DNA of 64,000 nucleotides, taken from NCBI GenBank assembly GCA_963770975.1, contig CAVYRM010000008.1, positions 79,858 through 143,857 on the forward strand, read 5' to 3'. The notes beneath the pieces were generated by a model. That model ran no database searches. It was not told the origin of the DNA and saw only the letters and a program-made list of their open reading frames with translations. A program made the translations under genes and the position numbers. Origin of the DNA: an uncultured delta proteobacterium. Its GTDB lineage: Bacteria > Desulfobacterota > Deferrimicrobia > Deferrimicrobiales > Deferrimicrobiaceae. Positions 1 to 64,000 of the stretch are shown piece by piece (positions within the stretch are counted from its first letter, which is position 1; each line of letters begins with the position of its first letter).

Positions 1-1765
1 CCCGTCACCACGGTTCGGGAGACATCCACCTCGACCCTCTACTGGAGGCCTGACCTGTTCCCCGACCTCCGGCTGCAATATTCCCGGGATCATCTGTACG
101 ACAAGGAGCGGTTGAGCCAGGACACCGTGACCGACCTGTACCAGGCCACGTCCAATTACAAGCCGACGGGCGCCTTGACCCTCTACTACCAGGGGACCCT
201 GCGTCAAACCGATTTGCGGCTCTCCGATACCACCACGAAGGAACTGACCAACAACGGGCGGGTGAACTATTCCAACAACTGGTGGCGCCGACGGATCACC
301 CTCGGTATGGATTACAACGTCACCAACCAGGTGCTGGAGACGGAAACCACCGGCAACGGCGAAGTGGAACTGCGGGTCTTCCCGTTCTCCGGGCTGTCGA
401 CGACGAGCGACACCCCGGAGAACGTCGCCCTCTTGCCGAACCCTTCCCTGATCGACGGGGATCTCACGGCGGGCACCGGAATCAACCTGGGGCTCCCGCC
501 GCCCGGGGGCGACGCGCGGTTGAGGAACATCGGGCTGGACTTCCTCGTGGCAACCGAAACCAACACCTTCTTCGTGTCGGTCGACCGGGACGTGGCGCAG
601 GTCGCCGACTCCTTCTCCTGGCGGATCTACACGAGCGACGACAACCAGAACTGGGTCCTTCGCCAGACCGTGTCCCCCGCGATCTACAGCCCCACGTTCA
701 ACCGGTTCGAAATCCGCATCGCGAACGTCAACGCCCGGTATGTGAAGGTCGTGACCGCCCCGCTTTCCCCGGTGGTCCCCTTCGCTTCCAGCTTCCCGAC
801 CATCCAGGTGACGGAGCTGCAGGCCGAGATCCGGCGTCCCGCCTCCGAAGTGGCCGGGAAACTGACGACGACTTCCCAGAACGGCACCCTGGATTTCCGC
901 ACGGTGCTGCTGGAGCCCGTCAACCTGACCTACGAATTCACCTACGTCTTCACGAAAAGGGACCCCGGGGATCTGCAGTATACGATGTCCAACGGGTTGT
1001 CGTTTTTCCGGCAGTTCAACAGGGTGTTTTCCGGAAGGGGAAGGGTGGCGTACGAAAACGGGGAGGAACAGGCGGGTCACCGCGATGCGATCGTGTATAC
1101 CGCATCGGTGTCGGCGGTCCCTTTCCAGACCCTGTACCAGTCCCTCACCCTCAGCGGGAAGGAAGAGACCGTCGCCGGGAAAAAGGACAGCAACGTATCG
1201 ATATTGTTGTATAATATCGCTAAGTTATACGAAGGGATCGACGCGAACCTCGGGGGCGGGCTCACTTTCCAGGAAGACGCCACGGGGAAGAAGACACGGA
1301 ACGCCCAGGTGAACGGGGGAGCGACGTTCGTGCCGAACCGGAAGGTGAACCTGACCCTCCTGTACAACGGGACCACCACCGACACGTCGGGGGGGGACCG
1401 ACCGGTGGAAAAAACGGATTATACCCGTGCCGGGGAGGCCGACCTGGCGATCACCCCGGTACAGACCGTGTACCTGTTCGGATCCTACCGGATCGAGAAG
1501 TCCACCACGACTCCGAGCCGGAACATCCTGAACTACAGCCTCAACTGGTCCCCGTTCCCGGACGGAACGCTGCACCTGACGTTCTACTACAACGAAACGA
1601 TCCGGTCGGATGAATCGAAGGAGAAGGTCGATCGTTCCCAACCTGCGGTGGTACTTCACCCAGAGGTCGTACCTGAACCTTTCCTATCAGAACCTGAAAT
1701 CCGAAACCCCCGCGCTGACGACCACCTCGAACGTGTACAGCGGAACGGTGCGGATTACCTTCTGA
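1..1765 (+). CDS. Outer-membrane beta-barrel protein, 5' partial, with an internal discoidin (F5/8 type C)-like domain. One frame change lies between about 1580 and 1640.
   Basis: Frame 1 is open from base 1 (PVTTVRETSTSTLYW...). It has repeated amphipathic strand-like segments. The middle segment NPSLIDGDLTAGTGINLG...FSWRIYTSDDNQNWVL...ARYVKVV looks discoidin-like. After about 1630 the sense continues in frame 2 as IVPNLRWYFTQRSYLNLSYQNLKSE...YSGTVRITF, ending in the terminal Phe typical of OMPs (stop 1763-1765). Confidence 0.5.
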
Positions 1766-1809
1766 AGGAGCGGAAAGAGGGGTGGCGATGTGATCGGAGG
1801 AATCGGAAG

Positions 1810-2391
1810 ATGAGGAAAAATACGACAGTACGCCTCGGGATGGTGATTCTTCTCATCCTGGTTTCCACCGGGTGCGCCACCACCTCCAAGGTCGTCTATC
1901 GGGATCCGAACATGGATTTCGGGGCGATCCAGACCGTTGCGGTCATGCCGTTCAACAACCTGACGAGGGAAAACATCGCCGGGGAAAGGGTCCGGGACGT
2001 CTTCATGACGATGTTGCAGGCGACCGGGGGCGTGTACGTGATCCCTCCCGGCGAGGTGGCGCGGGGGATCGCGCGGCTCGGCCTCGAGCGCCCTGCATCG
2101 CCCACGCCGGAGGAAGTGACCAAGTTCGCGAAGATCGTGACGACGGACGCCGTGTTCACCGGGACCGTCAGGGAGTACGGGGAGGTCCGGTCCGGAACCT
2201 CCACGGCGAACGTGGTCTCCGTGAGCCTGCAGATGATGGAGGCGCAGACGGGGAGGGTGGTGTGGAGCGCATCCTCCACGCAGGGCGGGGTCACGACTTC
2301 GGACCGCCTGTTCGGCGGGGGCGGGGAGCCGATGAACGCGACGACGCAGAAGGCGGTCGATGACCTCATCGATAAGCTTTTCGGGAAATAG
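1810..2391 (+). CDS. Lipoprotein of the TolB-N-terminal-like fold group (PelC / LpoB / DUF799-like).
   Basis: MRKNTTVRLGMVILLILVSTGC is a lipobox signal peptide. It is followed by IQTVAVMPFNNLTRE...VFTGTVREYGE...VSVSLQMMEAQTGRVVWS, the pattern typical of this lipoprotein family. The ORF track fuses it to the upstream OMP only because of read-through in frame 1. Confidence 0.6.
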   Translation: MRKNTTVRLGMVILLILVSTGCATTSKVVYRDPNMDFGAIQTVAVMPFNNLTRENIAGERVRDVFMTMLQATGGVYVIPPGEVARGIARLGLERPASPTPEEVTKFAKIVTTDAVFTGTVREYGEVRSGTSTANVVSVSLQMMEAQTGRVVWSASSTQGGVTTSDRLFGGGGEPMNATTQKAVDDLIDKLFGK

Positions 2392-3574
2392 ATATTTCCT
2401 CGCATCCGGATTTTTCGCCCTGGCGTTATCGATCGGGACCGCGACGGAGAGCGGGGGATCGGCGGAATACGCGGATCGATCCGTCCGCCGGCATGAATTC
2501 CCTGATCGCCGTGATGCCGGTGGAAAACCTCACCGGGATGCCCGTCGCGGTCCAGCGGGTGAGGAGATCGCTGGTCCAGGACCTGAAACGGAAAGGGCCT
2601 CAACATCCTGGGAGAGGATGCCTGGAGAAATTCCTGGAGAGGCACCGGATCCGGTATACCGGCGGACTGAACCGGGAACTCGGGGAGGCGCTGCGCGAGG
2701 AAACGGGGACGAACGCCGTCCTGTTCCCGACCCTCGAATTGTTCGACGATGCGGTCCCGCCGAAAACCGCCCTGGTCGCAACGGCTGATATCGACCCACG
2801 GGAACGCGGACATCCTGTGGATGGACAGCACGGCGTTGGCCGGAAACGACGCCCCGGGATTTCTGCTCCTGGGCCTGATCAACGATCCCGCCGTGCTGTG
2901 GGAAAAGGCAAAGAGGCAGGTGACGAAGTCCTTGCTCGGCGTACCTTTCCGGGAAACCGGCGCAGGACACGCAAAAGGTCGAAAAGAGATTCCTGCCGAA
3001 AAGTTTCCATGGCGTGCCTCCCAAGGTTCCGGCGGGCAAGGAAACGCTCTCCATCGCCGTCCTGCCGTTCCGGAACGAAAGCACCCGGAGAAACGCCGGG
3101 GAAATCATGGCGCTGCATTTCATCCGGGAACTCTCCAGGCACGGGAAATATCCGACGTGGTGGAACCCGGAGAGGTGCGGCAGGCGCTCCTGCGGTCGAG
3201 GACGATCATGGAGGGGGGGCTTTCCCTTCCACAGGCGGACATCCTGCACGCCGCCCTCGGAGTGGATCTCGTCCTCACCGGCATCGTGACGGAATACCAG
3301 GACAACATCGGCGGGATCGGAAAGCCCCAAGGTGGAGTTTTCCGCCCGGGTGTTCGACATGAAGACGCGGCAGATCGTGTGGACTTCCGCCAGTTACAAC
3401 GAGGGGGACGACGGGGTGTTCTTCTTCAACCTCGGAAAGGTCAATACGGCGCATCGGAATGGCGTCGGGGATGGTCCGTTCCTCGGTGCGAAAAATGGAA
3501 GCTGCCTTCCGGCCAAGCGCGGGACCATCTTGCGTCGGCAAATCGGTCCGATGTGCGGAAATAATAACGCTTGA
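2360..3574 (+). CDS. Two-domain lipoprotein made of two copies of the same PelC/LpoB/DUF799-like module. At least four frame changes; the C-terminus is uncertain.
   Basis: The signal-like N-terminus is RYFLASGFFALALSIGTA. Module 1 is IAVMPVENLTGMPV...NAVLFPTLELFDD...ILWMDSTALAG. Module 2 is LSIAVLPFRNESTRRNAGEIMALHFIRELS...LVLTGIVTEYQDN...MEFSARVFDMKTRQIVWTSASYNEGDD. The sense jumps between the ORFs at 2360, 2493, 2749, 3014 and 3332. Confidence 0.45.
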
Positions 3575-3599
3575 CCGGGCGAAGGGTGCACTATATACA
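3571..3599 (+). promoter_or_regulatory. Candidate sigma-70 promoter for the PPIase/cytochrome operon.
   Basis: TTGACC (3571-3576), a 17-nt spacer, then TATACA (3594-3599). It sits in the only AT-rich stretch between two genes. Confidence 0.3.
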
Positions 3600-3680
3600 G
3601 TATGCATATAAATAATGGTTCCTTTTATTCCGTGGGATCTCCTTTAAAACCGATTGGTTACGAAACATGAAAGGAACAGC

Positions 3681-5386
3681 ATGAGCGAAAGCCGCCTTGT
3701 ACGTTATCGCGTTGATCGTTGCATTCTCGCTCTTCCCTCCCCGTCGGATACGCATCTCCCGCCCGGGCGGATCTTCCCCTGGTGGGTGGCAAACCGGCGC
3801 TTGCCAGGATCAACGGGGAACCCCTCATGCTGGAGGAATTCGAGCGGGCGCTCGCCGGGATCCACGCGGGGATGGCGGACAATACCCAGCGATCCATGCC
3901 GCACCCTTCCCAATTGCTGGATCGGCTGATCAACGCCAAGCTGGTTCTCCAGGAAGCGCGCAATATCGGGCTCGACGAATTGCCGGAAGTCCAAAGCGCG
4001 GAGAAGGCCTTCGAAGAGGATACGCTTCGGGGGATGCTGTACGGCTACCACGTGCGGAATATCCTGAAACCCGATCCGAAAGAGGTGGAAAAACGGTACC
4101 GGGAAGCGGTGAAAGAGGTGAAGGTGATCTCCGTTCTCTTCGACAAGGAAGAGGACGCGAAACGGCTGGAGGCCGAGTCAAGGCGGGGGGGAAATTCGAG
4201 GTGCTGGCGAAAAAAAGGATCGATTTCCGGAGAGGCGAAGGGAAGCGTCGAAGGGCAATACCTGAAATTCGATTCCTTGAGCCCCGAGGTCGCAAGGCGG
4301 TACTTCCCATGAAGAAGGGGGAAGTCAGCCCGTTGATCCGGATCGGGAAACAGTTCTCCCTGCTGAAGCTGGAGGCCATCCGGTATCCGAAGGACAACGC
4401 CGCCCGGGAACAGGCCGAAAAAGAGGCGTTGCAGGCGAAAAGGGTCGTCGCTCTGAAGGCGTATACCGACGGGCTGCGGAAGAAGTACGTCAAGGTCGAC
4501 CGGAAGCTTTTCGACACGATCGACTACGAAGCGGCGGAGCCCGGGTTCGAGAAACTCCGGGAGGATCGACGCGTCGTGGCCGACCGTGAAGGGGGAAACG
4601 CCGGTCACCGTGGGGGACCTGACGGTGGCCCTCGAGAAGAAGTTCTTCCACGGCGCGGAACGGGCCGCCGGGGAGAAGAAGATCAACCGGAAGAAGGACC
4701 AGGTGCTCGAGGAGATCCTGAACAAGCGGGTCACCATCAAGGAAGCGAAAATCCAGAAGCTCGACCGCACGGAATATTTCAAGGTGAAGACGGCGGAAAA
4801 CCGGAACGGCGTCCTGTTCGGGGCGTTCGTGCAGAAGGTGATCGTCCCGGACGTCAAGGTCGGCGAGGAAGAGTTGAAGTCTTATTACCAGGCGCACATC
4901 GGCGACTACACGTTTCCGGAAATGGTGCGGATCGACAGCCTGGTGTTTTCCGACCAGGGAGAACGCGGAAGACGGCGATCGGTGAAGTTGCGCGGAGGGG
5001 CGGATTTCCAGTGGCTCCGGGCGAACGCGGACGGCCAGGTCGACCCGGCGAAGGGGGAAAACCTGCTGGAGTTCGGCGGGCAGCTGCTGGACACGACCAC
5101 CCTGCCCGAGGGAGTCCGGAAGGCGATCTCCGGGGCGGCGGCGGGAGATTACCGTCTATACGCGGATCCGGGCGACGCATACTACGTTCTGGTGCTCCTG
5201 GAACGGATTCCTTCCCGGCCCATCCCCCTGGAATCGGTGAAGGGGGAAATGGAAAAGAAGGTCTTTTCCGAAAAGCTCGAGCGTGTGTTGCGGGACTGGG
5301 AAGAGAAGCTCCGGAAAGCTTCGGACGTGAAAATCTACGCCACGGGCGAGAAACTGGACCGGATCGTCAATCCCGGGGCCAGGTAA
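3681..5386 (+). CDS. Periplasmic SurA/PpiD-like chaperone with a parvulin (PpiC-type) PPIase domain. At least four frame changes.
   Basis: The signal peptide is YVIALIVAFSLF. Then ALARINGEPLMLEEFERAL...LLDRLINAKLVLQEARNIG, a parvulin-like core KAGGKFEVLAKK...GEVSPLIRIGKQFSLLKLE, and a second half ending GDYRLYADPGDAYYVLVLLERIPSRPIPLESVKGEMEKKV. The shifts sit at a G-run near 4180, an A-run near 4210, near 4295 and near 4580. Confidence 0.6.
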
Positions 5387-5413
5387 CTTTTAACCATCGA
5401 TTCGGGAGACCGT

Positions 5414-7412
5414 ATGCCGACCATCCCCTTGAAGCGCACTTTCGTGTTCATTCGGCGTGATCCTCGCTCTTGCGGGAGCGGCCTTCCTCGCTTCCCGCGG
5501 ATCTTCCTGGGCCGAGCCGCGCAAGTTTGAACGGAAGGGATGCCTCGATTGCCACAAGAAGTTTTCGGAAAAATACCTTTCCCTGAAGGCGCTGCACCCC
5601 GGCATGAAGGAGGGGAAGTGCGAGGATTGCCATCTCCGGCACGGCATCGTTCCCAAGCTCCTCCTGAAAAAAGACGGGAACGAACTGTGCTACTCCTGCC
5701 ATGCCAGGGAGAAGATCGGGCTGAACCAGCCGAACGTGCACACGGTCCTGAAGACGGGGAAGTGCACCTCCTGCCATAACCCGCACGGCTCCCAGGGGAG
5801 CCACCTGCTGAAGGCGGAAGGGCCGGAGGCGTGCTACCAGTGCCACAAGAAAGAGGCGTATCAGCGGAAGGTGGTCCACGCGGTTCTCCAGAAGGACGGG
5901 TGCCGGGTATGCCACAACCCCCACAGTTCCACCGAGCCCGACCTGCTCGTCAAGGCGAAAACGCCCCTTGTGCCTCTCCTGCCACGATCCCGGCAAGGGG
6001 TCCTTCAGGAAAGCGCACGGGAATTACCCCGTGGAATCCAAATCGTGCACCGGGTGCCACGACCCGCACTCCTCCTCACAGAAGATGCTCCTGAAGGCGA
6101 GCGCGCACAATCCCGTGCTGGAAAAAAGCTGCGACGCGTGCCACCCGTCGCCCGACTCCAAGACGCCCTTCGCGGCGTCGGAGAAGGGAGGGAAGCTCTG
6201 CTACCAGTGCCACGACGAAGCCAAGCTGAAGGCGGGGGGACGGTTCTCCACAACCCGTTCGGAGGCGGGGAATGCCTCTCCTGCCACGATCCTCATGCAT
6301 CGCCGAACCCGAATCTCCTGGCAAGGAAGGGGAACGGACTCTGCCTCGAATGCCACGGGGAGCAGGGAAAGCCGGTGGCGAAGGGGCACGCGGCGGTGAC
6401 GAAGGGGAAAGGGTGTCTCTCCTGCCACAAGCCGCATGCCGCCGTGAACAAGGGGCTCCTCGTCGCGAAAGACGCGGAACTCTGCTACACCTGCCATGCG
6501 AAGGTGAAGGCGAGCCTGAAATCGAAAACGCAGCATGTACCGTTTTCCAAGGGGGAATGCTCCTCCTGCCACAACCCCCACGGGTCCGATCTCCCGGGGA
6601 TCTTGAAGGACCGGGAGGACAAGGTCTGCTACGCCTGCCACGCGGACGCGGAATCGGGTTTCGTCAAGAAAACCATCCACAAGCCGGTCCTCTCGGGGAA
6701 CTGCGGCGCGTGCCACGCGGCGCACGGTTCGGACGAGGGGAAGCTTCTGAAGAAAGCGGGCGCGTCCCTGTGCGCCGATTGCCACAAGGACCTGATGAAG
6801 GAAGTGACCGGCGGCGTCCGCCACGACCCGTTCAAGGGGGGCGAGTGCCTGACGTGCCATAACGCCCACGCGTCCGATTTCGGGGGAATGCTCGTCGCGA
6901 AGCAGGACAAGGTCTGCTTCGAGTGCCACTCCGAACTGAAGGACGGGTTGAAAGGCGGAAAGAGCCGCCATGCCCCGGTTTCGGGAGGGGAGTGCACGAA
7001 GTGCCACAGCCCCCACCAGTCGAAGCTGAACAAGCTTCTGCTGGCGCAGGGACCGGACCTCTGCCTCACCTGCCACAAGGATCTCAAGGAGAAGATGCAG
7101 AAGGAGAAGACGCACTCGCCCGCGGGGCGCGATTGCCTGCGGTGCCACGGCCCCCATTTCACGGCGCAGGGGAACCTCCTGGCCAAGCCCGTGCAGGCGC
7201 TATGCTCCGAATGCCACAACGTGAAGGACGCGTCCTTCGGCAAGGCGCACTTCAACATCGACCCGGCGGTGATGAACTGCATCAGCTGCCACACGCCCCA
7301 CGCATCGAAGGATCCGAAATTCTTCAAGGAAAAAGTGCACGCACCGTTTGCCGGGCGGTCCTGCGAGGATTGCCACCTACCAGCACCAGCGATGACAGGG
7401 GATAAAACATGA
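5414..7412 (+). CDS. 26-heme c-type cytochrome built from tandem doubled-CXXCH units. Two compensating frame changes lie near 5960 and 6240, and possibly one in the signal peptide.
   Basis: I counted 26 CxxCH motifs: 6 in frame A (5457-5965), 4 in the 5968 frame (CLSCH, CTGCH, CDACH, CYQCH) and 16 back in frame A. The recurring unit is LCxxCH...H.P...G.CxxCH.PH.S....LL. ATG 5414 with a GGGAG ribosome-binding site gives the signal peptide. The stop overlaps the next start (ATGA at 7409-7412). Confidence 0.8.
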
Positions 7413-8682
7413 CGCTTCGAACCAAGACCGCTCTGGTCCTCCTCGCGATCGTTTCCACGATGGCGGTTTCCTTGTCGCACGCCCAGGACAAGTTCCGCCT
7501 GAAGCCCGGGGCGAAGGGGAAGGTCTGCCTTACCTGCCACGAGTCGTTCAAGGAGAAGCTGAAGCTGCCGTTCGTCCACACGCCGGTCAAGGCGGGGGAC
7601 TGTTCGGACTGCCACAACCCGCACACCTCCTCCTACGGGAAGCTCCTCGCGGAGAACGTGAACCGGATCTGCTTCTCGTGCCACGGCGGGATCGTGCCGG
7701 CGAAGGCGCGAAGCGCCCACAAGGTGGTCGCGGAAGGGAACTGCGTGAAGTGCCACGATCCGCACGCCGCGAAAAACAGGAACAACCTGCTTGCCGCCGG
7801 GAACGAGCTCTGTTTCGGCTGCCACCAGCGCATCGCCAAGGAGGTCGCGGGGAACAAGTTCAAGCACAGCCCCGTGGAGAAAGGGTGCCTCAACTGCCAC
7901 ACTCCGCACGGTTCCGCGAAAACGCTTTCCCTGCTGAAAACCGACGTCCCGGGCATCTGCGTGGCGTGCCACAAGCCGGACGCCCCCGCGTTCGGGAAGG
8001 CGCACATGGGATACCCGGTGGCGAAGTCGAACTGCACCTCCTGCCACGACCCCCACGGTCGGCAACAGCCGGGGCATTCTCTGGGGGAAGCCGCACCAGC
8101 CCGTCGCGAACAAGATGTGCAACCAGTGCCACCTGGATCCGTCCTCCCCGGACGCGCTGAAAACCCGCAAGGCGGGGTACGAGCTCTGCCGCGGCTGCCA
8201 CAATGCCAAGATGAACGAAATCCTGGGCAGGAAGCGGATTCACTGGCCCGTGGTGGACAAGAGCGTCGTGCCAGAACTGCCACCGTCCGCACGCCTCCCG
8301 GGAGAACGCCCTGCTGAAGGAGCCGCAGCTTCCGCTCTGCGGCGAGTGCCACCAGGACACCATCGAGCGGTTGGAAAAATCCGCGGTGAAGCACAAGCCG
8401 GCCCAGGAGGGGAACTGCACGAAGTGCCACATGCCGCACTCCTCGAACAACGTCCTCCTGCTCGATAACACGAGCCCGATCAATCTGTGCGGCACCTGCC
8501 ACGACTGGCAGAAGCATTCCTCCCATCCGATCGGCGAGAAGGTGATCGACAAGCGGAACCGGAACCTCACCATGGACTGCAGCAGCTGCCACGCCCCGCA
8601 CGGGTCCGATCAGAAGCGGTTCACCTGGTACGACGTCAAGATGGACCTTTGCGTGCAATGCCACGAACAATACAAGAGGTGA
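7409..8682 (+). CDS. 16-heme c-type cytochrome of the doubled-CXXCH type. About three frame changes.
   Basis: The signal peptide is MTLRTKTALVLLAIVSTMAVSLSHA. There are 16 CxxCH motifs across the ORFs at 7409, 8115 and 8371, plus a short segment CQNCHRPHASRENALLKEPQLPLCGECH read near 8270-8340. It ends in ...CVQCHEQYKR. Confidence 0.75.
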
Positions 8683-8686
8683 CCCG

Positions 8687-9592
8687 ATGCGCCGCGTCCT
8701 GAAATATGTCCTCCTCGCTTCGATGAGCCTTGCGGCCGCCGGCGGCTCCCATGCGGCCGAGCAGGTCAAGTTCAAGCAGATGGCCCCGATCTACGTGGAC
8801 GGGAAAGGGGCGGGGATCCGGCAGCCGGAAGGCGTCGCCTGCCGGGGGAACGCCCTTGTGGTGGCCGACACGGGGAACGGCCGGCTCCTGCGGTACACGA
8901 TCGCCGGGGAAACATGGACGCCCGGCGGGGAAATCGTCCTGCCCCAGCTGACGTCCCCGATTCGCGTGGACGTCAATTCGAAGGGGGAGATCTTCGCGCT
9001 GGACGGGACACTCCCGCAAGATCGTGCGGATCGCCCCGTCCGGCGACTTCCTGGGGTACGTCGCGCCTGCGGGGGAGGTACAGGGGGCCATCGTGCCGCG
9101 AAGCCTCCGGTTCGACGGGCAGGACAACTTGTACCTGCTCGACGTCCTCTCCGCCCGGATCCTCGTGTTGGACCCGTCCGGAAAGGTTCAGCGGGAGATT
9201 CCCTTTCCGAAGGGATACGGCTTTCTCTCGGACCTCGCCGTGGATGCGGGCGGGAACGTCTATCTGCTGGACAGCGTCCGGAAGAGGGTGCTACAAGGTG
9301 GCGAAAAACTCTGCCGAAGCGGCTCCGCTGACGGGAAGTCTGAAGGAAGAAGCGTATTTCCCCACTCTCCATCGCCACGGACAAACAGGGAACGATCTTC
9401 CTGGTCGACCAGAACGGCAGCGGGGTCGTCATCCTCGGGCCGGACGGCTCTTTCCGCGGGCGTCGCTTGAGCATGGGATGGAAGGAAGGGTTCCTGAGAT
9501 ACCCGGCGCAGATGTGCATCACGGAGAACGGCACCGCGTTCATCGCGGACCGGGGGAACAACCGGGTCGACGGCTTCCTGATCACGGAATAA
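8687..9592 (+). CDS. Secreted NHL-repeat beta-propeller protein. About three frame changes.
   Basis: The signal peptide is MRRVLKYVLLASMSLAAAGGSHA. The NHL-like repeats are GIRQPEGVACRGNALVVADTGNGRLLRY, IRVDVNSKGEIFALDG, LRFDGQDNLYLLDVLSARILVLD, LAVDAGGNVYLLDSV, DKQGTIFLVDQNGSGVVILG and ITENGTAFIADRGNNRVDGF. The stop is at 9590-9592. Confidence 0.65.
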
Positions 9593-9611
9593 CCGCGGAA
9601 GCGCGCTACCC

Positions 9612-12600
9612 GTGATCCCGTTCCTGTACCTGCTGTTCTTCCTGTCGGGCGCCGCCGCGTTGGCCTATCAGGTGGTGTGGGTCCGCTCCCTGCAACTCGT
9701 CTTCGGCGGTTCCCATTTTGCGGTAACGGCAGTCCTCTCCGTGTTCATGGCGGGCCTTGCGCTGGGAAGCCATCTCCTCGGGAAACGTGTCGACACTCTC
9801 CGAAGACCGCTGCGGCTATACGGCATCCTCGAGATCGGGATCGCCGTCTTCGCCGTTCTCTTTCTTCTCCTGACGAAATTTTATCCTTACCTTTACGTTC
9901 CCCTGTGCCCGTGTGGCGGAAGAAAACACCCTGTACCTGTCGTTTCTCCGCGTCATGTTCGCCGTGGTCGCGATGATCGTCCCCACCACGCTGATGGGGG
10001 GGACCCTGCCCGTATTGACGAAGTTCGCTTCGGAGCATTCCCGGGAGGCCGGGGAGCACGTTTCCTTCCTGTACGGGTTCAATACCCTGGGAGCCGTGGC
10101 CGGCACGCTGCTGGCCGGATTCGTCCTGCTGCCGCGATTTTCCGTCATCGGCACATCCGCCATCGCGATCGCCACGAACGCTTTTATCGGTCTCGCATCC
10201 ATCGCCCTTGCGCAAAGACGGGTTTTTTCGGAGGTTGAGGGTGCGGGATCTCCCCGGATCACCGGCTCGTCGCGAGGGAAAGCAACCAGGATAACCGCGC
10301 CAGAGAGTCCGCGGTTCCATCCGTTTCCGTCGAGCTGGTCCTCTGGGGGATCGGAATCAGCGGTTTCTGCGCCTTGGGGTACGAGGTTCTCTGGACCCGG
10401 GTCCTTTCGATGGTCGTCGGCGCCAGCGTATACAGTTTCACCGTCATGCTGGTGTCCTTTCTCACGGGAATCGCGCTCGGGAGCAAGGCGTTCGGCTTTT
10501 TCATAAGGAGGTTCCCGGGAGCGTGCGGGACGCCGGGAAGGGCGGTTCTGTTTTTCGGGGCCGTGCAGGTGCTCATCGGCCTCACCGCCCTGGTCGTTAC
10601 GTATTTCATCCGGGACCTTCCTTCCCACGCCATCCGGATCCAGAACTACCTGCTTGGAACCGGCATCAGCGAGTTCGAGGTCCGGCAGGGGGCGAACTTC
10701 GCGGTCGCCTTCTCCCACATGTTCATCCCGGCATTCTTCATGGGGGTGGCGTTTCCGCTGGCCGGAAAGATCCGTGTCGATGGCCGGAGGTCGGCCGGAG
10801 AGGCCATCGGGGAGGTTTCGGCGTATAACACGATCGGCGCGATCCTGGGTGCCGCCTTCAGCGGGTTCTTTTTGATCTACCTGTTCGGCATCGAGCGGTC
10901 GCTGCAATTCCTTGCCCTGATCAATGTGGGGGCAGGGATCCTGATCGCCGCCAGCGCGTGGAAGCGCCCGGTGGTGACGTGGGGGATCGCGGGGGCCACG
11001 GCCGCCGTCATCGCGATGCTGGCGCTTCACCCGGGTCTTTGGAGGATGTGGGACCTGAAATATTTCGCCATCTACCGCAACAACACGCGGGAAGCATTCA
11101 ACACGGCCTTCAACATGAAGGATGCGATGGAAAACACCGACGTGCTTTATTACGCCGAAGGCGTGCAGGCGACGGTGAGCGCGATCAAGGTGAAGGGCGG
11201 CTCCCAGGCGTTCATCACCAACGGGCGAATCGAGGCCTCGAACCAGAAGGAAGGGATCCAGTGCCAATACACCCTGGGCCACCTTCCCATGCTTCTGAAC
11301 AAAAACCCGAGGAAAGTGTTCGTGCTGGGCACGGGAAGCGGGATGACCCTCGGGGCGACTTCCGTGCACCCGAGCGTGGAAGAGATCGTCCTTGCGGAGA
11401 TCGAGCCGAAAGTCCTGGGAGTGGCGAGGACGTTTTCAAGGTACAACCACGATGTGCTCGACAATCCGAAGCTGCGGATCGTCTTCAACGACGGGCGAAA
11501 TTACCTGATGACCACGAAAAAGAAGTTCGACGTCATCACGGCGGACCCGATCCATCCCTGGTTCAGCGGCGCGGGCTATCTCTATACCGCGGAGTATTTC
11601 CGGCTGGCCGCGGAGCATCTCAACCCCGGCGGGATCGCCTGCCAGTGGCTTCCGATCTACGAATTGAGCGTGGACGACCTGAAATGCGTCGTGAAAACAT
11701 TCTCGGAGAATTTTCGATACACCATGCTCTGGCTGACCCGGAACGATGCGGAACTTGTGGGGAGCAACGATCCGATCGTCATCGACGAGGAGGAACTGGA
11801 ACGGCGTATCGCGGCGCCGGGAGTCTTCGACGATCTGAAGAGCGTCGACATGGGATCGGCGGATGATTTCCTCGCCTATTTCGTCATGGGAACGAAGGGA
11901 ATGAAAGAGTTCGGAGCGGGGGGAGTGATCAATACCGACGACAACCTGCATCTCGAATTTTCCGCCCCGATGTCCATGGATGTTCCCACCCAGGGGAGAG
12001 AACGCGCGACGCCCTGTACCGGTACCGGGAATCCCTGCTGCCTTACCTGCTTCCTGCAACGGGGATTGCCGCACGGAACGCCCAGATCGAACGGACCGAA
12101 CGGAATTTCCGGGCAGGCGAGAACATACGCCCTGGCGCATGTCCTGTTCCTGAGCGGTGGATCTGGAACCCCTGAATTTGCCAGAGATCATGGGAGAACT
12201 GGAACGCGACGTATCCGGAATATGCCCCCGTACAAGTTCCTGAAGGGCGAGGTTCGGGATCTGGTGGCAATGACCCCGACACTGATCCGTGCGGAGAAAT
12301 TTCATGATGCTGAACGATTCGGGCAGCAGCGTGGTCGTGGAAATCTCCGCGGTGAAGGTGCGCATCGGGGAGGAGAGGACGGCGGTGGTCTTCGTGGACA
12401 ATCGGACCCGGACGATATACGGACAGAAGTATATCGATGCGAAAAAGGAAGATCTTGGAGGAGGGAGTCCGGCGATATGCAGAGGATGTCTTGTCGAGTC
12501 TGAAGAGTACTTACCGGAGAGAAGCAGCCCTCGCGGTGCGTGATGGGAGGAAATATCCCTCTTGCGGAACACCACATTACGGAAAATCAAGTGAAATCAT

Positions 12601-12625
12601 TGCGTCGATGACAGGAGAAGCCTGA
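9612..12625 (+). CDS. Fused polytopic-membrane / spermidine-synthase-like (SAM-methyltransferase fold) protein. At least four frame changes; the C-terminus is uncertain (12503-12625).
   Basis: The N-terminus LYLLFFLSGAAALAYQVVWVRSLQLVFGGS and later FCALGYEVLWTRVLSMVVGAS are duplicated membrane modules. The SpeE-like core is VFVLGTGSGMTLGATSVHPSVEEIVLAEIEP...FDVITADPIHPWFSGAGYLYTAEYF. Confidence 0.65.
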
Positions 12626-13060
12626 TGTGCGGTTGAGGGGATGATCGTTTATCGGCAGAGGATCTTGAAGAGCTCCCCCTGGGAGATTCGCGCACGACGC
12701 CGCGTCCAATCCGAAGGGGTGAAGGTGTGGGTCACCGGCTTGTTCGGTCGTTCCGACGATGACCTCGACGTCCCGGACGATCCTGTTGGTGCAGTCGAAT
12801 TCCTCCAGGGATTTCCTCGGGAAGTGGTCCTTGTCGAACCCCATGATCCAGACCCGGAACATCCTCGGTCCGGAGGGAATGACGCTGTCCGGATCGTAGA
12901 GGATCCTTTCCTCGCCGGTTTTTCCCGCGATCGCCTTCCATCGCTCGTTTCCCGCATCCGCGATTCCCGCCGCCATGGTCAATGCCGAAAAGAGGAGGCA
13001 AAGAAAAAACGTTGAGGGTTTTTTCAGGGAAGAATGATGGATCGACATATCGATAATCAT
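12587..13060 (-). CDS. Small secreted hypothetical protein, possibly surface-adhesin-E-like. The C-terminus is probably frameshifted.
   Basis: The signal peptide is KKPSTFFLCLLFSALTMAAGIADA. Then ERILYDPDSVIPSGPRMFRVWIMGFD...EEFDCTNRIVRDVEVIV, a pattern seen in adhesin-E-type domains. The function is a guess. Confidence 0.3.
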   Translation of the reverse strand: MIIDMSIHHSSLKKPSTFFLCLLFSALTMAAGIADAGNERWKAIAGKTGEERILYDPDSVIPSGPRMFRVWIMGFDKDHFPRKSLEEFDCTNRIVRDVEVIVGTTEQAGDPHLHPFGLDAASCANLPGGALQDPLPINDHPLNRTSGFSCHRRNDFT

Positions 13061-14845
13061 ACCATCGCACCGCCGCGTTCTCTACGCGGGTTCATTCCGG
13101 CCGCCCTGTTCCTTCTGATCGGAGTGGCCATCTATTCCAATACGCTGCATTCCCCCTTTGTATTCGATGACGGACCGTCCATCACCAGAAACCCGACGAT
13201 CAAAAACCTCCAGAATTTTTACGGGAATTCAACCGGTTACGATAAGTACCCGAACAGGTTCGTCGGGTACGCCACGTTTGCGCTGAATTACCGCTTCGGC
13301 GCGTTCGATCCGTCCGGGTATCACGTCGTGAACCTGGCGATACACATCGGAAACGCTTTGCTGGTCTATTTCATCGTGCTCATCACGTTCCGCACGCCGT
13401 ACATGGAAAAATCCTTTTCGGAAAAGGCAGCGCGCGGCAGTGCGCTCACCGCCGGATTGCTATTTCTCGTCCATCCCGTGCAAACCGAGGCGGTGACGTT
13501 CATCGTTCAAAGGCTGACATCGCTTGCCACGGCGTTTTTCCTTCTTTCCCTGTTTTATTACGCAAAGGCGCGGCTCCTGTCGTACGGCGGGCCGAACCCT
13601 TCGAAAAAGAAATACCTGCCGTGTTACCTCGTTTCGTTCCTTTTTTGCCTCCTGTCGATGAAAACGAAGGAGATCTCTTTCACCCTGCCCGTTATCTTAT
13701 TGGTTTATGAAGGTTTTTTCTTCGATGGCCCGTTCCGGAAGCGAGCTTTCCTCGTGTTTCCGTTCCTGCTGTCGATGCTGGTCATCCCCCTTTCGCTCGT
13801 CAACGTTCATGCGCCGATCGGCAAAGTCCTCACGGACATCGGCACGGCCACCCGGGTGCAAACGGACCTGTCGCGCGGGGACTATTTCCTCACCGAACTG
13901 AGCGTGATCGTCACCTACGTTCGACTGCTGTTTCTCCCGATCCACCAGAACCTGGACTACGATTACCCGATATACCGTACTCTTCTCCAGCCCAGGGTGA
14001 TTCTCTGCGCGGCGTTCCTGGCGTTCCTCCTGGGGACGGCGCTCCGGTTATACCTTCGATCCAGGAAAAACGGATCGGCGACGCTCCGGGTGATCTCCTT
14101 CGGCATGATCTGGTTCTTCGTCACCCTGGCGGTCGAGTCCTCCCTGGTTCCGATCGTGGATGTCATCTTCGAGCACAGGATCTACCTCCCTTCCGTGGGG
14201 GCCTTCCTTTCCCTGGCGGCGGCCGCCTCCATGATTCCCGGGGGATGGAAAAGGAAAGCGTGGACGGCGGCGCTGATACTGATCGTCGCGGGACTTTCCG
14301 CAGGCACGTATACAAGGAACATGATCTGGGAAGATGACCTCATCCTCTGGAGCGACAACGTAAAAAAGTCCCCCGCCAAGGCAAGACCTCATTACAACCT
14401 GGGGAATTCCTATTTCATGCGGCGTGCGACCGACAAGGCGATCAGGGAATTCCAGGAGGCGATCCGCCTGGATCCGGGCTATGCCGATGCATACCTGAAC
14501 CTGGGGGTGGCGTATGCTTCCACAGGCGCCGATGAAAAGGCCATGACGGCCTTGAACGAGGCAACCCGGCTGAACCCCGCCGACCCGGAATCCCATTACA
14601 ACCTGGGGCTGCTGTACGCCAACAAGGGATCGGACCGCCTTGCCGTCGAACATTACCAAAGGGCGATCTCGCTGCAGCCGGAATCCGTGAACGCCCGCAA
14701 CAACCTGGGGATCCTGTTGGCGGCATCGGGCCGCATCGACGAGGCCATCGACCAGTTCCGGCAGGGACTCCGGTACGTTCCGGGAGACGAAGAACTACGA
14801 AGGAACCTGGAAAATGCCTATCGACTGAAATCCCGTTCGAAATAG
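13034..14845 (+). CDS. Polytopic membrane protein with C-terminal TPR repeats (TMTC/PMT-like glycosyltransferase-type architecture).
   Basis: An intact 603-aa ORF. It has the N-terminal motif NTLHSPFVFDDGPSITRNPTIKNL, many hydrophobic helices, and then the TPR repeats HYNLGNSYF...AYLNLGVAYAS...HYNLGLLYAN...RNNLGILLAA. Confidence 0.65.
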   Translation: MMDRHIDNHTIAPPRSLRGFIPAALFLLIGVAIYSNTLHSPFVFDDGPSITRNPTIKNLQNFYGNSTGYDKYPNRFVGYATFALNYRFGAFDPSGYHVVNLAIHIGNALLVYFIVLITFRTPYMEKSFSEKAARGSALTAGLLFLVHPVQTEAVTFIVQRLTSLATAFFLLSLFYYAKARLLSYGGPNPSKKKYLPCYLVSFLFCLLSMKTKEISFTLPVILLVYEGFFFDGPFRKRAFLVFPFLLSMLVIPLSLVNVHAPIGKVLTDIGTATRVQTDLSRGDYFLTELSVIVTYVRLLFLPIHQNLDYDYPIYRTLLQPRVILCAAFLAFLLGTALRLYLRSRKNGSATLRVISFGMIWFFVTLAVESSLVPIVDVIFEHRIYLPSVGAFLSLAAAASMIPGGWKRKAWTAALILIVAGLSAGTYTRNMIWEDDLILWSDNVKKSPAKARPHYNLGNSYFMRRATDKAIREFQEAIRLDPGYADAYLNLGVAYASTGADEKAMTALNEATRLNPADPESHYNLGLLYANKGSDRLAVEHYQRAISLQPESVNARNNLGILLAASGRIDEAIDQFRQGLRYVPGDEELRRNLENAYRLKSRSK

Positions 14846-14857
14846 CCCGGGTCGATA

Positions 14858-15181
14858 TTACTTCCTGTTTTCGAGCACGTATATGTAAAGCTCCCTGCAC
14901 ATTTGCAGTCGCCGGAGGTATACCTTCCGGGTCGGTTCCTCCTCCGCCTCGATTTGCGGCTTCAGGGCATCGCACCGCGCGATCAAATCCTTGAGCTCCT
15001 CCGCGGAAAGCGTCATCGCGACGTCGGTTTTCGAGCAGACCGCCTCGTACTCCGGCTTCCACCGATCCTCGGCCTGCGATACCGAGGGTCCGGACAAGGG
15101 GTGTCCGGCCGGCAGGGGACTCCAGGAGAGAAGGATGACCGTGGCGACGGCGCAAAGGATGCCGGATGCGAATCGTCTCAC
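14858..15181 (-). CDS. Small secreted Cys-containing hypothetical protein, translationally coupled to the upstream cytochrome.
   Basis: The GTG start at 15181 overlaps the TGA stop of the 15178-15924 gene (GTGA). The signal-like N-terminus is RRFASGILCAVATVILLS. The mature part has 3 Cys and a charged helical tail. Confidence 0.4.
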   Translation of the reverse strand: MRRFASGILCAVATVILLSWSPLPAGHPLSGPSVSQAEDRWKPEYEAVCSKTDVAMTLSAEELKDLIARCDALKPQIEAEEEPTRKVYLRRLQMCRELYIYVLENRK

Positions 15182-15924
15182 GGCCACTCCTTCATGGCGG
15201 GGTGGCACCCCCGGCAGTCGCTCATCGGAAACGCCACCGTCATGTGGCAGACGCCGCAGAACTCCCCCGCCAGGTTCATCCTCATCTCGAAATGCTTCGT
15301 GGTCTTCTTCCGGATGTTGAAGATATCCGGATGGCAACTGCTGCACTCCAGCCACGCGGTGTGGCTCTTGTGGGGGAAGATCGCGGGGGGAACGCGTTCC
15401 CACTCCGCCTCGAGCATCAGCGTCTTTTCGTAGACGATCCCCGCCGGCGGTTTCACCCTCAGGAACCGGGCGGGACGGATCGCGTTCTCCTCCATCGCCC
15501 GCCCCCAGTCGATGCGGTTCCCCGAGCGTCTTCGCGGCAGCGAGGCCAGCTCGGGGAAATTCTCTTTTCCATATCCCCGGTCGCCGTTGTGGCATTTATC
15601 GCAGCTCCCCTTGTCATGTCCGAAGGCGATCTTCCCGTCGTGGCACGCACCGCAATATTTTCCCGCCCGGTTCTCCGCTTCGGTGATCGGGGTGACATTC
15701 ACCTTGAACCCGAATTCCAGCTCGGAGTGGCAGACCCTGCACGTGTATTTTCTCCGGTGGCTCCAGTGGGAGAACGTGACGGGCTTCACCTTGTTCTTCG
15801 TGGAGGTCCGGTCGACGAGCAGGTTCCCGAACTCCTCCGGCGGGGGAGGAGGGGGGAAATACCAGTTCGCCTCCGCTGCCACCGCAAATAGAAGGAACGC
15901 CAGCGCCCCGAGATAACCGGCCAT
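15178..15924 (-). CDS. Hexaheme cytochrome made of two c7-type triheme domains.
   Basis: An intact ORF with an N-terminal anchor and 6 CxxCH motifs (CRVCH, CGACH, CDKCH, CSSCH, CGVCH, CRGCH). They are arranged as F.H..H....C..CH...CG.CH.G.AF...C..CH, twice. Confidence 0.8.
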   Translation of the reverse strand: MAGYLGALAFLLFAVAAEANWYFPPPPPPEEFGNLLVDRTSTKNKVKPVTFSHWSHRRKYTCRVCHSELEFGFKVNVTPITEAENRAGKYCGACHDGKIAFGHDKGSCDKCHNGDRGYGKENFPELASLPRRRSGNRIDWGRAMEENAIRPARFLRVKPPAGIVYEKTLMLEAEWERVPPAIFPHKSHTAWLECSSCHPDIFNIRKKTTKHFEMRMNLAGEFCGVCHMTVAFPMSDCRGCHPAMKEWP

Positions 15925-15927
15925 GAA

Positions 15928-16728
15928 TCATCGCACCGGCTTCGAGTGGCATCTCTGGCAATCGGTGGTCGGGAACGCCACGGACATGTGACACGCCCCG
16001 CAATACTTCCCCTCGAAGATCTCGGACATCGAGTACCGGGTCATCCCCTTCCTGATTCCGGCGAAGATCTCCGGGTGGCACAGTTCGCATCCGTTCCAGA
16101 CGGTGTGCTTCCTGTGGGAGAAGATGATTTCCGGCATGGTCTCGACCTTCGCCGCGATGGCGAAGTCCTTCTGGACCGCCAGGGCGGGTCGTTTGATGGA
16201 GACCCCCTCGATATGGTCCAGCGGCTTGATGAGCCCCCGCTCTTCCGCCTTCTCCCAGTCGACCCCGTTTCCGAACCGCTCCTTCGGGAGCCTCTCGATG
16301 AACGCGGCGAAGTTGTAGTCCCGCTCCACGCTCTCCCCGTCGGCATGGCACCGGTTGCATCGCCTCTGGTCATCACGGGTGTATTTCTTCGCACACGCCT
16401 CGAATATTTTCCGGTCCCCGTGGGTCATCTTCCCGTTGTGACAGGTGCCGCAGTAGTACCCCTTCATGTTGTCCGACGCCTTGATCCCCGTCGCGTTGGC
16501 TTTCATCGCGAATCCGATATCCACGTGGCACAGGCGGCAGGTGTACTTGGCCCGATGGAGCCAGTGGTCGAACCGGACCGGGGAAAGGCCCGCGCCGGAC
16601 GAGAAATTCCCGATGACGACCCCCCCGTATTCATACGGCAACGGGCGCCGTTTCTTTGTCCCGGTCTGGGCGAAGGCGAAGCTGGCGAAGACCGGTACGA
16701 GAAGAAGGATTATGAACCGTTTTTTCAT
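15928..16728 (-). CDS. Hexaheme cytochrome made of two c7-type triheme domains; a paralog of 15178-15924.
   Basis: It starts at MKKRFIILLLVPVFASFAFA (ATG 16728, AGGAGG upstream). The 6 CxxCH motifs are CRLCH, CGTCH, CNRCH, CELCH, CGACH and CQRCH. The domain order matches its neighbour. Confidence 0.8.
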   Translation of the reverse strand: MKKRFIILLLVPVFASFAFAQTGTKKRRPLPYEYGGVVIGNFSSGAGLSPVRFDHWLHRAKYTCRLCHVDIGFAMKANATGIKASDNMKGYYCGTCHNGKMTHGDRKIFEACAKKYTRDDQRRCNRCHADGESVERDYNFAAFIERLPKERFGNGVDWEKAEERGLIKPLDHIEGVSIKRPALAVQKDFAIAAKVETMPEIIFSHRKHTVWNGCELCHPEIFAGIRKGMTRYSMSEIFEGKYCGACHMSVAFPTTDCQRCHSKPVR

Positions 16729-16901
16729 GCTGCTGCCCCTCCTGCCGGATATCCCTCCGGTAATCATAACAATGTCATTTCTGTTAATGAGAAAAGAATG
16801 CAGGATGCAGCCCGCATTCCGTCCCGTGGAGGGCAGGGATTCGCCTCGTGATTCTGTTATAGTAGGAAAATTATTTAACTGCCCCTTTGGGAGGTTTACC
16901 G

Positions 16902-17798
16902 GTGACGAGCGCCACGGTGGTCGAGACGAAGCTTTCCGGATTGACGCTGCTGGGGAGAGGGAAAGTCCGGGACATCTACGAGGTGGAAGGGAAACTCCTT
17001 CTGGTGGCCTCCGACCGGCTCTCCGCGTTCGACGTGGTGATGCCCGACGGGATCCCGGGGAAGGGCAAGGTGCTGAACCAGATCTCCGCGTTCTGGTTCC
17101 GCATGCTCTCCGACATCATCCCGAACCACATGATCTCCATCGACGTCGACGCCTTCCCGCCGGCGGCCAGGACGCACGCCGAAACGCTTCGCGGCCGGTC
17201 GATGCTGTGCCGCAAGGCGAAGCCGTTCCCGGTGGAGTGCGTCGTCCGGGGGTATCTGTCCGGTTCCGGGTGGGCGGAATACCGGGAGAAGGGCGAGGTG
17301 TGCGGCATCCCGCTGCCGAAGGGGTTGCGCGAGTCGGATCGGCTTCCGGAGCCGATCTTCACCCCGGCCACCAAGGAGGAGAAGGGGCACCACGACGAGA
17401 ACATCCCCTACGAGCGGATGGTGCAGATCGTGGGGAAGGAGACGGCGGAAAAGGTGCGCTCCATCGTCATCGCGCTGTACAACAAGGCCGCCGGGTACGC
17501 CAGGGGGAAGGGGATCATCATCGCCGACACGAAGTTCGAGCTGGGGACCGCGGACGGGCAGCTGATCCTGATCGACGAGGCGCTCACCCCCGACTCCTCC
17601 CGGTTCTGGCCCGCCGCGGAGTACAAGCCCGGCGGCCCGCAGAAGAGCTTCGACAAGCAGTTCGTGCGCGATTACCTGCTCACCCTGCCGTGGAACAAGA
17701 CGGCGCCCGGCCCGCGCCTCCCCGCGGACGTCGTGGAGAAGACCGCCGCGAAATATCGCGAGGCCCTCACGATCCTCACGGGGAAAGACATCGAGTAG
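16902..17798 (+). CDS. purC: Phosphoribosylaminoimidazole-succinocarboxamide (SAICAR) synthase.
   Basis: [51 protein letters not shown]...[10 protein letters not shown]...[17 protein letters not shown] 16902 follows a GGGAGG ribosome-binding site. Confidence 0.9.
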
Positions 17799-17807
17799 GG
17801 TGGCCGG

Positions 17808-19247
17808 TTGGCATACTACCGCAAGATCTTCATCGCAAATCGTGGTGAGATCGCCTGCAGGGCCATCCGGCCGGCCAGGGAACTCGGGATTCCGGTGGTG
17901 GTGGGATACTCCGACTGCGACGCCCTCTCCCTCCATGTGAAGCTCGCCGACGAGGCGGTCCATCTCGGACCCTCCCCGGCGACCAAGAGCTATCTCGACA
18001 TCGAGGCCGTGATCCGCGCCGCGAAGGATTCCGGCTGCACCGCGATCTTTCCGGGATACGGGTTCCTTGCGGAGAACCCGGAGTTCGCGGATGCCGTGGA
18101 GCGCGAAGGCCTCACCTTCATCGGCCCTTCCTCCCGCGTGATGCGGATCCTCGGCGACAAGATCGCGGCGCGCAAGGCGCTCGCCGCCTCCGGCGTTCCC
18201 GTGATCCCCGCCATCGAGGACGTCGAGGATGCGGACCAGGTGATCCGGTTCGGCGATCGCGTGGGATGGCCCCTCCTCGTCAAGGCGTCCGCGGGCGGGG
18301 GCGGAAAGGGGATGCAGAAACTCACCTCCCCGTACGAGGTGGAGGAAGGCCTGGCCGCTACCCGCTCGGTGGCGGAGAAGACGTTCGGCCAGGGGACCGT
18401 CTTCGTCGAGAAGTTCATCGAGGGCGGCCGCCACATCGAGTTCCAGTTCCTGGCGGACCGGTACGGCAACGTCATCCACCTGGGCGAGCGGGAATGCTCC
18501 ATCCAGCGGCGGCACCAGAAGCTGGTGGAGGAGGCCCCCAGCTCGCTTCTGACGCCGGAGGTCCGGTCGAAGATGGGATCGATCGTCGTCCGGGCCATGA
18601 AGGACATCGGGTACGAGACGGCCGGCACGCTCGAGTTCCTCGTCGACAGGAACGGCAAGTTCTTCGCCCTCGAGGTGAACACGCGGATCCAGGTCGAGCA
18701 TACCGTCACCGAGATGATCAGCGGGTTCGACATCATCCGGAAGATGTACAAGATCGCCGCCGGCGACCGCCTGTCGCTGCGCCAGGAGGACGTCCAGCTC
18801 CGGGGCCATGCGATCCAGTGCCGCGTCAACGCGGAGGACCCGAAGAACGCGTTCGCGCCGTCCTTCGGCCGGATCACCTTCCTTCGCCAGATCAGCGGCC
18901 CGTTCATCCGGACGGAGTCGGGGATCTACCAGGGGTGGGATGTCCCCCCCTTCTACGACTCCCTTCTCGCCAAGATCTGCTCCGTGGGAAAGGACCGCGA
19001 GACGGCGATCCAGCGGATGCGGCGGGCGCTGCGGGAGTACGACATCTGGGGCGTGCGGACGACGATCCCGCTGCTGCGGCGGATCATGGACCACCCCGAC
19101 TTCCTGTCCGGGAAGATCCATACGGGCTTCATCGACGAGAACATCGCCGGTCTCACCGAATACGAAGAAGCCGAGGAGGAGATCTACAAGGCTGCCCGGT
19201 TCGTCGCCGAGGTCTCCGGACTCGGCCGCAACATCCACAGCGGTTGA
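17808..19247 (+). CDS. Biotin carboxylase subunit (ATP-grasp) of a two-subunit biotin-dependent carboxylase.
   Basis: YRKIFIANRGEIACRAIRPARELGI...GYGFLAENPEFADAVEREGLTFIGPS...LLVKASAGGGGKGMQ...EVNTRIQVEHTVTEMISG. It is intact at 479 aa. Confidence 0.85.
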   Translation: MAYYRKIFIANRGEIACRAIRPARELGIPVVVGYSDCDALSLHVKLADEAVHLGPSPATKSYLDIEAVIRAAKDSGCTAIFPGYGFLAENPEFADAVEREGLTFIGPSSRVMRILGDKIAARKALAASGVPVIPAIEDVEDADQVIRFGDRVGWPLLVKASAGGGGKGMQKLTSPYEVEEGLAATRSVAEKTFGQGTVFVEKFIEGGRHIEFQFLADRYGNVIHLGERECSIQRRHQKLVEEAPSSLLTPEVRSKMGSIVVRAMKDIGYETAGTLEFLVDRNGKFFALEVNTRIQVEHTVTEMISGFDIIRKMYKIAAGDRLSLRQEDVQLRGHAIQCRVNAEDPKNAFAPSFGRITFLRQISGPFIRTESGIYQGWDVPPFYDSLLAKICSVGKDRETAIQRMRRALREYDIWGVRTTIPLLRRIMDHPDFLSGKIHTGFIDENIAGLTEYEEAEEEIYKAARFVAEVSGLGRNIHSG

Positions 19248-19257
19248 CGGGGGAGCG

Positions 19258-21285
19258 ATGCCCGGCAGCCTGAAAAAGAAAGGGTACAGGAAGGTTCTCA
19301 AGACCCTGCGCGACGGCAAGACGATCCGGCTCACCAACACGGGGCCGCGCGACACGGGCCAGAGCGACTTCAAGAACCGGTTCACCCTCCACGATCTCAC
19401 CCGCCTGATGCCGGTCTACGACGCCTCGGGGTATTTCTCCGTGGAGGTCCACGGCGGAGCGCGTCTCCACCAGAACCTGATGAACAACATGATCCACCCG
19501 TTCGAGGAGGCGCGGCTCTTTTCCACGATGATGCCGAACGTGCTGACCCAGACGCTCATCCGGTCGACGAACGTCTGGGGATACCGGATGTATCCCCGCA
19601 ACATCGTGCGGCTCGCGGTCGAGTCCTTTCTCCCCACGATCGACGTATGGCGCTGCTTCGACTTCCTGAACTACGTCCCCAACATGGCGCCGGTGGCCGA
19701 GGAGGTCCTCCGCGGGGGGAAGATCTTCTCGCCCGCCATCTCCTTCACCGAATCCCCCGAGTGCTCGGATGCCTACTACCTGCGGGTCCTCAAGGAGATC
19801 GTGTCGCTGTGCGGCGGCACGAAGAACATCATCCTGTGCATCAAGGACATGGCGGGAGTCGGGTCCCCGGCCCGGATCCGGCGGCTGATCGACGTCTTCC
19901 TGCAGAAGTATCCCGGGCTGGTCATCCAGTACCACCGGCACTCCACGGACGGGTTGGTGATCCCGGCCATCGCGGCGGCGGCCGCGGCGGGGGCGAAGCT
20001 CTTCGACGTGACCGACGACGCCTTCTCCCGCTTCTACGGCCACCCTCCCGTGCGGCCCCTCGTGAGGTACCTCCGCGAGCTCGGGTACGACGTCCACCTC
20101 GACATGAAGCTCGCCGACGAGGCGTCGGACACGATCCGCGGGTTCATCCGCAGCTACGGGCGGTTCGAGTCCCAGTTCAAGGGGTTCAGCAACGACGTGA
20201 CCGTCCACAGGATGCCGGGCGGCGCGTTTCCCTCGTCGTTCGAGCAGGCCGAGAAGGGCGGGTTCCTCGACCTGATGCCCCACATCCTGAAGGGGATGTC
20301 GTACGGGAACCGGATCATCAAGTATTTCGACGTGACCCCCGGGTCTCAGATCACCTGGACCACGTGGGCGGGGATCCTCCAGCGCGTCAACAAGGAAGGG
20401 GGAGAGCACGGGATCCGGCGGCTGTTCGGCGTCCTGGACCGTTTCTACGAGGCGGGCGAGCGTCTCGAGGCGCTCTCCCAGGCGGACGAGAACCTCCTCC
20501 TTCGACTCTTCACGGGGGCGACCGACGACCTGAAGAACCTGCTGCTGGGGAAGTACGGTCCCCTCCCGTTCGGATGGCCGAAGGATTGGGTCTACCGGAG
20601 CGTCTTCGGCGAGGATTGGGCGGCGAAGGTGAAGGCCGAACGGGTCGAATCGTCGCCGCTGTCGCTGCTGCCGGACGAGGACCTCGAAAAGGCGCGCGCG
20701 GCGATGGAAGCGGAGCTGGGGCGGTCCTCCACCCCCGAGGAGTTCGTCCTGTACCTGATGCACCCGAAGGCGGCGATCGACTTCCTCAAGTTCCGGCAGC
20801 GGTTCGGCGACACCACCGTCCTTCCCACCTCCGTCTGGTTCAACGGGCTGCGGAAGCCGGGGGACCAGGTGACGATCGCGATCGGCGGAAAGCCGCACGA
20901 GATCCGGCTGGTCTCCATCGGGGAAGGGGTGGGCGGGGTAAAGCACGTGGTCCTGTCGGTGGACAACATCATGCACGTATTCCCCGTGGAGCTTCCGGAA
21001 GCCGCGGCGGCGCGGAAATCGATCCGGAAGGCGTCGCCGTCGAACAAGGGGGAGATCGGCGCGACCGTCACCGGCACGGTGTGGCGCATCGGGACGAAGG
21101 ACCGGGTGCTGAAGGAGGGAGACCGTCTCCGCAAGGGAGAGGAGGTCATGAACATCGAGGTGATGAAGACCGAGAACGCCGTGAAGACCCACGCGGCGGG
21201 AGTCATCCGGGAACTGTGCGTGAAGGTGAACGACCGGGTCGAGGAGGGGCAGCTCCTCGCCGTCGTCGACCCGGGAGGGGAATGA
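19258..21285 (+). CDS. Carboxyltransferase plus biotinyl-carrier subunit (pyruvate-carboxylase-B / 2-oxoglutarate-carboxylase-large-subunit type) with an atypical N-terminal motif.
   Basis: It is 675 aa. It has a TIM-barrel carboxyltransferase with IKDMAGV and YHRHSTDG (HxH), and a C-terminal biotinyl domain with EVMKTEN. The first motif reads NTGPRDTGQS where canonical enzymes read DTT.RDAHQS. Confidence 0.7.
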   Translation: MPGSLKKKGYRKVLKTLRDGKTIRLTNTGPRDTGQSDFKNRFTLHDLTRLMPVYDASGYFSVEVHGGARLHQNLMNNMIHPFEEARLFSTMMPNVLTQTLIRSTNVWGYRMYPRNIVRLAVESFLPTIDVWRCFDFLNYVPNMAPVAEEVLRGGKIFSPAISFTESPECSDAYYLRVLKEIVSLCGGTKNIILCIKDMAGVGSPARIRRLIDVFLQKYPGLVIQYHRHSTDGLVIPAIAAAAAAGAKLFDVTDDAFSRFYGHPPVRPLVRYLRELGYDVHLDMKLADEASDTIRGFIRSYGRFESQFKGFSNDVTVHRMPGGAFPSSFEQAEKGGFLDLMPHILKGMSYGNRIIKYFDVTPGSQITWTTWAGILQRVNKEGGEHGIRRLFGVLDRFYEAGERLEALSQADENLLLRLFTGATDDLKNLLLGKYGPLPFGWPKDWVYRSVFGEDWAAKVKAERVESSPLSLLPDEDLEKARAAMEAELGRSSTPEEFVLYLMHPKAAIDFLKFRQRFGDTTVLPTSVWFNGLRKPGDQVTIAIGGKPHEIRLVSIGEGVGGVKHVVLSVDNIMHVFPVELPEAAAARKSIRKASPSNKGEIGATVTGTVWRIGTKDRVLKEGDRLRKGEEVMNIEVMKTENAVKTHAAGVIRELCVKVNDRVEEGQLLAVVDPGGE

Positions 21286-21337
21286 CCGGCGGCGGCCGGC
21301 GGGAATCCGCCGGGAGGCTCCGGGAATCACGAAACCG

Positions 21338-22615
21338 ATGGAGAAAACGACGGACCGGGAGGCGCAATTGAGGCGAATCGCGGCGTGCGCGGCGGCGGTG
21401 TGCATCATCCTGTTCGGAACGACGGCCTTTCCCGCACCGAAGGACCTGGTCGGCAAACCGGCGCCCGGCATCAGCGGAGCCAGTCCTTTCGGGAAGCCGG
21501 TGTCGCTGTCGGCCTACAGAGGGAAGGTGCCGACGGTCCTCACCTTCTGGTCGATCTACTGCACGACGTGTGTCGAGGAGATGGCGGGTCTCGAACGCCT
21601 GTACGGAAAGTACGGGCCGGGAGAGATCGCCGTCATCGCCATCAACGAGGATGCCGACGTCGGCGTGGGCCGCGTGAAGACGTTCCTCGACCGGTCGGCC
21701 GCCACGCCGGAGGGGAAGTTCACGTACGACATCCTCTTCGACGGCAAGGGGGAGGTCCTGGCCGCCTACGGGGTGTCCCGCCTGCCGACCCTCTTTTTCA
21801 TCGATCGCGAGGGGATCGTGCGGGAGGTCGTCGAGGGGGGCGGCGAAGGCAGGGAGACGCGGGTCGTATCCGCGATCGGGAAGCTCGTCGGTGCGGTGGG
21901 GCCGGAAGGTCTCCGGGAGGCGGCCACGGAGACCTCCTACGATCTCGAAGCGAAGGTGCCGCTTTGCGGAACGTACCGGGACGGGAAATGGTACCGCCCC
22001 CTCGACCTCGACGAGTCCCGGAACGACGTCCTGGCCCGCTCCCGGGCGGAAGGCGAGGATTTCCTCCGGCGGGAGGCGGTGCGCATGGCGCTGAAGGAGC
22101 TGGGGGTGACCCTGCATGCGGAGGAGCGCGTTCCCGTGTGCCGGACGGCGTACGGCATGGAGATCCGCTCCCCGTACCATCGGAAGGACGCCCTCGAACG
22201 TTTCATGGAACGCATGAAGCTGCCGCGGATCCTCGAGGTCGAATCCCAGGAGACGATGGAGCGGGAACGGGAGATCACGCTGTACCGGCGGATCAAGGTC
22301 ATCCTTCCGGCGCTGCGGGAGCAGCTGCAGAAGGACAGCTACGCCGCGGAGCGCAGCGACCTCCGGATCCGGTTCTCGCGCGCGACGCCGTTCGAGGAGC
22401 GTACGTTCATCGAGGCACTGTACGAGCAGTACCCGTACCTGTCGACCGTCCGCGAGGTACCTTCGGAATTGCGGGGGAGGCCGGAGTACGTGGTTTCCTC
22501 GCACGCGGCCCCCGCGAAGGCGGTCGAGGAGCTGCGCCTGCTCGACGTCGGGGCGCGGAAGATCGAGGTGGAGCTTCTCGCCGGCGGGATCGCCGAGGTG
22601 ACGATGTGGAGGTGA
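21338..22615 (+). CDS. Membrane-anchored TlpA-like thioredoxin (CTTC active site) with a roughly 240-aa C-terminal domain of unknown function.
   Basis: The anchor is IAACAAAVCIILFG. The redoxin core is VLTFWSIYCTTCVEEM...VIAINED...LPTLFFIDREG. The rest of the protein is not recognisable to me. Confidence 0.6.
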   Translation: MEKTTDREAQLRRIAACAAAVCIILFGTTAFPAPKDLVGKPAPGISGASPFGKPVSLSAYRGKVPTVLTFWSIYCTTCVEEMAGLERLYGKYGPGEIAVIAINEDADVGVGRVKTFLDRSAATPEGKFTYDILFDGKGEVLAAYGVSRLPTLFFIDREGIVREVVEGGGEGRETRVVSAIGKLVGAVGPEGLREAATETSYDLEAKVPLCGTYRDGKWYRPLDLDESRNDVLARSRAEGEDFLRREAVRMALKELGVTLHAEERVPVCRTAYGMEIRSPYHRKDALERFMERMKLPRILEVESQETMEREREITLYRRIKVILPALREQLQKDSYAAERSDLRIRFSRATPFEERTFIEALYEQYPYLSTVREVPSELRGRPEYVVSSHAAPAKAVEELRLLDVGARKIEVELLAGGIAEVTMWR

Positions 22616-23211
22616 CCGACCGGTTTTTCGCCGAAGTGCGGGCGGCGCTCTCCCCGGTCGCCGTTTCGGAGCCGCCCCCCCCGGGGTTGCGTTCCGCGGG
22701 GGTTCTCGTCCCGTTGAGGACGAACGGGAGGGAAGTGACCGTGACGCTCGCCCGGCGCACCGAGCGGGTGCCCCACCACAAGGGACAGGTCTGCTTCCCC
22801 GGCGGCAGCCGGGACCCCGGGGACCGCGACCTCCTGGCCACCGCGATCCGGGAAGCGGAAGAGGAGCTGGGGATACGACGGGCGGACGTGGAGCTCCTGG
22901 GCGCGATGGAGCGGGTACCCACGGTGACGGGGTTCTGCATCCAGCCGTTCGTCGCGCGGATCCCCCTGGACGCGCGGTTCCACCTGGACGGGTTCGAGAT
23001 GGCGGAGACGTTCGACGCGCCGCTGTCGGCCTTCACCGACTTCTCCCGGTACCGGGCCGCCGGGACGACCTTCCTCGGAAAACCGTACTTGGTCTACTTC
23101 CTCGATTACGGGAGGCACACGATCTGGGGAGCGACGGCCCGCATCCTCCACGACTTCGCGGAACTCGCCATGGGGCTTCCCCATGGCGGAACAGGGGTGC
23201 CGGCCCGTTGA
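22606..23211 (+). CDS. NUDIX hydrolase of the CoA pyrophosphatase type.
   Basis: The NUDIX box is GGSRDPGDRDLLATAIREAEEELGI, preceded by HHKGQVCFPGG, which is typical of CoA pyrophosphatases. The GTG start overlaps the preceding stop. Confidence 0.75.
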   Translation: MEVTDRFFAEVRAALSPVAVSEPPPPGLRSAGVLVPLRTNGREVTVTLARRTERVPHHKGQVCFPGGSRDPGDRDLLATAIREAEEELGIRRADVELLGAMERVPTVTGFCIQPFVARIPLDARFHLDGFEMAETFDAPLSAFTDFSRYRAAGTTFLGKPYLVYFLDYGRHTIWGATARILHDFAELAMGLPHGGTGVPAR

Positions 23212-23852
23212 GCCCTTCCGGGACGCGGATCGACCACGACATCATCCTGGAGATCGTTCCCCGCGGCGCGAAGGTGCTCGACCTCGGCTGCGGCGACGGC
23301 TCTCTGCTCGAAAAACTCGTCCGGGTGAAGGAAGCCCGCGGCAGCGGCATCGAGATCTCCGACGAGGGGATCCGGGAGTGCATCGCGAAAGGCCTCTCCG
23401 TCCTCCAGGAGGACATCGACCACGGGCTGAAGGATTACCCGGACCGCTCGTTCGATTACATCATCCTCAACCAGACGCTGCAGGCGGTGAAGAAGCCCGA
23501 CGTCGTGTTGTCGGAGATGCTCCGCGTCGGCGAAAAGGCGGTGGTCGGGTTCCCGAACTTCGCCTACTGGAAGATGAGGATGTTCCTGCTCATGAAGGGC
23601 CGGATGCCGAAGACGGAGTTCCTTCCGTTCGAATGGTACGACACGCCCAACATCCACTTCTGCTCCGTGATCGATTTCGAGGAGTATTGCCGCAAATTTT
23701 CATTGCGGGTGGACCGGCGGGTCTACCTCTCCAACGAACGCGGGGGGAGGGTGCTCCGCGGCGTCCTTCCGAACCTGTTCGCCGAATCCGCGGTATACCT
23801 CCTGTCGAAACGCGAAGGGAGCCGCGAGAGGAACGAATCCTCCGGGGATTGA
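23208..23852 (+). CDS. metW: Methionine biosynthesis protein MetW (SAM-methyltransferase fold).
   Basis: IDHDIILEIVPRGAKVLDLGCGDGSLLEKL...DYIILNQTLQAVKKPDVVLSEMLRVGEKAVVGFPNFAYWKMR...WYDTPNIHFCSVIDFE. No metX is adjacent. Confidence 0.8.
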   Translation: MSPSGTRIDHDIILEIVPRGAKVLDLGCGDGSLLEKLVRVKEARGSGIEISDEGIRECIAKGLSVLQEDIDHGLKDYPDRSFDYIILNQTLQAVKKPDVVLSEMLRVGEKAVVGFPNFAYWKMRMFLLMKGRMPKTEFLPFEWYDTPNIHFCSVIDFEEYCRKFSLRVDRRVYLSNERGGRVLRGVLPNLFAESAVYLLSKREGSRERNESSGD

Positions 23853-23904
23853 TCTGCCGTTGCAATTCATGCCGTGATCGGGTAATCTTATTCGCTACAT
23901 AAGG

Positions 23905-23980
23905 GGGGCTGTAGCTCAGCTGGGAGAGCGCCTGAATGGCATTCAGGAGGCCGACGGTTCGATCCCGTTCAGCTCCACCA
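23905..23980 (+). tRNA. tRNA-Ala (anticodon GGC).
   Basis: The cloverleaf folds by hand. The acceptor is GGGGCTG/CAGCTCC with a G3:U70 pair. The anticodon arm is CCTGA-ATGGCAT-TCAGG, the T-loop is TTCGATC, and CCA is encoded. Confidence 0.9.
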
Positions 23981-24119
23981 GGAAATCCAAGGGCCTGGGT
24001 CGCCGTACCCAGGCCCTTTCTCATGTCGGCCCGGGAATGCCATTCCGGGCATTCAGGCCGGGGCAACCACCACCTCTGGCATCCCTGCCCGCCCCGGCAC
24101 TTGGCCATCCATGGCCATC

Positions 24120-24158
24120 GGAGGCCGACGGTTCGATCCCGTTCAGCTCCACCAGGAA
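24120..24158 (+). repeat. Exact 39-nt duplicate of the 3' half of tRNA-Ala (identical to 23946-23984), followed by its own terminator-like hairpin.
   Basis: GGAGGCCGACGGTTCGATCCCGTTCAGCTCCACCAGGAA occurs twice, 174 bp apart. Each copy is followed by a GC hairpin plus a T-run: GGGCCTGGGT..ACCCAGGCCCTTT and GGCCAGGCG..CGCCTGGCCCTTTTT. Confidence 0.85.
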
Positions 24159-24245
24159 TCCCCGAGGGGCCAGGCGATACCGCCTGGCCCTTTTTGTTTC
24201 AGGATGTCGGCCGGGACGGATTTCCGAGTCCAGGATTTCCAGGGA

Positions 24246-24260
24246 GGCACATCGGCCGCA
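24246..24260 (+). promoter_or_regulatory. Weak candidate sigma-54 promoter upstream of the small tetraheme gene.
   Basis: aGGCAC-N5-ccGCA keeps the GG-N10-GC spacing, about 85 nt upstream of ATG 24343. The flanking T residues of the consensus are missing. Confidence 0.25.
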
Positions 24261-24342
24261 GGAGTAGAATATAGATGTGATCTGACATGCCTCGCGGCGG
24301 GTAACCCTGAATGCCGGGCGCCATCCGGCAGGAAGGGGGGCT

Positions 24343-24798
24343 GTGATGGTCCGGTTGCTTTCCGGAGTCGTCGTCGCCCTTCTGGTCCTCTCGCTCCCAT
24401 GCGGGGCCGGGGAACCGGCCGGAATCGCGAACCCGCATGAAAACCCTTCTTCGTGCCCTTCGTGCCACACGGAAGTACCCACGTCGGAGGATGTCTCGGC
24501 AGGGCGCTATTCCCTGCGGGGGGATTCCATCGACGACACCTGCTGCATCTGCCATGTCGCCAAGTGCAAGCCGATCGAGGGGAAGAAAAACCATATTTCG
24601 AACATCAACCGGTGGAACCGCGAGGAGATGAGGGCTCCCGCCACCCTTCCTCTTTACGGCGGGTACATAACCTGCCTCACGTGCCATTACCGGGAGAAGC
24701 CGGAAGGGGTGGATTACAAACGGCTCCGGATCGTGAAGCTCAAAGGGAACAAGGTCGATTGGGCGGGCCTTTGCAGGGACTGTCATCCCCACCATTGA
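24343..24798 (+). CDS. Small secreted tetraheme c-type cytochrome.
   Basis: The signal peptide is MMVRLLSGVVVALLVLSLPCGA. The 4 CxxCH motifs are CPSCH, CCICH, CLTCH and CRDCH. The motif spacing matches the 36696-37223 protein. Confidence 0.75.
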   Translation: MMVRLLSGVVVALLVLSLPCGAGEPAGIANPHENPSSCPSCHTEVPTSEDVSAGRYSLRGDSIDDTCCICHVAKCKPIEGKKNHISNINRWNREEMRAPATLPLYGGYITCLTCHYREKPEGVDYKRLRIVKLKGNKVDWAGLCRDCHPHH

Positions 24799-24837
24799 CC
24801 GGCAGCGAAGGGGTTCCACCGGCGATCGTCGACGGCA

Positions 24838-26790
24838 TCATCCACGGCCGCTCCGCGGTTTGGCATTCAGAACCTCCCGCACTTTCCGGGAGAGCCTCAC
24901 GGCGGTGAACGGCTTCTGGAGGAAGGGGATCTCCTCCTCCAGCACGCCGTGACGGACGATCGCGTCGTCGGTATATCCCGACATGTAGAGAATCCGGGTA
25001 TCCGGGCGGAGCGCGTGGATCCGTTCGGCGAGCTCCCGCCCCCCCATCTTCGGCATCACCACGTCGGTCAGCAGGAGGTCGATCGTGCCCCGGTGCCCCT
25101 CGGCCAGCGCCAGCGCCTCGCGGCCGTCCCTGGCCTCGAGCACCGTGTAGCCGTTCACCCGGAGGATCTCCCGCACCAGGAGGCGCACCAGTTCGTCGTC
25201 CTCCGCCAGGAGCACCGTCCCCGTGTTCGTACCCGAGTGCATCGCCGCCGGCCGGTCTGCGGCGCGGGCCGCAAGCCCGGGTTCTTCCGCGCGGGGCAGG
25301 TAGATGCCGAACGTCGACCCGGATCCGGGAGCGCTTTTCACCCGGATATGCCCGCCGCTCTGCCGGACGATGCCGTAGACCGTGGCCAGCCCGAGGCCGG
25401 TTCCCTTCCCGTTCTCCTTCGTCGTGAAGAACGGCTCGAACAGGTGGGCCAGGATCTCGCCGCTCATCCCGTGACCCGTGTCCTCCACGGAGAGGAGCGC
25501 GTGGGGGCCCGGCCGCGCATCCTGGTGGCCCTCCGCCTGGTCCGGGGAGAGGTCCACGTCGGACGTCGCGATCGTGATCCTGCCTCCGTCGGGCATGGCG
25601 TCGCGGGCGTTGACCGCCAGGTTCACGATCACCTGCTCCAGTTGCCCGGGATCCGCCTTCACGGGGCCCAGGGAAGGGGAAAGGTCGGTCGAAAGCTCCA
25701 CGTCTTCGCCGATCAGCCGCTGGAGCATCTGTTCCATGTTCCTCACGACCGCGTTGAGGTCGAGGATCTTCGGCTGGAGAACCTGGCGCCGGCTGAAGGC
25801 GAGCAGCTGGCGGGTAAGGACGGTGGCCCTGTCCCCCGCCTTCCGGATCTCCTCCACTTCCCCGCGCAGCGCCGAGTGCCTGGGAAGCCGGAGAAGGAGC
25901 AGGTCGCAGTAGCCGGAGATGGCGGTCAGAAGGTTGTTGAAATCGTGGGCGATGCCGCCCGCGAGACGCCCCACGGCTTCCATCTTCTGGGATTGGCGAA
26001 GCTGCTCCTCCATCCGGCGGACATCGGTCACGTCGCGCTTGACGGAGACGTAATTGACCACCTTCCCGTGCGGGTCCCGCACCGGGGAGATGACGGTGTC
26101 CTCCTCGTACAGGGTGCCGTCCTTCCGCCGGTTGTGGATCGTGCCCCGCCATACCTCCCCGCGGCCGATCGTCTCCCAGAGGTCCGCGTAGAACGCCGCG
26201 TCGTGGCGGCCGCTCTTCAGGAACCTCGGATTCCTCCCCACGATCTCGTTCCAGCCGTACCCGGTGATCCGCTCGAAGGCGGGATTGACGTACTCGATCA
26301 TCCCCCGGGTGTCCGTTACCAGGATGCTTTCGCCCGCCTGCTCGACCGCGATCGTCAGGCGGGCCCTGGACTCCTCGGACGCTTTCTGCCTGGTCACGTC
26401 CATCAGGATCGACATGATCCCGTATACCTTCCCGTCCGTCCCCCGGAGCGGGGAGGTCGACACGCTCACGATGATCGGGGAACCGTCCGCCCTCCGCCGG
26501 TGCAGTTCGGGCTCCGTGAACACCTCTCCGCCCATTGCCCGCTCCCGCAGCCCGCGAAACTCCTCCAGCTTGTCGGCGGGGACGAAGGGAAGACGTTTCC
26601 CGACGGCCTCCGCCGCGGGCCATCCGAAGATCCGCTCGGCTGCCGGATTCCACATCGTCACCACCCCTTCGGGATCGAACGTGACGATGGCCAGCGGGGA
26701 CGCTTCGATGAGGGTGGCGAGGATGCGGTTCTCCGCCGGCAGGTCGGAGCCCGGTACCACGTCGGAGGATATGGTTCGGTCCACGGTCAT
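24838..26790 (-). CDS. Hybrid sensor histidine kinase (PAS-PAS-HisKA-HATPase-receiver).
   Basis: The start is MTVDRTISS (ATG 26790); the longer ORF-track start would overlap glgP. It has the PAS segments [22 protein letters not shown] and [23 protein letters not shown], the H-box [17 protein letters not shown], the G-boxes EDTGHGM and GTGLGLA, and the receiver [11 protein letters not shown]...[13 protein letters not shown]. Confidence 0.85.
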
Positions 26791-26911
26791 CGATGTAATC
26801 TTCGGCAAAGACCTTGGGAAAATCCAGTAAAGAATGATCCCCGGATGGATTGACGAACCCACCGTGTTGGGTTCTATTGGTATCCGGAAAAATTCGACCG
26901 GGGGTATCCCC

Positions 26912-29476
26912 ATGCGCATCCGGCACTTCCATGTACGTCCGAACATCCCGAAAGAACTCGCTCCCCTCCAGGAGATCGCGCGAAACCTCTGGTTCTCCTG
27001 GAACTGGGAGGCGGTCCAGCTCTTCATCCGACTGAACACCGCCCTCTGGGAAGCGTCGTACCAGAACCCGGTGATGATGCTCGGGAAGGTTCCCCAGTCG
27101 GACCTCGAGGCGGCCGCGAAGGACGAGAGTTTCGTGGCCAACGTGGAAAGGGTGTACCGGTCCTTCGTGGAGTACCGGGAACGGACATCCTGGTTCCAGG
27201 AGACGCACGGGGCGAAGAACGGTCAGCGCGTGGCGTATTTCTCGTGCGAGTACGGAATCGACGAGGGGCTTCCGATCTACTCCGGCGGGCTCGGGGTCCT
27301 TTCGGGCGATCACCTGAAATCCGCTTCCGACCTCGGGGTGCCCCTGGTCGGGGTGGGGCTCCTGTACCAGAAGGGATATTTCCGCCAGGTGCTGTCCCTC
27401 GACGGATGGCAGCAGGAACTTTACCCGGACAACGACTGGTACAACATGCCGGTGACGGTGGAGACCGGACCGGGGGGGCGCCCCCTGGAGATCGAGGTGA
27501 ACATCGGAGGAGAGGCGGTGAAGGCGCGGATCTGGCGCGTCGACGTGGGACGCACCCCCCTCTACCTGCTCGACGCCAACGTCAAGGGGAACTCCGCGCG
27601 AAACCGCGAGATCACGTCCACCTTGTACGGCGGGGACCGCCACATGCGCATCCGCCAGGAGATCCTCCTCGGCATCGGCGGTGTGCGGGCGCTGAAGGCC
27701 CTCGGGATCCACGCGACCGTGTATCACATGAACGAGGGACATTCCGCCTTCCTCATCGTGGAGCGGATCCGCGACCTGATGGAGTCCAGGGGTCTTTCGT
27801 ACGCGCAGGCGCGGGAGGTGGTTCTCGCCACGGGCGTCTTCACGACGCACACCCCCGTCCCCGCGGGAAACGAGCTCTTCGATCCGGACCTTCTCCGGAT
27901 ATACCTCGATTCGAAGATCGGGGCTCTCGGGATCCCGTGGGAGGAGTTCCTGGCGCTCGGCCAGTCCGGAAATCCCAGGTCGAAAGATTTCGGGATGACG
28001 GTGTTCGCCCTCCGGTCGGCCGCGTTCTCGAACGGCGTCGCGAAGCTCCACGCGGAGACCTCCCGGAAGATGTGGAAGGAGCTGTGGCCGGAGCTGCCCG
28101 AGGAGGAGGTCCCGGTCCGCGCCATCACGAACGGGGTCCATACCCGTTCGTGGCTGAGCCACGAAATGGTCGAGCTTTACGCGCGGTATTTCGGGCCGCG
28201 CTTCTTCGAGAAGCCCGCGGAGCACGACGTATGGGACCGCGTGGAGGAGATCCCCCCGGGCGAGCTCTGGAGGATCCACCAGTCGCGCAGGGAACGGCTG
28301 GTCTTCTTCGCCCGCAAGCGGCTGAGGAACGAGCTGCGGCGGCAGGGGGCCGGGGTGGCCCTCCAGCGGGCCGCCGAGGAAACGCTGAGCCCGGAGGCGC
28401 TGACCATCGGTTTCTCCCGCCGGTTCGCAACCTACAAGCGGGCCAACCTCCTGTTCCGGCAGCCCGATCGGCTGATCCGCCTCCTGACGAACCAGTCCCG
28501 GCCCGTGCAGATCCTCTTCGCGGGGAAGGCGCATCCCCAGGACCTGCCGGCGAAGGAGATCATCCGTTCGGTGATCCGTTTCGCCTCCGATCCCCGGGTC
28601 CGGGACCGGCTGGTGTTCCTCGAGGACTACGACATCAACGTGGCGCGGTACATGGTGCAGGGAGTCGACGTGTGGCTGAACAATCCGCGCAGACCGCTGG
28701 AGGCATCAGGGACCAGCGGGATGAAGGCGGCGGCGAACGGCGCGTTGAACGTCTCCATCCTCGACGGATGGTGGGACGAAGGCTATTCCAACGAACTGGG
28801 CTGGGCGATCGGGAGCGGGGAGACGTACGGCGATCCCGAGGAACAGGACCGGGTGGAGTGCGAGGCGCTCTACAACCTCCTCGAGAACGAAATCGTCCCC
28901 ATGTTCTACGACAGGGACAGGGGGGGGTTGCCCCGGGGCTGGATCGGGATGATGAAGGCGTCGATGAGGAAGCTGGGCGCGTATTTCAACACGCACCGGA
29001 TGCTCCAGGAGTACACGGAGCTGTCGTACCTTCCGGCGCATCGCGCCGGGGAACGCCTGTCCGCGGACGATTATGCCGCGGCCAGGGAGTTGGCGGCCTG
29101 GCGCGCCAGGGTCGCCGCGGCCTGGCGTGACGTGTCGATCCGGGTGGAGGAGTTCGGGAAACACAAGGAGATGCGGGTGGGGGACACGGTCGGGATCGCG
29201 GTCCGTGCGCGTCTCGGGGGTCTGTCCCCCGCCGACGTCGCGGTGGAGATCCGCTACGGTCCCTACACCGCCGCGGAGGAGGTCCGCCATGGGGCGATCC
29301 TGTCGGCGCGCCACGACGGACGCGACGGCGACGAGGAGATCTACCGGGTGGAGGTCCCGTGCGCGGGAAGCGGGAGGTACGGATTCGCCGCGCGGATCCT
29401 TCCACGGCATCCGGAACTGGCGAACCCGCTCATTCCCCTGTCGATGACCTGGGAAGTCTCTCTCCCCGGGGTGTGA
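26912..29476 (+). CDS. glgP: Alpha-glucan (glycogen/maltodextrin) phosphorylase of the short GlgP family.
   Basis: MRIRHFHVRPNIPKELAPLQEIARNLWFSWNW...YFSCEYGIDEGLPIYSGGLGVLSGDHLKSASDLG...EASGTSGMKAAANGALNVSILDGWW. It is intact. Confidence 0.85.
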   Translation: MRIRHFHVRPNIPKELAPLQEIARNLWFSWNWEAVQLFIRLNTALWEASYQNPVMMLGKVPQSDLEAAAKDESFVANVERVYRSFVEYRERTSWFQETHGAKNGQRVAYFSCEYGIDEGLPIYSGGLGVLSGDHLKSASDLGVPLVGVGLLYQKGYFRQVLSLDGWQQELYPDNDWYNMPVTVETGPGGRPLEIEVNIGGEAVKARIWRVDVGRTPLYLLDANVKGNSARNREITSTLYGGDRHMRIRQEILLGIGGVRALKALGIHATVYHMNEGHSAFLIVERIRDLMESRGLSYAQAREVVLATGVFTTHTPVPAGNELFDPDLLRIYLDSKIGALGIPWEEFLALGQSGNPRSKDFGMTVFALRSAAFSNGVAKLHAETSRKMWKELWPELPEEEVPVRAITNGVHTRSWLSHEMVELYARYFGPRFFEKPAEHDVWDRVEEIPPGELWRIHQSRRERLVFFARKRLRNELRRQGAGVALQRAAEETLSPEALTIGFSRRFATYKRANLLFRQPDRLIRLLTNQSRPVQILFAGKAHPQDLPAKEIIRSVIRFASDPRVRDRLVFLEDYDINVARYMVQGVDVWLNNPRRPLEASGTSGMKAAANGALNVSILDGWWDEGYSNELGWAIGSGETYGDPEEQDRVECEALYNLLENEIVPMFYDRDRGGLPRGWIGMMKASMRKLGAYFNTHRMLQEYTELSYLPAHRAGERLSADDYAAARELAAWRARVAAAWRDVSIRVEEFGKHKEMRVGDTVGIAVRARLGGLSPADVAVEIRYGPYTAAEEVRHGAILSARHDGRDGDEEIYRVEVPCAGSGRYGFAARILPRHPELANPLIPLSMTWEVSLPGV

Positions 29477-30179
29477 CCCGGCCCGGTCCGCCGCGGTACG
29501 CCTCGGCGCATCGGGAAGGCGACATCCCGAGAAGGTAGCCGATCCGCAGGCGCCACATGAACAGGATCGTCCGGAGGGGGCCCCATTCCTCCCAACGCCT
29601 TCCGGACGATTCGACGTGTTGCGCCAGCAGGATGGTTTTCCCCGCGCGTCGCATCCGCCGGGACAGTTCGACGTCTTCCATCAACGGGATCTCCGGGAAC
29701 CCTCCGGTCGACCGGAACGTCTCCGCGCGCAGGAAGATCGCCTGGTCGCCCGTGAACGAACGGGACAGGGAGGCCCGCGCTCCGATCATCCGCCCCGTGA
29801 TCCGGAGGATCGCCCGGGCGTATCCGCCCGCGCCGGGTGACGGCGCCAACCGGATCCGGAAGGCGCCCCCGACCACCGCCGGGTCCTCCAGCGCGGCCAG
29901 GGCGGCGGATGCCGATCCTTCCGGGAGGGTGGTGTCCGCGTGGAGGAAGAGGAGGACATCTCCACCCGCGGCCCCGGCGCCCGCGTTCATCTGGGTAGCC
30001 CTGCCGCGCGGCGCGGAGACCGTACGATCGGCCAGGCTCCGCGCGATCTCCATCGTCCGGTCCCGGCTTCCCCCGTCCACGACGACCACTTCGCAAGGCC
30101 CCGCTCTCCTGCACGACCGGATCGCCCCGGGAAGCTCCGTTTCCTCGTCCAGGGTCGGGATGATGACGGACAGGTGCAT
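29430..30179 (-). CDS. Family-2 glycosyltransferase.
   Basis: MHLSVIIPTLDEE...VVVVDGGSRDRT...GDVLLFLHADTTLP...GDQAIFLRAETF...PLMEDVELSRRM. The start overlaps the stop of the TVP38 gene (TGATG). Confidence 0.75.
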   Translation of the reverse strand: MHLSVIIPTLDEETELPGAIRSCRRAGPCEVVVVDGGSRDRTMEIARSLADRTVSAPRGRATQMNAGAGAAGGDVLLFLHADTTLPEGSASAALAALEDPAVVGGAFRIRLAPSPGAGGYARAILRITGRMIGARASLSRSFTGDQAIFLRAETFRSTGGFPEIPLMEDVELSRRMRRAGKTILLAQHVESSGRRWEEWGPLRTILFMWRLRIGYLLGMSPSRCAEAYRGGPGRVTPRGERLPRSSTGE

Positions 30180-30898
30180 CAGGGGGGCGGGAGGAGCTCC
30201 CGGCCCTTCCGGAGCCGCTTGATGAGGGCGGGGAGGAAGAAGGAGAGGACAAGGAGAAGGACGGGGACGACGAGGTTGAGGTCCAGCAGGTCCGCCGGCC
30301 GCCGGTAGGCTGCAAGGACATCCTTCATCGATCCGACGAAGTACGTGAAGATGAAGACGGGCGGGAGGAGCCCGGCAACCGTCCCGAGGAAGTAATCGCG
30401 GAACCGGATCCGCGTCGCACCGGCGGCGTAGTTCAGGACGATGAAGGGGAACCAGAAGATCCGTAGGTAGAAGATCACCGAAAACCCGTCTCCGGCCGCT
30501 TTCCGGTCGAGCCACGGCATCCGGGTCTCGAGGAATCCCCGCGCCACGCCGTGCAGGAAGTAGCGGCCGAGGAAGAAGGAGATCGAGGCGCCCAGGGTGT
30601 CCGCCGCGAGGTTGTACAGCATCCCGTGGAATTTGCCGAAGATGACGGCCCCGGCGATGCTGAACGGCGTGGCGGGGAAGAAGAGCACGCCGACGGCGTA
30701 GATGAGAATGAACAAGGCGGGGCCGAGCAGCCCGGCGGACTGGACAAGGAGATCCAGCCTCGTCACCAGCGCGCTGCGTCCCTCGACGGTCCGGAAAAGT
30801 CTCCCCGTGGGGGTGAAGAACAGGATGTACGCGGCTGCGGCCCCGAGGAGGAGAAACGCGGCGAGCTTGAGGAGGTCCCTCCCCCGGTACTTACGCAC
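30179..30898 (-). CDS. TVP38/TMEM64 (DedA-related, SNARE-associated) family membrane protein.
   Basis: Five to six hydrophobic helices with FPATPFSIAGAVIFG...LGASISFFLGRY...LRIFWFPFIVLNYAAGATRIRFRDYFLGT. Confidence 0.75.
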   Translation of the reverse strand: MRKYRGRDLLKLAAFLLLGAAAAYILFFTPTGRLFRTVEGRSALVTRLDLLVQSAGLLGPALFILIYAVGVLFFPATPFSIAGAVIFGKFHGMLYNLAADTLGASISFFLGRYFLHGVARGFLETRMPWLDRKAAGDGFSVIFYLRIFWFPFIVLNYAAGATRIRFRDYFLGTVAGLLPPVFIFTYFVGSMKDVLAAYRRPADLLDLNLVVPVLLLVLSFFLPALIKRLRKGRELLPPP

Positions 30899-31051
30899 GT
30901 GGATATCCCCGGGTCATCCCCGAATAGTACACCACCCTCGGGTTCGTGGGTTGCGGGCCGGGGAGGCGCCTTTCCTCGGACAGGTTGTACGGTTGTCCCG
31001 CTAGGAACTACAATGAAGCATTCGGCAATCTTCCGGGAAGGGGGAAAGTCC

Positions 31052-31711
31052 ATGCGGGGAACCCGGTTCGCGAAAGGAATCGTACTGGTGCTGGCGATTG
31101 CCCTGGTGGCGTTGTCCGCGGGGTGCTTCGGCAAGTTCCAGCTGACGCGCAAGGTGTACGACATCAACAAGTCGGTCGACGACAAGTACGTCCGCAGTGC
31201 GGTGACGTGGGTGTTCCTCATCATCCCGATCTACGAAATCGCCGCGCTTGCCGACGCCGTCGTCTTCAACGTGATCGAGTTCTGGACGGGAGACAATCCC
31301 GCCAGCTCGGAACCGGCGGCGAAGGTGTATGAGCGGGGGGACACCAGGGCGTTCCTCTCCCTTTCCCGCGACGGATCCGCAACGACGGCGGTGATCGACC
31401 GGTACGAAGCGGGGATCCTGGTTTCCACGCTTAGGATCCGCGATGACGGCCTGGGCAGTGTCACTGCGGTCGAGACGGCGTCCGGGAGGAAGGTGCGGGA
31501 GGTTTCCGCGGTCGCGGCGGCGGACGGGTCGGTGGACGTCACGGTGCGTACCGCTTCGGGGACGGACTCGGAGAGGTACGCGGCAACGGCCGTGCGCACG
31601 CTGATGACGCGTACGGCCCGGATCGTGTCGGAGGCCGCGCAGGCGTCGAACGGCACCTCCGGGAAGATCCCCCTGGCTGCGACCGCGCGGGTCCCGGCGT
31701 ACGGGGGGTAA
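31052..31711 (+). CDS. DUF3332-family lipoprotein.
   Basis: The lipobox is LVALSAGC. It is followed by FGKFQLTRKVYDINKSV...VFLIIPIYEIAALADAVVFNVIEFWTG, which is characteristic of DUF3332. Confidence 0.65.
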   Translation: MRGTRFAKGIVLVLAIALVALSAGCFGKFQLTRKVYDINKSVDDKYVRSAVTWVFLIIPIYEIAALADAVVFNVIEFWTGDNPASSEPAAKVYERGDTRAFLSLSRDGSATTAVIDRYEAGILVSTLRIRDDGLGSVTAVETASGRKVREVSAVAAADGSVDVTVRTASGTDSERYAATAVRTLMTRTARIVSEAAQASNGTSGKIPLAATARVPAYGG

Positions 31712-31745
31712 GGCGGAAGCACGAAGCGGATTTCACGGAGGCAAG

Positions 31746-33206
31746 ATGAGGTTCCTCGGCATTGCGTTGCGGGATCGCGGGCTGCAGTTCAAGCTCACGA
31801 TGGTCATGTTGATCCTGTTCGCCTGTTCCCTGGGGTCGGTCCTGATCCCATACCTTTGGGGGAGGGATTCGCTGAAAAAGGACCTCGAGAAGAGTTTCCT
31901 CGAGCTGTCCGACGCGATCAGCGTCAGCGTCGACCAGTTGACGACCCCGGGGAACTCGGAGGAGGACCGGCTGTACCATTATGTCGAATCGCTGAAGAAA
32001 CGGGGCATCCGCGAGGTATCGATCGTCGATGAGGACATGGGGGTCATCGACAGCACGAACCCCCGGGCGATCGGCCGGCCGGCGAAGATCAAGCTGCCGC
32101 CGGAGAAACTCGTGATCAACGCCACCTTCGGCGACTTCTCGGGAGAGAAGGTCCAGTCCCGGGACCTCGTGGTCCCGGTGAAGGTGGCCGGAGACACGCT
32201 CGGCTACATCCACGTGCGGATGCAGATCGACGATTTCACCGAACCGATACGGCGCAACCTCTACATGCGGCTTTTCAGCACCCTCCTCATCTTTTCGGGA
32301 GGGCTCGTCCTCGCGATCATCATCTCCTCGCACTACGTCTCCCCCGTGGAGCGCCTGGCGCACGCCGCCGAGACGGTGGCGGCGGGTGACCTTTCGCAGG
32401 AGCTCCCCGTGGAGGGAAAGGACGAGGTGGGCCGGCTCACCCGCACCTTCAACGAGATGATCATCCGGCTTCGCCAGAACCGGGTCCTGGAGGAGGCGGT
32501 TCGGGAAAACCAGTACCTCTCCCAGCTCGGCCAGCTCTCCTCGGGGGTGGCCCACGAGATCCGCAATCCCCTGAACTTCATCGGGCTCGCCGTGGACCAC
32601 CTCGATGCGGTGACGTCGGGAAAAGGGGTCGAAGGGGAGGCGGAGAAGCGGCAGGTCATCGGAAGGATCAAGGAGGAGATCGGGCGCCTGAACGAGCTGG
32701 TCACCAACTTCATCCTGTACGGTCGTCCCCCGATGCTCGAGCGGGTGCCGGTCCGGGTTCCGGAACTTGCGGACGGGGTCCTCCGGATGGCGGAGGGCCG
32801 CCTCCGTTCGCAATCGATCGCCGTCCACACGGAGTACGGGGACGCCGTGGAGATCCAGGCCGATCCCGACATGCTGCGCCGGGCGCTCGTGAACCTGGTG
32901 GGAAACGCCATCGACGCGATGCCGAACGGGGGGACGCTCACCGTTTCCTCGGCCTGCCGGGACGACGGGAGGTACGGCATCGTGGTGGGGGACACGGGCG
33001 TCGGCATCCCGCCGGAAGACCTCGGGAAGATCTTCGAGCCTTATTTCACGACCAAGGCGTCCGGTCTCGGCCTGGGGCTGATCCTTACGAAGAAGATCGT
33101 CGACGCGCACGGCGGGGAGATCCTCGTGGACTCCTTACCCGGAAACGGCACCCGGATCGAGATCGCCCTCCCCCCGGGGGCCCCCACGGAAGAGATCCCC
33201 GGATGA
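31746..33206 (+). CDS. Sensor histidine kinase (2TM periplasmic domain, HAMP, HisKA, HATPase).
   Basis: It has the HAMP segment PVERLAHAAETVAAGDLSQELPVEGKDEVGRLTRTFNEMI, the H-box SGVAHEIRNPLNFI, the N-box NLVGNAIDAM, and the G-boxes GDTGVGI and GLGLGL. Confidence 0.85.
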   Translation: MRFLGIALRDRGLQFKLTMVMLILFACSLGSVLIPYLWGRDSLKKDLEKSFLELSDAISVSVDQLTTPGNSEEDRLYHYVESLKKRGIREVSIVDEDMGVIDSTNPRAIGRPAKIKLPPEKLVINATFGDFSGEKVQSRDLVVPVKVAGDTLGYIHVRMQIDDFTEPIRRNLYMRLFSTLLIFSGGLVLAIIISSHYVSPVERLAHAAETVAAGDLSQELPVEGKDEVGRLTRTFNEMIIRLRQNRVLEEAVRENQYLSQLGQLSSGVAHEIRNPLNFIGLAVDHLDAVTSGKGVEGEAEKRQVIGRIKEEIGRLNELVTNFILYGRPPMLERVPVRVPELADGVLRMAEGRLRSQSIAVHTEYGDAVEIQADPDMLRRALVNLVGNAIDAMPNGGTLTVSSACRDDGRYGIVVGDTGVGIPPEDLGKIFEPYFTTKASGLGLGLILTKKIVDAHGGEILVDSLPGNGTRIEIALPPGAPTEEIPG

Positions 33207-34561
33207 AGGGAACGGTGCTCGTTGTCGACGACGAACGGAACCAGAGGGAGATCCTCGGGGCGATCCTGAAAAGCGAAGGGTACACTCCGTTGCTGGCCTC
33301 GGGGGGGGAGGAGGCGCTCCGTTCCCTCGAACGGGAGGCGGTCGACCTGGTGATCACCGACCTCGTCATGCCGGGGATGACGGGGGAGGAGCTGATCGAC
33401 GCGGTCCTGGCCCGCAACCCCGGGATCCCCATCCTGCTCACCAGCGCCTACGGCACGATCCAGACGGCGGTCGACGCGATCAAGAAGGGGGCGTACTACT
33501 ATTTCGAGAAGCCCGTCGACCGGGCGCGGCTTCTGATCATCGTGGAACGGGCGATCGAGAACCTCCGCCTCCGGGAATCCCACAGGGTGCTGTCCGAGAA
33601 GCTCTTCCCCGGCGCCATGCCGATCCTGGGCGAGCACCCGGCGATCCGTGAGATCAAGCGGATCCTTCCGCGCATCGCGAGGAGCGAGAGCACGATCCTC
33701 CTGACCGGCGAGAGCGGCACGGGGAAAGAGGTGATCGCGCGCAACATCCACTCCATGAGCGGCCGCTGCGCCGCCCCGTTCCTTGCGGTCAACTGCGCCT
33801 CCCTCCCCGACTCGCTGATCGAAAGCGAGCTGTTCGGTTACGAACGCGGCGCGTTCACCGGCGCAGTGCGGCGGGAGATCGGCCTGTTCGAGGCCGCCGG
33901 AGGAGGGACGATCTTCCTCGACGAGATCGCGGAGGTCAAGCTGGAGACCCAGGCGAAGCTCCTGCGCGCGTTGCAGGAAAAGGAGATCCGCCGGATCGGC
34001 GGGAAGGAGAACCTCCCCGTGGATGTCCGGATCGTCACGGCGACGAACCGGGACCTCGAGGAAGCGATGCGGGCAGGCAAGTTCCGGGCCGACCTCTTCT
34101 ACCGCCTGAACATCGTGAAGCTCACGCTACCCCCGTTGCGGGACCGCATCTCGGACATCCCGATCCTGGCGGAGCATTTCCTCGCCAAGCACGGGGAGAA
34201 GGGCGTTCCTCCCGTCAGGGAGGTGACGAAGGACGCGATGCGCCTCCTGATGCGGTATCCCTGGCCCGGAAACATCCGCGAGCTCTCCTCCGCCATCGAA
34301 CGGGCGGTCGTCCTGGCGGAAGGGGGGAAGATCAGTCCCGCCGAATTGCCGCTGGAGCTGCGGGAGGGGGCGGATGCCATACCCGCCCGGGCGTTCGACC
34401 TTCCGCCGCAGGGGGTGGAGTTCGAGAAGGTCGAGGAGCACCTGTTGCGGCAGGCAGTGGAACGGTCCGGCGGCGTGCATACGCGGGGGGCGGAACTCCT
34501 CCGCATGAGTTACAAGGCGTACATCTATCGGTTGAAGAAATTCGGCATCCTTCCCTCCTGA
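33203..34561 (+). CDS. Sigma-54-dependent response regulator (NtrC family: REC, AAA+, Fis-type HTH).
   Basis: It has the receiver VLVVDDERNQ...DLVITDLVMPGM, the Walker A GESGTGKE, the GAFTGA loop, ESELFGYERGAFTGA, RADLFYRLNIV, and the C-terminal HTH RGAELLRMSYKAYIYRLKKFGI. Confidence 0.9.
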   Translation: MKGTVLVVDDERNQREILGAILKSEGYTPLLASGGEEALRSLEREAVDLVITDLVMPGMTGEELIDAVLARNPGIPILLTSAYGTIQTAVDAIKKGAYYYFEKPVDRARLLIIVERAIENLRLRESHRVLSEKLFPGAMPILGEHPAIREIKRILPRIARSESTILLTGESGTGKEVIARNIHSMSGRCAAPFLAVNCASLPDSLIESELFGYERGAFTGAVRREIGLFEAAGGGTIFLDEIAEVKLETQAKLLRALQEKEIRRIGGKENLPVDVRIVTATNRDLEEAMRAGKFRADLFYRLNIVKLTLPPLRDRISDIPILAEHFLAKHGEKGVPPVREVTKDAMRLLMRYPWPGNIRELSSAIERAVVLAEGGKISPAELPLELREGADAIPARAFDLPPQGVEFEKVEEHLLRQAVERSGGVHTRGAELLRMSYKAYIYRLKKFGILPS

Positions 34562-34598
34562 CGCGCGTGCCGTCCTTCATGGAACCTGGAAACGGGCC

Positions 34599-34618
34599 GA
34601 TTCCCCATTTGGGGAATC
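34599..34618 (+). promoter_or_regulatory. Perfect 9-bp inverted repeat, a candidate enhancer (UAS) for the adjacent sigma-54 activator.
   Basis: GATTCCCCA-TT-TGGGGAATC. A half-site-like GGGATTCCCA recurs about 35 bp downstream. It sits about 95-110 bp upstream of the candidate -24/-12 element. Confidence 0.35.
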
Positions 34619-34710
34619 CATGCCTTAAAAGGGGTGTCCAGGGCGGGATTCCCAGGGGGTTGTTTTATATAACATAAGGTATTTCAATGATTTATATACT
34701 ATGGGGTGGT

Positions 34711-34726
34711 TGGCATTCTACTTGAA
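34711..34726 (+). promoter_or_regulatory. Candidate sigma-54 promoter (imperfect -12 element).
   Basis: TGGCAT-N5-TTGAA has correct GG spacing, but the -12 element reads GA rather than GC. It lies about 50 nt upstream of ATG 34773. Confidence 0.35.
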
Positions 34727-34772
34727 TATTACCTGCCCAAGCATCCAAATACTCCCTTTGGAGGGGAAAAGA

Positions 34773-35261
34773 ATGAAGAAGATTTTCGCGGTAGTGATGG
34801 CGGTTGCGTTTGCGATGTCGATCGTCGGCTTCGCGGTCGCGGCGGAGAAGGCGGCTCCGGCTGCGGCACCGGCGGCGGCGGCTCCGGCGAAGGCGGCCCC
34901 GGCGGACAAGGCAGCACCGGCGGAGAAGAAGGCCCCGGCGGAGAAGAAGGCAGCGAAAGCGAAGGTCCAGTCGGTCACCGGCTCGGTCGAGGCTCTCGAT
35001 GCGGCGGCGGGCACCCTCACCGTGAAGGGGAAGAAGGGGAACGTGGACCTGAAGGCCGGCGAGAAGGTGAAGCTGGGCGACTTCAAGGTCGGTGACAAGG
35101 TCGTCGTGAAGTATTCCGACGGCGTTGCCTCCACCGTGAAGGCCGTGAAGGCGAAGAAGGCGGCGAAGAAGGCAGAGCCGGCGGCGGAGAAGAAGGCCGA
35201 GCCGAAGGCCGACGCCCCGAAGGCGGCGCCTGCCCCGATGAAGCCGGCGGAGAAGAAGTAA
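34773..35261 (+). CDS. Small secreted protein with Ala/Pro/Lys-rich low-complexity flanks around a roughly 60-aa beta-rich core.
   Basis: The ribosome-binding site is GGAGGGG. The signal peptide is MKKIFAVVMAVAFAMSIVGFAVA. Then come AAPAAAPAAAAPAKAAPADKAAPAEKKAPAEKK, the core VQSVTGSVEALDAAAGTLTVKGKKGNVDLKAGEKVKLGDFKVGDKVVVKY, and a KAEP-rich tail. Confidence 0.6.
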   Translation: MKKIFAVVMAVAFAMSIVGFAVAAEKAAPAAAPAAAAPAKAAPADKAAPAEKKAPAEKKAAKAKVQSVTGSVEALDAAAGTLTVKGKKGNVDLKAGEKVKLGDFKVGDKVVVKYSDGVASTVKAVKAKKAAKKAEPAAEKKAEPKADAPKAAPAPMKPAEKK

Positions 35262-35312
35262 CCCGTTTATTTCCGGGTACCGGTTCGGCCCCACAAGGGT
35301 TTGGACCGACGG

Positions 35313-35343
35313 GCGGGGGGACACAATCCCCCCGCTTTTTTTT
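35313..35343 (+). terminator. Rho-independent terminator.
   Basis: The stem is GCGGGGGG / CCCCCCGC with a 7-nt loop, followed by eight T residues. Confidence 0.8.
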
Positions 35344-35360
35344 ATGGGTGCTCTATTCCA

Positions 35361-35570
35361 TAAATACGGTAACGCGACATGAACGGGATGCAGGGTGCAG
35401 CGGGGGGTTCCACGCAGCGGCGTCTGGAGCGAAGTGGAGACATGGACGTCGGGAACGAGCGGAGGCGCAGGCGAGGAGACCAGGGACGGTCGACGAGCCG
35501 TAGCGGAGTGGAAGCCCCCCGCGAGCCCGGAGTCCTACATTCCTGTGGTCACAAGTTTACCGTATTTGTG
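35361..35570. ncRNA. About 210-nt long imperfect hairpin between convergent genes. It is a candidate structured ncRNA (rod-like, 6S-type shape) or a MITE-like palindromic element; the strand is unknown.
   Basis: Nested complementary segments: AAATACGGTAA (35363-35373) pairs with TTACCGTATTT (35558-35568). GGGATGCAGG pairs with CCTACATTCC (9/10). GCGGGGGG pairs with CCCCCCGC. TTCCAC pairs with GTGGAA. The only ORF here (35379-35576) is Arg/Gly-rich and looks non-coding. Confidence 0.3.
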
Positions 35571-35581
35571 AAATGAATCGC

Positions 35582-36139
35582 CTAGTGGTACCGCCCGAGG
35601 TCCGCGTGGATCTCCCGCAGGGCCTGTTCCATCCGTGCGCGGCACGTCGCGTCGTCCTGGAGGCATAGCCGCTCCGCCTCCTCCATCACGGCAATCCACC
35701 GCTGGCGGTCCTGGCGCAGTTTCCCGACCCAGTCGTTGAAGGCCTGGGCGAGCGGTTCGATCTCGTCCCCCTCGCGGAACGACACGGGACGGGTGGGGGA
35801 ACCCGCCCGGAACGATTCCATCACCCGCTCCATCCTGTAGAGCGGCCCGGCGACCTTGTGAAGGCCGTAGACGCACAACGCCGCGGTGGCCCCGCACACG
35901 AGAAGAACGTAGACGAGGACGGAGGTGGCGATGATCGGCCGGAGAAAAACGGACAGGTTGCGCAACGCGTGGAATACGCTCCCGTAGTCGCCGGTGAACG
36001 GCCGGGAGAGGACGAAGTAGAGGATGCCGTAAAGGAGAGCCGTTCCCCCGGCGAACGCGAGGCAGAGCCGGAGGAGGAACCGGAACCGGTACCCCCGGCT
36101 GATCAGGGGGGCGGCCCCGACGTTCATCGAATGATTCAT
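35582..36139 (-). CDS. Stand-alone 2TM membrane protein with a HAMP-like cytoplasmic segment.
   Basis: There are two hydrophobic helices (LCLAFAGGTALLYGILYFVL and VLVYVLLVCGATAALCVYGL). Then HKVAGPLYRMERVMESFRAG...PLAQAFNDWVGKL. No output domain is present. Confidence 0.5.
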   Translation of the reverse strand: MNHSMNVGAAPLISRGYRFRFLLRLCLAFAGGTALLYGILYFVLSRPFTGDYGSVFHALRNLSVFLRPIIATSVLVYVLLVCGATAALCVYGLHKVAGPLYRMERVMESFRAGSPTRPVSFREGDEIEPLAQAFNDWVGKLRQDRQRWIAVMEEAERLCLQDDATCRARMEQALREIHADLGRYH

Positions 36140-36699
36140 GGCGCGATCTCCCGGATCTTCCGTTTCAGCTCAAGCCATCGCAGCCTGAACGGATCGATGG
36201 CGAGGCCGCTCGCGGCAAGGGCCTCCGATTCCTCGCGGACCGCAAGGACCTGCCGAAGGATTTCCGCGCGGGTGGCATCCGCCAAACTCCCGAACCGCGA
36301 GAACTCCATCATTCCCCGGGCGTCGGTCGGCGTCGACAGGTCCCCTTCCCCGGATGCGCGGAACACGTCGATGACCCGTCCGATCCCCCGCCGGGTCGCA
36401 TGGATGAAGTAGAAAAAGACGGCCACGCCGAGGCACGAGACCGTGACGAAGAGCCCGGCGAGATGCCGCAGCAATTCCTCCCGAACGATATCGTACGGAG
36501 AGTCCATCATGTAGTGCCCCTGCTTGGCGGCCGCCCAGAGGGCTTTCCCCAGGTCGCGGTATACCAGGGCTCCGAACGCGATGCCCCCCGCGACGACCAG
36601 GGCGGAGAAGACTAGGGCGATGCCGCCCTGGAAACGGGGATTGATATAGTGGATCTTCCTCCGGAATGTCAGTTCGCGCCCTTCCGACGGGGTCTTCAC
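36136..36699 (-). CDS. Stand-alone 2TM/HAMP-like membrane protein, a paralog of 35582-36139.
   Basis: GTG 36699 overlaps the cytochrome stop (GTGA). It has RRKIHYINPRFQGGIALVFSALVVAGGIAFGALV, a second TM segment LAGLFVTVSCLGVAVFFYFI, and then HATRRGIGRVIDVFRASGEGDLS. Its length (188 aa) matches the paralog (185 aa). Confidence 0.5.
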   Translation of the reverse strand: MKTPSEGRELTFRRKIHYINPRFQGGIALVFSALVVAGGIAFGALVYRDLGKALWAAAKQGHYMMDSPYDIVREELLRHLAGLFVTVSCLGVAVFFYFIHATRRGIGRVIDVFRASGEGDLSTPTDARGMMEFSRFGSLADATRAEILRQVLAVREESEALAASGLAIDPFRLRWLELKRKIREIAP

Positions 36700-37223
36700 A
36701 GGTTCTCGTGGCACGCGTCGCATAGGCTCGACCACCCTTCCGCCGGATTCGATCTGCGGAGAAAAAGCGTTTTGTAGTAAGCCACCCCGGAGGTGTTGGT
36801 GGCGAAGACGGTCTGCTTCGGATACGTCTTCACCGTGGAAAGGTACGGGCCGTGCGCGGTGTGGCACGTCAGGCACATCATCCGCCTGTCGTCATCCAGT
36901 CGGAAGTCGGCGGGCACCTTCATCTTCCAGTATTTGTCGCTCGGGCGCACGTTCACCGGATGGGATCGGCCCAGGCTGTCCTTCCGGTGGCATCCGAGAC
37001 AGACCGCATCCGTTTCCGTCGAAAAACGGTCGGGCTCCATCTGGCCTTTGTACGAGATGTGGCATTTCAGGCACTGCTGGGAGTTCTGGAAATAGGCGTG
37101 GGGGTTCCCCCGCGGGTAGTAGTCGGCGGCGACGAGGACCATGGCGATGCAAAGCAGGGCGGCCGGTATCGCCGGCCACCCCGCCGAAAACCGTCTGCCG
37201 GGTATCTTCACCGCCTCCGGCAC
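36696..37223 (-). CDS. Small membrane-anchored or secreted tetraheme c-type cytochrome.
   Basis: The anchor is WPAIPAALLCIAMVLVAA. The 4 CxxCH motifs are CLKCH, CLGCH, CLTCH and CDACH, with the motif SHPVNV between hemes 2 and 3. Confidence 0.75.
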   Translation of the reverse strand: MPEAVKIPGRRFSAGWPAIPAALLCIAMVLVAADYYPRGNPHAYFQNSQQCLKCHISYKGQMEPDRFSTETDAVCLGCHRKDSLGRSHPVNVRPSDKYWKMKVPADFRLDDDRRMMCLTCHTAHGPYLSTVKTYPKQTVFATNTSGVAYYKTLFLRRSNPAEGWSSLCDACHENL

Positions 37224-37226
37224 GGC

Positions 37227-38351
37227 TCACTTCACCCGCGCGAAATTCTCCATGAAGGCGGCAAGCGTCTCCACCCATTCGTACGATACGGCGTTGTAGA
37301 TGGAAACCCGGATTCCTCCGACCGAGCGGTGACCCTTCAGCCCGATCATCCCGGCCTTTTTCGCATCGGCGATGAACCGTTCCTCGAGTTCCGGGCTCGG
37401 CAGCCGAAACACCACGTTCATCACGGACCGGCTCTCCCGCTCCACCGGCGAGCGGAAGAATTCCGGGTTGCCGTCGATGATTCCGTAGAGCCGCGCCGCC
37501 TTCTTCCGGTTGATCTTCTCCAACCCGGCGAGGCCCCCCTGGCCCTTCAGCCAGGAGAGGACGTTGCGCACCATGTAGACCCCGAAGGTGGGGGGCGTGT
37601 TGTAAAGGGACTTGTTCTCGGCGTGGGTGCGGAACTGGAAGATCTTCGGGATGTCGGTGCGTCCCTGTTCGAGAAGCGCCTTCGACACCACCGCCACCAC
37701 CACGCCCGAGGGGCCGATGTTCTTCTGGGCGCCGGCGTAGACCATCCCGAACTTCGTCACGTCGAACGGCCGCCAGAGGAAGTCGCTGGACATGTCCGCG
37801 ATCAGGGGCACGGTGCCGGTGTCGGGGAAGGGGCGGGACGGGTTGACGTTGTATTCGACGCCGTGGATCGTTTCGTTCGACGTGATGTGGACGAACGCGT
37901 CGTTCGGGTCGGCCTTCACTTCGGAAGGAGCCGGAACACGGGTGTAGCTCTTGTCCTTCCCCTCGCCGGTCCCCAGGTTCCGGGAAGCCGCCTCCGCGCC
38001 GAACATCCCCGCGACGATCTTTCCCTCCCCGAACGCCTTCTGTCCCCAGGCGCCGGTCACGACATACCGGGCGGTCTTCCCCTTGACGAGGAAATTCATG
38101 GGGATCAGGGCGAACAGCGCGGTGGCTCCGCCCTGCAGCAGCAGGACTTCGTAGGTGGCCGGGACGCCGAGGAGCTCCCGTACGAGGGCGATCGCCTCGT
38201 CGTGGACCGCTTCGTACTCCTTTCCCCGGTGGCTGTGCTCCATCACCGACATCCCGCTTCCGGAGAAGTCGAGAAACTCGTCGCGGGCGCGCTCCAGTGC
38301 GGGCAATGGAAGGGCTGCGGGTCCGGCGTTGAAATTGATTTTTCTGTTCAT
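37227..38351 (-). CDS. serC: Phosphoserine aminotransferase.
   Basis: [22 protein letters not shown]...[13 protein letters not shown]...[12 protein letters not shown]...[12 protein letters not shown]...[14 protein letters not shown]...NTPPTF...[15 protein letters not shown]. Confidence 0.9.
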
Positions 38352-38584
38352 GGCGTGTCCTCGCTTGGGCGCGCAGGGGATTGCCGCGGGTCGCGCCGCG
38401 TTGCCGGCCGCGGGCCGGGTGAAGGACCTTTCCCAGGGTCCCCCGCATTTTGCCAAGGTCCGGCCGCACCTTCAAGCGATTTCTCGGGCTCCCGCGATTG
38501 ACTTTTCGGGGTCCCTTTGATACGTAATGCAGTTGCCGTTTCCCCCGGATTATCCAACGAACAGGAAAACAGGAGAAGACGCGC

Positions 38585-41590
<3,006 letters not shown>

Positions 41591-41598
41591 CCGTGCGC

Positions 41599-41676
41599 GT
41601 CCCCATCGTCTAGTTCGGCCAAGGACACCGCCCTTTCACGGCGGCGACGCCGGTTCAAATCCGGCTGGGGACGCCA
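41599..41676 (+). tRNA. tRNA-Glu (anticodon TTC).
   Basis: The acceptor is GTCCCCA/TGGGGAC. The anticodon arm is CCGCC-CTTTCAC-GGCGG, the T-arm is GCCGG-TTCAAAT-CCGGC, and CCA is encoded. Confidence 0.9.
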
Positions 41677-41825
41677 CATTCTCCCGTTGCTGCGTCATTG
41701 CGCCGGATTTGAACGGGCGAGTGGCGCCGAGCGATCAGCGAGGAATAGCGCGACGCACGGGAGCGCGACAGCCACGAGCCCCGCCGCGAAGGCCGGAGCC
41801 TTGGATGGGCGACGGCTCAGGCGGG

Positions 41826-41859
41826 CAAATCCGGCTGGGGACGCCATTCTTCCGTTGCT
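41826..41859 (+). repeat. Duplicate of the 3' end of tRNA-Glu plus its downstream flank.
   Basis: CAAATCCGGCTGGGGACGCCA (41656-41676) recurs exactly at 41826-41846. The flank CATTCTCCCGTTGCT recurs as TTCTTCCGTTGCT. An inverted, degenerate T-arm copy (GCCGGATTTGAAC) lies between them at about 41702-41714. Confidence 0.8.
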
Positions 41860-41892
41860 TTTTCCCCGATCCAAGTAAAAAATGGTGCGGTC

Positions 41893-43711
41893 ATGGATTT
41901 CCTCCACCCGGACAACCTCCTTCGATTCGGCTACAAGGATTGCGTACTGTGCGAGGTGGACCGCCCGGGGGAGGAGAAACGGTGCAGGAACTGCTCCGGC
42001 CGGCTCGGCCAGCGCGACCGCCTCCTCTGGGAGATCGGCAGGGAAAGGATCCGGCGGACGGCCGGGCGTCTCTCGCTGATCTACCCGGGGGTCGGGCATA
42101 TCTATTCCGGCCGGATCGTCTACGGGATCTTCTGGGCGATCCTCCTTCCCCTGAGCCTCGGCCTCGTCCTCAACGTCTGGTCCGGGATCACCTTCGGGCA
42201 CGGGTTCCTCCTGCTGGAGGCGGGTGCGATCTGGTGGATGGCCTGGGCCGACGCGAGCCGGGGACCGCGGGAGCCGGTGGCACCCTGCGAAGGGGCGTGC
42301 CCCGCCGGTATCCGGGTCCCGGACTACATCGCGCTCGTCCGGACGGGCCGGCCGCTCGAGGCGCTGGCGCTGGTCCACGACAGGCTTCCGTTCGCCGCCT
42401 TCTGCGGCAGGGCCTGCACCCACCCGTGCGAGCAGAAATGCGTCCGGAACGAGTACGGCGCGCCGATCTCCATCATGGCGATCAAGCGGTACGCGGCGGA
42501 CCGGGGATACGCGTCGGGGATCCTTCCGTCGTCGGAAGTGTCGGAAGGGGTTCCCGGACCGAAGGTGGCGGTCGTCGGCGCCGGAGCGTCGGGACTCTCC
42601 GCGGCGAACACGCTCTCCCGGCTCGGGGCCCGCGTCACCGTGTTCGACCCGAACGAGGAGCCCGGCGGGATGATGCGGTACGGCGTGATGGAGTTCCGGT
42701 TCCCCCAGGAGGCGCTGCTCTCGGACGTGAAGTCGATCTTCGCCCGCGGGGTCCACTTCCGCGGCGGAAAGACGTTCGGCAGGGACGCGACCTTTTCCTC
42801 GCTTGCGCGCGAAGGGTTCGACGCCGTGCTGGTCGCCGTCGGCACTCGGGAATCCGTCCGGCTTCCCGGAGCGGGGAGCGGAGGAGCAGGGGTTCCACGA
42901 CGCCTTGTCGTTTCTTTCGCGGATCCGAAAGCGCAGGCCCCCGCACCTGTACGGGCGGGTCGTCGTGATCGGGGGCGGGAACGTCGCGGTCGACGTGGCA
43001 CGCGCCTCCCTCCGCATGGGGGCTTCCGAAGTCACGATCGCCTGCCTCGAGTCCCCGGAGACGATGCCCGCCTTCCCCTGGGAAGTCGAGGACGCGGTCG
43101 CGGAAGGGACGAAGGTCGTCGCGAACACGGCGGTGAAACGATTCCTGATAGGGGACGGGAGGGTATGCGGGTTCGAGGCGCTGAAGGTGGAGCGGATCGA
43201 CTTCGACCCGAAGGGGAGGGTCGTGCCGCAGACGGTTTCCGGAAGCGAATTCGAGGTTTTGGCCGACACGATCGTCATGGCGATCGGCAGCCGGGCCGAT
43301 CTCCCGTTTCTCCCCGACGGCGCGGTACGGAAGGCGGTCGACCCGACGCGTCATGTTTTCCGCTTGCATTTTCCCGGCGGGGAACCTAGAATCGCCGCCT
43401 ATATGTGCGGGGACTGCGTCCGCGGCCCGGGGACGGTGGTGGAAGCCTCCGCCTCGGGGCGGGCGGCGGCATTGAATATCTACGCCGATCTCTGCGTCGA
43501 AGAGGTCGGGAGGGTGCGGTACCGGGACAACTACCGCAGACGCGGGGAACCCCAGGTGACCGACCGGCCCGAGTGGCGGTCCCGCCGCCACGCGGAGCGC
43601 CTTCCTCCCGACGCTCGCCGTGGGAGTTTCGAAGAGGTCGAAAAAAGGTTCACCGATCGCTGTGCGCTGGAGGAATCCGATCGGTGTGCACGGTGCAATC
43701 TCGCGCTGTAA
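41893..43711 (+). CDS. GltD-like NAD(P)H-dependent FAD/Fe-S oxidoreductase with an extra N-terminal zinc-ribbon and two TM helices. One frame change near 42870.
   Basis: The N-terminus is CVLCEVD...CRNCSG, followed by the hydrophobic segments IVYGIFWAILLPLSLGLVL and GFLLLEAGAIWWMAW. The GltD-type core has CEGACPAG...CGRACTHPCEQKC, VAVVGAGASGLSAA, EPGGMMRYGV and VVVIGGGNVAVDVA. The C-terminal part lies in the 42803 frame. Confidence 0.65.
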
Positions 43712-43739
43712 ACCACAAGGGGGAAGGGGGTGAGCAGGA

Positions 43740-44084
43740 ATGAAGAAGTTCGCAACTCTCATGGCGGTCGTGATGGTGGCGGTGTTCTCCGCCGGGGTGC
43801 TGGTTGCCGCCGACGCGCCGGAGAAGATCGTCATCAAGCAGGTGCAGAAGACGAAGCCGCCGGTCACGCTGCAGCACAAGGCCCACGCGGAGCGGATCAA
43901 GAATTGCCAGGCGTGCCATCACAAGGACGCGGCCGGCAAGGAGCAGAATTGCTTCGCATGTCACAAGGCCGAGAAGAAGGGGGACGCGGTCGCCTTCAAG
44001 GACGCAATGCACACCAGGTGCAAGGGTTGCCACACGAAGGAGAAGAAGGGTCCCACGAAGTGCGACGGGTGCCACGCGAAGTAG
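43740..44084 (+). CDS. Periplasmic class III (c3-type) tetraheme cytochrome.
   Basis: It is 114 aa with the signal peptide MKKFATLMAVVMVAVFSAGVLVAA. The 4 CxxCH motifs (CQACH, CFACH, CKGCH, CDGCH) fall within about 70 aa. It is Lys-rich, like c3/c7 proteins. Confidence 0.8.
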   Translation: MKKFATLMAVVMVAVFSAGVLVAADAPEKIVIKQVQKTKPPVTLQHKAHAERIKNCQACHHKDAAGKEQNCFACHKAEKKGDAVAFKDAMHTRCKGCHTKEKKGPTKCDGCHAK

Positions 44085-44114
44085 CACTCGGGCAGGTTGT
44101 TCGATCGCGGTGAA

Positions 44115-44143
44115 AGAGGGCGGGGAGAACCCCGCCCTCTTTC
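44115..44143 (+). terminator. Terminator-like hairpin after the c3 gene.
   Basis: AGAGGGCGGGG-AGAA-CCCCGCCCTCT followed by TT. The T-tail is short. Confidence 0.45.
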
Positions 44144-44229
44144 CGTCCGGTTCCGGCTCTTTTCCGTTTGACGACCGGTTCCTTATTTGGTACACAGTAT
44201 ACATCCCGGATAACTGAAGGTGACCCTGC

Positions 44230-45592
44230 ATGACTGACGAGAAACGTGCTCCATCCCCGATGGACCGGGTATGGAGTTTCTTCATCTCGGTAAGGCTCGC
44301 CATCATCACGCTGATCGTCCTCGCCGTCGCCTCGATCTTCGGCACGATCGTCGAACAGAACCAGCCTCCCGAGAAGTACCACCAGATCTACGAGGACTGG
44401 GCGTTCACCCTGATGGACAAGATCAACCTGTTCGACATGTACCACTCCTGGTGGTTCCTCCTCCTCCTCGTCCTGTTCACCGTGAACCTCTCCTGCTGCA
44501 CGCTCGACCGCTTCCCGAAGGTGCTGAAGGTGGTGCGCAACCCCCGGACGAAGCTGGACGAGAGCCTCGAGAAGACGTTGTCGCTTTCGGACCGGTGGAA
44601 GAAGAAGGGCGCCCTTTCGGAATGGGCGGGGAAGTACGCGGAGGCGCTCTCCGCTTCCTTCGCGAAACCGAAGGTCACCGAGGAGGGAGGCGAGGTGCAC
44701 CTGTACGCGGAAACCGGGGTGGCGTCCCGGTTCGGCGTCTACGTGACGCACCTCTCCATCATCATCATCTTCATCGGAGCGATCATCGGCAACGTCGTCG
44801 GTTTCAAGGGATACGTGAACATCCCGGAAGGGGAGGCGGTCTCCCAGGTCCCCGATCCGGGGAGGGACCCGCGTGCAGGAGCTCGGGTTCACCGTCCGCT
44901 GCAACGCCTTCACCCTCGAGACGTACCCGAGCGGCCAGCCCAAGGCGTACAAGTCCGACCTGAGCGTCATCGAGGGGGGACGGGAGATGGCCCGGAAGAC
45001 GATCGTGGTCAACGACCCGCTCCAGTACAGGGGGATCTGGTTCTACCAGTCGAGCTACGGGCAGGCGGGGGGCGCGACGGCGCAGGTCGTCGTCTCCCGC
45101 AAGGACGGGACCCCCGCGGGCAAGCTCTCCCTCGCGGCCAACGAGGCGGTTCCGATCGACGGATACGGGGTCATCCGCGGCGTGAACTACGAGGACAACT
45201 TCCAGGGACACGGGCCCGCGCTCCAGGTCGTCGTGGAGAAGCCGGGGAAGCCCGCCTCCTCCTTCTGGATCTTCCGGGGGCGCCCCGACATCGACCGGGA
45301 CCGGGGCGACTCGCTTGTGTTCTCCTTCGAAGGCCTGAGTTCGAAGATGTTCACCGGGCTCCAGGTGGCGAAGGACCCGGGGGTGAACATCGTCTGGCTC
45401 GGGTGCGCGCTGATGGTGATCGGGATCATCATCGCGTTCTTCCTCTCGCACCAGCGCGTGTGGATCCGGCTGGCCCAGGGTACGGACGGACGCGTCGAGG
45501 TCGTCCTGGCCGCCTCCGCGAGCAGGAACCGGCTTGCCTTCGAGAATAAATTTGAGAGAATACAGACCGGAATCAAGGCGGTGGGTCAATGA
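44230..45592 (+). CDS. resB: System II cytochrome c biogenesis protein ResB/Ccs1, with one frame change at the C-run near 44850.
   Basis: MDRVWSFFISVRLAIITLIVLAVASIFGTIVEQN...WWFLLLLVLFTVNLSCCTLDRF...GFKGYVNIPEG, then (in the 44873 frame) ELGFTVRCNAFTLETYPSG...IVVNDPLQYRGIWFYQSSYG...LQVAKDPGVNIVWLGCALMVIG. Confidence 0.85.
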
Positions 45593-46428
45593 GCAACGTC
45601 ATCCTGTTCAACCTCACCACGGTGCTCTTCGGCGTGGCGTCCGCCCTTTACCTCGGCGCCCTCTACGCGAAGAACGACAGGATCTCCGTGTTCGGCACCT
45701 GGGTCTGCATCCTCGCCGCGGTCGTCTCCACCGCGGCGCTCGGGGTTCGCTGGTACGAATCGTACCAGATGGGGATCGGGCGAATACCCGTCACGAACCT
45801 CTACGAGTCGCTCGTCTTCTTCGCATGGTCGGTGAACCTGTTCTACCTGGTCGTGGAGTGGAAGTACCGAACCGCACCTTCGGCGCCTTCGTGATGCCGA
45901 TCGCCTTCGTCACGATGGTGTTCGCCGTCTATAACGACAGCAGCATCCAGCCGCTGGTGCCCGCGCTGCAGTCGTACTGGCTCCACGCCCACGTCATCAC
46001 CTGCTTCGTCGGGTACGCGGCGTTCGCCGTCTCCGCCGGGGTGGCGCTCATGTACCTGCTCAAGGCCCGCCAGGAGGAGGCGAAGATCTCGGAAGGGCGT
46101 CGTCGGCCTGCTCCCCGCGTGCAAGATGCTCGACGACCTGGTCTACCGGTCGATCATCTGGGGGTTCCCGTTCCTGACCGCCGGGATCATCACCGGCGCG
46201 GCGTGGGCGAACTACGCCTGGGGAACGTACTGGTCGTGGGACCCGAAGGAGACCTGGTCCCTCATCGTGTGGCTCGTCTACGCGGCGTTCCTCCACGCGC
46301 GGATCACGCGCGGGTGGCACGGCAAGCGCGCCGCCATCCTCTCGATCGTCGGGTTCCTGGCCACGATCATGTGCTACCTCGGCGTCAACCTGGTGCTCTC
46401 CGGCCTCCATTCCTACGGAGGGGGTTGA
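45589..46428 (+). CDS. ccsA: System II cytochrome c biogenesis protein CcsA/ResC (heme exporter/lyase), with two frame changes.
   Basis: [13 protein letters not shown]..., then [10 protein letters not shown]...[23 protein letters not shown], then the WWD-type motif [28 protein letters not shown]. Its start overlaps the resB stop (ATGA). Confidence 0.85.
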
Positions 46429-46486
46429 TGCGTCCTTTTCGAATCGCTTTCTGAATCCACATCTGCAGCAGCAGGGAGGAGTCGGC

Positions 46487-47789
46487 ATGCGAAAATTCTG
46501 GACGGTCCTCGGCACGACGCTCTGTTCGGTTGCATTGTCCGCGCTGTTCGTCGGGGTTTCGACGGCGGCGGACACCTGCGTATCGGCCAAGTGCCATGCG
46601 CAGATGGGGAAGGCGCAGTACGTCCACGGCCCGGTCGGCGTGGGGCAGTGCACCGTCTGCCACGTGGAGGCGAAGAAGGGGCACCCCACCGGAAAGAAAC
46701 CCGACTTCAAGCTGGTGGCGACGGGGAAGGCCCTCTGCGAGAAGTGCCACCAGCCGGTGGACAAGTTCGAGTACAAGCACACCCCGGTGAAGAAGGGCGA
46801 TTGCATCGGCTGCCACGACGCGCACCAGTCCGACGCCCCCGAAGCAGCTGAAGAAGAAGAAGACCTCGGAACTTTGCTTCTCCTGCCACAAGAACACCCA
46901 GCAGGTGAAGAAGTTCCAGCACGGCCCGGTCGCCTCCGGGGATTGCAACGTCTGCCACAACCCGCACTCCTCCCCGAACCCGCACCAGCTCGAGGCCAAG
47001 GGGAACGACGTCTGCTTCCTGTGCCACGAGGACCGCAAGGCCGAGTTCACCCGGAAATACCCGCACAAGCCCGCGATGGAGTCGTGCCTCAAGTGCCACG
47101 ACGCGCACAACTCGGACTCACCCGTTCATGCAGACGAAAGAGGGTACGGCCCTGTGCCTCTCGTGCCACAAGAAGATGGACGACCACCTCAAGGGCTCGC
47201 GACGGTTCGCCACGGGGCGCTCGACAAGGGGACGTGCACCACGTGCCACACGCCGCACTCCTCCGACTTCCCGCGGCAGCTCAAGGCGGGCACCAAGGAC
47301 ATCTGCTACACTGCCACAAGGAGATGGGAGCCACGGTGCGGGCGGCGAAGAACCTCCACGGACCGGTGCAGCAGAACGACTGCTACGCCTGCCACGACTC
47401 GCACGGCAGCGAGAACCCGCCAGATCCTCAAGAAGTACTTCCCGAAGGAGTTCTACAAGCCGTACGCCACCGAGAGCTACGCCCTCTGCTTCGACTGCCA
47501 CAACAAGGACATCGCCCTCGACAAGATCACGACGAAGCTGACCAACTTCCGCAACGGCGACGTGAACATGCACTTCCTCCACGTGAACAAGGAGAAGGGG
47601 CGGTCGTGCAAGGCGTGCCACGAGGTCCACGCGGGGAGCCAGGAGAAGCATATCCGCAAGGAGGTGCCGTTCGGCGGGAGCTGGAAGCTGCCGGTCAACT
47701 TCACCAAGACGTCGAACGGCGGGACGTGCGTGGTCGGGTGCCACAAGCCCAAGACCTACGACCGCGTCAATCCGGTGAAGTACGAGTAG
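46487..47789 (+). CDS. Multiheme c-type cytochrome with about 13 CxxCH motifs plus CX4CH and CX3CH variants. At least five frame changes.
   Basis: The signal peptide is MRKFWTVLGTTLCSVALSALFVGVSTA. The motifs I read are CVSAKCH, CTVCH, CEKCH, CIGCH, CFSCH, CNVCH, CFLCH, CLKCH, CLSCH, CTTCH, an interrupted ICY.CH, CYACH, CFDCH, CKACH and CVVGCH. The sense alternates among the ORFs at 46487, 46905 and 47128 and unlisted segments. Confidence 0.7.
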
Positions 47790-47801
47790 GAGGCGGTGGC
47801 G

Positions 47802-48813
47802 ATGGCGCAGACGCACCCTTCGCGGTTCCATCGTCCTGTTCACGGCGCTCACGGCGATCTTCCTCTCCACCGTGCCGGGGGGCGCATCGGCGTTCCGCAA
47901 CATGAAGGAGGGGAGCCCCGCGCTCCCCTTCGCCCTCAAGGATTTCGAGGGGAAGGACGTCGAGTGGAAACCCGATTCCGGGAAGGTGACGGTTCTCTCC
48001 TTCGTCAAGCTCTCCCAGGAGCGGTCGATGGACCAGTTGAAGGACCTCGTCGCGCTCCACAAGGAGCTCTCCGGGAAGGGGATCGACTTCCTCGTCGTCG
48101 CCTCCTACGGGGACACGGCCGCCGAGGCGAAGAAGGCGATCTCGGAGCTCGGGATCGCCTTCCCGATCCTGCACGACAAGGACCAGAAGGTGTACGGCGA
48201 CTACGGCCTCTTCATCCTGCCCGCCACGGGGATCATCGGAAAGGACGGGAAGTTCGCCTTCGAGCACGGGAGCCACGGGCGCGATTTCCGGGACGTGGTC
48301 GGCGGAAAGGCGAAGGTCCTCGCCGGGCTGATGACGGAGGAGGAGTACAAGAAGCTCGTCACCCCGGTGGAATCCGTGAAGAAGAGCAAGGAGGAGGGGG
48401 AGGCGGACCGGCTCATCTCCCTCGGCCGCACGCTCCTCAAGCGCGGAATGCCCGACAAGGCGGCGGAGAAGTTCGCAAAGGCGGTGGAACTCGATCCGAA
48501 GAACCTGGTCGCCCTCCTCGCCTACGGGGAGTCGCTGGTCGCTTCGAAGAAGCTCGACGAGGCGCTCGTCCAGTTCACCAAGGCGAAGGAGATCGCACCG
48601 TCCAGCAAGGAGGCGGCGCTCGGGATCGGCACCGTCCACCTCGAGAAAGGGGAGGTCGACAAGGCGATCCAGGAGATCTCCGACGCGGCGATGCTGAACC
48701 CGAAGCCCGAGAAGGCGTACTTCTGGCTGGGGGCCGCCTACGAGAAGAAGGGCGATCTTCCGAACGCGGTGAAGTATTACAAGAAGGCGGTCGAGAAGAT
48801 CATCAAGGAGTAG
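47802..48813 (+). CDS. Secreted thioredoxin-fold (redoxin) plus TPR fusion that lacks the CxxC active site. One probable frame change sits just after the start codon.
   Basis: The signal peptide is RRRTLRGSIVLFTALTAIFLSTVPGGASA. In the redoxin-like segment ALPFALKDFEGKDV...VLSFVKLSQERSMDQL...GIAFPILHDKD...LPATGIIGKDG, the usual W-C-x-x-C position reads LSQERS. The C-terminal TPR repeats are AAEKFAKAVELDPKN and YFWLGAAYEKKGDLPNAVKYYKKA. Confidence 0.6.
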
Positions 48814-48828
48814 GCGAAAGGTGCCGCG

Positions 48829-49295
48829 ATGAAAAGGTCGCTTCGGGGGGCGCGTTCCCCGAAGGCTGCGATGTTCGTCTTGCTGGCGGGGTGGATCCTC
48901 CACCCCGCCTTTCCCGTTTTCGGCGCCCCCCCGGTGTTCGACAAACCCGGTTACATCTATCATCCCGGACGTGAAGAAGTGCGCGGCGTGCCACCCGAAA
49001 GACCGGAAGGGGTATTCCGTCGCGCGTCCCGTCGACGCGTTGTGCTACCGGTGCCACATAGCGGAAAGACGCGAAAAAGTACGTCCACGGACCGCTGGGG
49101 AGCGGGGAGTGCACGTCGTGCCACGATCCGCACGGTTCGCCGAACCGTGCGCTCGCGGTCGCTTCCCCGGAGGTCCTCTGCCCGACGTGCCACGACCAGG
49201 CGAGCTCCAGGAGGCACATGAAGCAATCCCGGGGGAAGGGGTGCGTCGCCTGCCACGACCCCCACTCGTCCGAAAAGAATTTCCTGTTAAAGTGA
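48829..49295 (+). CDS. Small secreted pentaheme c-type cytochrome, with two frame changes.
   Basis: The signal-like N-terminus is FVLLAGWILHPAFPVFGA. The motifs are CAACH, CYRCH, CTSCH, CPTCH and CVACH. It ends in DPHSSEKNFLLK (stop 49293-49295). Confidence 0.6.
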
Positions 49296-49331
49296 CGATG
49301 ACCGAGGCGGCGGGTCGACTCGAGGGGAGCG

Positions 49332-50468
49332 ATGCGCGGGAGGGGGGCGTTCGGAAAGATCGCGGCGGTCCTCTTCGTTTTCGCCCTGGGGCTCTACGCC
49401 TCCCCGAAGGCGGCGGCCGCGTTCAAGAACGTCCAGACCGGGGCGGAAGCCCCGGCGTTCAAGCTGGCGGATCTCTCCGGGAACGAGGTCTCCCTCGAAA
49501 CGTTCAAGGGGGACAACGCCGTGATCCTCGTCTTCTGGGCCACCTGGAGCGGGCGCTCCCTCGACGAGCTCCGGGACGTCCAGAAACTCGTCGCCGAGTA
49601 CGGGCCGAAGGGGCTGAAGGCCGTCGCCGTCAACGTGGAACACGAACACACGACCGAGCGACGACCTGCGGATGATCCGGAGAAGGCCGCCTCCCTCAAC
49701 CTCACCTTCCCCGTGCTGCTCGACAAGGGGCTGGACACCTTCCGCAACTACGGCGTGGTGGCGGTTCCCTCCACCGGAACGCTCGGACGCGGGAACGTCC
49801 TCCGCGACGCCTTCAACGGGTACCCCTCTTTCGTCTTCCTCGAGCTGAAGTCGCAGGTCGAGACGCTGCTCGGCATGAAGCCGGTGGAAACCGCCGTCGC
49901 CGCGAAGGCCGACACCTCCCACAAGCCGACCCGCCCGGCGCTGCTCAACTACAACCTGGGCCGGCGGCTCTACGCGTTCGGCATGGCCGACAAGGCCGAA
50001 CCGAAGCTGCGGGCCGCGGCCGCGGCCGACCCGGCGTGGGCGGCGCCCAACGTCCTGCTGGGCGAGGTGCTCCTCTCCCGGTCGAAGAAGGATCCGGGCG
50101 AAGATCGCGGAGGCGAAGAAGGCGTTCGAGTCCGCCGTCGCGTCGGAGGAGGGGAACGTGGTGGCGCGCACCGGATTGGCCCGCGTATACTGGTCCTCCG
50201 GCCAGGCGGCCGACGCGGAGCGGGAGATCGACGCGGCGCTCAAGAGGAACGGGACGTACACGCCGGCCCTCCTGCTCAAGGCCGGCATCCTCGCCCGGAA
50301 GGGGGACGCTCCCCGGTGCGGAAAAGATGATCCGCGAGGCGATCGAGCTGAACGCGCGCGATCCGTCAGACCTACGCGCTCGCCGGCCGGGCCTACGAGG
50401 AGGGGAAGGATCTCGCGAAGGCCGCGGCGATGTACCGCAAGGCGTGGGAACTGAACGGGGAGCACTGA
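49332..50468 (+). CDS. Secreted thioredoxin-fold plus TPR fusion in which both active-site Cys are replaced by Ser (WSGRS). About three frame changes lie in the TPR part.
   Basis: The signal peptide is AAVLFVFALGLYASPKAAAA. The redoxin core APAFKLADLSGNEVSLETFKGDNAVILVFWATWSGRSLDEL...LTFPVLLDKG...VVAVPST reads SGRS where CxxC is expected. The TPR part is LLNYNLGRRLYAFGMADKAE..., VARTGLARVYWSSGQAADAE and ALAGRAYEEGKDLAKAAAMYRKA. Confidence 0.6.
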
Positions 50469-50610
50469 TGCAGCGGGTGCGCCGCCTTCATCGTGACGGC
50501 GGTTTCGGCGGCGTCGATCCTGGCGTACGGCATCTTCCGCGAGGAGATCGGCGAGGTGATGTTCAACGCCGCGATGCTTTGACTGTCGTGCATCGGGGTC
50601 GGGTGACTCC

Positions 50611-51476
50611 TTGGGATACCTGAAGCGCCGGATCTTCCAGGGGATGGGGGCCGTCCTCCCGAACTCCTACGTCCAGGGGTTCCTGACCGCGTCCCTCTAC
50701 CAGGGATCGCTCAAAAGCGTCTGCTCCCCGCTGCTCAACTGCTACGCCTGCCCGTCCGCCCTCTTCTCCTGCCCCATCGGCACGCTCCAGCACTTCATGG
50801 TGACCGGGAACGTCCCGTATTACGGCCTGGGGACCCTCTCCGTGGTCGGCGCCACGGTGGGGCGGATGACGTGCGGGACGCTGTGCCCCTTCGGTTTCCT
50901 GCAGGATCTCCTCTACAAGTTCCGGGCGTGGAAAGTCTCCATCCCCGTCTGGACGCGGTATTTCCGCTACGCGGTCCTGGTCGGGCTCGTCTTCCTCATC
51001 CCGTACCTCACCCACGAGAACTGGTTCTCGAAGCTGTGCCCGATGGGGACGCTGATCGGCGGCCTGCCGTGGGTCACCCTGAACGCCGAACGTCCGCTCG
51101 ATGATCCGCGCGCTGTTCTGGGTCAAGATCGCGATCCTGCTCTTCTTCGTCACCACCTCCACGATGGTGAAGCGCCCGTTCTGCCGCGCCGTCTGCCCGC
51201 TGGGGGCGATCTTCTCCCTGTTCAACAAGTCGAGCTTCCTGCAGCTCGCGTGGAACCCCGACACCTGCACGAAGTGCGGGAAGTGCCAGAAGATCTGCCC
51301 GGTGGACATCCGCCCCGACCGGAACCCGACGAACCCGGACTGCCTGCGGTGCCTCGACTGCACCCGGTGCCCGAGCCTCAAGCTCACCACGGTGTTCCAC
51401 CGGCGCCGTTCGACGCTCCCCGGTATCCCGCCGGTCGAGGCCACCGGGGCGGGCTACCGCAAGATCCGCCGCCTGA
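50611..51476 (+). CDS. NapH/MauN/NosR-type membrane polyferredoxin (4Fe-4S binding). At least two frame changes; the 3' end is uncertain.
   Basis: It has the CX3CP-type motifs LNCYACPSALFSCPIGTLQ, CGTLCPFGFLQD and FCRAVCPLGAIF, then the ferredoxin motifs CTKCGKCQKICP and CLRCLDCTRCP. A TGA at 51474-51476 in a third frame overlaps ATG 51476 (TGATG). That suggests a separate downstream kinase gene. Confidence 0.55.
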
Positions 51477-53003
51477 TGCTGCGGGCGGGTCCGGGCTCTC
51501 CGTTGCGGTTTCTGCCGAGCTCCCTCTTCTACAGGATGTCGCTCACCATCGGCGTCGTGCTGGTGGTCGTCTTCGGGATCTCTTCCTACCTCACCTACCG
51601 GATCCAGTCGGAACAGGCGTTGACCGCCACCAAGACCCAGGCGATCCTGCTCACCCGCGGCTTGAAGAACACGATCCGGATCGGCATGGAGTCCGGCCAC
51701 ACGGAGTCGCTCGCGTCGATCTTCCAGACGGTCGGCGCCTTGCCCGGCGTGGAGAAGCTGCGGGTCTTCAACGAGGAGGGGAAGATCCGGTACTCCGCGA
51801 AACCGGCCGAGGTCGGGCCACCTGACCGACGAGCTCGACTACACGGTGTACCGCAGCCCCGAGCGGAGCACGCCGTTCCAGAGCGAGGTGACCGGCCACC
51901 GGTCCTTCTGCATGGTGGAGCCGATCGAGAACGACGCGAAGTGCCGACGGTGCCACCCGAAGGAGATCGAGGTGCTCGGCGTGCTCGACGTCTGCCTCTC
52001 GATGGAGGACACGGAGAAGAGCATCGCGTTCAACCGCCTCCTCCTCCTCTCCTCCACCGGTCTCGCGCTGATCCTGACGTCGGGAATCATCAGCGTCCTC
52101 CTCAAGCGGTTCGTCTCCCGGCCGGTGGAACGTCTCGTGAAGACGATGGAGTCGGTGGAGGCCGGGAAGCTCGACGGCCGGGTGGACATCCGCAGCGGGG
52201 ACGAGCTGGGGCGCCTCGGGAACAGCTTCAACGAGATGATCCGGAAGCTTGTCGGATGCGCAGGACGAGCTCGAGAAGTTCCACCACAGGCAACTGGCGC
52301 GCGCCGACCGGCTGGCGTCCCTCGGCGAGATGGCGGCGGGGATCGCCCACGAGATCAAGAACCCGCTGGCCGGGATCTACGGCGCCGCCCAGGTCCTCGT
52401 CGACGAATTCCCGGAGGGGGACCCGAAGCGGGAGATCGTCGGGGAGATGATGGTCCTCCTGAAGCGCCTGGACAACACGATCAGGGACCTGCTGAACTTC
52501 GCGCGCTACACGGAGCCGCAATTCACGAAGGGGAACCTGAACGACGTGATCGACAAGGTCCTGTTCCTCGTCCAGCAGATCCCCGAGGGGAAGCGGGCGC
52601 GGATCGTCCGGGAGTTCGACCCCGGGATGCCGGAGATCGAGATGGACCAGGAGCAGGTGAAGCAGGTCTTCCTGAACCTGGCGCTCAACGCCCTCCAGGC
52701 GCGCCCCGACGGGGTGACGCTCACCATCCGCACGCGGGGAGACGTCCCCGCCGAGGGGGGCGACGGTGCGGCACCGCGCCCGCTACGTGATGGCGTCGGT
52801 GTCCGACGACGGCCCGGGGATCCCGCCGGACAAGCTGGGGAAGATCTTCCAGCCGTTCTTCACGACGAAGGAGAACGGCACGGGCCTCGGGCTCTCGATG
52901 ACCCGGAAGATCCTCGACCTGCACGAGGGAAGGATCACGGCGGAGAGCGAGGCCGGGAGGCGGCGCGACCTTCACCGTGTTCCTGCCGAAGGTGAAGCCG
53001 TGA
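51476..53003 (+). CDS. Sensor histidine kinase whose periplasmic domain carries a CxxCH heme-c motif (2TM, HAMP, HisKA, HATPase). About four frame changes.
   Basis: TM1 is [19 protein letters not shown]. The periplasmic segment ends in [31 protein letters not shown]2 is [22 protein letters not shown]. The HAMP segment is [41 protein letters not shown]. The H-box is [15 protein letters not shown], the N-box [10 protein letters not shown], and the G-boxes DDGPGI and GTGLGLS. The stop is at 53001-53003. Confidence 0.7.
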
Positions 53004-53075
53004 GATCCGGCTACGCCGATACCCGTTTACAATTTCCGGCGGACAGCTCCTTCCGGATCGGATATAATCGGGGCC

Positions 53076-54541
53076 ATGGCGCGATCGAGGATCCTCGTGG
53101 TGGACGACGAGCGGATGATCCGCTGGTCGATCCAGCAGACCCTTTCGAAGGACGGCCACGTCCGTGGCCGCCGTGGAGACGGGCGAGGAGGCGGTGGCGC
53201 AGGCGACCGACGAGATGCCCGACCTCGTCTTCCTCGACATCACCCTCCCGGGGATCGACGGCATCGAGGTGCTCCGGCGCCTCAAGGCCCTGGACCCGTC
53301 CGTCGCCGTCGTGATGGTCACCGCCACCGACGACCTGAAGACCGCCGTCGAGGCGATGCGCCTGGGCGCCTACGACTACGTCAGCAAGCCGTTCGACCTC
53401 GACCGCCTGCGGGTGATCGCCCAGAACGCGCTCGACCGTCACGAGTTGCGCCAGGAGGTCGAGTTCCACCGGAAGGAGTCGGTGAAGCGGTACGGGTTCC
53501 ACCGGATCGTCGGTTCGAGCCGGAAACTCGCGGAAGTGGTCGAGGTGGCGAGGAAGGTGGCGAAATCGGACGCCGCGACCGTGCTGCTCCAGGGGGAGAG
53601 CGGCGTCGGGGAAGGACCTGTTCGCCCAGGCGATCCATTACGAGAGCGCCCGCGCCACGCGGCCCGTTCATCCCGATCAACTGCACCGCCCTGCCCGAGG
53701 AACTGCTCGAATCCGAGCTGATGGGGCACGAGAAAGGCGCCTTCACGGACGCGAAGTTCGCGAAGAAGGGGCTCTTCGAGGTGGCCGACGGCGGGACGAT
53801 CTTCCTCGACGAGATCGGCGACATGAAGCCCGGCCTCCAGGCGAAGCTCCTGCGCTTCATCGAGAACAAGGTCTTCCGCCGGGTCGGCGGGCACCGGGAC
53901 ATCTCCGTCGACGTCCGCATCGTGGCGGCGACGAACCGGAACCTCGACGAGCTCGTCCGCACGGGGCGAGTTCCGGGAAGACCTCTTCTTCCGGCTGAAC
54001 GTGATCCCGATCCGCATCCCGCCCCTGCGGGAGCGCCGCGAGGACATCCTGCCCCTGGCGGAGCATTTCTTCTCCGAGTTTTCCAACGACATCCGGAGGC
54101 CCGGGAGCGGTTTCTCGGACCTCGCGAAGCGCCAGATGACGGCGTACGACTGGCCGGGGAATGTCCGCGAGATGCGGAATATCATCGAGCGCGCGCTGAT
54201 CCTCGGCGCGGCGGGCATCGTGGAGCGCCTCGACCTCCCCGTGCCGACCGGGGCGCCGGAGCGTCCCGGGCGTCCCTGGCCGGACCGGCTCCTCCCCGAA
54301 CCGGCCCGGGTGGGGAGCCGATTCGCATCCCCGGGGATCGGAGCCCTCATCCGGCGGCGCCGGCCGGAGCGGACACGGATTCCGCCTCCCGCCCTCCGGG
54401 ATCGTGCTCGAGGACCTCGAACGGGACCTCCTGCTCCAGGCGCTGGAGACGACCCAGGGGAACCAGACGAAAGCGGCGGAGATGCTCGGCCTCACCCGGG
54501 ACGCCCTCCGGTACCGGATGAAGAAATTCGGCTTCCTGTAA
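53076..54541 (+). CDS. Sigma-54-dependent response regulator (NtrC family), with at least five frame changes.
   Basis: It has the receiver [12 protein letters not shown]...[14 protein letters not shown]...YDYVSKPFD, the AAA+ core [11 protein letters not shown]...[15 protein letters not shown]...[12 protein letters not shown]...[11 protein letters not shown]...[19 protein letters not shown], and the [29 protein letters not shown] (stop 54539-54541). Confidence 0.8.
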
Positions 54542-54599
54542 TCGCTCGTCTGATCGCTCGTCCCCGGACAAGTGGGGGATATCCCCCTCCACCGTATAA

Positions 54600-54660
54600 G
54601 GTTCACACCGAATTCTCTATATAACTGATCGTATTCACACCGGAATTCGATCGGGGTGTA
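54600..54660 (+). promoter_or_regulatory. Candidate enhancer-binding sites upstream of the sigma-54 promoter.
   Basis: TTCACACCGAATTC (54600-54613) and TTCACACCGGAATTC (54634-54648) form a direct repeat separated by an AT-rich stretch. An inverted GGGGTGTA follows at about 54653-54660. Confidence 0.35.
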
Positions 54661-54671
54661 TCCCGGTGCGT

Positions 54672-54687
54672 TGGCATCAAACATGCT
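54672..54687 (+). promoter_or_regulatory. Near-consensus sigma-54 (-24/-12) promoter for the FN3/NHL-cytochrome operon.
   Basis: TGGCAT-CAAAC-ATGCT has exact GG-N10-GC spacing. It lies 20 nt upstream of a strong ribosome-binding site (AGGAGGGGG) and ATG 54707, immediately downstream of a sigma-54 activator gene. Confidence 0.6.
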
Positions 54688-54706
54688 GGATAAGAGGAGG
54701 GGGCAG

Positions 54707-56365
54707 ATGGGAACCGTCATGTGCGTTAAATCACGCAGAACAGGAGGCGCGAACGTGAACCAGAGGGGGATTTCGAAAGTGAAAAACGTGTCGAAGTATG
54801 CTACGGCGTGCGTGCTGGCATTGGCGATGTTCGCGGCTGCGGGAAGCGGCGGCGGCCGCTCTTGCCGGCGCCCAACTGGATGCCGGGTTCTCCGATCATG
54901 GCGGGGACCCAGGTCATCCTGCTCTGGCTGCCCATCCCGAACGCCGTGAAATACAACATCTACCTCAACGGGAAGAAGATCGGTGAATCCCCCGCGGTGC
55001 AGTACATGATGGCCTCTCCGACCGAGTCCGGGAGAATATTCGATCCTGATCGCGGCTGTGGATGCCGCCGGGGCGGAGGGTGCGAAGTCGGCCCCCGGCG
55101 TCATCCGGATCGTGACGGTGAATCCCCCCGCCTCGGTCTACGGCCGGGTAATGGAGAACAAGGTCCAACTCAAGTGGGACCAGGCCAAAGGCGCCGTAAT
55201 CTACAACGTGTACCGGGCCGACAAGGAGACGGGGGAGGCCAAGCTCCTCTCCTCGGTCCAGAGCGACGCCTATACCGATTCGGCGGTTCAGCAGGGGAAG
55301 GCGTACTTCTACTCCGTCACCGCGAAAGACCTCGCGGGGAAAGAAAGCGCCAAATCGAAACCATACCGCATCGAGGTCCCCCTGCCGCAGTCCGCCGCAG
55401 TGAAGGAGGCCAAGGTCGAGATCAAGGTCGTCGCGACGAACCCCGTGGCGGAGAGCCTCTTCCTCGGATCGAAAAAGATCGAGATGTTCGGCGACATGAA
55501 GCCCGGCCCGGACGGCCACATCTATGTGCTCGACGCCGGCCAGAGGCAGGTCCTGAAACTCGAACCCAAATCCCTCGAAGTCGTCTCGGTCTTCCCCTCC
55601 ACGCCGGAGGAGAAGGAGAAGATGAGACGCCCCCTCTCCATCGGATTTACCTCCGACGGGCGGGCCTTCATCGTGGACCCATTCGCCCGGAAGGTTTTCG
55701 TTTTCGACGCCGCCGGGAAGATGGTGTCCGAATTCCCGGTCCCCGCGCCGACCGACAAGGAGGTCGTCCAGAACGTCCTGCCGCACCTCCGGGACCAGGG
55801 GATTTTCCCGTCCGGGATCCATGTGGACGAGAAGGAGAAGACGATCTGGATCACCGACCCCCGGTTCAACACGATCTACCGGTTCGACCTCGACGGGAAA
55901 TTCCTCGGGAACCTGGGGCACGGAGGGGACCCCGAACAGTACTTCGCCGGGCCGGGCGAAATCCTTGCGGACCGCAACGGCACCGACCTCTACGTCACGG
56001 AGCCTCTGGCCCACATCGTCCTGGTGATCGACCGGAATAACGGCAAGATCAAGCGGATGATCGGGAGGAAGGCGTCGGGCTTCATCGGGGGCTTCATCGG
56101 TCAATCGGGGATTACCTACGACCCGGAAGGAAACGTGGTGATCTCCGACGCCGGGGTCCATTCGATCCAGGTCTTCGACGGAAAGACGGGGGCGTACCTC
56201 TACCACTTCGGGGACGAGTCCGGAAAAGTGGATCCGAAGATGACGGAGCGGGCGCTCCTGGGAATCGAGATGCCGAACCGGGCGTTCGTCCGCGGGAACA
56301 TGCTCTACATCTTCCGGGCCGACAAGATGAACGTCGTCTCCCGGGAAATCGTGAAGAAGAAGTAG
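54707..56365 (+). CDS. Secreted protein with two fibronectin-III-like domains and a C-terminal NHL-repeat beta-propeller. About three frame changes lie in the first 350 nt.
   Basis: The signal-like N-terminus is YATACVLALAMFAAAGS. The FN3-like segments are ILLWLPIPNAVKYNIYLNGKKIGES and VQLKWDQAKGAVIYNVYRADKETGE...YFYSVTAKDLAGKES. The NHL-like repeats are DGHIYVLDAGQRQVLKL, SDGRAFIVDPFARKVFVFD, KTIWITDPRFNTIYRFD, GTDLYVTEPLAHIVLVID and EGNVVISDAGVHSIQVFD. Confidence 0.7.
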
Positions 56366-56477
56366 AAGACACATGATACGGAAAGGAGGGATGGCGAGAA
56401 GTTGGAGCGTTTCACCGGTACCGTATGATGATCCGTCTGGCCGATCAATTCGCAGGTCCATTCACAAGGAGGAAAGG

Positions 56478-58903
56478 ATGAGAAACCGTTACTTGCTCCT
56501 CGCAGCCCTTATCGGGGTCTTCGCGCTCGCCGCGGGCCCGCCTTCGCGGGGGTCCAAGGCACAGCCCACCAGACGTACGGTCGGGTCGCAGGGCGTCTGT
56601 TCCGCCTGCCACATCCCGCACGGCGGCCAGGGGGGCACAGGGACCCGACTCTGGCCGATCGCCGCGACGACCACGGCTACATCACCCACCGTCCTCGTCG
56701 GCACCGTGTCCACCCTCTGCGCATCGTGCCACCTCGCCGGCAGCGCCTACAACACTTCGATGGGCTCTGCGTTCTCCCCGCAACGCGCTTACCATCAAGA
56801 CGGCCACGGGGGCAAGATGACGGTCGCCAACATTACCAGTGGCGGCCTGGGATCGAGCAGCATGGCCACCTCGGGGCTGCCGTACATCGCGAACACCACG
56901 CTGGAGTGCACCAGCTGCCATAACGTGCACGACGACACGAACCGTCCGTTCCTCCGTGCGGAGATGGACGCCCTCTGCTCCTACTGCCACAGCAACCGGA
57001 TGTTCAAGGCGTCGGTAGAGAACTCCGGAAACGGCGCCACGAAGGGCGCCTGGGGCATCACGTACGTCGGCGGTGCGAACCCCGGTTCCCACCCCGTGGG
57101 GACCGACATCACCGGCAACGTCTCCGGCGGGCCCTCCCCCATCACGCTGGCGGGGAACTTCATCCTCCCGAAGACGAGCGCGTCGGGGACATGGTCCCTC
57201 GGCGGCCACCTGTCGGACAACAACGGCACCGGCAACTCCCTCAACGGCGTGACGTGCAACACCTGCCACGCGGTTCACGGGATCGAAGTGGATGGCGTCG
57301 CCGGCGGAAGCGTCCCGGTCACCAATTTCCTTGTGGTTGCGCAAAGCACGGGGACCAACGAAGGGGTCACCGGGCACTCGATCGCCAGCGGCGACGGCAG
57401 CGCGGGGAACGACCTCTGCGAGGCGTGCCACACCGGACCCGCTCCCGCAGGATACGGCGGATCCCGGAGAGTAAACCCCGGAGACAACGTCTCCACCCAC
57501 CCGGTGGACGACTACGCGTCCCAGAACGAACTGGTGGGGGATTTCAGAGCCGCCACCGGGACGTTGAACTGGCCCGCTTCCTCCACGGCGTCCGGAACGG
57601 GGAACGCCGCCATCTGCGAGTCGTGCCACACCCCGCACCCGCGGGCCAACATCGGCCGCGCCACCATCAAATTCGCTTCGGGGACGACGATCACCCCGTA
57701 CATCCTCCGCAACACGGCGGCACTCATCTGCAGCGACTGCCACAGCCCCAGCGGGGCTACGTTCGGGACGCACCACCCGGTCGGGACCGGCGGGGGCGGG
57801 ACGTCATGGGCGTCGGCCAAGTCGGGCGCCGCCAGCTACTTGCCCGGGATCACCACCGAGCTGTTGTGCAGCACCTGCCACGGCGGCGGGGGCGCGGGCG
57901 GGGCCCATAACTGGACGGGCCGCTCCTGGGTCGGCATGGTTCCCGGTTGGAAACCTGTGAACAACGCCCGGGTGGCGGGCACCGGGTACCGGTATGCCGC
58001 CTCCCCGAACCCCGTAACGACGCAGGACATCTCCTCCACCTGCATCGACTGCCACCTCGACCTCGACGGGACGACGACGAACACGTCTCCGACGAAGCAT
58101 AACGGGACGGCTACCGGGACGCGATCGACCAAGCACAGTACACGAACCTCGGCACGGGAAGCCACTTCATCGGCCCGCTCGATAACGTCAGTTGGTTCAC
58201 CAACCGGGCGATCCCGACGTCCACCAACCGCGGGTCGACCACGAACTTCAATGCAGCCACCGACAACTGGACGTCGGCCATTTTCGGAACAGGGAATGCG
58301 AACGGCGGCATCTCACGGTTCGGCGGGACCGCCTCCGCTCCGATCCTGGTGTGCGAGTCGTGCCACAACCTGGTGCCGTCCAGGAACGTGGGGCCGCATA
58401 TGCTCCTGGCCGGGTTCTATGAAGGGCAATCGACCCAATCCGGCACCCAATACGATACGTTATGCGAGGGGTGCCACGGCGTTCCGACCGGAACGCATCA
58501 GCAGAGCGCGGATCTTGTCGGCCGCACGAATGCGTTATTGGACACCTCGGCAGGATCTACCACCCGCACCTGGATCAGAACAAGCGCTCCCGCGGGCGTT
58601 CCTGTCGGCGGGGTTGCGGGCACATCCACCTGGTTAACCGGTGTCGCCGGAACCGGACAGCTGTCGTGCGACTCGTGCCACCAGGTCCACGACGCGAACA
58701 CGCTGGGCGCCTCCCTGATCATCGAGGCCCCGGCCGGCAACGTCACGGGCGGCACGCCGGCGACCGTCGTCGTCAGCGGGACACCGACGTACTACGGCGG
58801 GACCAACCCGATCAATTACCGCCTGAAGGGGCAGGCTCCGACCAAAGGCACGATGCCGGACGTCTCGATGTTCTGCGATCAATGCCACACCTACCGGCAG
58901 TAG
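56478..58903 (+). CDS. Large (about 808 aa) secreted Thr/Gly/Ser-rich c-type cytochrome with 14 widely spaced CxxCH motifs. One frame change near 58105.
   Basis: The ribosome-binding site is AAGGAGGA. The signal peptide is MRNRYLLLAALIGVFALAAG. The motifs are CSACH, CASCH, CTSCH, CSYCH, CNTCH, CEACH, CESCH, CSDCH, CSTCH, CIDCH, CESCH, CEGCH, CDSCH and CDQCH. There are about 18 additional His, including recurrent (S/T)HPV. After KHNG the sense continues in the frame of the 58349 ORF as GYRDAIDQAQYTNLG. Confidence 0.75.
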
Positions 58904-58921
58904 CCGAATAGGCGTATCATC

Positions 58922-58958
58922 AACGGCAGGGGGAGGGTATCGCCCTCCCCCTGCCGTT
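58922..58958 (+). terminator. Perfect 16-bp GC-rich hairpin after the large cytochrome gene (a terminator or processing/attenuation structure; no clear T-tail).
   Basis: AACGGCAGGGGGAGGG-TATCG-CCCTCCCCCTGCCGTT. Confidence 0.45.
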
Positions 58959-58986
58959 ATCACACATTCAATCCCAGGGGGGGGGT

Positions 58987-59535
58987 ATGATGAGAAAAGG
59001 CATCCTGCTATACCTGTTGATCGTGTTCGGGGTGGTCCTGTTGACGGTTCCCGCGTCTTTCGCCGCCGAAGAGAAGGCCGCGCCGGCCGAGGCGCCGAAG
59101 ATCCCGGGTGTGGGCGACATGGCGCCGGCGTTCTCCCTCCCCTCGCTGGACGGCAAGACCGTCACCACGAAGGATATCGCGGGAGGGAAGCCGGTTTCCG
59201 TCGTCATCTTCATGAGTACGGCGTGCTCGGCCTGCCAGACGGAGATCGCCGCCGTGGACCAGATCCTCAGCAAATACGGCGATAAGGTCGACATGTTCCT
59301 CATCGCCGTCGACGCCCGCGGGGCGGAGACGGTGAAACCGTTCTCGGATACGTTCAAGTACAAGGCCACGTACCTCCTCGACACGAAGTTCACGGTGCCC
59401 CGGATGTTCGGGTTCTCCGCCACTCCGTCGGTGATCGTGCTCGACAAGGCGGGGAAGATCCTGCTGAAGAAGGCCGGATACCAGGTCGGCGACGCGGAGG
59501 AGATCCAGGAGGCCGCGATCAAGTTCACGAAGTAG
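58987..59535 (+). CDS. Secreted TlpA/ResA-like thioredoxin (CSAC).
   Basis: It is intact. The signal peptide is KGILLYLLIVFGVVLLTVPASFA. The core is APAFSLPSLDGKTV...VVIFMSTACSACQTE...FLIAVDARG...SATPSVIVLDKAG. Confidence 0.75.
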   Translation: MMRKGILLYLLIVFGVVLLTVPASFAAEEKAAPAEAPKIPGVGDMAPAFSLPSLDGKTVTTKDIAGGKPVSVVIFMSTACSACQTEIAAVDQILSKYGDKVDMFLIAVDARGAETVKPFSDTFKYKATYLLDTKFTVPRMFGFSATPSVIVLDKAGKILLKKAGYQVGDAEEIQEAAIKFTK

Positions 59536-59557
59536 GCAGGAGCGTTCCGTCGGATCA

Positions 59558-59597
59558 GGGGGAAGGTCGTGGGGAACCCGGCCTTCCCCCGATTTTT
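59558..59597 (+). terminator. Rho-independent terminator-like hairpin.
   Basis: GGGGGAAGG...CCTTCCCCC followed by GATTTTT. Confidence 0.5.
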
Positions 59598-59612
59598 CCC
59601 GGGAGGGGAGAC

Positions 59613-61286
59613 ATGAGAAGACACATCGCCGCATCGCTGGCTGCGTTGTTCGTCTGGACGGCGGCGGCAGGCCCCGCCGATACGGCCTTCGGGGCGACCT
59701 CTGCGGCGAAAAAAGACGGGGGGAAGGCGACCGTTGCCCCCGACGTGGTGGCGGTGATCGACGGCGTCCCGCTGAAGGTTTCGAGCCTCGGCCTGGTGCG
59801 GCTCCTGGGGTTTTCCGGCAAACACGGCGAGCCCGTCGCGAAGGCGGACCTGCTGGACAAGCTCGTGGAGGTGGAGCTCGTCGTCCGTTACGCGGAAGGG
59901 AAAGACCTCCCCACCCCCGGGAAGGGGAAGGAACTCCTCGCCCTGTTCCGCGAGACCACCCTCGGGATGGAGTACGCCGAGGAGATGAAGCGGACCGTCC
60001 GGTTCGACGCATCGGAAATCCGGGACCGGCTCCCGCTGAAGTGGAAAGTGGCGAGCTTCGAGGTCGTCCTGTACGACACGCTCGACGAGGCGAAGGCCGA
60101 CGCGGCTTCGGTGAAAACCGTTGAGGAGTTCGAGGCCCTGAAGGCGAAATATCCGGACCGTGCCAAGGCGTTCGACAACCTCTACCCGAAATCCGGCTTC
60201 TTCAACGAGTACGACGACATCGCCATCTTTAACCGGGAATCCGCCGGAGTATACGGGGTGGGGGAGACCGGGATCGGGCCAGGGATCCTCCGGATCCGGG
60301 AGATCCGGGAGCCCGCGGAGGCCGAAAAGGAGGGACTCCTCCGGAAAGCAACCGCGACGTTGGCGGAAGTCCAGTTCTCAAGGGAGGCGGACCGTTTACG
60401 GCAGGATACGCCGCGCCGTATCGACAGGAAGGCCCTCCTGCGATACGTGGAGTCCGTCCGCTCCGGAGGACCGGTGGACATCCCGGTGGCGACCATCGGG
60501 GAGTGGACGATCACCAGCGGATTGGTCCGCAATTTTGTGGTAAACGAGCCGGTGAATTTCATGAGGGCGTCGAAAATCGAGGAGGTTGCGGGCGCCTACG
60601 TCGATATCCTGAACCGCCTGGCGGACACTCTCGCTTTTGCGGCCGAGGCCAGAAAGCAAGGTCACGACGACATCCGGTCCGACCAGTACGGGAATTCGTA
60701 CCGCAGCTTCCGGAAGAAGCTTCTGTACACGGCAGGGCTGGAAGACGGCGTCGGTCCCGTCGCCGCGTCGGACAACGAAGTCCGGGAATATTACGAGGCG
60801 AATCGGAAGACGAGGTTCACCCCGGCAGAACGCGTGGAGGCGGCCCACATCTTCTCGAAAGAAAAGAAGAAAGTGGATAAGGCGCTCAAGCGGATCAAGG
60901 CGGGGGAGAGCTTCGAGGAAGTGGCGAAAGAGGTGTCCGAGGATTCCCGGTCCGCCTCCAGGGGCGGAGCGATCGGGTGGATTCTGAAGGACGGGAAAGT
61001 GCTCCCGGAGTTCGAGGAGCAGGCATTCAAACTGAAGGGGAAGCCGGGGGCGGTTTCCCCCGTATTCAAGACCACAAATGGATACCATGTCCTGAAGGTA
61101 ATCAGTTACCACCCGGAGAAGGAGATCCCTTTCGAAAAGGCGGAGCCGATAGTGCGGAGAGACCTGGAGAATGCCCGGTTCGAGGCCGGGAAGAAGGCGT
61201 TCCTTGAAGGGCTGCGGAAGAATGCGACCGTCACGACATACCCGGAGAACGTGCCGGACGCCCCGGCGAAAGCGAGCCACCGATGA
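59613..61286 (+). CDS. Periplasmic SurA/PrsA-like chaperone with a PpiC-type (parvulin) PPIase domain.
   Basis: It is intact at 557 aa. The signal peptide is RRHIAASLAALFVWTAAAGPADTAFG. The parvulin core is RVEAAHIFSKEKK...GESFEEVAKEVSEDSRSASRGGAIGWI...VSPVFKTTNGYHVLKV. Confidence 0.75.
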   Translation: MRRHIAASLAALFVWTAAAGPADTAFGATSAAKKDGGKATVAPDVVAVIDGVPLKVSSLGLVRLLGFSGKHGEPVAKADLLDKLVEVELVVRYAEGKDLPTPGKGKELLALFRETTLGMEYAEEMKRTVRFDASEIRDRLPLKWKVASFEVVLYDTLDEAKADAASVKTVEEFEALKAKYPDRAKAFDNLYPKSGFFNEYDDIAIFNRESAGVYGVGETGIGPGILRIREIREPAEAEKEGLLRKATATLAEVQFSREADRLRQDTPRRIDRKALLRYVESVRSGGPVDIPVATIGEWTITSGLVRNFVVNEPVNFMRASKIEEVAGAYVDILNRLADTLAFAAEARKQGHDDIRSDQYGNSYRSFRKKLLYTAGLEDGVGPVAASDNEVREYYEANRKTRFTPAERVEAAHIFSKEKKKVDKALKRIKAGESFEEVAKEVSEDSRSASRGGAIGWILKDGKVLPEFEEQAFKLKGKPGAVSPVFKTTNGYHVLKVISYHPEKEIPFEKAEPIVRRDLENARFEAGKKAFLEGLRKNATVTTYPENVPDAPAKASHR

Positions 61287-61834
61287 GCGGAAAGGAAAGA
61301 TCGATGCCCGGGTTCGTCGTTCGGATCCCGTTCGTCCTGGCGTTCCTGATCCTCGCCGCCGGCGCGTCGTTCGCCGACCCGGCGGGGAAAGGGGTAAAGG
61401 CCGGACAGGCCGCACCCTCCTTCTCCGGCGTTTCGACCGCGGGAACCCCGGTGGATTCGAAAGATCTCCTGTCGAAGAACCGGGCGGTCCTCGTCGCTTT
61501 CTGGGGGATCCGATGCGCCGCGTGCATCGATGAAGTCCCGGCGCTTCGAAAGATCCAGGGCGAGTTTCCGGAAGGCACCCTCCAGGTGGTGGGAGTGAAC
61601 ACGGACGGCGTGGACGCCCCCACGCTTTCGGCCATGATGGAGGAAGAGAAGATCGCCATGAATTACATCGTCCTGACCGACCCCGGGTTCAAGGTCGTCG
61701 ATTCGTTCGGGATGACCGCGGCTCCTCTCACGATTCTCATCGACCGGGAAGGGAAGGTTCGTTATGTCCACCAGGATTACAAACCGGGGGATGAAATCGA
61801 ATTGCGCGGAAAGATCCTCGAAGCGGTCAAATAA
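61283..61834 (+). CDS. Secreted TlpA-like thioredoxin (CAAC).
   Basis: It is intact. The core is AAPSFSGVSTAGTPV...VLVAFWGIRCAACIDEVP...VVGVNTDG...TAAPLTILIDREG. The start overlaps the upstream stop. Confidence 0.75.
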   Translation: MSGKERSMPGFVVRIPFVLAFLILAAGASFADPAGKGVKAGQAAPSFSGVSTAGTPVDSKDLLSKNRAVLVAFWGIRCAACIDEVPALRKIQGEFPEGTLQVVGVNTDGVDAPTLSAMMEEEKIAMNYIVLTDPGFKVVDSFGMTAAPLTILIDREGKVRYVHQDYKPGDEIELRGKILEAVK

Positions 61835-61871
61835 TCCCTTGTCCTTCGCGAGGAACTCCGATTTCCATGGT

Positions 61872-63030
61872 TTGTCGCGATGCCGGGTCTTGCTGTTCCG
61901 GGGGATCGTATCCGTTTCCCTGCTCATTGCATCCCTCATGCTGGGGAAAATCCTTCAAGCCTCGGCGGGAGTCCCTGCGTATATCGGCTCCGAAAAATGC
62001 GCCTCCTGCCACCAGATCCAGTACAAGGGGTGGGTCAAGACGTTCCACAGCACCGTGGTGGGGGATGCGAAGAAGGACCCCTCGGTGATCATGGCCGACA
62101 TGTCCGACCCCGATCTGCCGTTCAAGAAGGAGGATATCCACTACACGATCGGCGGCCACTGGGACCAGCGGTACCTGACGAAGATCGGCGACGACTATTA
62201 CATCCTTCCCCGTCTCTGGTCCGTGCAGAGCAGCAAGTGGCGCCCCTACAGCACCTACGGCTGGCAGAAGCGCCCCTACTCGAAATATTGCATCGGCTGC
62301 CACTCCGTCGGCTTCGACCCGAAGACGCGCGGGGTCGTGGAGCACTCCGTCGGGTGCGAGTCGTGCCACGGCGCCGGAGTCGCCCACTCGGCGAAACCGA
62401 GCAGGGAGAACATCGTCAACCCGAAGCGGCTTTCCGAGGACAGGTCGGAGGAGATCTGCGCCTCCTGCCACGTGCGCGGGAAGGACCTTTCCGGGGAATA
62501 CTTCTTCCAGCTCGGGTGGAAGCCCGGGGACGACCTCGCGAAGTACTATGTTCCGCTCGACAAGAACGAGGGGGAGAGCAACGACGACGCCATCCACCGC
62601 CTCTGGGACCAAGTGGAGATCCGACCGGGAGTCGCAGTCCCGCTCCCGGTGCGAGGTGTGCGGCATCCACCAGAACGTGAAACCCCAGGGGGAGAAGATC
62701 AGCGTCGACGCCATCTGCATGAGCTGCCACGAGTACGACGAGAAGCAGCTTTCCCTGCACACCCGCCACAAGACGCTTGCGAGCGTCGGCTGCACGGATT
62801 GCCACGAGGAGAAAGAACCGGACCTGAATGAAAACCGCGAGAACAACGTCCATTCCTACGGCTACTTCCTGATCCACCCGCAAGGGTGCTGGGACGACAA
62901 GATCCACAACCGGTGCGGGAAATGCCACGCTGACAAGCCGAAGAAATGGGCTTATGATACGGTGTTGAGGTTGGAAAAAACCGGTCGTGATCGACCACTG
63001 ATATCTTCACTCTCCTCGGGGGCAGGGTGA
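61872..63030 (+). CDS. Multiheme c-type cytochrome of the cytochrome c554-like family (7 CxxCH plus one CxxCGxH). One frame change near 62600; both ends are uncertain.
   Basis: The signal-like N-terminus is RVLLFRGIVSVSLLIASLMLGKILQASA. It has CASCH followed by QYKGWVKTFH and IGGHWDQRYL, then CIGCH, CESCH, CASCH, CEVCGIH, CMSCH, CTDCH and CGKCH. An A-run near 62975 could place the true stop at about 63000. Confidence 0.6.
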
Positions 63031-63591
63031 TGAGAACCGCTTTCAGGATGGCACCGGTACTTCTGTGCATGGTGTTCGCGTTGGGGCTTGGAGCGTCGCC
63101 CGCCCTGGCCGCGGGCGACACCGCGATGCGCTTGAAGATCGGCGAAAAAGCTCCGGATTTTCGCCTCAAGGACGTGATGACCGGGAAGACGGTCACCCTC
63201 TCCGAGTTCGCGGGGAAAAAGGTCGTCATGCTCGAGTTCTGGGCGACCTGGTGCGACATCTGCAAGCGGGAGATGCCCAACCTCGTCAAGTTGCACACAC
63301 GCGTGGGGGCCCAAGGGGTTCGAGCTCCTCTCCATCGTGCTCCCGTCGGGGAACATCGCCGACGTGAAGAAGATCATCACGGAAAAGAAGCTGACCTACC
63401 CCGCGCTGCTCGACGCCGACCTGTCGGTGGCGACGAAGCTCTACGGGCTCGCCGGCCCCATTCCGCTCAAGGTCGTGATCGACCACAAGGGGATCATTCG
63501 CTACTCCCACGTGGGGGATTACCCGCCGGGCGAGGACGAGTTGCCGTTCGTCCTCGAGGACCTCGTGAAGGAGATGGGGAAGGGAAAATGA
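63027..63591 (+). CDS. Secreted TlpA-like thioredoxin (CDIC), with one frame change near 63305.
   Basis: The signal peptide is MAPVLLCMVFALGLGASPALA. The core is APDFRLKDVMTGKTV...VVMLEFWATWCDICKREMP, then (in the 63337 frame) FELLSIVLPSGN...YPALLDADL...IPLKVVIDHKG. Confidence 0.7.
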
Positions 63592-64000
63592 CGCGGCGTT
63601 TCCTGCCCCTGCTTGTCGTCCTGCTCGTCTCGATCGCCTACCCGGCCCTCGTCCGCGGAACGGTCGGTCAAGGTGGGGCAGACGGTCCCGGAATTCTCCC
63701 TCCCCGGGCTGGACGGGGAGACCAGTCTCCTTCCACAAGGACATCCGCGGGAAGGCCCCGCTCACGGTGCTCTTCTTCATGACCACGGCGTGTTCCGCCT
63801 GCTACGAGGAGACTCCGGGAGATCCACGAGTTCGCCTCGAAGCACCCGGGCAAGATCGAAACCTGGGCCGTCGCGGTCGACCTTCGCGGGGCGCAGACGG
63901 TGGGTCCCTACCAGCAGTCGAACCGGTTCCGCGTGAAATACCTGATCGACCCGAAATTCTCCCTTCCCCGGGTCTTCGGATTCCACTACACCCCGTCCCT
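63588..64000 (+). CDS. Secreted TlpA-like thioredoxin (CSAC), 3' partial, with about two frame changes.
   Basis: The signal peptide is RRFLPLLVVLLVSIAYPALV. Then VGQTVPEFSLPGLDGE..., PLTVLFFMTTACSACYEE and WAVAVDLRGAQTV...YLIDPKFSLPRVFGFHYTPS. It resembles the 58987-59535 protein. Confidence 0.6.

Follow-up and report, generated by a model that had tools for sequence, protein, structure and literature searches.

A SpeE-like membrane protein gene is a recurrent member of osc-type multiheme cytochrome clusters

The SpeE-like gene at the end of a multiheme cytochrome gene string is a recurrent member of the known osc cluster, through which bacteria fold and export conductive cytochrome filaments, and its link with the cytochromes is real but already known. 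'Desulfobacteria bacterium' and Candidatus Deferrimicrobium MAGs are the nearest named relatives of the uncultured groundwater bacterium from which the window (the whole 64,000-nt stretch of DNA analysed) derives. With a probability of roughly 0.8, positions 1-12625 represent the distal two-thirds of an osc-type cluster, a machinery for maturing OmcS-family hexaheme cytochrome filaments, exporting them and wiring them to the cell, in which the SpeE-like protein would be the inner-membrane component. The first-pass annotation did not recognise the link between the SpeE-like protein and the cytochromes. The core of PPIase, 26-heme cytochrome, 16-heme cytochrome and propeller, however, was published in 2017 (PMC5539420), and the wider cluster corresponds to the Geobacter osc operon.

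Gene content

The five genes claimed at 3681-12625 are real at these coordinates according to start and stop codons checked base by base and to domain searches (SurA_N and Rotamase_2; Paired_CXXCH_1; NHL; Spermine_synth and NF037959, 'fused MFS/spermidine synthase'). All lie on the forward strand. The PPIase gene (3681-5386, ATG 3681, TAA 5384-5386) encodes an OscH-like periplasmic SurA/PpiD-type peptidyl-prolyl isomerase of about 560 aa, two ORF pieces of which match SurA_N_2/3 and Rotamase_2 (E = 1.8e-14). The 26-heme cytochrome gene (5414-7412, ATG 5414) encodes an OscI-like protein of about 659 aa with a signal peptide ending in SSWA/EP; it matches Paired_CXXCH_1 (E = 4e-134) and a DmsE/MtrA-type decaheme model (284.8 bits against a cut-off of 192). 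The 16-heme cytochrome (7409-8682, ATG 7409, TGA 8680-8682) is OscJ-like, has 423 aa when aligned to the relative L083, carries a signal peptide ending in SHA/QD and also matches Paired_CXXCH_1, its 16 CxxCH motifs being spread over three frames. As for the NHL propeller (8687-9592, ATG 8687, TAA 9590-9592), it is OscK-like, with a signal peptide, NHL matches and a full-length alignment to the 300-aa L083 orthologue, itself having 300 aa. The SpeE-like gene completes the string (9612-12625, GTG 9612, TGA 12623-12625). The claimed number of 42 hemes is confirmed by 26 CxxCH motifs in 5541-7362 and 16 in 7526-8650, all on the forward strand.

The description of 3681-12625 as an operon-like string is supported. 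Terminator-like sites on the forward strand between these positions are not above chance. The synteny check proposed earlier yields the same order and a 20-nt gap between the NHL and SpeE-like genes in the close relatives L002, L083 and L084, which carry intact orthologous clusters.

The string is not, however, the whole unit, since three further cluster genes occupy 1-3565 and the cluster continues past the left end of the window. An OscE-like outer-membrane beta-barrel (family 'Y729', about 710-730 aa) was located at 1-1762 on the forward strand by tblastn and frameshift-aware alignment with the L007 and L083 orthologues; its N-terminal 140 aa or so lie left of the window, one frameshift falls near 1624, and it ends in VRITF. 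The AF2 model of the orthologue P0121 (pLDDT 87.6) consists of beta structure throughout, some 30 long strands into which an F5/8-type-C-like jelly roll is inserted, and Foldseek returns generic large-barrel matches alone (TonB-dependent receptors, FimD/PapC ushers and MtrB, TM 0.25-0.34). The barrel gene is followed by an intact OscF-like LpoB/GNA1162-type lipoprotein gene of 193 codons (1810-2391, forward strand, ATG 1810 after a GGAGGA site, TAG 2389-2391) with a lipobox-like N-terminus (LILVSTGC), the orthologue of which matches LpoB (E = 5.5e-10) and GNA1162-like (1.6e-8) in Pfam. The third gene (2493-3565, forward strand, about 9 frameshifts) encodes an OscG-like lipoprotein of about 355 aa with two LpoB/CsgG-like halves. 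It shows faint LpoB/GNA1162 matches, and its L007 orthologue has a weak CsgG match (E = 5e-4, 19.8 bits against a cut-off of 20.8); a PKD/Ig-rich N-terminal extension of about 520 aa seen in L002, L083 and L084 is missing from the window protein.

On the other side of the SpeE-like gene, a small ORF of up to 157 aa with a signal-peptide-like N-terminus lies on the reverse strand (12587-13060). It is kept in L001 (67%), where a gene is called at the equivalent position, and weakly beside SpeE-like genes in L026 and L028. This conserved ORF parts the SpeE-like gene from the next forward-strand gene (13034-14845), which is intact and encodes a 603-aa polytopic membrane protein with C-terminal TPR repeats. 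Annotation of the latter as a TMTC/PMT-like glycosyltransferase has no sequence-level support: TPR families alone are matched, and the N-terminal 439-aa membrane domain finds no match in Pfam at E<=1 or among PDB sequences at E<=10. Homologues of the TPR protein are found near SpeE-like genes in 14 of 80 loci, some of them without osc genes, and its gene is a frequent but separate neighbour.

Frame breaks and assembly errors

All five reading frames are broken in the window: aligning them with intact orthologues, with frameshifts allowed, takes about 30 frame changes. There are 9 in the PPIase gene, 4 in the 26-heme gene (5453, 5964, 6229 and about 7385), 2 in the 16-heme gene (8060 and 8265), 3 in the NHL gene (9011, 9291 and 9367) and 12 in the SpeE-like gene (9906, 10315, 11994, 12010, 12122, 12183, 12208, 12227, 12300, 12451, 12560 and 12592). 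At all nine positions tested (4581, 4955, 4975, 4983, 5453, 7385, 8066, 8268 and 9906) the extra base is absent in relatives' short-read contigs from four independent groundwater metagenomes. Thus, the breaks most likely stem from consensus errors in an error-prone assembly and do not mark pseudogenes. So many disruptions in 9 kb could also mean that the cluster is a decaying pseudogene set in the source organism, but this is very improbable, given not only the related populations free of the inserted bases but also that nearly all disruptions are single inserted bases, that the full series of 42 CxxCH motifs and the high identity to intact orthologues continue through each of the breaks, that neighbouring genes throughout carry the same kind of break, and that L001, another error-prone assembly, is broken at different places.

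The gene spacings reported earlier (27 nt, an ATGA overlap, 4 nt and 19 nt) are all present in the letters, but the ATGA overlap at 7409 is an artefact of one inserted base near 7385. Without that base the 26-heme gene ends in CHLPAQR at a corrected stop (TGA 7393-7395), and the next gene begins after a spacer of 13 nt that contains an AGGGGA ribosome-binding site; the corrected tail and spacer match L083 and L002.

Conservation across loci

Through the SpeE-like protein 80 loci were found, and those with at least two osc families within 10 kb were counted as osc-positive. Osc genes are present in 39 of the 80, and in 21 of the 34 having at least 8 kb on both sides, so the link between the SpeE-like gene and multiheme cytochromes is kept far beyond close relatives. 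Osc-bearing loci come from several phyla and have at least five gene orders: the SpeE-like gene follows NHL, separates LpoB from OscG, precedes OmcS-like, or is divergent from or convergent with the rest. Labels of the source records are Nitrospirota, Geobacteraceae, other Deltaproteobacteria/Thermodesulfobacteriota, Acidobacteriota, Rokubacteria, Schekmanbacteria and Anaeromyxobacteraceae. All-vs-all ORF clustering of 81 loci recovered each cluster family in 20-33 loci, and the hexaheme family is OmcS (L044 copy against PDB 6EF8, E = 1.8e-115, full length). In L083 and L084 the order is PhnD-like, histidine kinase, sigma-54 regulator, PilZ regulator, OmcS-like, NHL-like, OmcS-like, YncE propeller, barrel, LpoB, OscG-like, PPIase, 26-heme, 16-heme, NHL and SpeE-like. 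About half of the SpeE-anchored loci have no osc genes in the sequence examined around them, and the 10 kb around two more distantly related osc clusters, L085 and L086, contain no SpeE-like gene; therefore the SpeE-like protein is not an obligatory neighbour.

The SpeE-like membrane protein

The SpeE-like protein (about 1003 aa; 73% identity to L037 in frameshift alignment) consists of an MFS-like membrane domain with 13 TM helices (6+7), a SpeE-fold domain and a C-terminal helical domain of about 200 aa. It scores 99.7 bits with NF037959 (cut-off 40) and E = 1.4e-23 with Spermine_synth. The AF2 model of the homologue P0011 has 13 TM helices and a pLDDT of 89.5, and in Foldseek the fold matches aminopropyltransferases with TM 0.69-0.75. 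Both domains of polyamine aminopropyltransferases (PDB 1INL/1JQ3, 1UIR, 6BQ2), the N-terminal beta domain and the Rossmann domain, are present, as are the beta2-end Glu, adenine-loop Asp, beta4-end Asp and L-Y-T-x-E-Y-F after the gate loop. Unlike SpeE, the protein is fused to the helices, has the additional C-terminal domain and is predicted to be periplasmic.

A check of SAM/dcSAM-binding residues suggested in the first-pass annotation gives a divided answer: the ribose-binding Glu, adenine-binding Asp and catalytic Asp are kept, while dcSAM-specific and putrescine-binding residues are lost. Motif comparison shows that GGGDG is replaced by GTGSG, with loss of the Asp recognising the dcSAM amine, the putrescine-binding Asp by His (DPIHPW; DPIHP for DSxDP) and the substrate-site Tyr (Tyr76, T. 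maritima numbering) by Cys. The latter two replacements are invariant in the family, as are the active-site-like residues. Mean Lys+Arg in the loops of 22 homologues is 19.3 for even and 8.1 for odd loops; by this positive-inside bias and the 13 helices, the N-terminus is predicted to lie inside and the C-terminal domain to face the periplasm.

The complete fold including the beta domain, the three kept residues and MFS_1 matches in some family members would also suit a working cytoplasmic polyamine aminopropyltransferase whose fused MFS domain exports the product; its place beside the cytochrome genes would then point to polyamines being needed, e.g., for matrix or filament bundling, and not to a physical role in the machinery. 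This is improbable, as the residue replacements and the predicted topology speak against it and the scores with equivalog SpeE models are far below the cut-offs (TIGR00417, 96 vs 249.55; PRK00811, 91 vs 260). No periplasmic enzyme is known to use SAM or dcSAM, and a catalytic periplasmic SpeE-like domain would therefore be unprecedented.

Proposed function

In the filament-related reading, the OscE-like barrel and the OscF/G-like LpoB/CsgG-like lipoproteins would form the export channel, and the OscH-like SurA-type PPIase would act as periplasmic chaperone of the cytochrome. The MtrA-like 26-heme and 16-heme cytochromes and the OscK-like propeller would be periplasmic partners, plausibly making up a periplasm-spanning electron path to the filament base. 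In line with this reading, the PPIase through the SpeE-like gene are covered at comparable depth by metatranscriptome contigs of related organisms. As no other protein of the conserved set is polytopic in the inner membrane, the SpeE-like protein is probably the inner-membrane component of the machinery. Its 12-helix MFS-like bundle and 13th helix would place the non-canonical aminopropyltransferase-fold domain and helical tail in the periplasm, where the domain might either alkylate an amine on a periplasmic substrate, using a donor passed through the MFS part, or dock the assembly line to the inner membrane. No OmcS-like gene is found inside the window; OmcS-like genes, a second NHL-like protein, a YncE-type propeller and a sigma-54 two-component system probably lie just left of it, judging from relatives with 80-83% protein identity.

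The PPIase, cytochromes, propeller, barrel and lipoproteins might instead be a self-contained trans-envelope electron conduit (porin-cytochrome-like, or for electron uptake from a syntrophic partner), independent of OmcS filaments and with the SpeE-like protein as inner-membrane partner. Interspecies electron uptake has been proposed as the role of the four-gene core, which SEEP-SRB1 and other lineages carry (PMC5539420), and in L051, L052, L040 and L075 the sequence examined contains the core and the SpeE-like gene but no barrel, LpoB or OmcS-like genes. Both cytochromes are, moreover, built of DmsE/MtrA-type decaheme units, and MtrB gives the barrel's best TM-score. This similarity is weak, however (0.32-0.34), and no better in kind than that to ushers or TonB-dependent receptors. 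Given enough flank, an OmcS-like gene and OscD-G-like genes usually adjoin the core; both cytochromes lack a lipobox, and an MtrC-like surface cytochrome is absent. A filament-independent conduit thus appears rather unlikely, and an osc-type filament machinery is preferred.

Comparison with known systems

The osc (omcS-companion) operon of Geobacter sulfurreducens, GSU2504-GSU2493, is reportedly the subject of Shen et al. 2025 in Cell Chem Biol 32:239, a study that PMC13194489 and bioRxiv 10.1101/2025.11.06.686851 cite. It has the same families as the window in the same relative order (barrel, two lipoproteins, PPIase, 26-heme, 16-heme, NHL), and an OmcS-like hexaheme and a YncE-type propeller are found upstream in the window's close relatives. 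Roles of osc genes have been described, with GSU2501 as oscC, GSU2495 as oscI and GSU2494 as oscJ (PMC13194489); GSU2495 is a 26-heme protein, and the eight-gene block GSU2500-2493 is downstream of GSU2501 (bioRxiv 10.1101/2025.11.06.686851). We infer the letters B, D, E, F, G, H and K from consecutive locus tags. The operon also has a member annotated 'spermidine synthase', GSU2502, located between omcT and GSU2501 (PMC10599522, PMC13194489, bioRxiv 10.1101/2025.11.06.686851) and down-regulated along with omcS, omcT and GSU2501 (PMC10599522). The SpeE-like protein is probably the positional counterpart of GSU2502 (OscB), equated by gene position; G. sulfurreducens is absent among the matches listed for it. 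In Geobacter sp. H2geo (L007) the SpeE-like gene is directly upstream of a GSU2501-like hexaheme, which is the position of GSU2502. In contrast to this 5' location, it is 3'-terminal, after NHL, in the window, L002, L083, L084 and L037, and the window's relatives also differ in having one more NHL-like gene (F16) and a sigma-54 two-component system linked to the cluster.

The Uet cluster of Candidatus Tenderia electrophaga (bioRxiv 10.1101/2022.05.06.490989) resembles the window cluster in its PPIase UetB, NHL propellers UetH/I, doubled-CXXCH multiheme 'wire' UetJ and beta-barrel UetC, and among PCC3/MtrCAB porin-cytochrome complexes (PMC5566968, PMC9900912) PCC3 has periplasmic cytochromes of 21-27 hemes with a length sufficient to cross the periplasm. 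Both differ in heme numbers and have no OmcS-family subunit, and Uet has a cupredoxin and triheme c7 proteins. A SpeE-like protein is unreported for Uet ('spermidine' occurs 0 times in that preprint).

Positions 3681-9592 correspond exactly to the 'large cytochrome' operon of four genes described for SEEP-SRB1 and its relatives (Skennerton et al. 2017, PMC5539420), which comprises PPIase, 26-heme, 16-heme and six-bladed propeller genes, all with signal peptides and no TM helices. A point against the filament-related reading is that in several cultured species homologues of this 26/16-heme operon were not found to be expressed during metal respiration (PMC5539420). In that study no porin was found, and the SpeE-like protein, barrel, LpoB-like genes and OmcS are unmentioned, whereas here they are contiguous with the core.

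Gene content and reading frames of the string

Five genes are present on the + strand at 3681–12625, as the first-pass annotation had listed them, and their starts, stops and spacers (27 nt, ATGA, 4 nt, and 19 nt) agree with it on sequence inspection. The first one (3681–5386, +) encodes an OscH-like peptidylprolyl isomerase (PPIase) with SurA_N and Rotamase_2 domains (Pfam/NCBIfam). It is followed on the same strand by the 26-heme and 16-heme cytochromes, both matching Paired_CXXCH_1 and DmsE/MtrA-type decaheme units (Pfam/NCBIfam). Their motif spans, 5541–7362 and 7526–8650, contain 26 and 16 CxxCH, respectively, and the opposite strand of the region contains none, which confirms the claimed 42 hemes. 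The fourth gene (+), located after the 16-heme gene, encodes NHL repeats (Pfam), and the SpeE-like gene (9612–12625, +) begins 19 nt past it. The latter matches Spermine_synth and NF037959 ‘fused MFS/spermidine synthase’ (99.7 bits with a cut-off of 40, the score being taken on the largest intact piece).

None of the five genes, as they stand in the window, is a continuous ORF. According to the alignment with the intact orthologous locus of a close relative (L002), the differences are mostly single inserted bases in the window. Frameshift-aware protein-to-DNA alignment against the loci L083 and L037 requires about 30 frame changes in 3681–12625 and about 10 more in 1–3565. Protein identity to the intact orthologues, however, holds at 73–90% over every break, and all heme motifs are retained. 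In addition, contigs of four groundwater metagenomes (three studies) have one base fewer at 4581, 4955, 4975, 4983, 5453, 7385, 8066, 8268, and 9906, and these nine positions coincide with extra bases inferred beforehand from the alignment. From the identity and heme motifs kept across the breaks and the inserted bases missing in the four metagenomes, it is concluded that the frame breaks are probably consensus errors of an error-prone assembly. Pseudogenisation of the cluster was rejected on the same metagenome contigs.

The ATGA overlap of the two cytochrome genes, which is literally in the sequence, turns out to be a product of the extra base near 7385. With this base removed, the 26-heme gene ends in CHLPAQR and a stop codon at 7393–7395, and the corrected 26-heme/16-heme spacer is 13 nt with an AGGGGA site, the same as in L083 and L002. 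Throughout window positions 1–13000, and probably in the whole window, a single-base insertion is found every ~300–400 bp and nearly every gene is broken; the OscG-like gene has 9 insertions at 2592–3546. The source of the window is apparently an unpolished assembly of the long-read type, and ORF lists consequently miss many of its genes.

Upstream genes and probable assignment to the osc cluster

The window starts inside a gene for a protein of ~730 aa (1–1762), followed by an LpoB-like gene (1810–2391) and an OscG-like gene (2493–3565); hence, the string is the right-hand part of a cluster running off the window. The AF2 model of the ~730-aa family (pLDDT 87.6) is all-beta, with long antiparallel strands and an inserted jelly roll, and Foldseek matches it only to large outer-membrane barrels with low TM-scores. 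The protein is therefore read as a putative outer-membrane channel, OscE-like. As for the two lipoproteins, gene order suggests OscF for the LpoB-like and OscG for the double LpoB/CsgG-like one, all three letters being provisionally assigned from gene order. In the close relatives L083 (12935–15607), L002 (1205–3967), and L084 (12755–15358), the OscG-like lipoprotein is extended N-terminally by ~520 aa with faint PKD/Big/Y_Y_Y matches (867–920 aa in total), while the window (cf. 2391–2493) and most distant loci have the ~355–390-aa core only.

The window, which opens inside the barrel gene, contains neither an OmcS-family hexaheme gene nor a YncE/OscD-type propeller. In L083 and L084, where the barrel is 80–83% identical to that of the window, two OmcS-like genes lie 2–6 kb upstream, and a YncE/YVTN propeller of 469–484 aa is found directly upstream of the barrel in L083–L086. 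The leftward continuation in L083 and L084 consists of the YncE propeller, an OmcS-like gene, an NHL-like gene, and a second OmcS-like gene, and then a PilZ regulator, a sigma-54 regulator, a histidine kinase, and a PhnD-like gene. Since the hexaheme of locus L044 matches OmcS (PDB 6EF8) over its full length with E=1.8e-115, the hexaheme family of the cluster is, judged by sequence, an OmcS homologue. A histidine kinase and sigma-54 response regulator homologous to those beside the osc clusters of relatives (42% identity to F17) are encoded at 31977–34549 (+), ~20 kb downstream of the window cluster, and a second sigma-54 regulator is found at 53134–54532 (+).

The PPIase, the two cytochromes, and the propeller lie side by side on the same strand and, having signal peptides but no transmembrane (TM) helices, show every feature of the core operon described by Skennerton et al. 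in 2017. That operon, reported for SEEP-SRB1, Geobacter, Anaeromyxobacter, and Desulfurivibrio, comprises a PPIase, 26-heme and 16-heme cytochromes, and a six-bladed propeller, with no known function and no porin found (PMC5539420). The omcS-companion (osc) operon of Geobacter sulfurreducens (GSU2504–GSU2493) is described by Shen et al. (2025); in the summary given in PMC13194489, folding is attributed to OscH, secretion to OscE/F/G, and morphology to OscD, and GSU2501, GSU2495, and GSU2494 are named oscC, oscI, and oscJ. GSU2495 is a 26-heme protein, and the eight-gene block GSU2500–2493 lies downstream of every GSU2501-like hexaheme, including those of H2geo and L1geo (bioRxiv 10.1101/2025.11.06.686851), whose genomes are the loci L007 and L008 of the present comparison. 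Adjacent 26-heme and 16-heme genes followed by an NHL gene, the OscI/OscJ-type arrangement, are present in the window. Overall, the window cluster is judged to be of the osc type with a probability of about 0.8.

Based on consecutive locus tags, OscB would be GSU2502, and OscD, E, F, G, and H would be GSU2500, 2499, 2498, 2497, and 2496, respectively. The abstract of Shen et al. reportedly gives roles only to OscH, OscEFG, and OscD. GSU2502 is annotated as ‘spermidine synthase’ and is down-regulated along with omcS, omcT, and GSU2501 (PMC10599522). Going by this annotation and the gene position in L007, the window SpeE-like gene may be a GSU2502 orthologue. GSU2502 of G. sulfurreducens is not among the 120 matches listed for the SpeE-like protein of Geobacter sp. 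H2geo, and a literature search for OscB together with OmcS gave no match.

Conservation of gene order and transcription

The proposed operon-like order holds in all three close relatives, L002 (GCA_014860205.1), L083 (GCA_054603675.1), and L084 (GCA_029980365.1). There the genes are intact (PPIase 533–566 aa, 26-heme 658–659, 16-heme 423, NHL 300, and SpeE-like 1000), and the gap between the NHL and SpeE-like genes is 20 nt.

For distant relatives, an alignment of 22 SpeE-like homologues was used as a query against one genome per species, which yielded 80 loci, each taken with flanks of up to 10 kb; gene families around the SpeE-like genes were detected with tblastn and all-against-all ORF clustering. 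The conserved set includes an NHL-like protein (~320 aa), the hexaheme cytochrome (~420 aa), a YncE/YVTN propeller (~475 aa), the ~730-aa protein, an LpoB-like lipoprotein (~195 aa), a double LpoB/CsgG-like lipoprotein (~380 aa), the PPIase, the 26-heme and 16-heme cytochromes, and the NHL propeller. In 39 of the 80 loci, the SpeE-like gene is accompanied by two or more conserved osc families; among the 34 loci with at least 8 kb on both sides, this is so in 21. The linkage of a SpeE-like protein with multiheme cytochromes, which the first-pass annotation did not recognise, is thus conserved in several phyla, but it is of an already known kind and is not obligatory: no SpeE-like gene lies within 10 kb in the barrel-anchored loci L085 and L086, which have the whole cluster. 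Where the window has the SpeE-like gene, these two loci (L085:20103–22190 and L086:20260–22175, both −) contain convergent giant genes, whose products resemble, in one case, a beta-helix/PKD adhesin (1692 aa) and, in the other, a GH94 glycoside phosphorylase (2889 aa).

The position of the SpeE-like gene varies. It follows the NHL gene (window type), separates the LpoB and OscG-like genes (Acidobacteriota MAG loci), precedes the hexaheme gene (e.g., in Geobacter sp. H2geo), or is oriented divergently or convergently relative to the other genes. Linked loci belong to Nitrospirota, Desulfobacterota-type lineages, Acidobacteriota, Rokubacteria, Schekmanbacteria, and Anaeromyxobacter, and in a neighbour-joining tree osc-linked members are scattered over most of the SpeE-like family. 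A linkage outlasting rearrangement across these lineages argues for a shared function. In a Deltaproteobacteria MAG (L049:11115–14300, −), the 16-heme and 26-heme genes form a single 1061-aa ORF with 42 CxxCH, which is either a natural fusion or the result of a lost stop codon.

As for independent transcription of the SpeE-like gene, no + strand terminator-like site above chance is found inside the string. The promoter and terminator scan gave no signal above shuffled expectation, which shows only the absence of a strong + strand terminator inside the string. In metatranscriptome contigs of related sediment organisms, depth is similar over all genes from PPIase to SpeE-like, and the 26-heme/16-heme and 16-heme/NHL junctions are spanned. 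The unconserved 19-nt NHL/SpeE spacer is crossed by no metatranscriptome contig, and contigs from distant relatives cover both of its neighbouring genes.

Fold, predicted topology, and putative active site of the SpeE-like protein

According to frameshift-aware alignment, the SpeE-like protein is ~1003 aa long. The AF2 model of its homologue P0011 (pLDDT 89.5, pTM 0.88) has 6+7 = 13 TM helices, a beta-rich N-domain, a Rossmann domain, and a helical tail. Two 6-helix halves are mutually homologous, as in MFS transporters; some members match MFS_1, and NCBI names for relatives are likewise ‘fused MFS/spermidine synthase’. Among the 22 homologues, mean Lys+Arg content is 19.3 in loops 2, 4, 6, 8, 10, and 12 versus 8.1 in loops 1, 3, 5, 7, 9, and 11. 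The positive-inside rule would assign the N-terminus and the TM12–TM13 loop to the cytoplasm, and TM13 would place the SpeE-fold domain in the periplasm.

The best structural matches are the aminopropyltransferases 1UIR, 6BQ2, and 1JQ3 (Foldseek TM 0.69–0.75 over 270–285 aligned columns). The SAM/dcSAM-binding residues proposed for checking are partly retained. In the alignment to Thermotoga maritima SpeE, the ribose Glu (AEIE), the adenine-loop Asp (NDG), and the Asp ending beta4 are kept, but the Asp of GGGDG is lost, with GTGSG in its place (G-x-G-S-G-M-T is invariant in the 22 homologues). In SpeE this Asp recognises the aminopropyl amine of dcSAM, while the D-S-x-D-P gate motif and the substrate-site Tyr bind putrescine. 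Here DSTDPT is replaced by DPIHPW, with the first Asp kept and the second being His, and the Tyr is Cys. DPxHPW occupies the place of (D/N)PP(Y/F/W) in amino-methyltransferases. All these replacements are invariant in the family, which points to a site under selection, yet not that of spermidine synthase.

Next gene and further window features

The reading of the next gene (13034–14845) as a TMTC/PMT-like glycosyltransferase found no support at the sequence level: residues 1–439 match no Pfam family (E≤1) and no PDB sequence (E≤10), and in sequence-level searches TPR repeats are the sole domain detected beside this 439-aa membrane domain. A conserved opposite-strand ORF (12587–13060) sits between the SpeE-like and TPR genes. 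In 14 of the 80 loci, a SpeE-like gene has a homologue of the TPR protein in its vicinity, and osc genes are missing from some of these 14; the TPR protein may thus work with the SpeE-like protein and not with the cytochromes. The segment 12001–14000 has a GC content of 0.556 versus 0.60–0.69 elsewhere, and the dip spans the opposite-strand ORF and the start of the TPR gene.

Two adjacent ORFs with 6+6 CxxCH are found at 15181–17115 (−). Their equivalents in L001, another relative's locus, match Cytochrome_C7/CIII in a GSU1996-like dodecaheme arrangement, and a 12-heme ORF recurs within a few kb of SpeE-like genes in L015, L017, L027, and L080. More multiheme ORF fragments are located at 24286–24795, 36699–37226 (−), 43734–44081, 46178–47902, 48833–49672, 56355–58900, and 61716–63027. 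In total, the window has 105 CxxCH, and several multiheme ORFs are split between frames by the same type of indel.

Proposed role of the SpeE-like protein

According to the osc roles summarised in PMC13194489, the PPIase is responsible for folding OmcS-type subunits, the barrel with the lipoproteins for exporting them, and the propeller for filament shape. The 26-heme and 16-heme MtrA-like proteins would provide a periplasmic electron path. The SpeE-like protein, as the sole polytopic inner-membrane protein in the conserved set, would be the partner at the inner membrane, where it might alkylate amines on the periplasmic side, with supply through its MFS part, or serve as a docking scaffold. 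Its functional integration in the osc machine is probable; catalysis in the periplasm seems rather unlikely. Unlikely, too, is the specific version in which a periplasm-facing alkyl-transferase (aminopropyl or methyl), receiving its donor through its own MFS part, modifies amines on filament subunits or on the 26/16-heme wires. If true, cytochrome nanowire assembly would gain a new post-translational step, and the protein would be the first known periplasmic SAM/dcSAM-type transferase.

The uncultured groundwater bacterium is a likely producer of OmcS-type conductive cytochrome filaments, and the osc cluster is useful for judging extracellular electron transfer potential in metagenomes.

Comparison with known systems

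Canonical SpeE (EC 2.5.1.16) shares the two-domain fold with the SpeE-like protein but differs in GGGDG, D-S-x-D-P, the Tyr, and equivalog scores, the canonical cut-offs being missed for TIGR00417 (96.2 vs 249.55), PRK00811 (91.3 vs 260), and PRK03612 (104 vs 472). Of the MtrCAB/PCC features, MtrA/DmsE-type units are present in the window cytochromes. The window barrel resembles MtrB only weakly (Foldseek TM 0.32–0.34), and the CxxCH and domain scan reveals no MtrC-like lipoprotein cytochrome in window 1–15000. The clusters of a 2026 peat EET preprint (10.64898/2026.05.27.727921), which are different and have 8–13 hemes, were rejected as a match. Likewise, the Uet cluster has a PPIase together with NHL propellers and a doubled-CXXCH wire; unlike the window, it lacks a SpeE-like gene.

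The system is of an already known type, the osc or Skennerton operon. What the present analysis adds is the comparative finding that in several phyla the SpeE-like membrane protein stays associated with osc genes although their order has been rearranged repeatedly, together with two predictions, a periplasmic orientation and a non-canonical transferase site. Because it accompanies the osc genes, is the sole polytopic inner-membrane protein of the conserved set, and has an intact-looking non-canonical site predicted to be periplasmic, the SpeE-like protein (putative counterpart in Geobacter, GSU2502) is a candidate for the inner-membrane step that nanowire assembly still lacks.

Follow-up and report, generated by a model that had tools for sequence, protein, structure and literature searches.

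An NHL propeller and a parvulin-like chaperone recur beside exported multiheme cytochromes at two separately conserved loci of a Deferrimicrobium-like bacterium

Background

According to reviews, the folding, export, and mounting of very large cytochromes outside the cell is an open question. The closest described system is the osc cluster of Geobacter sulfurreducens (GSU2500-GSU2493 with omcS, omcT, and oscC), reported by Shen et al. (2025, Cell Chem Biol 32:239) and considered here as presented in the citing papers PMC13194489, 10.1101/2025.11.06.686851, and PMC13712944, according to which osc is required for the assembly of OmcS filaments in Geobacter. The second of these papers describes GSU2500-GSU2493 as an eight-gene block tied to maturation/secretion of the OmcS nanowire, and GSU2495 as a 26-heme protein of ~70 kDa. 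PMC13194489 equates oscC, oscI, and oscJ with GSU2501, GSU2495, and GSU2494, respectively, and assigns folding to OscH, secretion to OscEFG, and morphology to OscD.

As for other systems, the uet (undecaheme electron transfer) cluster is found in Tenderiales and Gallionella (10.1101/2022.05.06.490989; PMC10734462), and Desulfovibrio ferrophilus IS5 carries the outer-membrane cytochrome clusters DFE_0448-0451 and DFE_0461-0465 (PMC5815863; PMC9769857). In the omcE nanowire clusters of Desulfuromonadia, multiheme cytochromes and beta-propeller lipoproteins lie beside resB/ccsB, followed by glycosyltransferases of families 2, 4, and 39 (PMC13712944).

The stretch of DNA analysed here (64,000 nucleotides, hereafter the window) contains two loci that combine a SurA/parvulin-like chaperone, multiheme cytochromes, and an NHL six-bladed propeller, as identified by Pfam matches and CxxCH counts: locus 1 (1-9592 in its extended form, with the triad part at 3681-9592) and locus 3 (triad at 54707-61286). 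The original prediction, made from this stretch alone, had claimed that such a triad recurs here with a different gene order and with different sequences, and on all three points it agrees with the data. The order is chaperone-cytochrome-cytochrome-NHL at locus 1 vs NHL-cytochrome-redoxin-chaperone at locus 3, identity is 22% between the chaperones (~510 colinear residues) and 21% between the NHL proteins, and no cross-match between the loci is reported by tblastn. Common to both is a secreted NHL propeller together with a SurA/PrsA-like parvulin chaperone beside exported multiheme cytochromes. It is likely that these are two different cassettes, each conserved separately, with locus 1 corresponding to the distal part of osc (OscE to OscK) and locus 3 to a paralogous solution for another client.

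Gene reconstruction and frameshifts

The window contains numerous 1-nt indels, and most triad genes are not single ORFs; their proteins were stitched by frameshift-tolerant translation. In locus 1 the frame switches at least 10 times between 3.7 and 9.6 kb, where the largest ORF (3697-5460) lies in the wrong frame and has no Pfam match. Such a number of switches might suggest that locus 1 is a decaying cluster in this organism and that its recurrence has no present function. This explanation, however, is very improbable. Housekeeping genes (resB, a gltD-like gene, and a sigma-54 activator) are split in the same manner, and contigs of relatives from four independent metagenomes (~85-95% identity) are consistent with one another at the indel sites and differ there from the window. 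Because these relatives and all orthologous contigs have intact genes, the frameshifts look like assembly errors. A search of RNA runs gave none that contains the locus.

Gene content of locus 1

Locus 1 comprises the following genes, in which the osc letters are putative and extended from the published pairs for oscC, oscI, and oscJ.

1..1762, + strand: OscE-like outer-membrane beta-barrel, 5' end cut by the window start, part of extended locus 1
1810..2391, + strand: OscF-like lipoprotein of LpoB/GNA1162 type (Pfam GNA1162-like 3e-8, LpoB 1e-7)
2472..3515, + strand: OscG-like lipoprotein, short form without PKD repeats, frameshifted (tblastn match to residues 602-947 of a 961-aa protein of relative locus L005)
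~3716..5386, + strand: OscH-like SurA/parvulin chaperone, at least 4 frame switches in the window, stitched protein of 565 aa
5457..7412, + strand: OscI-like 26-heme periplasmic cytochrome (Paired_CXXCH_1 E 4e-134)
7409..8682, + strand: OscJ-like 16-heme cytochrome, two frame switches in the window
8687..9592, + strand: OscK-like NHL six-bladed propeller, secreted, ~300 aa, three frame switches in the window (NHL E 1.5e-16, stitched)

According to tblastn, OscE to OscK occupy 1-9592 in the same order as in relatives. The 725-aa barrel of L005, which has a signal peptide and a C-terminus (...VRVPF) typical of outer-membrane proteins, matches the window over residues 140-725 with 80-93% identity, and the OscF-like protein is 89% identical to a 194-aa L005 protein with a lipobox. 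Short OscG forms (375-445 aa) are also present in Geobacter and Nitrospirota loci. For the OscH-like chaperone 292 homologues were found, and the best 120 of the 292 all have at least 59% identity and a length of 556-566 aa. The OscI-like protein has 24 CxxCH motifs in the stitched, indel-bearing window copy and 26 in intact orthologues (658-660 aa), which match the 26-heme landmark of the GSU2495 type (~70 kDa). The OscJ-like protein has 14-16 motifs at 7409-8682 and 16 in the intact 423-aa orthologue. For the OscK-like family, which has 328 representatives at E<1e-30, the PDB matches are PknD-NHL and Pizza6 (E ~1e-23). In this lineage OscK is followed by a 1000-aa membrane protein with a spermidine-synthase-like domain. 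A 705-aa protein (P0206) was considered as a Rosetta-stone fusion of the 16-heme cytochrome and the NHL protein and was rejected as a frameshift or gene-calling artefact, its NHL part keeping its own signal peptide.

In relatives, an OscD-like, YncE-like propeller lies upstream of the block (60-78% identity), and at loci L005 and L006 a 406-aa hexaheme upstream of the block matches OmcS (PDB 6EF8) over its full length with E 9e-116. If its position is the same in this organism, the OmcS-like gene lies upstream of the window start, beyond the sequence covered. This cassette also occurs in Geobacteraceae, among them Geobacter sp. H2geo, Geomobilimonas luticola, Geomonas spp., and Citrifermentans bremense (loci L015, L023, L032, L034, L036, L037, L045, L046, L050, and L055). 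Taken together, the order of the genes, the 26-heme landmark, an OmcS homologue in relatives, and the citing papers suggest that locus 1 represents the distal part of osc (OscE to OscK) in a Deferrimicrobium-like (MBNT15) bacterium. Judging by those citing papers, the linkage seen at locus 1 has been described before as the osc/OmcS nanowire machinery, in which the OmcS-type hexaheme filament would be secreted or mounted by the barrel and lipoproteins OscEFG, folded with the help of OscH, and shaped by the propeller OscD. By conservation, OscI and OscJ (26 and 16 hemes, respectively) and the NHL protein OscK form a core with OscH, the role of OscK being putative.

Gene content of locus 3

The genes and the candidate promoter of locus 3 are as follows.

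53076..54521, + strand: sigma-54 enhancer-binding activator, frameshifted, upstream of locus 3 (Sigma54_activat 2e-42)
54672..54687, + strand: candidate sigma-54 -24/-12 promoter TGGCATcaaacATGCT, near-consensus only, read by eye
54707..56365, + strand: FN3-FN3-NHL propeller protein, frame switches near the 5' end (NHL E 3e-9)
56478..58903, + strand: 14-heme Thr/Gly/Ser-rich cytochrome, 808 aa, 14 CxxCH, one frame switch in the window
58987..59535, + strand: TlpA/ResA-like periplasmic thiol-disulfide oxidoreductase (AhpC-TSA 7e-17, Redoxin 3e-16)
59613..61286, + strand: OscH-like SurA/parvulin chaperone, intact ORF (Rotamase E 1e-18)
61283..61834, + strand: second TlpA-like redoxin (AhpC-TSA 1.5e-19)
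61791..62979, + strand: 7-heme cytochrome of c554/OcwA type, frameshifted (Cytochrome_C554 5.5e-10; coordinates by tblastn)
63027..64000, + strand: two further TlpA-like redoxins, frameshifted, in an operon that runs beyond the window end

A strict consensus scan for the sigma-54 promoter gave no match. The true start of the FN3-FN3-NHL gene is probably the GTG at 54756, and the model of a 551-aa orthologue (pLDDT 84) matches the Lin41 filamin-NHL and TRIM NHL structures with target TM ~0.8. The intact 808-aa orthologue of the 14-heme cytochrome also has 14 CxxCH motifs and consists of T, S, and G by 34%; its single PDB match is OmcE, over a 33-residue heme motif. Homology of this cytochrome to OmcS was considered and rejected, with HHalign aligning a 20-column heme motif only. 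The orthologue of the 7-heme cytochrome matches PDB 6I5B (5e-14). All locus 3 proteins have signal peptides. Upstream of the locus lie resB/ccsA, with System II maturation genes at 43.7-46.5 kb of the window, and in relatives the redoxins are followed by a second c554-like cytochrome, a polytopic membrane protein, and glycosyltransferases. A 648-aa protein downstream of locus 3 was examined as a possible porin and rejected, being a polytopic inner-membrane protein beside glycosyltransferases.

Chaperone and propeller families

A parvulin (PpiC-type) domain is present in the chaperones of both loci (Rotamase_2 1.4e-25 in two stretches and Rotamase 1e-4 for the stitched locus 1 protein, Rotamase 1e-18 for locus 3), as is a helical chaperone module, detected by SurA_N_3 (2e-6) at locus 1 and by model matches at locus 3. 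The locus 3 chaperone model (pLDDT 84) matches PEB4/Cj1289, PrsA, Cbf2, and SurA. The two chaperones are homologous, and so are the two propellers. According to HHalign, the locus 3 chaperone aligns with the OscH family over 492 columns (99.9%, E 8e-36), and by this alignment it is a full-length paralogue of OscH. Relative to a PpiC reference sequence, and as a lead, the catalytic His pair is absent from both parvulin-like domains of the OscH family (48 sequences). By the same reference, and likewise as a lead, the window copy of the locus 3 chaperone has both catalytic His in its C-terminal domain, as do only 4-6/10 members of its family. The conserved role is probably chaperoning, not isomerase activity.

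NHL repeats score 59.9 and 36.8 bits vs a Pfam cut-off of 20, and the fold matches the NHL domains of TRIM, Brat, and Thin with target TM ~0.8. Weak Pfam matches to the SGL/gluconolactonase, phytase-like, and arylesterase families, as well as earlier proposals of adhesion or complex stabilisation for NHL proteins of Geobacter metallireducens and Desulfovibrio ferrophilus, might point to propellers that are enzymes or ligand/mineral binders (lactonase-like or metal-binding), acting on the acceptor or cell surface and not in assembly. However, these matches reach the curated cut-offs at best and result from the propeller fold that these families have in common, and among the Cys, His, Trp, and Met columns of the OscK family only two Cys and one Trp are conserved at 80% or more. 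OscK also has a conserved GW..G.L.YP loop. An enzymatic or binding role thus appears quite unlikely, and a part in cytochrome assembly is preferred.

Conservation of gene neighbourhoods

OscK-type loci were sampled from 59 species-level genomes of Deferrimicrobia, Geobacteraceae, Nitrospirota, Acidobacteriota, Myxococcota, and Desulfobacterales. In 59/59 the gene next to the OscK-type NHL gene encodes a cytochrome with at least 4 hemes; the sample was seeded by a 9-sequence alignment sharing VADTGNGR[LI] and is thus biased towards members with this motif. The gene immediately upstream is the 16-heme one in 55/57 loci, and the 26-heme gene and the OscH-type chaperone also precede the NHL gene, in 52/55 and 48/50, respectively. 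The links are weaker for the barrel (21/29) and for an OmcS-like gene within 10 kb (15/29 fully covered loci). The chaperone, 26-heme, 16-heme, and NHL genes are the tightest conserved core of the osc machinery.

As for locus 3-type NHL genes, the 14-heme cytochrome gene lies directly downstream in 25/26 loci, a TlpA-like redoxin occupies the same position in 14/15, and an orthologue of the sigma-54 activator lies directly upstream in 13/15. The chaperone is kept in 11/14 and missing from the other 3/14 relatives. This linkage persists down to ~30% identity. The neighbourhood statistics proposed as a check of the original prediction are therefore positive for both loci. A conserved linkage could also come from horizontal transfer of a cassette as one block.

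The argument of the original prediction, that recurrence within 64 kb speaks for partnership, is weak when based on the window alone, because cytochromes make up about one in four of its genes. With at least 3 CxxCH motifs in ~13 of ~55 genes, adjacency within the window is expected by chance, at ~40% for a random gene according to our estimate. The window might thus be a cytochrome-dense island in which periplasmic genes often lie beside cytochrome genes and the triads are chance neighbours. Synteny across genomes is decisive here and makes this hardly credible: the same neighbours are found in 59 and 26 other genomes/contigs at 30-60% protein identity and across phyla, cytochrome density drops from 5.8 per 10 kb within 3.5 kb upstream of OscK-type NHL genes to 0.06-0.6 per 10 kb beyond 4 kb, and 0/18 generic NHL genes lie beside a cytochrome or parvulin gene. 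Since the linkage is kept across genomes, the neighbours of both loci are, on sequence grounds, functionally linked; conserved linkage is read here as shared function, and contact between propeller and cytochrome is putative.

Linkage and partnership

The original prediction had also named the propellers and PPIases functional partners of the cytochromes. The linkage across genomes supports this; at locus 1, however, the client according to the citing papers is the OmcS-type filament and not the adjacent 26- and 16-heme proteins. It is possible, although on balance doubtful, that the genes are linked without being partners. The chaperone would then serve the barrel (as SurA does for porins) or a filament subunit whose gene lies elsewhere, the propeller would belong to the secretion or anchoring apparatus, and the 26-, 16-, and 14-heme neighbours would be co-regulated only. 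Consistent with this, locus 1 includes a barrel and lipoproteins, the citing paper PMC13194489 connects OscH with OmcS folding and OscEFG with secretion, SurA-like chaperones are the closest folds, and OmcE clusters also pair propeller lipoproteins with a barrel (PMC13712944). In contrast, the chaperone/26-heme/16-heme/NHL block (48/50 to 55/57) is kept more tightly than the barrel or OmcS-like genes, and the conserved stretch of locus 3 has the chaperone and propeller without a barrel gene. These two points argue against a linkage without partnership.

Under the partnership reading, the sigma-54 activator of locus 3 would switch on an operon of the FN3-FN3-NHL protein, 14-heme cytochrome, OscH-like chaperone, ResA/TlpA-like thiol reductases, and OcwA-like cytochromes, each with a putative role. 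The redoxins would hold the CxxCH cysteines of the apocytochrome reduced for System II heme attachment, the chaperone would then hold and fold the long cytochrome in the periplasm, and the propeller would act as a docking or assembly scaffold for it. The 14-heme, sparse-heme cytochrome is probably located on the outer surface. As a speculative and rather unlikely extension, locus 3 might be devoted to making a novel kind of extracellular cytochrome polymer or surface array, with a possibly glycosylated 14-heme client, OscH-like folding, its own redoxins, FN3-FN3-NHL mounting, and a sigma-54 switch. Chaperone and propeller would in that case make up a general, portable module for the assembly of long cytochromes and not a peculiarity of OmcS.

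Locus 1 would extend the published OmcS machinery to uncultured Deferrimicrobiota. At locus 3, an OscH paralogue and an NHL propeller travel with a different cytochrome family, which points to a reusable assembly module. Locus 3 also supplies concrete co-expression candidates for the production of cytochrome wires in heterologous hosts.

Comparison with known systems

Compared by gene content, the uet cluster also combines multiheme cytochromes, the peptidylprolyl isomerase UetB, and the NHL proteins UetH and UetI, with ccsAB and TPR genes nearby; the window has the same trio and System II maturation genes nearby (43.7-46.5 kb). However, neither locus has the undecaheme UetJ, c7 trihemes, cupredoxin, or the 28-strand porin UetC, and with the 11-heme protein and cupredoxin absent from both they are not assigned to uet. 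The window does contain c7-type hexahemes at 15178-17115, outside both cassettes.

Compared by description, D. ferrophilus IS5 likewise has two separate cytochrome clusters in its genome, both including an NHL propeller for which stabilisation of the cytochrome complex has been proposed; a parvulin chaperone, however, is not reported in those clusters. Similarly to omcE clusters, locus 3 lies downstream of resB/ccsA, and its relatives continue with a polytopic membrane protein and GT2, GT4, and GT9 genes. It differs in that its 14-heme protein matches OmcE over the 33-residue heme motif only, in that the conserved part has no barrel, and in the presence of a chaperone, which is not described for omcE clusters. 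In the literature, with the primary osc paper represented by those citing it, no description of the locus 3 cassette was found.

Locus 1 resembles the osc cluster in its order of barrel, LpoB-like lipoprotein, lipoprotein, parvulin chaperone, 26-heme, 16-heme, and NHL genes, and differs in its Deferrimicrobium-like (MBNT15) host, the short OscG, and the 1000-aa membrane protein with a spermidine-synthase-like domain after OscK. Locus 3, in contrast, has in common with osc only the OscH-like chaperone and the NHL fold; its conserved stretch lacks a barrel and brings another cytochrome family, TlpA-like redoxins, and sigma-54 control.

Gene content and assembly quality

The original prediction was that multiheme cytochromes, NHL propellers and parvulin chaperones recur as a triad of functional partners. 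At locus 1 (the osc-like block, window 1-9592) and locus 3 (the second cassette, from ~53076 onward) chaperone, multiheme cytochrome(s) and NHL propeller are indeed each identified by domain matches or CxxCH motifs.

Main features of the two loci
~3716-5386, locus 1 chaperone, stitched 565-aa protein
5457-7412, 26-heme cytochrome (OscI-like), Paired_CXXCH, E 4e-134
7409-8682, 16-heme cytochrome (OscJ-like), 14-16 CxxCH
8687-9592, NHL protein (OscK-like), NHL 1.5e-16
54672-54687, near-consensus -24/-12 element, TGGCAT-N5-ATGCT
54707-56365, FN3-FN3-NHL protein, NHL 3e-9
56478-58903, 14-heme cytochrome, 808 aa
59613-61286, locus 3 chaperone, parvulin domain, Rotamase 1e-18

The stitched locus 1 chaperone matches Rotamase_2 over two stretches (E 1.4e-25), SurA_N_3 (2e-6) and Rotamase (1e-4); the long ORF 3697-5460 is in the wrong frame and has no Pfam match. 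The 26-heme cytochrome carries 24 CxxCH motifs when stitched and 26 in intact orthologues. By tblastn, the entire set from the barrel and two lipoproteins through the chaperone and two cytochromes to the NHL gene maps to window 1-9592, and locus 1 thus begins further upstream than originally predicted. The locus 3 trio is surrounded by TlpA-like redoxins and a c554-like cytochrome. Signal peptides or lipoboxes are present on all products. A search for expression data gave no result.

The window (G+C ~63%) contains numerous single-base frame switches, which split genes that are clearly single units, housekeeping genes among them, such as resB (44230-45592), a gltD-like gene, the sigma-54 activator and several cytochromes; 41893-43711 is likewise frame-split. 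Window genes were therefore read with a frameshift-tolerant translation built from codon usage. The switch points coincide with 1-base sites (e.g., 4177, 4292, 4303, 5453, 8056, 8066, and 9010) at which relatives' contigs from four independent groundwater metagenomes concur and the window differs, and the genes are intact in every orthologous contig examined. For these reasons, the frame breaks are treated as probable assembly errors rather than gene decay. Given such frequent 1-nt indels, ORF-based annotation of the source genome will miscall many genes.

Approximately 13 of ~55 window genes encode multiheme cytochromes, and we estimate that about 4 in 10 window genes would have a cytochrome neighbour by chance. 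Within the window alone the triad barely exceeds chance; since the window is so dense in cytochromes, the test must come from other genomes.

Conservation of locus 1

The locus 1 chaperone has 292 homologues, the best 120 of which are all at least 59% identical, and some bear source names such as Candidatus Deferrimicrobium. The gene order in relatives (60-78% identity) is a 406-428-aa hexaheme protein, YncE-like propeller, 725-aa protein, LpoB-like lipoprotein, PKD-rich lipoprotein, chaperone, cytochromes of 658-660 and 423 aa, and a 300-aa NHL protein. Along its whole length the hexaheme protein matches OmcS (PDB 6EF8; E 9e-116). The 725-aa protein combines a signal peptide with an outer-membrane-barrel-like C-terminus (...VRVPF).

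HMMER with the 300-aa NHL protein reports 328 representatives at E<1e-30, ~100 of them single-domain proteins of ~300 aa. A scan at one genome per species, biased to OscK members bearing the VADTGNGR[LI] motif, gave 80 loci, including 59 orthologues at ≥40% identity. These are labelled as Deferrimicrobia, Geobacteraceae (Geobacter, Geomonas, Citrifermentans, Geomobilimonas), Nitrospirota, Acidobacteriota, Anaeromyxobacteraceae/Myxococcales, Desulfobacterales, and Deferrisomatales. Among loci with sufficient flanking sequence, a cytochrome with at least 4 hemes adjoins the NHL gene in 59/59 cases and the chaperone is near it in 48/50, versus no cytochrome or parvulin neighbour for any of 18 generic NHL genes (23-30% identity) from other phyla, which have few cytochromes. 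The 16-heme gene lies upstream in 55/57 loci and the 26-heme gene nearby in 52/55. The YncE-like propeller is present in 24/29, the barrel and the LpoB-like lipoprotein in 21/29 each, and an OmcS-like gene no more than 10 kb away in 15/29. Cytochromes number 5.8 per 10 kb over the first 3.5 kb upstream of the NHL gene, versus 0.06-0.6 per 10 kb at distances >4 kb, and the NHL match begins a median of 26 nt after the 16-heme stop codon.

In Deferrimicrobium-like genomes the NHL gene is followed by a ~1000-aa polytopic membrane protein with a spermidine-synthase-like domain (window 9612-12503; 15922-18924 in the relative's contig L005), found within 10 kb in 8/59 orthologous loci; in another relative's contig, L031, it sits between LpoB-like and OscG-like genes. 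Two tandem hexaheme proteins, each made of two c7-type triheme domains, lie between the osc block and purC (window 15178-17115, minus strand), and hold the same place in some Deferrimicrobium-like relatives (L010, L014). In a Nitrospirota MAG (L035:6731-9898) the 26-heme and 16-heme genes form one 1055-aa ORF with 42 CxxCH, which may be a natural OscI-OscJ fusion or reflect a lost stop codon; up to 43 hemes per protein are mentioned in the paper on MBNT15, a Deferrimicrobium-like lineage. As for the 705-aa library protein P0206, its apparent 16-heme cytochrome-NHL fusion is an artefact: the cytochrome's C-terminal portion lies in another frame, and the NHL portion retains a signal peptide of its own.

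Conservation of locus 3

A word-indexed search returned only four full-length homologues of the locus 3 chaperone, all in the same operon: sigma-54 activator, NHL, 786-808-aa cytochrome, redoxin, chaperone, redoxin, c554-like cytochrome, two redoxins, second c554-like cytochrome, polytopic membrane protein, and glycosyltransferases. Full-length homologues of the NHL protein form ~46 clusters and extend down to 29% identity. When these loci are pooled with 29 metagenome loci, the 14-heme cytochrome directly follows the NHL gene in 25/26 cases, a TlpA-like redoxin comes next in 14/15 and the chaperone after it in 11/14, while the sigma-54 activator is just upstream in 13/15. Neighbourhood statistics hence bear out the predicted association for both types of locus.

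Among NHL relatives at 47-55% identity, synteny extends upstream to ccsA, cytochromes, redoxin-TPR proteins, polyferredoxin, and sensor kinase, corresponding to window 46-54 kb. In relatives with a 43-55% identical NHL protein, synteny with locus 3 takes in the equivalent of window 43740-54521, with its c3-type cytochrome, resB/ccsA, 12-14-heme cytochrome, pair of redoxin-TPR fusions, pentaheme protein, polyferredoxin, and sensor kinase. A conserved supercluster of ~20 kb may exist, with locus 3 at its end.

Gene callers give the NHL protein a conserved N-terminal extension, MET..CV.SR..GGANV (54707-54760; columns 1-45 of alignment A4). Because the DNA there reads AGGAGG and then GTG, the extension is probably not protein but a conserved 5' leader carrying the ribosome-binding site and true start codon. 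Downstream of the operon in one relative (L001:8928-14831), glycosyltransferases of the GT2, GT9, and GT4 families accompany a polytopic membrane protein of 648 aa. The arrangement is reminiscent of the glycosylation genes behind omcE clusters and would be consistent with glycosylation of the Thr/Ser-rich 14-heme protein.

Relationship between the two loci

The original prediction also held that the loci do not result from recent duplication, and this stands, as gene order differs, identity is 22% between the chaperones (~510 colinear residues) and 21% between the NHL proteins, and tblastn finds no cross-match between the loci. Profile comparison aligns the chaperone families over 492 columns (99.9% probability, E 8e-36), indicating the same architecture end to end, and the propeller families over 201 columns (99.1%). 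The cytochromes are unrelated. A kinship of the 14-heme family with OmcS was rejected, the alignment being a 20-column heme motif only, and its sole PDB match is 33 residues of OmcE. The c554-like proteins match PDB 6I5B (E 5e-14), which we take to be OcwA of Thermincola. Homologous chaperones and NHL propellers accompany two cytochrome sets that are unrelated to each other, and each of the two combinations persists over wide evolutionary distances.

The locus 3 NHL model (pLDDT 84) has two Ig-like domains and a six-bladed propeller, matching Lin41 filamin-NHL and the TRIM, Brat, and Thin NHL domains (target TM ~0.8). The locus 3 chaperone model (pLDDT 84) matches the SurA-like PEB4 and Cj1289, as well as PrsA, Cbf2, and SurA, and looks like two tandem units, each of a helical module and a parvulin domain. 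In an alignment with an E. coli PpiC sequence, both catalytic His appear to be absent from both parvulin-like domains of the OscH family; the window copy of the locus 3 chaperone appears to retain the pair, as do just 4-6 of 10 relatives. Chaperoning is accordingly a likelier conserved function than isomerase activity. In the OscK family alignment (49 sequences), two Cys and one Trp are nearly invariant (C52, W264, and C276 in L005); one Cys lies towards each end of the chain, and the two might form a disulfide that closes the propeller ring.

Comparison with known systems

Locus 1 agrees with the osc (OmcS-companion) system of Geobacter sulfurreducens in gene order, in its 26-heme landmark and in the OmcS homologue of its relatives, and on these sequence features it is identified as a new member of this published system. 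PMC13194489 gives oscC as GSU2501, oscI as GSU2495, and oscJ as GSU2494, and attributes to Shen et al. 2025 roles for OscH in folding, OscE/F/G in secretion, and OscD in nanowire morphology. A preprint (10.1101/2025.11.06.686851) describes GSU2495 as a 26-heme, ~70 kDa protein within the eight-gene block GSU2500-GSU2493, which is linked to OmcS nanowire maturation and secretion and always accompanied by a GSU2501-type hexaheme gene. Its carriers include G. luticola and Geobacter sp. H2geo, both also among our loci. The letters OscH (chaperone) and OscK (NHL) are inferred from gene order and published letter pairs in papers citing Shen et al.

As described in these citing papers, locus 1 would encode a barrel-lipoprotein device that exports and mounts an OmcS-type filament, together with the OscH chaperone and 26- and 16-heme periplasmic proteins; they state no role for OscK. 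As for locus 3, no description of the cassette was found in the literature. Its redoxins could hold CxxCH cysteines reduced for heme ligation by the neighbouring System II (ResB/CcsA), the long 14-heme chain would be handled by the chaperone and docked or anchored by the FN3-FN3-NHL protein, and sigma-54 control might tie expression to the sensor kinase encoded upstream.

NHL genes adjoining cytochrome genes have precedents in the literature. Desulfovibrio ferrophilus has two clusters with NHL beside cytochrome genes (PMC5815863; PMC9769857), the uet cluster, next to ccsAB, brings together cytochromes, a PPIase and a pair of NHL proteins (10.1101/2022.05.06.490989; PMC10734462), and propeller lipoproteins are present in OmcE clusters (PMC13712944).

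Follow-up and report, generated by a model that had tools for sequence, protein, structure and literature searches.

Two genes in a 64,000-nt stretch of DNA (the window, meaning the whole stretch analyzed), here called A and B, encode paralogous periplasmic proteins that join a redox-dead thioredoxin fold derived from ResA/TlpA to a TPR superhelix. The family to which they belong is large and unstudied, and its loss of the catalytic cysteines is both conserved and ancient. The conserved, tight partner of this family is a specific 15-heme MtrA/DmsE-like cytochrome, and not ccsBA or System II itself. Probably, A and B assist or accompany this cytochrome specifically.

Gene cluster and domain organization

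The genes of the cluster are listed in Table 1. Its first member, the GltD-like gene, is kept in cluster-type loci; tblastn splits its match to the homolog in L001 across two frames, and its score against the NCBIfam model PRK12771 (376 bits) is below the cut-off. The CcsA assignment draws on the intact L001 homolog, which scores 291.7 bits against TIGR03144 (cut-off 187.6). The NapH-like protein matches the NCBIfam napH subfamily at 4e-15, below its cut-off. Between this gene and B lies a small membrane ORF with the translation …LAYGIFREEIGEVMFNAAML, the start of which is blurred by indels; a 41-aa ORF occupies the same place in L005.

Table 1. Genes of the cluster, with positions in the window.
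Feature	Position	Strand	Remarks
GltD-like NAD(P)-binding Fe-S flavoprotein	41893..43708	+	N-terminal zinc ribbon and membrane segment; frameshift near 42870
Small tetraheme cytochrome c3	43740..44084	+	Four CxxCH motifs and a Cytochrom_CIII (Pfam) match in the homolog
ResB/CcsB-type System II component	44230..45592	+	Homolog matches Pfam PF05140; frameshift near 44850
CcsA/ResC-type System II heme lyase subunit	45589..46428	+	Frameshifted; NCBI model name 'cytochr_II_ccsB'
15-heme MtrA/DmsE-like cytochrome	46487..47789	+	Several frameshifts
Protein A	47802..48813	+	Signal peptide; ResA-like domain without Cys, reading S-Q-E-R-S where ResA has W-C-x-x-C; 8 TPR helices
Pentaheme cytochrome	48829..49295	+	Frameshifted; 5 CxxCH at nt 48980-49242
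Protein B	49332..50468	+	Signal peptide, Cys-less ResA-like domain (F-W-A-T-W-S-G-R-S), ~10 TPR-like helices
Small conserved membrane ORF	50469..50582	+	tblastn to 55-aa L001 ORF, 78% identity
NapH/MauN-like membrane ferredoxin-type protein	50611..51478	+	Frameshift near 51085
HAMP/HisKA/HATPase sensor kinase	51536..53000	+	Frameshifted; periplasmic CRRCH heme motif at nt 51942
Sigma-54-dependent response regulator	53076..54541	+	Frameshifted

A preliminary description of this DNA placed A and B on either side of a pentaheme gene, directly after ResB/CcsA and a cytochrome of roughly 14 hemes. The pentaheme gene is indeed flanked by A and B, with its five CxxCH motifs distributed across two frames, and its full-length homologs have a non-heme N-terminal domain. 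The position after ResB/CcsA likewise stands, while the larger cytochrome is now counted as a 15-heme protein, with a CX4CH motif first (nt 46577), then ~13 CxxCH motifs, and a CX3CH motif last (nt 47727). Its best sequence match in the PDB is 6r2q_A (2.9e-15). The heme layout, CX4CH first and CX3CH last, is conserved in 42 loci, and the protein ends in an invariant C-terminal tail, GGxCxxGCHxPxxYDR, that includes the atypical CX3CH site.

Frameshifts occur across the cluster at roughly one per 500 bp. They strike purA, housekeeping genes, and regulators too, and are thus ascribed to assembly errors rather than decay; with the homologs intact, pseudogenization of the cluster is rejected. In protein A the readable ORF covers 47872-48813, the ATG at 47802 lying in a different frame with a 1-nt indel right behind it, and the gene for protein B contains frameshifts near 50101, 50305, and 50366 as well as a compensated pair near 49650-49680.

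Both proteins carry signal peptides and, by Pfam and AF2 models, a thioredoxin-like domain followed by a TPR domain, bearing out the earlier assignment of a redoxin scaffold with C-terminal TPR repeats. Protein A matches the Pfam families AhpC-TSA (6e-14), Redoxin (1.4e-7), and TPR_2 (8e-23); protein B matches AhpC-TSA (9e-18) and Redoxin (1.5e-13), with TPR matches in the shifted C-terminal frames. Several Pfam TPR families exceed their cut-offs, and the AF2 models contain 8-10 paired helices, though at a pTM of ~0.5 the inter-domain geometry is uncertain and the orientation of the domains is left uninterpreted. The similarity of the TPR part is generic in character. The CcmH/CycH TPR family PF23914 reaches 35.9 bits in A against a cut-off of 42, with generic TPR models scoring far higher, and the NCBIfam search returned no CcmI or NrfG match; a specific relationship to CcmI/NrfG, for which the sub-threshold PF23914 match was the only sign, is not supported. 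The top NCBIfam families on the TPR side are PilW, Tgl, and MamA, every one below its cut-off.

A ResA fold without cysteines

ResA is the best match of the N-terminal domains of A and B in both sequence and structure. Profile matches to the ResA structure 4nmu have E-values of 1.9e-29 for B and 1.3e-23 for A, and the top Foldseek matches are the ResA entries 4nmu, 1st9, and 2h1b, with ResA-normalized TM-scores of 0.81-0.91. Scores against the NCBIfam ResA model, at 49-60 bits, fall far under the cut-off of 170. A and B share with ResA, CcsX, TlpA, and CcmG the thioredoxin-fold subtype, an exported N-terminus, and the cis-Pro loop, and B retains the F-W-A-T-W active-site context of ResA; like ResA, they are genomically linked to cytochrome c genes and, in the source lineage, also to ResB and CcsA. 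They differ in having lost the catalytic CxxC motif, where B reads S-x-R-S and A reads Q-x-R-S, and in the addition of ~180 C-terminal residues that form the TPR domain.

Residue-by-residue alignment to solved ResA (4nmu, 1st9/2h1b) places the W-S-G-R-S of B on W-C-x-P-C, such that both cysteines are replaced by serine, as first proposed; in A the two positions are occupied by Q and S. B encodes its motif as TGG AGC GGG CGC TCC, and the codons in A are CAG GAG CGG TCG. Identical Ser/Gln/Ser codons stand at the Cys positions in an independent metagenome-assembled genome (MAG; L009), which differs by one synonymous Arg change in B and by Asp, not Glu, at the variable middle residue of A. The cysteines are also lost at these positions in ~110 homolog clusters of A and ~120 of B, more than 200 in all, and are missing from intact homologs in cultured Geobacter and Oryzomonas with complete genomes. 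Sequencing error is therefore rejected by the codons, the independent assemblies, and the family-wide conservation, as is selenocysteine recoding, there being no TGA at either motif.

The intact L001 homologs of A and B contain no cysteine over the whole protein, so that no thiol chemistry should be possible, and to judge from the sequences the reduction of a disulfide in an apocytochrome or other partner by A or B would be chemically impossible without thiols. The peroxidatic Cys of peroxiredoxins, in its PxxxTxxC context, is absent from the domain; the AhpC-TSA match in Pfam reflects the shared fold, and a peroxiredoxin function is rejected for proteins with no Cys at all. The cis-Pro is invariant, both in the individual motifs (LPAT in A, AVPST in B) and in a joint alignment of the two proteins. 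The equivalent of ResA Glu80 is kept only in the closest clade of B, is Gln in A, and varies elsewhere.

The wider redoxin-TPR family

With a threshold of E≤1e-30, a profile search recovered 227 clusters built at 50% identity. Among the best 150 of these 227 clusters, each match consisting of a single redoxin domain plus TPR lacks both cysteines, with the family motif F-W-A-T-W-S-x-[RNK]-S or Q/H-x-x-S, and nearly all tandem-TlpA matches without TPR (same 150 clusters) retain CxxC in at least one domain. Relatives are named 'TlpA disulfide reductase family protein' or 'peroxiredoxin' in databases. True CxxC TlpA-like genes were found elsewhere within the window, and the reductase role may therefore be covered by these. 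No description of a TlpA/ResA-TPR protein that lacks Cys and lies in a cytochrome cluster was found in the literature searched, nor was a curated family for a Cys-less redoxin-TPR fusion found in NCBIfam, in agreement with the earlier statement that such a factor has not been described for System II.

Association with the 15-heme cytochrome

Linkage was scored in both directions from stop-to-stop ORFs in flanks of up to 10 kb, 'absent' meaning not within the flank. The forward genome scan used the patterns VF[WF]A[TN]WS and GVVAVPST, which bias it to B-like proteins and provide no CxxC control, and found the 15-heme gene in 34 of 53 species-level GTDB loci, nearly always directly upstream of the redoxin-TPR gene; the control set, 23 non-TPR 'WS..' TlpA-like loci, contained none. 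Conversely, a Cys-less redoxin gene lies at most 2.5 kb downstream of 53 of the 65 metagenomic copies of the cytochrome gene, the other 12 having no adjacent redoxin gene. The adjacency recurs in Deferrimicrobia-like, Rokubacteria, Nitrospirae, Binatia, Geobacteraceae, Zixibacteria, and Methylomirabilia MAGs.

The distribution of homologs with respect to cytochrome genes is thus strongly non-random, and the multiheme half of the co-occurrence expected from the preliminary description holds. The half that concerned ccsBA does not, as genes for ResB and CcsA are no more than 10 kb away in only 13 of the 53 GTDB loci and in 6 of the 30 metagenome loci having enough upstream DNA, and are absent over that distance in ~75% of loci. 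About 16 of the 53 family loci (~30%), most of them W-S-P-R-S proteins and many in tandem, are free of cytochrome genes within 10 kb; the basic activity of the family is therefore not cytochrome-specific.

Relation to known chaperones and redoxins

On present comparisons, NrfG, CcmI, and SirG (the last with SirH) and CnoX appear to be the nearest functional analogs of A and B. NrfG, CcmI, and SirG are TPR chaperones that bind apocytochromes, and in the sir cluster SirG and the TlpA/ResA-like SirH are encoded together with a target that has an atypical heme site (PMC6976685, PMC12285233). Shared features are the TPR domain and a gene often placed beside that of a target cytochrome with an atypical site; the cytochrome of the A/B cluster likewise has atypical CX3CH and CX4CH sites. 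These chaperones, however, serve System I, with CcmF/NrfE-type lyases, whereas the neighbors of A and B are the System II components ResB (PF05140) and CcsA (TIGR03144). Moreover, A and B unite in one polypeptide what SirG and SirH provide as two, with the redoxin part catalytically dead, and they lack the two-helix membrane module of CcmI.

CnoX, in turn, is a Trx-TPR holdase, and in Escherichia coli, where it is known as YbbN, its motif is a degenerate SxxC and an SxxS mutant retains holdase activity (PMC10998233). The thioredoxin-fold-plus-TPR architecture is common to CnoX and A/B, but CnoX, a cytoplasmic protein whose Trx-type domain is classical, partners with GroEL/DnaK under HOCl stress, whereas A and B are exported, of the TlpA/ResA type, linked to cytochromes, and devoid of Cys in the motif (SxxC/CxxC in CnoX/YbbN). 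No YbbN structure is among the best 50 fold matches or the PDB sequence matches listed for A and B. A third parallel is the uet cluster of Tenderiales, in which CcsA, CcsB, and an 'NrfG-like' TPR protein are encoded within an extracellular-electron-transfer cytochrome cluster and a maturation role has been proposed from genomics (bioRxiv 10.1101/2022.05.06.490989). It resembles the present cluster in combining a System II pair with a TPR protein among cytochromes, though that protein is described as TPR-only, without a redoxin domain, comes from a different lineage, and is also uncharacterized.

Proposed function and competing explanations

The explanation that we favor, while giving it somewhat less than an even chance, is that A and B serve the 15-heme cytochrome specifically, as a periplasmic factor for its holding or assembly that combines TPR with a peptide-binding module derived from ResA and no longer redox-active. 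They would act without redox chemistry on the upstream 15-heme cytochrome and probably also on the downstream 5- or 8-heme cytochrome. Both catalytic cysteines would have been lost long ago and the cis-Pro loop and overall groove kept, and the dead ResA module may bind the unfolded apoprotein at CxxCH-type segments, with no mixed disulfide formed, while the TPR module would take hold of a segment that is extended or C-terminal, one candidate being the invariant tail of the cytochrome. In this way A and B could keep the long apoprotein soluble and hand it to the System II synthase, which would be the adjacent ResB/CcsA in the source lineage and a housekeeping copy elsewhere. The ResA origin, the family-wide conservation, the synteny with its close gene spacing and the AOG2 locus described below, the atypical heme sites, the CxxC TlpA-like genes elsewhere in the window, and the precedents of the TPR chaperones and CnoX support this proposal; it is weakened by the purely generic TPR similarity, by the rarity of ccsBA in the neighborhood, by the cytochrome copies without an adjacent redoxin gene, by the family loci free of cytochromes, by the uncertain inter-domain geometry of the AF2 models, and by the Glu80 equivalent, which is not generally kept. 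Apocytochrome binding, a role in heme attachment, and specificity for atypical sites are properties that we infer for A and B. A more ambitious version, doubtful in our estimation, would make the redoxin-TPR proteins the missing System II apocytochrome chaperones, specialized for the CX4CH and CX3CH sites of the widespread 15-heme MtrA-like conduit, with the dead ResA module reading the heme motifs and the TPR arm holding the tail.

The main rival, which we consider rather unlikely, makes A and B non-redox structural components, permanently present in a periplasmic electron-transfer complex of 15-, 5-, and 8-heme cytochromes with the NapH-like protein as membrane entry point, in which the TPR and dead thioredoxin domains would align rod-like cytochromes or anchor them to the envelope. 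The gene order alternates cytochrome-A-cytochrome-B, with gaps of 8-10 nt or 4-nt stop/start codon overlaps, and genes coupled so tightly in an operon would be expected just as well for a stoichiometric subunit. A structural role is further favored by the persistence of the triad of 15-heme cytochrome, redoxin-TPR protein, and 5/8-heme cytochrome in loci without ccsBA, by the resemblance of the cytochrome to MtrA, which functions within a multi-protein conduit, and by Binatia-type loci, where further genes encode HEAT-repeat and NHL proteins and large unknown ones, as is typical of structural assemblies. A contrary case is cultured Geobacter sp. AOG2, where three TPR-type genes, two of them redoxin-TPR and one TPR alone, come after a single cytochrome gene, with no second cytochrome at the locus. 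The cytochrome copies without a redoxin neighbor and the family members unlinked to cytochromes also speak against it, and retention of a ResA-type groove and cis-Pro for pure scaffolding has no known explanation.

The cytochrome-free loci would also fit a further reading, in which these proteins are general periplasmic pseudo-redoxin-TPR adaptors, for example in envelope, pilus, or secretion assembly, with the cytochrome linkage a matter of co-regulation in metal-respiring bacteria and no direct action on the cytochrome. The sub-cut-off matches to PilW, Tgl, and MamA and the AOG2 locus, which adjoins PilY1 and minor-pilin genes, point the same way. This is nevertheless improbable, given that one specific cytochrome family is adjacent across many lineages and in both search directions, and at none of the control loci. 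Finally, the notion that A and B are ordinary ResA/CcsX reductases disguised by sequencing errors, pseudogenes, or recoded selenocysteine, which the frameshift rate and the database names of relatives might encourage, is for practical purposes refuted by motif codons (AGC/TCC and CAG/TCG) that are not TGC, TGT, or TGA and recur in the independent MAG, by the lack of these cysteines in all intact homologs, those of complete genomes and the Cys-free L001 proteins included, and by frameshifts that also affect housekeeping genes.

Significance

System II is currently described as consisting of synthases and thiol reductases only, with substrate specificity ascribed to extra synthase isoenzymes (PMC12285233). 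If A and B do act as holding factors, this system would gain a factor for holding substrates, possibly a third class of component, in the form of a conserved ResA-TPR protein that is redox-dead and linked to cytochromes, and which could explain how very long multiheme apoproteins with atypical sites are matured. Redox enzymes are also ruled out for hundreds of database entries that carry the label 'TlpA disulfide reductase' or 'peroxiredoxin', and the triad of cytochromes and redoxin-TPR protein offers a usable genomic marker for an uncharacterized electron-transfer module. Cultured carriers exist, among them Geobacter sp. AOG2 and FeAm09, Oryzomonas sagensis, and O. rubra, making the idea directly testable, and the maturation question that it addresses concerns metal respirers of the Geobacter, Nitrospira, and MBNT15 types.

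Cys-Free ResA-Like Domains Fused to TPRs

Proteins A and B are secreted proteins in which a Cys-free ResA-type fold with a cis-Pro loop is joined to TPRs, an architecture conserved over the long term. Protein A matches the AhpC-TSA/Redoxin and, strongly, the TPR families of Pfam, and the matches of protein B are divided between its first frame (AhpC-TSA/Redoxin) and its shifted C-terminal frames (TPR families). By sequence, the nearest solved structures to both N-terminal domains are ResA proteins (4nmu, 1st9, and variants). ResA is the apocytochrome disulfide reductase of System II, and alignment to it places ‘FWATWSGRS’ of B on ‘FWGTWCKPC’ and ‘FVKLSQERS’ of A on the same columns. The two Cys positions are thereby occupied by Ser/Ser in B, within the W-S-G-R-S that the preliminary description had noted, and by Gln/Ser in A; its account of both proteins, including their motifs and neighbors, proved accurate. 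The cis-proline is invariant in A, B, and the homologue alignments, and the equivalent of ResA Glu80 is kept only in the closest B clade. The AlphaFold2 models (pLDDT 90 for A, 83 for a 90%-identical homologue of B) each place 8-10 TPR helices after a thioredoxin fold, with uncertain inter-domain geometry (pTM ~0.5), and ResA ranks first for both models in Foldseek (TM 0.81-0.91 normalised to ResA).

A profile of both N-terminal domains, searched against 1.84 billion representative proteins, returned 227 clusters (50% identity) at E ≤ 1e-30. The A family comprises ~110 clusters (336 aa) and the B family ~120 clusters (377 aa), and all members are without these cysteines. Among the best 150 of the 227 clusters, which were aligned, the motif of the redoxin-TPR proteins reads F-W-A-T-W-S-x-[R/N/K]-S or an A-like Q/H/K-x-x-S; the two Ser and the basic residue preceding the second Ser are conserved in the family. 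Since every protein with one redoxin domain plus TPRs among these hits lacks both Cys, and CxxC is limited to tandem multi-TlpA proteins without TPRs, the Cys-less state is an ancestral trait of the fusion family and is under selection.

The motif is encoded by TGG AGC GGG CGC TCC in B and CAG GAG CGG TCG in A. An independently assembled MAG, with B and A copies 91% and 92% identical to those of the window, has matching codons at the Cys positions (Ser, Gln, Ser); the only differences at the motif are a silent change in an Arg codon of B and Asp in place of Glu at the variable middle position of A. Intact homologues of A and B in L001, a homologous locus, contain no cysteine at all. Selenocysteine recoding was rejected because the codons read Ser/Gln/Ser, and read error was rejected on the codons, the independent MAG, and the homologue-wide loss of Cys, which together leave a negligible chance that A and B are an artefact or an ordinary reductase.

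No NCBIfam model matches A or B at its cut-off, the best non-TPR match being ‘ResA’ (49-60 bits vs a cut-off of 170), and the public names are automatic (‘TPR repeat protein’, ‘redoxin domain-containing’, ‘TlpA disulfide reductase family’, ‘peroxiredoxin’). No specific homology above threshold backs the likeness to CcmI/NrfG-type TPRs drawn in the preliminary description, the TPR part scoring under the cut-off of PF23914.

Assembly State and Gene Coordinates

The G+C content of the window is ~65%, and from ~40 to 55 kb nearly every gene is broken across reading frames, including purA, the GltD-like oxidoreductase, ResB, CcsA, both cytochromes, protein B, and the NapH-like, sensor kinase, and response regulator genes. 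The frameshift rate is ~1 per 500 bp over 40000-54600, housekeeping genes included, and since these are struck no less often than the rest and intact close homologues exist elsewhere, the frameshifts are attributed to assembly indel errors. The pattern is that of an unpolished assembly rich in indels and not of decaying genes, and pseudogenes across this region were rejected on the same grounds. The signal peptide of protein A (…RGSIVLFTALTAIFLSTVPGGASA/FRN) extends upstream in the frame of the readable ORF, and ATG 47802 lies in a different frame, indicating a 1-nt indel right after the start. Protein B also contains a compensated frameshift pair near 49650-49680, and the gene between A and B shows five CxxCH motifs over two frames.

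Coordinates of features in the window
Feature	Position	Strand	Remark
Large multihaem cytochrome genes	5500-8750		Dense; many overlapping tblastn matches to cluster cytochromes
CxxC TlpA-like gene	~21300-22200		…TFWSIYCTTC…
purA	40179-41475		Frameshifted
tRNA-Lys(TTT), tRNA-Glu(TTC)	41515-41676		Between purA and cluster
GltD-like flavoprotein	41893-43708		First cluster gene
ResB, CcsA	44230-46428		ResB frameshifted near 44850
15-haem cytochrome	46487-47789		CX4CH at nt 46577, CX3CH at nt 47727
Protein A, readable frame	47872-48813	+
Protein B	49332 to stop at 50466-50468	+	Frameshifts near 50101, 50305, 50366
Small membrane ORF	50469-50582		Between B and NapH-like gene
Sensor histidine kinase	51536-53000		Frameshifted; CRRCH (CxxCH) at nt 51942
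Response regulator	53076-54541		Frameshifted
CxxC TlpA-like gene	~63030-63999		…EFWATWCDIC…, …TTACSACYEE…

Conservation of the Gene Cluster

The whole cluster is kept in close relatives, in the order GltD-like oxidoreductase, tetrahaem cytochrome c3, ResB, CcsA, ~435-aa cytochrome, and protein A, followed by a pentahaem cytochrome, protein B, a small membrane ORF, a NapH-like gene, an octahaem cytochrome, a sensor kinase with a haem motif, and a sigma-54 regulator. The octahaem cytochrome follows the NapH-like gene in most relatives and is missing in the window (51478-51536 vs 13991-14938 in L001). In distant lineages, ResB and CcsA are gone and the core consists of the large cytochrome, a redoxin-TPR gene, and a 5- or 8-haem cytochrome.

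Neighborhoods of at most 10 kb were examined with stop-to-stop ORF calls. Across 53 TPR-fused loci of GTDB species representatives, from a genome scan biased by its pattern toward B-like motifs, a homologue of the large cytochrome is present in 34 and almost always immediately precedes the redoxin-TPR gene, while ResB and CcsA lie within 10 kb in 13 and a NapH-like gene is found in 15; none of these occurs at the 23 non-TPR TlpA-like loci of the same scan. No cytochrome lies nearby in ~16 of the 53, mostly encoding W-S-P-R-S proteins, often in tandem. In the reverse direction, a Cys-less redoxin gene lies within 2.5 kb downstream of the cytochrome in 53 of the 65 metagenomic copies that have 900 bp or more of downstream sequence; of the 12 exceptions, one has a TPR-only gene in its place. 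ResB and CcsA are present in 6 of the 30 loci with an upstream flank of 3 kb or more. The family thus shows tight, bidirectional synteny with one group of cytochromes that have atypical end motifs, and co-location with the System II synthase pair is occasional: it is the 15-haem cytochrome that is the conserved partner, with ccsBA as an accessory neighbor in a minority of lineages. The co-occurrence that the preliminary description proposed to survey holds for the cytochrome and weakly for ResB and CcsA, and its suggestion of an apocytochrome-holding factor for System II stays reasonable and unrefuted as to role, with the System II link overstated.

In the cultured Geobacter sp. AOG2 (L086, 1-11134), genes for a 188-aa TPR protein and for two redoxin-TPR proteins, which read W-D-K-K-S at the motif, come after the cytochrome, with no second cytochrome and no ccsBA nearby; the whole group stands directly after a PilY1 and minor-pilin gene cluster. 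A variant cluster in Binatia, Methylomirabilia, and ‘Deltaproteobacteria’ MAGs (L008, L027, L029, L030, L035, L038) comprises a cytochrome with 14 CxxCH motifs, two redoxin-TPR genes (W-S-D-N-S, then Q-x-F-S) separated by a gap that measures ~1.1-1.5 kb, or 0.2 kb in L008, and, except in L008, an 8-haem cytochrome. L008, the sole such locus with called genes, has a HEAT-repeat gene within the gap and also carries genes for an NHL-repeat protein and for two large proteins without annotation.

Among the other cluster genes, the conserved GltD-like NAD(P)-binding Fe-S flavoprotein is unusual for its enzyme type in being tethered to the membrane, with a zinc-ribbon at its N-terminus and a transmembrane segment. 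The small membrane ORF ends alike in the window and L001 (12888-13055), …GYGIFREEIGEVMFNAAML, and an ORF of 41 aa occupies this place in L005, a further homologous locus (8131-8256). The CxxCH motif in the periplasmic part of the downstream kinase suggests a haem-based redox sensor that may control the cluster via the adjacent sigma-54 regulator.

The Partner Cytochrome

The partner cytochrome is MtrA/DmsE-like. Its sole significant PDB sequence match is chain A of 6r2q, presumably the Shewanella MtrCAB complex (the molecule name returned for the entry is not a cytochrome name), and it scores under the cut-off of the DmsE-family NCBIfam model. Compared over the window copy and loci L001-L061, L086, and L087-L166, its haem motifs keep to a striking degree one layout in different phyla: CX4CH, thirteen CxxCH, and CX3CH. 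The first motif (CVxxxCH) is a canonical CxxCH in Binatia-type loci, and the last sits within a tail, GGxCxxGCHxPxxY(D/N)R, that is invariant and occurs in 42 loci, among the invariant columns of an alignment, and in 77 of 80 metagenome loci. Two atypical haem sites, one at each protein end, are unusual.

Proposed Role of Proteins A and B

The favored reading, given somewhat less than an even chance, is that A and B are dedicated holding or assembly factors for the 15-haem cytochrome. It is made plausible by precedents: NrfG and CcmI bind the C-terminal region of NrfA through TPRs (PMC12285233), the Shewanella sir cluster places the TPR chaperone SirG and the TlpA/ResA-like SirH beside an atypical-site cytochrome (PMC6976685), and CnoX/YbbN, a Trx-TPR protein, is a holdase whose motif cysteine is dispensable for holdase activity (PMC10998233). 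System II has been reviewed as synthases and thiol oxidoreductases only, with atypical sites given to additional synthase isoenzymes (PMC12285233). Neither the literature searched nor curated families yielded a description of a Cys-less ResA/TlpA-TPR fusion or its cytochrome link, the MBNT15/Deferrimicrobium genome paper does not mention the fusion, and a Tenderiales preprint reports a CcsA-CcsB-TPR arrangement without a redoxin domain (bioRxiv 10.1101/2022.05.06.490989). Genuine CxxC TlpA/ResA-like genes in the window, near 21.4 kb (CTTC) and at 63.0-63.9 kb (WCDIC, ACSAC), give the genome candidates for true apocytochrome reductases in addition to A and B, and these candidates could supply the reductase role.

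The main rival, rated somewhat less likely, is that A and B are stable scaffold subunits of the cytochrome complex. It would fit the same synteny and tight gene spacing and is favored by the persistence of the three-part core without ccsBA; the three TPR-type genes for one cytochrome in AOG2 and the family members unlinked to cytochromes speak against it. A general periplasmic adaptor, merely co-regulated with cytochromes, is improbable, as it is hard to reconcile with bidirectional adjacency across at least seven phylum-level groups.

As holding factors, A and B would have the same parts as TlpA-plus-TPR maturation helpers, but fused and redox-dead. The dead ResA module would bind haem-motif segments of the unfolded apoprotein, forming no disulfide, and the TPR arm would hold an extended or C-terminal segment, so that the two may jointly keep the long apoprotein competent for CcsBA.

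Follow-up and report, generated by a model that had tools for sequence, protein, structure and literature searches.

The 64-kb stretch of DNA analysed here (the window) probably carries a two-component sigma-54 cascade within a conserved cytochrome island of a Deferrimicrobiaceae-like (MBNT15) bacterium, a member of an uncultured iron-reducer lineage. The circuit is a genuine but conventional two-component switch, situated directly upstream of a conserved sigma-54 promoter for an operon with an OmcE-like 'wire' cytochrome. This assignment draws on domain content, topology after frame correction, membership of the sensor in a published family, gene order and conservation of the CxxCH and the promoter, all of which were observed. 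All features described below are on the forward strand.

Integrity of the genes

In the raw window sequence each gene is split into 5-6 frames, and about eleven to a dozen single-base insertions are found across the circuit genes in ~4 kb. Are these genes still functional? The ~eleven frame breaks within 4 kb could be taken at face value, the circuit genes then being pseudogenes and the system dead in the source genome, but this is very improbable. Short-read contigs of close relatives have one base fewer at 50480, 51088/51090, 51416, 51819, 52249, 52950, 53160, 53608 and 53661/53666, and the extra bases fall exactly at the frame junctions; thus the breaks are almost certainly assembly insertion errors and not gene decay. 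All of these listed breaks are single extra bases, and their density is equal in every gene of the window. Within domains there are no in-frame stops and no large deletions, and each frame piece has >=90% amino acid identity to intact orthologues. An apparent read-through from the polyferredoxin gene into the kinase gene in the raw frames is likewise an insertion artefact; in intact homologues the two are distinct proteins (284-296 aa and 487-501 aa).

A sensor kinase with a predicted heme-c Cache domain

The sensor histidine kinase gene (51476..52998) encodes, after four frame corrections, a protein of ~498 aa consisting of TM1 (~51542-51604), an sCache_heme domain, TM2 (~52029-52103), HAMP, HisKA (His codon 52348-52350) and HATPase_c. 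There are three start candidates: ATG 51476; TTG 51509, in line with the MRFLP start of 498-aa homologues; and ATG 51542, which gives the 487-aa form. The initial annotation had described a single CxxCH in a periplasmic loop between two TM helices, and this topology holds after frame correction: the CRRCH heme-c attachment motif (51942-51956) is the only one in the periplasmic domain and lies between TM1 and TM2. CxxCH is present in 47/47 kinase homologues and Met62 in 46/47.

The sensor domain is a member of the published heme-c Cache/PAS-like family represented by GSU0935 and GSU0582 ('sCache_heme'; PDB 3B42 and 3B47; Pfam PF21563). The intact orthologue scores 30.5 against PF21563, vs a gathering cut-off of 27, and the domain matches 3B42 by sequence (E 8e-4) and by profile (E 5e-5) with the CxxCH aligned, CRRCH corresponding to the CQSCH of 3B42 and 3B47. 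The top PDB match to an AlphaFold model of the domain (pLDDT 85) is also 3B42, and the sCache domains of WalK, CitA and DcuS come next. Sequence, profile and fold therefore agree on a single Cache/PAS-like fold between two TM helices, in which a short helix that precedes the last strands carries the CxxCH; HAMP comes after the domain. Homology to structurally solved heme-c sensors, together with the invariant CxxCH, supports the earlier proposal of a covalent c-type heme, which would be attached to the periplasmic domain. There are differences from the Geobacter proteins: identity is only ~22%, their output is a chemoreceptor whereas that of the window protein is a histidine kinase, and an extra Cys pair (C136/C164) is found in most of the kinase's family (32-33/47 homologues). 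In addition, the target operon of the kinase can be named from gene context; that of the Geobacter proteins cannot.

The response regulator

An NtrC-type sigma-54 enhancer-binding response regulator is encoded at 53076..54540. With about five frame corrections it has REC (Asp codon 53236-53238), Sigma54_activat, AAA_lid_14 and a Fis-type HTH, and tblastn covers residues 1-494 of the intact orthologue; every domain expected of the activator first placed after the kinase is thus present. The loop of the AAA+ domain at 53736-53753 reads GAFTDA rather than GAFTGA, a form that is conserved and is also found in four unrelated activators. Kinase and regulator genes are adjacent in all 11 loci that extend that far, and they would form a cognate pair linked by phosphotransfer. 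Deferrisomatales relatives carry the kinase without an adjacent regulator or wire operon.

The kinase core best matches AtoS/ZraS/NtrB and the regulator AtoC/NtrC/ZraR. The likeness extends to kinase core class and regulator architecture, where these are the best NCBIfam matches, and by fold the kinase core comes closest to ZraS. Orthology to NtrB/NtrC, AtoS/AtoC or ZraS/ZraR was nevertheless rejected: all scores fall far below the equivalog cut-offs (for example AtoC 472 vs 714 and NtrC 427 vs 559), the loop reads GAFTDA and the sensor domain bears no relation to theirs.

The regulator gene would additionally have a conserved sigma-70-type promoter of its own. A candidate, CGGACA-17-TATAAT (53040..53068), ends 7 nt before the regulator ATG, which suggests a leaderless transcript. 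The box GGATATAAT, together with an upstream palindrome GCATACCGTATGC/AC, is conserved in 8/10 orthologous gaps before the regulator.

A predicted sigma-54 promoter in front of the cytochrome operon

A -24/-12 type element, TGGCAT-N5-ATGCT (TGGCATCAAACATGCT), is located at 54672-54687, before the cytochrome operon, as the initial annotation had noted. It is the sole TGGCAY-N5-WTGCW match in the 64 kb, where 0.03 are expected, and shuffling gave a match in 3/100 cases. Counterparts are enriched in relatives: an element of this kind lies 3' of the regulator gene in 9/11 related loci and in the remaining two (L001 and L086) it precedes the cytochrome gene instead. Ten of 23 loose matches fall in the 0.9% of the relatives' sequence that represents this site, covering the 9/11 loci. 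The promoter is the same in kind in L003 and L085, where the upstream flanks are otherwise unalignable, and equivalent elements replace that of the window in L084, L087, L093, L095, L100 and L101. Contig X9 retains 54670-54757, and the DNA upstream of this is unrelated. The -12 element deviates from the TTGC consensus, with ATGC in the window and with TTGA or TTGT in several relatives. There is no rpoN within the 64-kb window. In three RNA runs neither the promoter nor the operon received any reads, and two reads mapped to the 3' end of the regulator gene.

A conserved transcript start region (54696..54757) follows, in which GGAGGGGGCAGATGG (54696-54710) is invariant in the window, L003 and L085. 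The first operon gene may start at ATG 54707 or at GTG 54755, the latter preceded by AGGAGG. The predicted transcription start, ~11 nt after the GC of the -12 element, falls inside the GGAGG that precedes ATG 54707; translation would accordingly begin at GTG 54755, or the leader would be only ~9 nt.

Where does the activator bind?

The best candidate is the palindrome GTGGGGGATATCCCCCTCCAC (GTGGGGGATATCCCCC; 54572..54592), a putative UAS situated 98 nt upstream of the -24 element. The exact 14-mer palindrome is found in L001 and L002, 97 nt upstream of a different -24/-12-like element and within non-homologous flanks; L003 has GGGGGATTTCCCTC at -99, and a 94%-identical contig (X1) shows no substitutions in the palindrome. 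Motif searches across the orthologous spacers did no better than shuffles and gave no binding motif common to all.

Direct repeats between the palindrome and the promoter had been put forward initially as the regulator sites. Their presence, position and copy number stand: the window has just two copies of TTCACACCG (0.45 expected), at 54602 and 54634, which extend to TTCACACCGAATTC (54602-54615) and TTCACACCGGAATTC (54634-54648), 32 nt apart. Might TTCACACCG(G)AATTC then bind two activator dimers three helical turns apart? Each copy has a weak TTC-N5/6-GAA dyad, and both are unchanged in one 94%-identical contig, whose substitutions fall in spacers, four of them in the 18-nt spacer between the repeats. 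Such a role is nonetheless doubtful. The repeats are absent from all 112 fetched related loci, though the regulator's recognition helix is identical, and their centres (~-57 and ~-89) are nearer the promoter than most enhancer sites, in a place where a site for a bending protein is expected. It is the palindrome, at -117, that is conserved across non-homologous spacers, and GTGGGGGATATCCCCC is most likely the activator binding site.

A proposed path from sensor to promoter: what would the heme sense?

A path can be proposed from these parts. The kinase would cross the inner membrane twice and expose its single-Cache (PAS-like) domain to the periplasm between the helices. One c-type heme would be held covalently on Cys147/Cys150, with His151 as proximal and Met62 as likely distal ligand; its attachment would fall to System II maturation, for which the island carries resB and ccsA a few kb upstream. 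The cytochrome pool of the periplasm might oxidize or reduce the heme, or a small ligand might bind there, and the change could pass through TM2 and HAMP to the DHp/CA core, whereupon the kinase would set phosphorylation of the adjacent NtrC-type regulator. Phosphorylated regulator, most likely on the palindrome centred ~117 nt upstream of the predicted start, would open the complex of sigma-54 holoenzyme on TGGCAT-N5-ATGCT at the expense of ATP. The operon switched on in this way would begin with an NHL-propeller gene and an OmcE-like 14-heme cytochrome.

The initial annotation saw here a control of cytochromes by redox state, a signal that is unproven. The same cascade might operate with a heme that senses a gas ligand (NO, O2 or CO) rather than periplasmic redox poise, the operon being switched by oxygen or nitrosative conditions. 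sCache_heme members from Pseudomonas bind NO and have sensor-like spectra (bioRxiv 10.64898/2026.02.01.703092), and for the lineage a facultatively anaerobic lifestyle with several oxidases has been predicted (PMC9386147). A gas ligand is rather unlikely, however, as the closest solved relatives, GSU0582 and GSU0935, have been taken to sense redox potential through a Met on/off switch (PMC8396549) and Met62 is near-invariant among the kinase homologues. The target genes, moreover, encode cytochromes of extracellular electron transfer, a parallel to the redox-responsive BccR system.

In the latter, from Geobacter sulfurreducens, the cbcBA cytochrome operon is induced by the sigma-54 response regulator BccR when redox potential drops (bioRxiv 10.1101/2021.04.15.440034). 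In architecture, both systems have a REC, sigma-54 AAA+ and HTH regulator beside the -24/-12 promoter of a respiratory multiheme cytochrome operon. They differ in that bccR is divergently transcribed, with the kinase unnamed in that paper (bioRxiv 10.1101/2021.04.15.440034), and in that the BccR target is an inner-membrane bc-type quinol oxidoreductase, whereas that of the window is an OmcE-like secreted cytochrome with folding helpers. A distant homologue of the kinase, with a sigma-54 regulator, lies upstream of a CbcL-like cytochrome b/c fusion.

The polyferredoxin and its upstream neighbours

The NapH-like membrane polyferredoxin (~288 aa; 50611..51476) has Fer4_5 and Fer4 matches and 95% identity to the L001 orthologue. 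It starts at TTG 50611 and stops at TGA 51474-51476, with frame corrections near 51088-51090 and 51402-51455. The TGATG overlap first pointed out between this gene and the kinase (51474..51478) is genuine in the lineage: the polyferredoxin ends on the TGA, the ATG reads into the kinase frame after correction, and L084 and L094 have the same in-frame overlap. Four TM helices are predicted, and the protein has two CX3CP motifs and, at the C-terminus, two 4Fe-4S motifs; all of these it has in common with the NapH/MauN ferredoxin subunits of quinol dehydrogenases and with NosR in its C-terminal half. It differs in score (60.7 vs a cut-off of 213 for NapH, TIGR02163; 37 vs 1000 for NosR), in an additional loop with four Cys (C38, C44, C47, C54), placed in the first of its predicted outer loops, and in its conserved neighbours: the heme-sensor kinase, genes for cytochrome maturation and a small membrane protein. 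The vicinity has no nap or nos genes.

Is the polyferredoxin a working part of the sensor? As a NapH/NosR-like Fe-S protein it might link the quinone or cytoplasmic reductant pool to the kinase heme, with electrons passing via an octaheme cytochrome where present, and the kinase would then report the state of the electron-transport chain. NosR, a relative, is required for nosZ expression. The order polyferredoxin-kinase is kept in 27/27 loci, including those of Deferrisomatales type, which have 55% polyferredoxin identity and no regulator, and the stop/start overlap in the window points the same way. In 21/27 loci the two are separated by a gene for an octaheme periplasmic cytochrome, which overlaps the polyferredoxin stop and ends 20-30 nt before the kinase. 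This gene has been lost in the window's lineage, and at least three separate times overall, which argues against a sensing role. So does the occurrence of solitary homologues (~56% identity) beside ccmE/F/H, and the position of the gene after resB, ccsA, a 15-heme cytochrome and TlpA-like genes of the island, with which it may be co-transcribed. No fusion proteins were seen. Participation in sensing, as originally suggested, is thus unproven and on balance unlikely, although presence and conserved adjacency are confirmed. The polyferredoxin is a conserved neighbour of the kinase, probably co-transcribed with it, and is at least as likely to serve in maturation or electron input as in sensing.

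Further upstream is a small membrane-protein open reading frame of ~38 aa (50468..50582; ...GIFREEIGEVMFNAAML*), into which a single base is inserted near 50480. It is joined to the TlpA/TPR gene before it by a TGATG, in which its ATG and the stop of that gene overlap, and its C-terminus is conserved in L084, L087, L111 and L112. Between it and the polyferredoxin, and abutting the start codon of the latter, is a hairpin, GGGGTC-GGGT-GACTCC (50595..50610). Its 6 pairs are kept in 9/9 loci, with changes from G-C to G-U only, and it is found even in loci with 55% polyferredoxin identity.

Genes of the locus and assembly errors

The DNA from 50.4 to 54.8 kb carries, all on the + strand, a small ORF, a Fer4_5/Fer4 membrane polyferredoxin starting at TTG 50611, a kinase with HAMP, HisKA and HATPase_c domains, an NtrC-type regulator (REC, Sigma54_activat, AAA_lid_14), a spacer of 166 nt and the first gene of a large cytochrome operon, referred to here as the wire operon. 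Relatives whose kinases are 67-93% identical keep the whole 20-kb gene order: a GltD-like gene, a c3 cytochrome, resB and ccsA; a 15-heme cytochrome and TlpA/TPR genes; polyferredoxin, kinase and regulator; and lastly the NHL gene, the OmcE-like cytochrome and thioredoxin genes. The initial annotation had proposed a complete path from redox sensor to sigma-54 promoter at this locus. The sequence features it listed are confirmed as a whole, and the path itself is well supported by comparison with related sequences; the binding sites proposed and the role given to the polyferredoxin are not.

In the raw sequence each gene of this region is spread over five to six reading frames. Are the genes decaying? 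Related short-read contigs have one base fewer at 50480, 51088/51090, 51416, 51819, 52249, 52950, 53160, 53608 and 53661/53666, which are the exact junctions of frame change, and frame breaks occur at equal density in every listed gene from 47 to 60 kb. Because of this agreement in position and this even density, the breaks are interpreted as erroneous single-base insertions in a long-read-type assembly and not as gene decay. Across the coding regions of the whole window, a single-base insertion is found every ~350-450 nt. Gene calls and motif spacings in this assembly are best compared with those of relatives.

When its frames are joined, the kinase shows 92% identity over the first 260 residues to many intact 498-aa metagenome proteins, several of which are labelled Candidatus Deferrimicrobiaceae or Thermodesulfobacteriota. 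The corrected polyferredoxin stops at TGA 51474-51476. A fusion of polyferredoxin and kinase, as the raw read-through suggests, was rejected: the read-through stems from one extra base near 51450, relatives are one base shorter and stop at the TGATG, and every homologue consists of separate proteins. The TGATG overlap reported for the two genes is real, its ATG being in the kinase frame in the window and in two related loci (L084 and L094). Most kinase homologues start 11 codons further 3', at MRFLP (TTG 51509 in the window), and some are called from ATG 51542.

A predicted heme-c sensor domain in the kinase

The kinase carries a single CRRCH (51942-51956) between TM1 and TM2. In the frame-corrected protein it is flanked by hydrophobic segments at residues 12-32 and 175-198, and basic residues N-terminal of TM1 and after TM2 place the domain outside the cytoplasm. 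The CxxCH therefore stays in a periplasmic loop after frame correction, as first proposed; a cytoplasmic location had been named as one of the refuting outcomes.

The CRRCH aligns with the CQSCH of PDB entries 3B42 and 3B47, and 3B42 (GSU0935) is hit in both a sequence search (E 8e-4) and a profile search (E 5e-5), with heme motifs in register. Pfam family PF21563 scores 30.5 bits on an intact kinase orthologue (P0001), above the gathering cut-off of 27, and 24.1 on the window's own fragment, which is shortened by a frame break. A fold search with the full-length kinase model returned kinase cores only, and a separate model of the sensor domain was therefore built with AlphaFold (mean pLDDT 85). 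With this model, Foldseek placed 3B42 first (E 5e-7); the next hits were the single-Cache domains of WalK, CitA, DcuS and DctB, with TM values of up to 0.73 for sCache matches. The modelled CxxCH lies on a helix (145-149) between strands. All 47 homologues, at identities down to 28%, share C147, C150 and H151 and have a single CxxCH each; M62 occurs in 46 of the 47 and the C136/C164 pair in 32-33. Placement of the motif on a short helix ahead of the last beta strands, extracytoplasmic site, single Cache/PAS-like fold and profile match all agree with what defines sCache_heme domains. By sequence and model, then, the kinase sensor is a member of the known sCache_heme family (GSU0582, GSU0935; PF21563). 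A scan of genome contigs with the full kinase alignment picked up generic kinase motifs and returned only unrelated kinases.

The domain would bind heme c covalently; the maturation genes resB and ccsA are found within the same island in relatives. Heme-c sensors of this family were described for Geobacter chemoreceptors (PMC8396549). More recent work redefined the family under the name sCache_heme; its outputs include histidine kinases, and Pseudomonas members were shown to bind NO (bioRxiv 10.64898/2026.02.01.703092). The present kinase would presumably pass its putative signal to the regulator by phosphotransfer.

The putative sigma-54 activator

An NtrC-type activator had been reported after the kinase, and every domain expected of one is present. 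The window pieces match Response_reg, Sigma54_activat (1.5e-42) and AAA_lid_14, an intact orthologue adds HTH_8 (4.6e-16), a Fis-type HTH, and the phospho-acceptor Asp lies within FLDITLPG, so that the domain set of a sigma-54 enhancer-binding response regulator is complete. As its scores lie under the NCBIfam equivalog cut-offs (AtoC 472 vs 714, NtrC 427 vs 559, ZraR 372 vs 760), the regulator is, by this measure, not an orthologue of NtrC, AtoC or ZraR. Its sigma-54 contact loop reads GAFTDA, compared with the usual motif GAFTGA; this holds for the window and for each of the 15 other fetched loci extending as far as the loop. GAFTDA is also present in four unrelated activators of the fetched loci, and a second activator in the window has GAFTGA (33848). 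No RpoN box was found in the 64-kb window, and the sole match in the window and all loci together is an unrelated Gemmatimonadaceae gene.

The gap 5' of the regulator gene is 78 nt long. In this stretch (window 53000-53075) a sigma-70-type -10 box, GGATATAAT, stops 7 nt short of the ATG, and a palindrome (GCATACCGTATGC in the related locus L003) lies ~40 nt upstream. Box and palindrome are kept in eight of ten orthologous gaps. The position of the box suggests that the regulator gene may in addition have a transcript of its own, possibly a leaderless one, and the palindrome may be an operator.

A predicted promoter of the wire operon

The sequence TGGCATCAAACATGCT at 54672-54687 is the single match to TGGCAY-N5-WTGCW in 64 kb, where 0.03 are expected. 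It agrees with TGGCAC-N5-TTGCW at nine of 11 specified positions, has its GG and GC doublets exactly 10 nt apart, and is intergenic and upstream of a gene. The exact -24/-12 spacing described in front of the cytochrome operon is thus borne out, and most related loci have an element of this kind at the equivalent position. The spacers of L003 and L085 cannot be aligned apart from the conserved islands TGGCACCGAAAATGCT and, following it, GGAGGGGGCAGATGG. L084, whose kinase is the nearest to that of the window among loci extending beyond the regulator, has a different element, CGGCATATTGTTTGCA, at the same position, and its downstream cassette is exchanged. Its spacer and downstream NHL gene (L084 12094-12335) are AT-rich, and the NHL protein is ~28% identical to that of L003. 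This low identity argues that the target cassette of L084 has been swapped by recombination, with a sigma-54-type element kept.

A loose -24/-12 pattern has 23 matches in 428 kb of family loci. Ten of these fall within 350 nt after the regulator gene, which makes up 0.9% of the sequence, and they cover nine of the 11 loci; the remaining two (L001 and L086) have a PPIase gene directly after the regulator and the element before the cytochrome gene. A contig from run X9 keeps the regulator 3' end and 54670-54757, with 151 unrelated bases between them.

Where would transcription begin? The start of the wire operon predicted from the element, ~11 nt after the GC, poses a difficulty, as it falls inside the GGAGG preceding ATG 54707. 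This position points either to a leader of ~9 nt or to translation from GTG 54755, which has its own AGGAGG. RNA runs of a related study gave no reads on the promoter and operon (54572-55300) and two reads on the regulator 3' end. In many -24/-12-like elements of this lineage, TTGA or TTGT replaces TTGC at -12 (window 34711; L093 4137, L095 9176, L100 5853, L086 16435, L087 13358), and one element of this type sits after the window's second NtrC-type activator.

A candidate activator site

Which sequence might the regulator recognize? The direct repeats (54602-54615 and 54634-54648) first put forward as activator sites do exist as two copies 32 nt apart, with no others in the window. They are absent from all 112 fetched loci, although the regulator's recognition helix is unchanged, and k-mer and dyad searches of 8-10 orthologous spacers did not beat shuffles, except for a palindrome. 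A binding motif common to the spacers and equal to the repeats was rejected on the outcome of these searches. In a short-read contig 94% identical to the window there are nine spacer substitutions, four of them in the 18 nt between the repeats and none in the repeats, the palindrome or the promoter.

The palindrome GGGGGATATCCCCC (54574-54587) precedes the -24 T by 98 nt. Exact copies occur in L001 and L002, where they precede another -24/-12-like element by 97 nt; the spacer there separates different genes, and the flanks show no similarity. The L002 copy is a perfect 22-bp palindrome. L003 has a copy with two mismatches at -99. Since the repeats are missing from relatives and GGGGGATATCCCCC recurs at the same distance in non-homologous spacers, the palindrome is ranked above the repeats as the primary candidate enhancer site, to which the regulator is predicted to bind. 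The direct repeats would then be either secondary sites or a lineage-specific architectural element. An Rfam search of 50300-54900 gave no match.

The polyferredoxin and its neighbours

The polyferredoxin (Fer4_5, 1e-12) carries the motifs CGTLCP, CRAICP, CTKCGKCQKICP and CLRCLDCTRCP. It has the NapH/MauN architecture, a membrane domain with CX3CP and two C-terminal 4Fe-4S motifs, yet despite its NapH-like topology and motifs it lies far under the NapH and NosR cut-offs, and at family level it scores 60.7 vs 213 (TIGR02163) and 53 vs 234 (NF007013). No nap or mau genes were found in any of the loci. In Deferrisomatales-type loci (55% identity), where regulator and wire operon are absent, the polyferredoxin still adjoins the kinase. 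A 56%-identical homologue stands alone in L109 (4886-5749) and L110 (7001-7864), divergent from ccmE-ccmF-ccmH-TPR genes of System I cytochrome maturation. This neighbourhood hints that the family serves cytochrome c biogenesis. Of the earlier proposal that the polyferredoxin belongs to the sensing path, what stands is the adjacency to the kinase; the sensing role is only putative, as homologues are also found beside ccmE/F/H. A part for both proteins in cytochrome maturation or electron input would explain the conserved link just as well.

Between polyferredoxin and kinase, 21 of 27 loci have a gene for an octaheme periplasmic cytochrome of ~310 aa (e.g. L001 1845-2789; L091 2070-3011). It is missing in the window, L084, L088, L090, L094 and L105, with at least three different deletion junctions, one of which is common to the window (51440-51510), L084 and L094. 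Remnants persist in L088 (5950-6000, six codons) and L090 (1150-1250, both gene ends). Is the absence a product of assembly collapse? This was rejected, as the five related contigs that lack the gene are independent, their junctions vary and some hold remnants. From the differing junctions and the remnants, the loss is judged natural and recurrent, with at least three separate deletion events.

Everywhere, the polyferredoxin is preceded by a small membrane protein of ~38 aa with an invariant C-terminus (…REEIGEVMFNAAML) and, 3' of its ORF, by a hairpin (GGGGUC-GGGU-GAYYCC) that abuts the polyferredoxin start; in the window the two together occupy 50468-50610. Some 75 nt at the small ORF and hairpin are nearly invariant in DNA, in loci that otherwise share only ~80% protein identity. 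The stop context of the small ORF, CTT TGA C, is an RF2 frameshift site; a programmed +1 frameshift from the small ORF into the polyferredoxin was rejected, as the frames misfit in L087, L111 and L112 and the topology would be inverted.

Could the conserved unit be the trio of small membrane protein, polyferredoxin and heme-sensor kinase, and not the kinase-regulator pair? The polyferredoxin would then be a dedicated transmembrane electron relay, poising the periplasmic heme of the kinase against an internal reductant or the quinone pool; it would act via an additional Cys loop on its outer side and, in loci that encode it, the octaheme cytochrome. The trio does persist where regulator and wire operon are absent; all the same, this proposal seems to us improbable. 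If true, the kinase would have a redox connection of its own to the respiratory chain and would not sample a diffusible signal.

Significance and wider occurrence

Heme-c Cache sensors are widespread, with ~20,000 sequences counted (bioRxiv 10.64898/2026.02.01.703092), yet the controlled gene set is known for almost none. Here the likely target can be read from the conserved gene order and promoter: the operon that encodes an OmcE-like multi-heme 'wire' protein together with its folding helpers, in a phylum for which iron reduction is predicted. No part is new in kind. The locus offers a concrete case in which to test how bacteria time the building of their extracellular electron-transfer machinery, and candidate binding site, promoter and sensor domain are each small enough for tests in E. 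coli. The nearest studied analogue of its logic is BccR of Geobacter: as the potential falls, this regulator turns on cbcBA from a sigma-54 promoter.

A related arrangement is found in L108 (8001-14377), where a kinase of 31% identity, whose outer domain has two heme motifs, and a sigma-54 regulator lie upstream of a fused multiheme cytochrome c/cytochrome b gene (CbcL-like). This suggests that the theme of heme-sensor kinase, sigma-54 regulator and cytochrome is a wider one.
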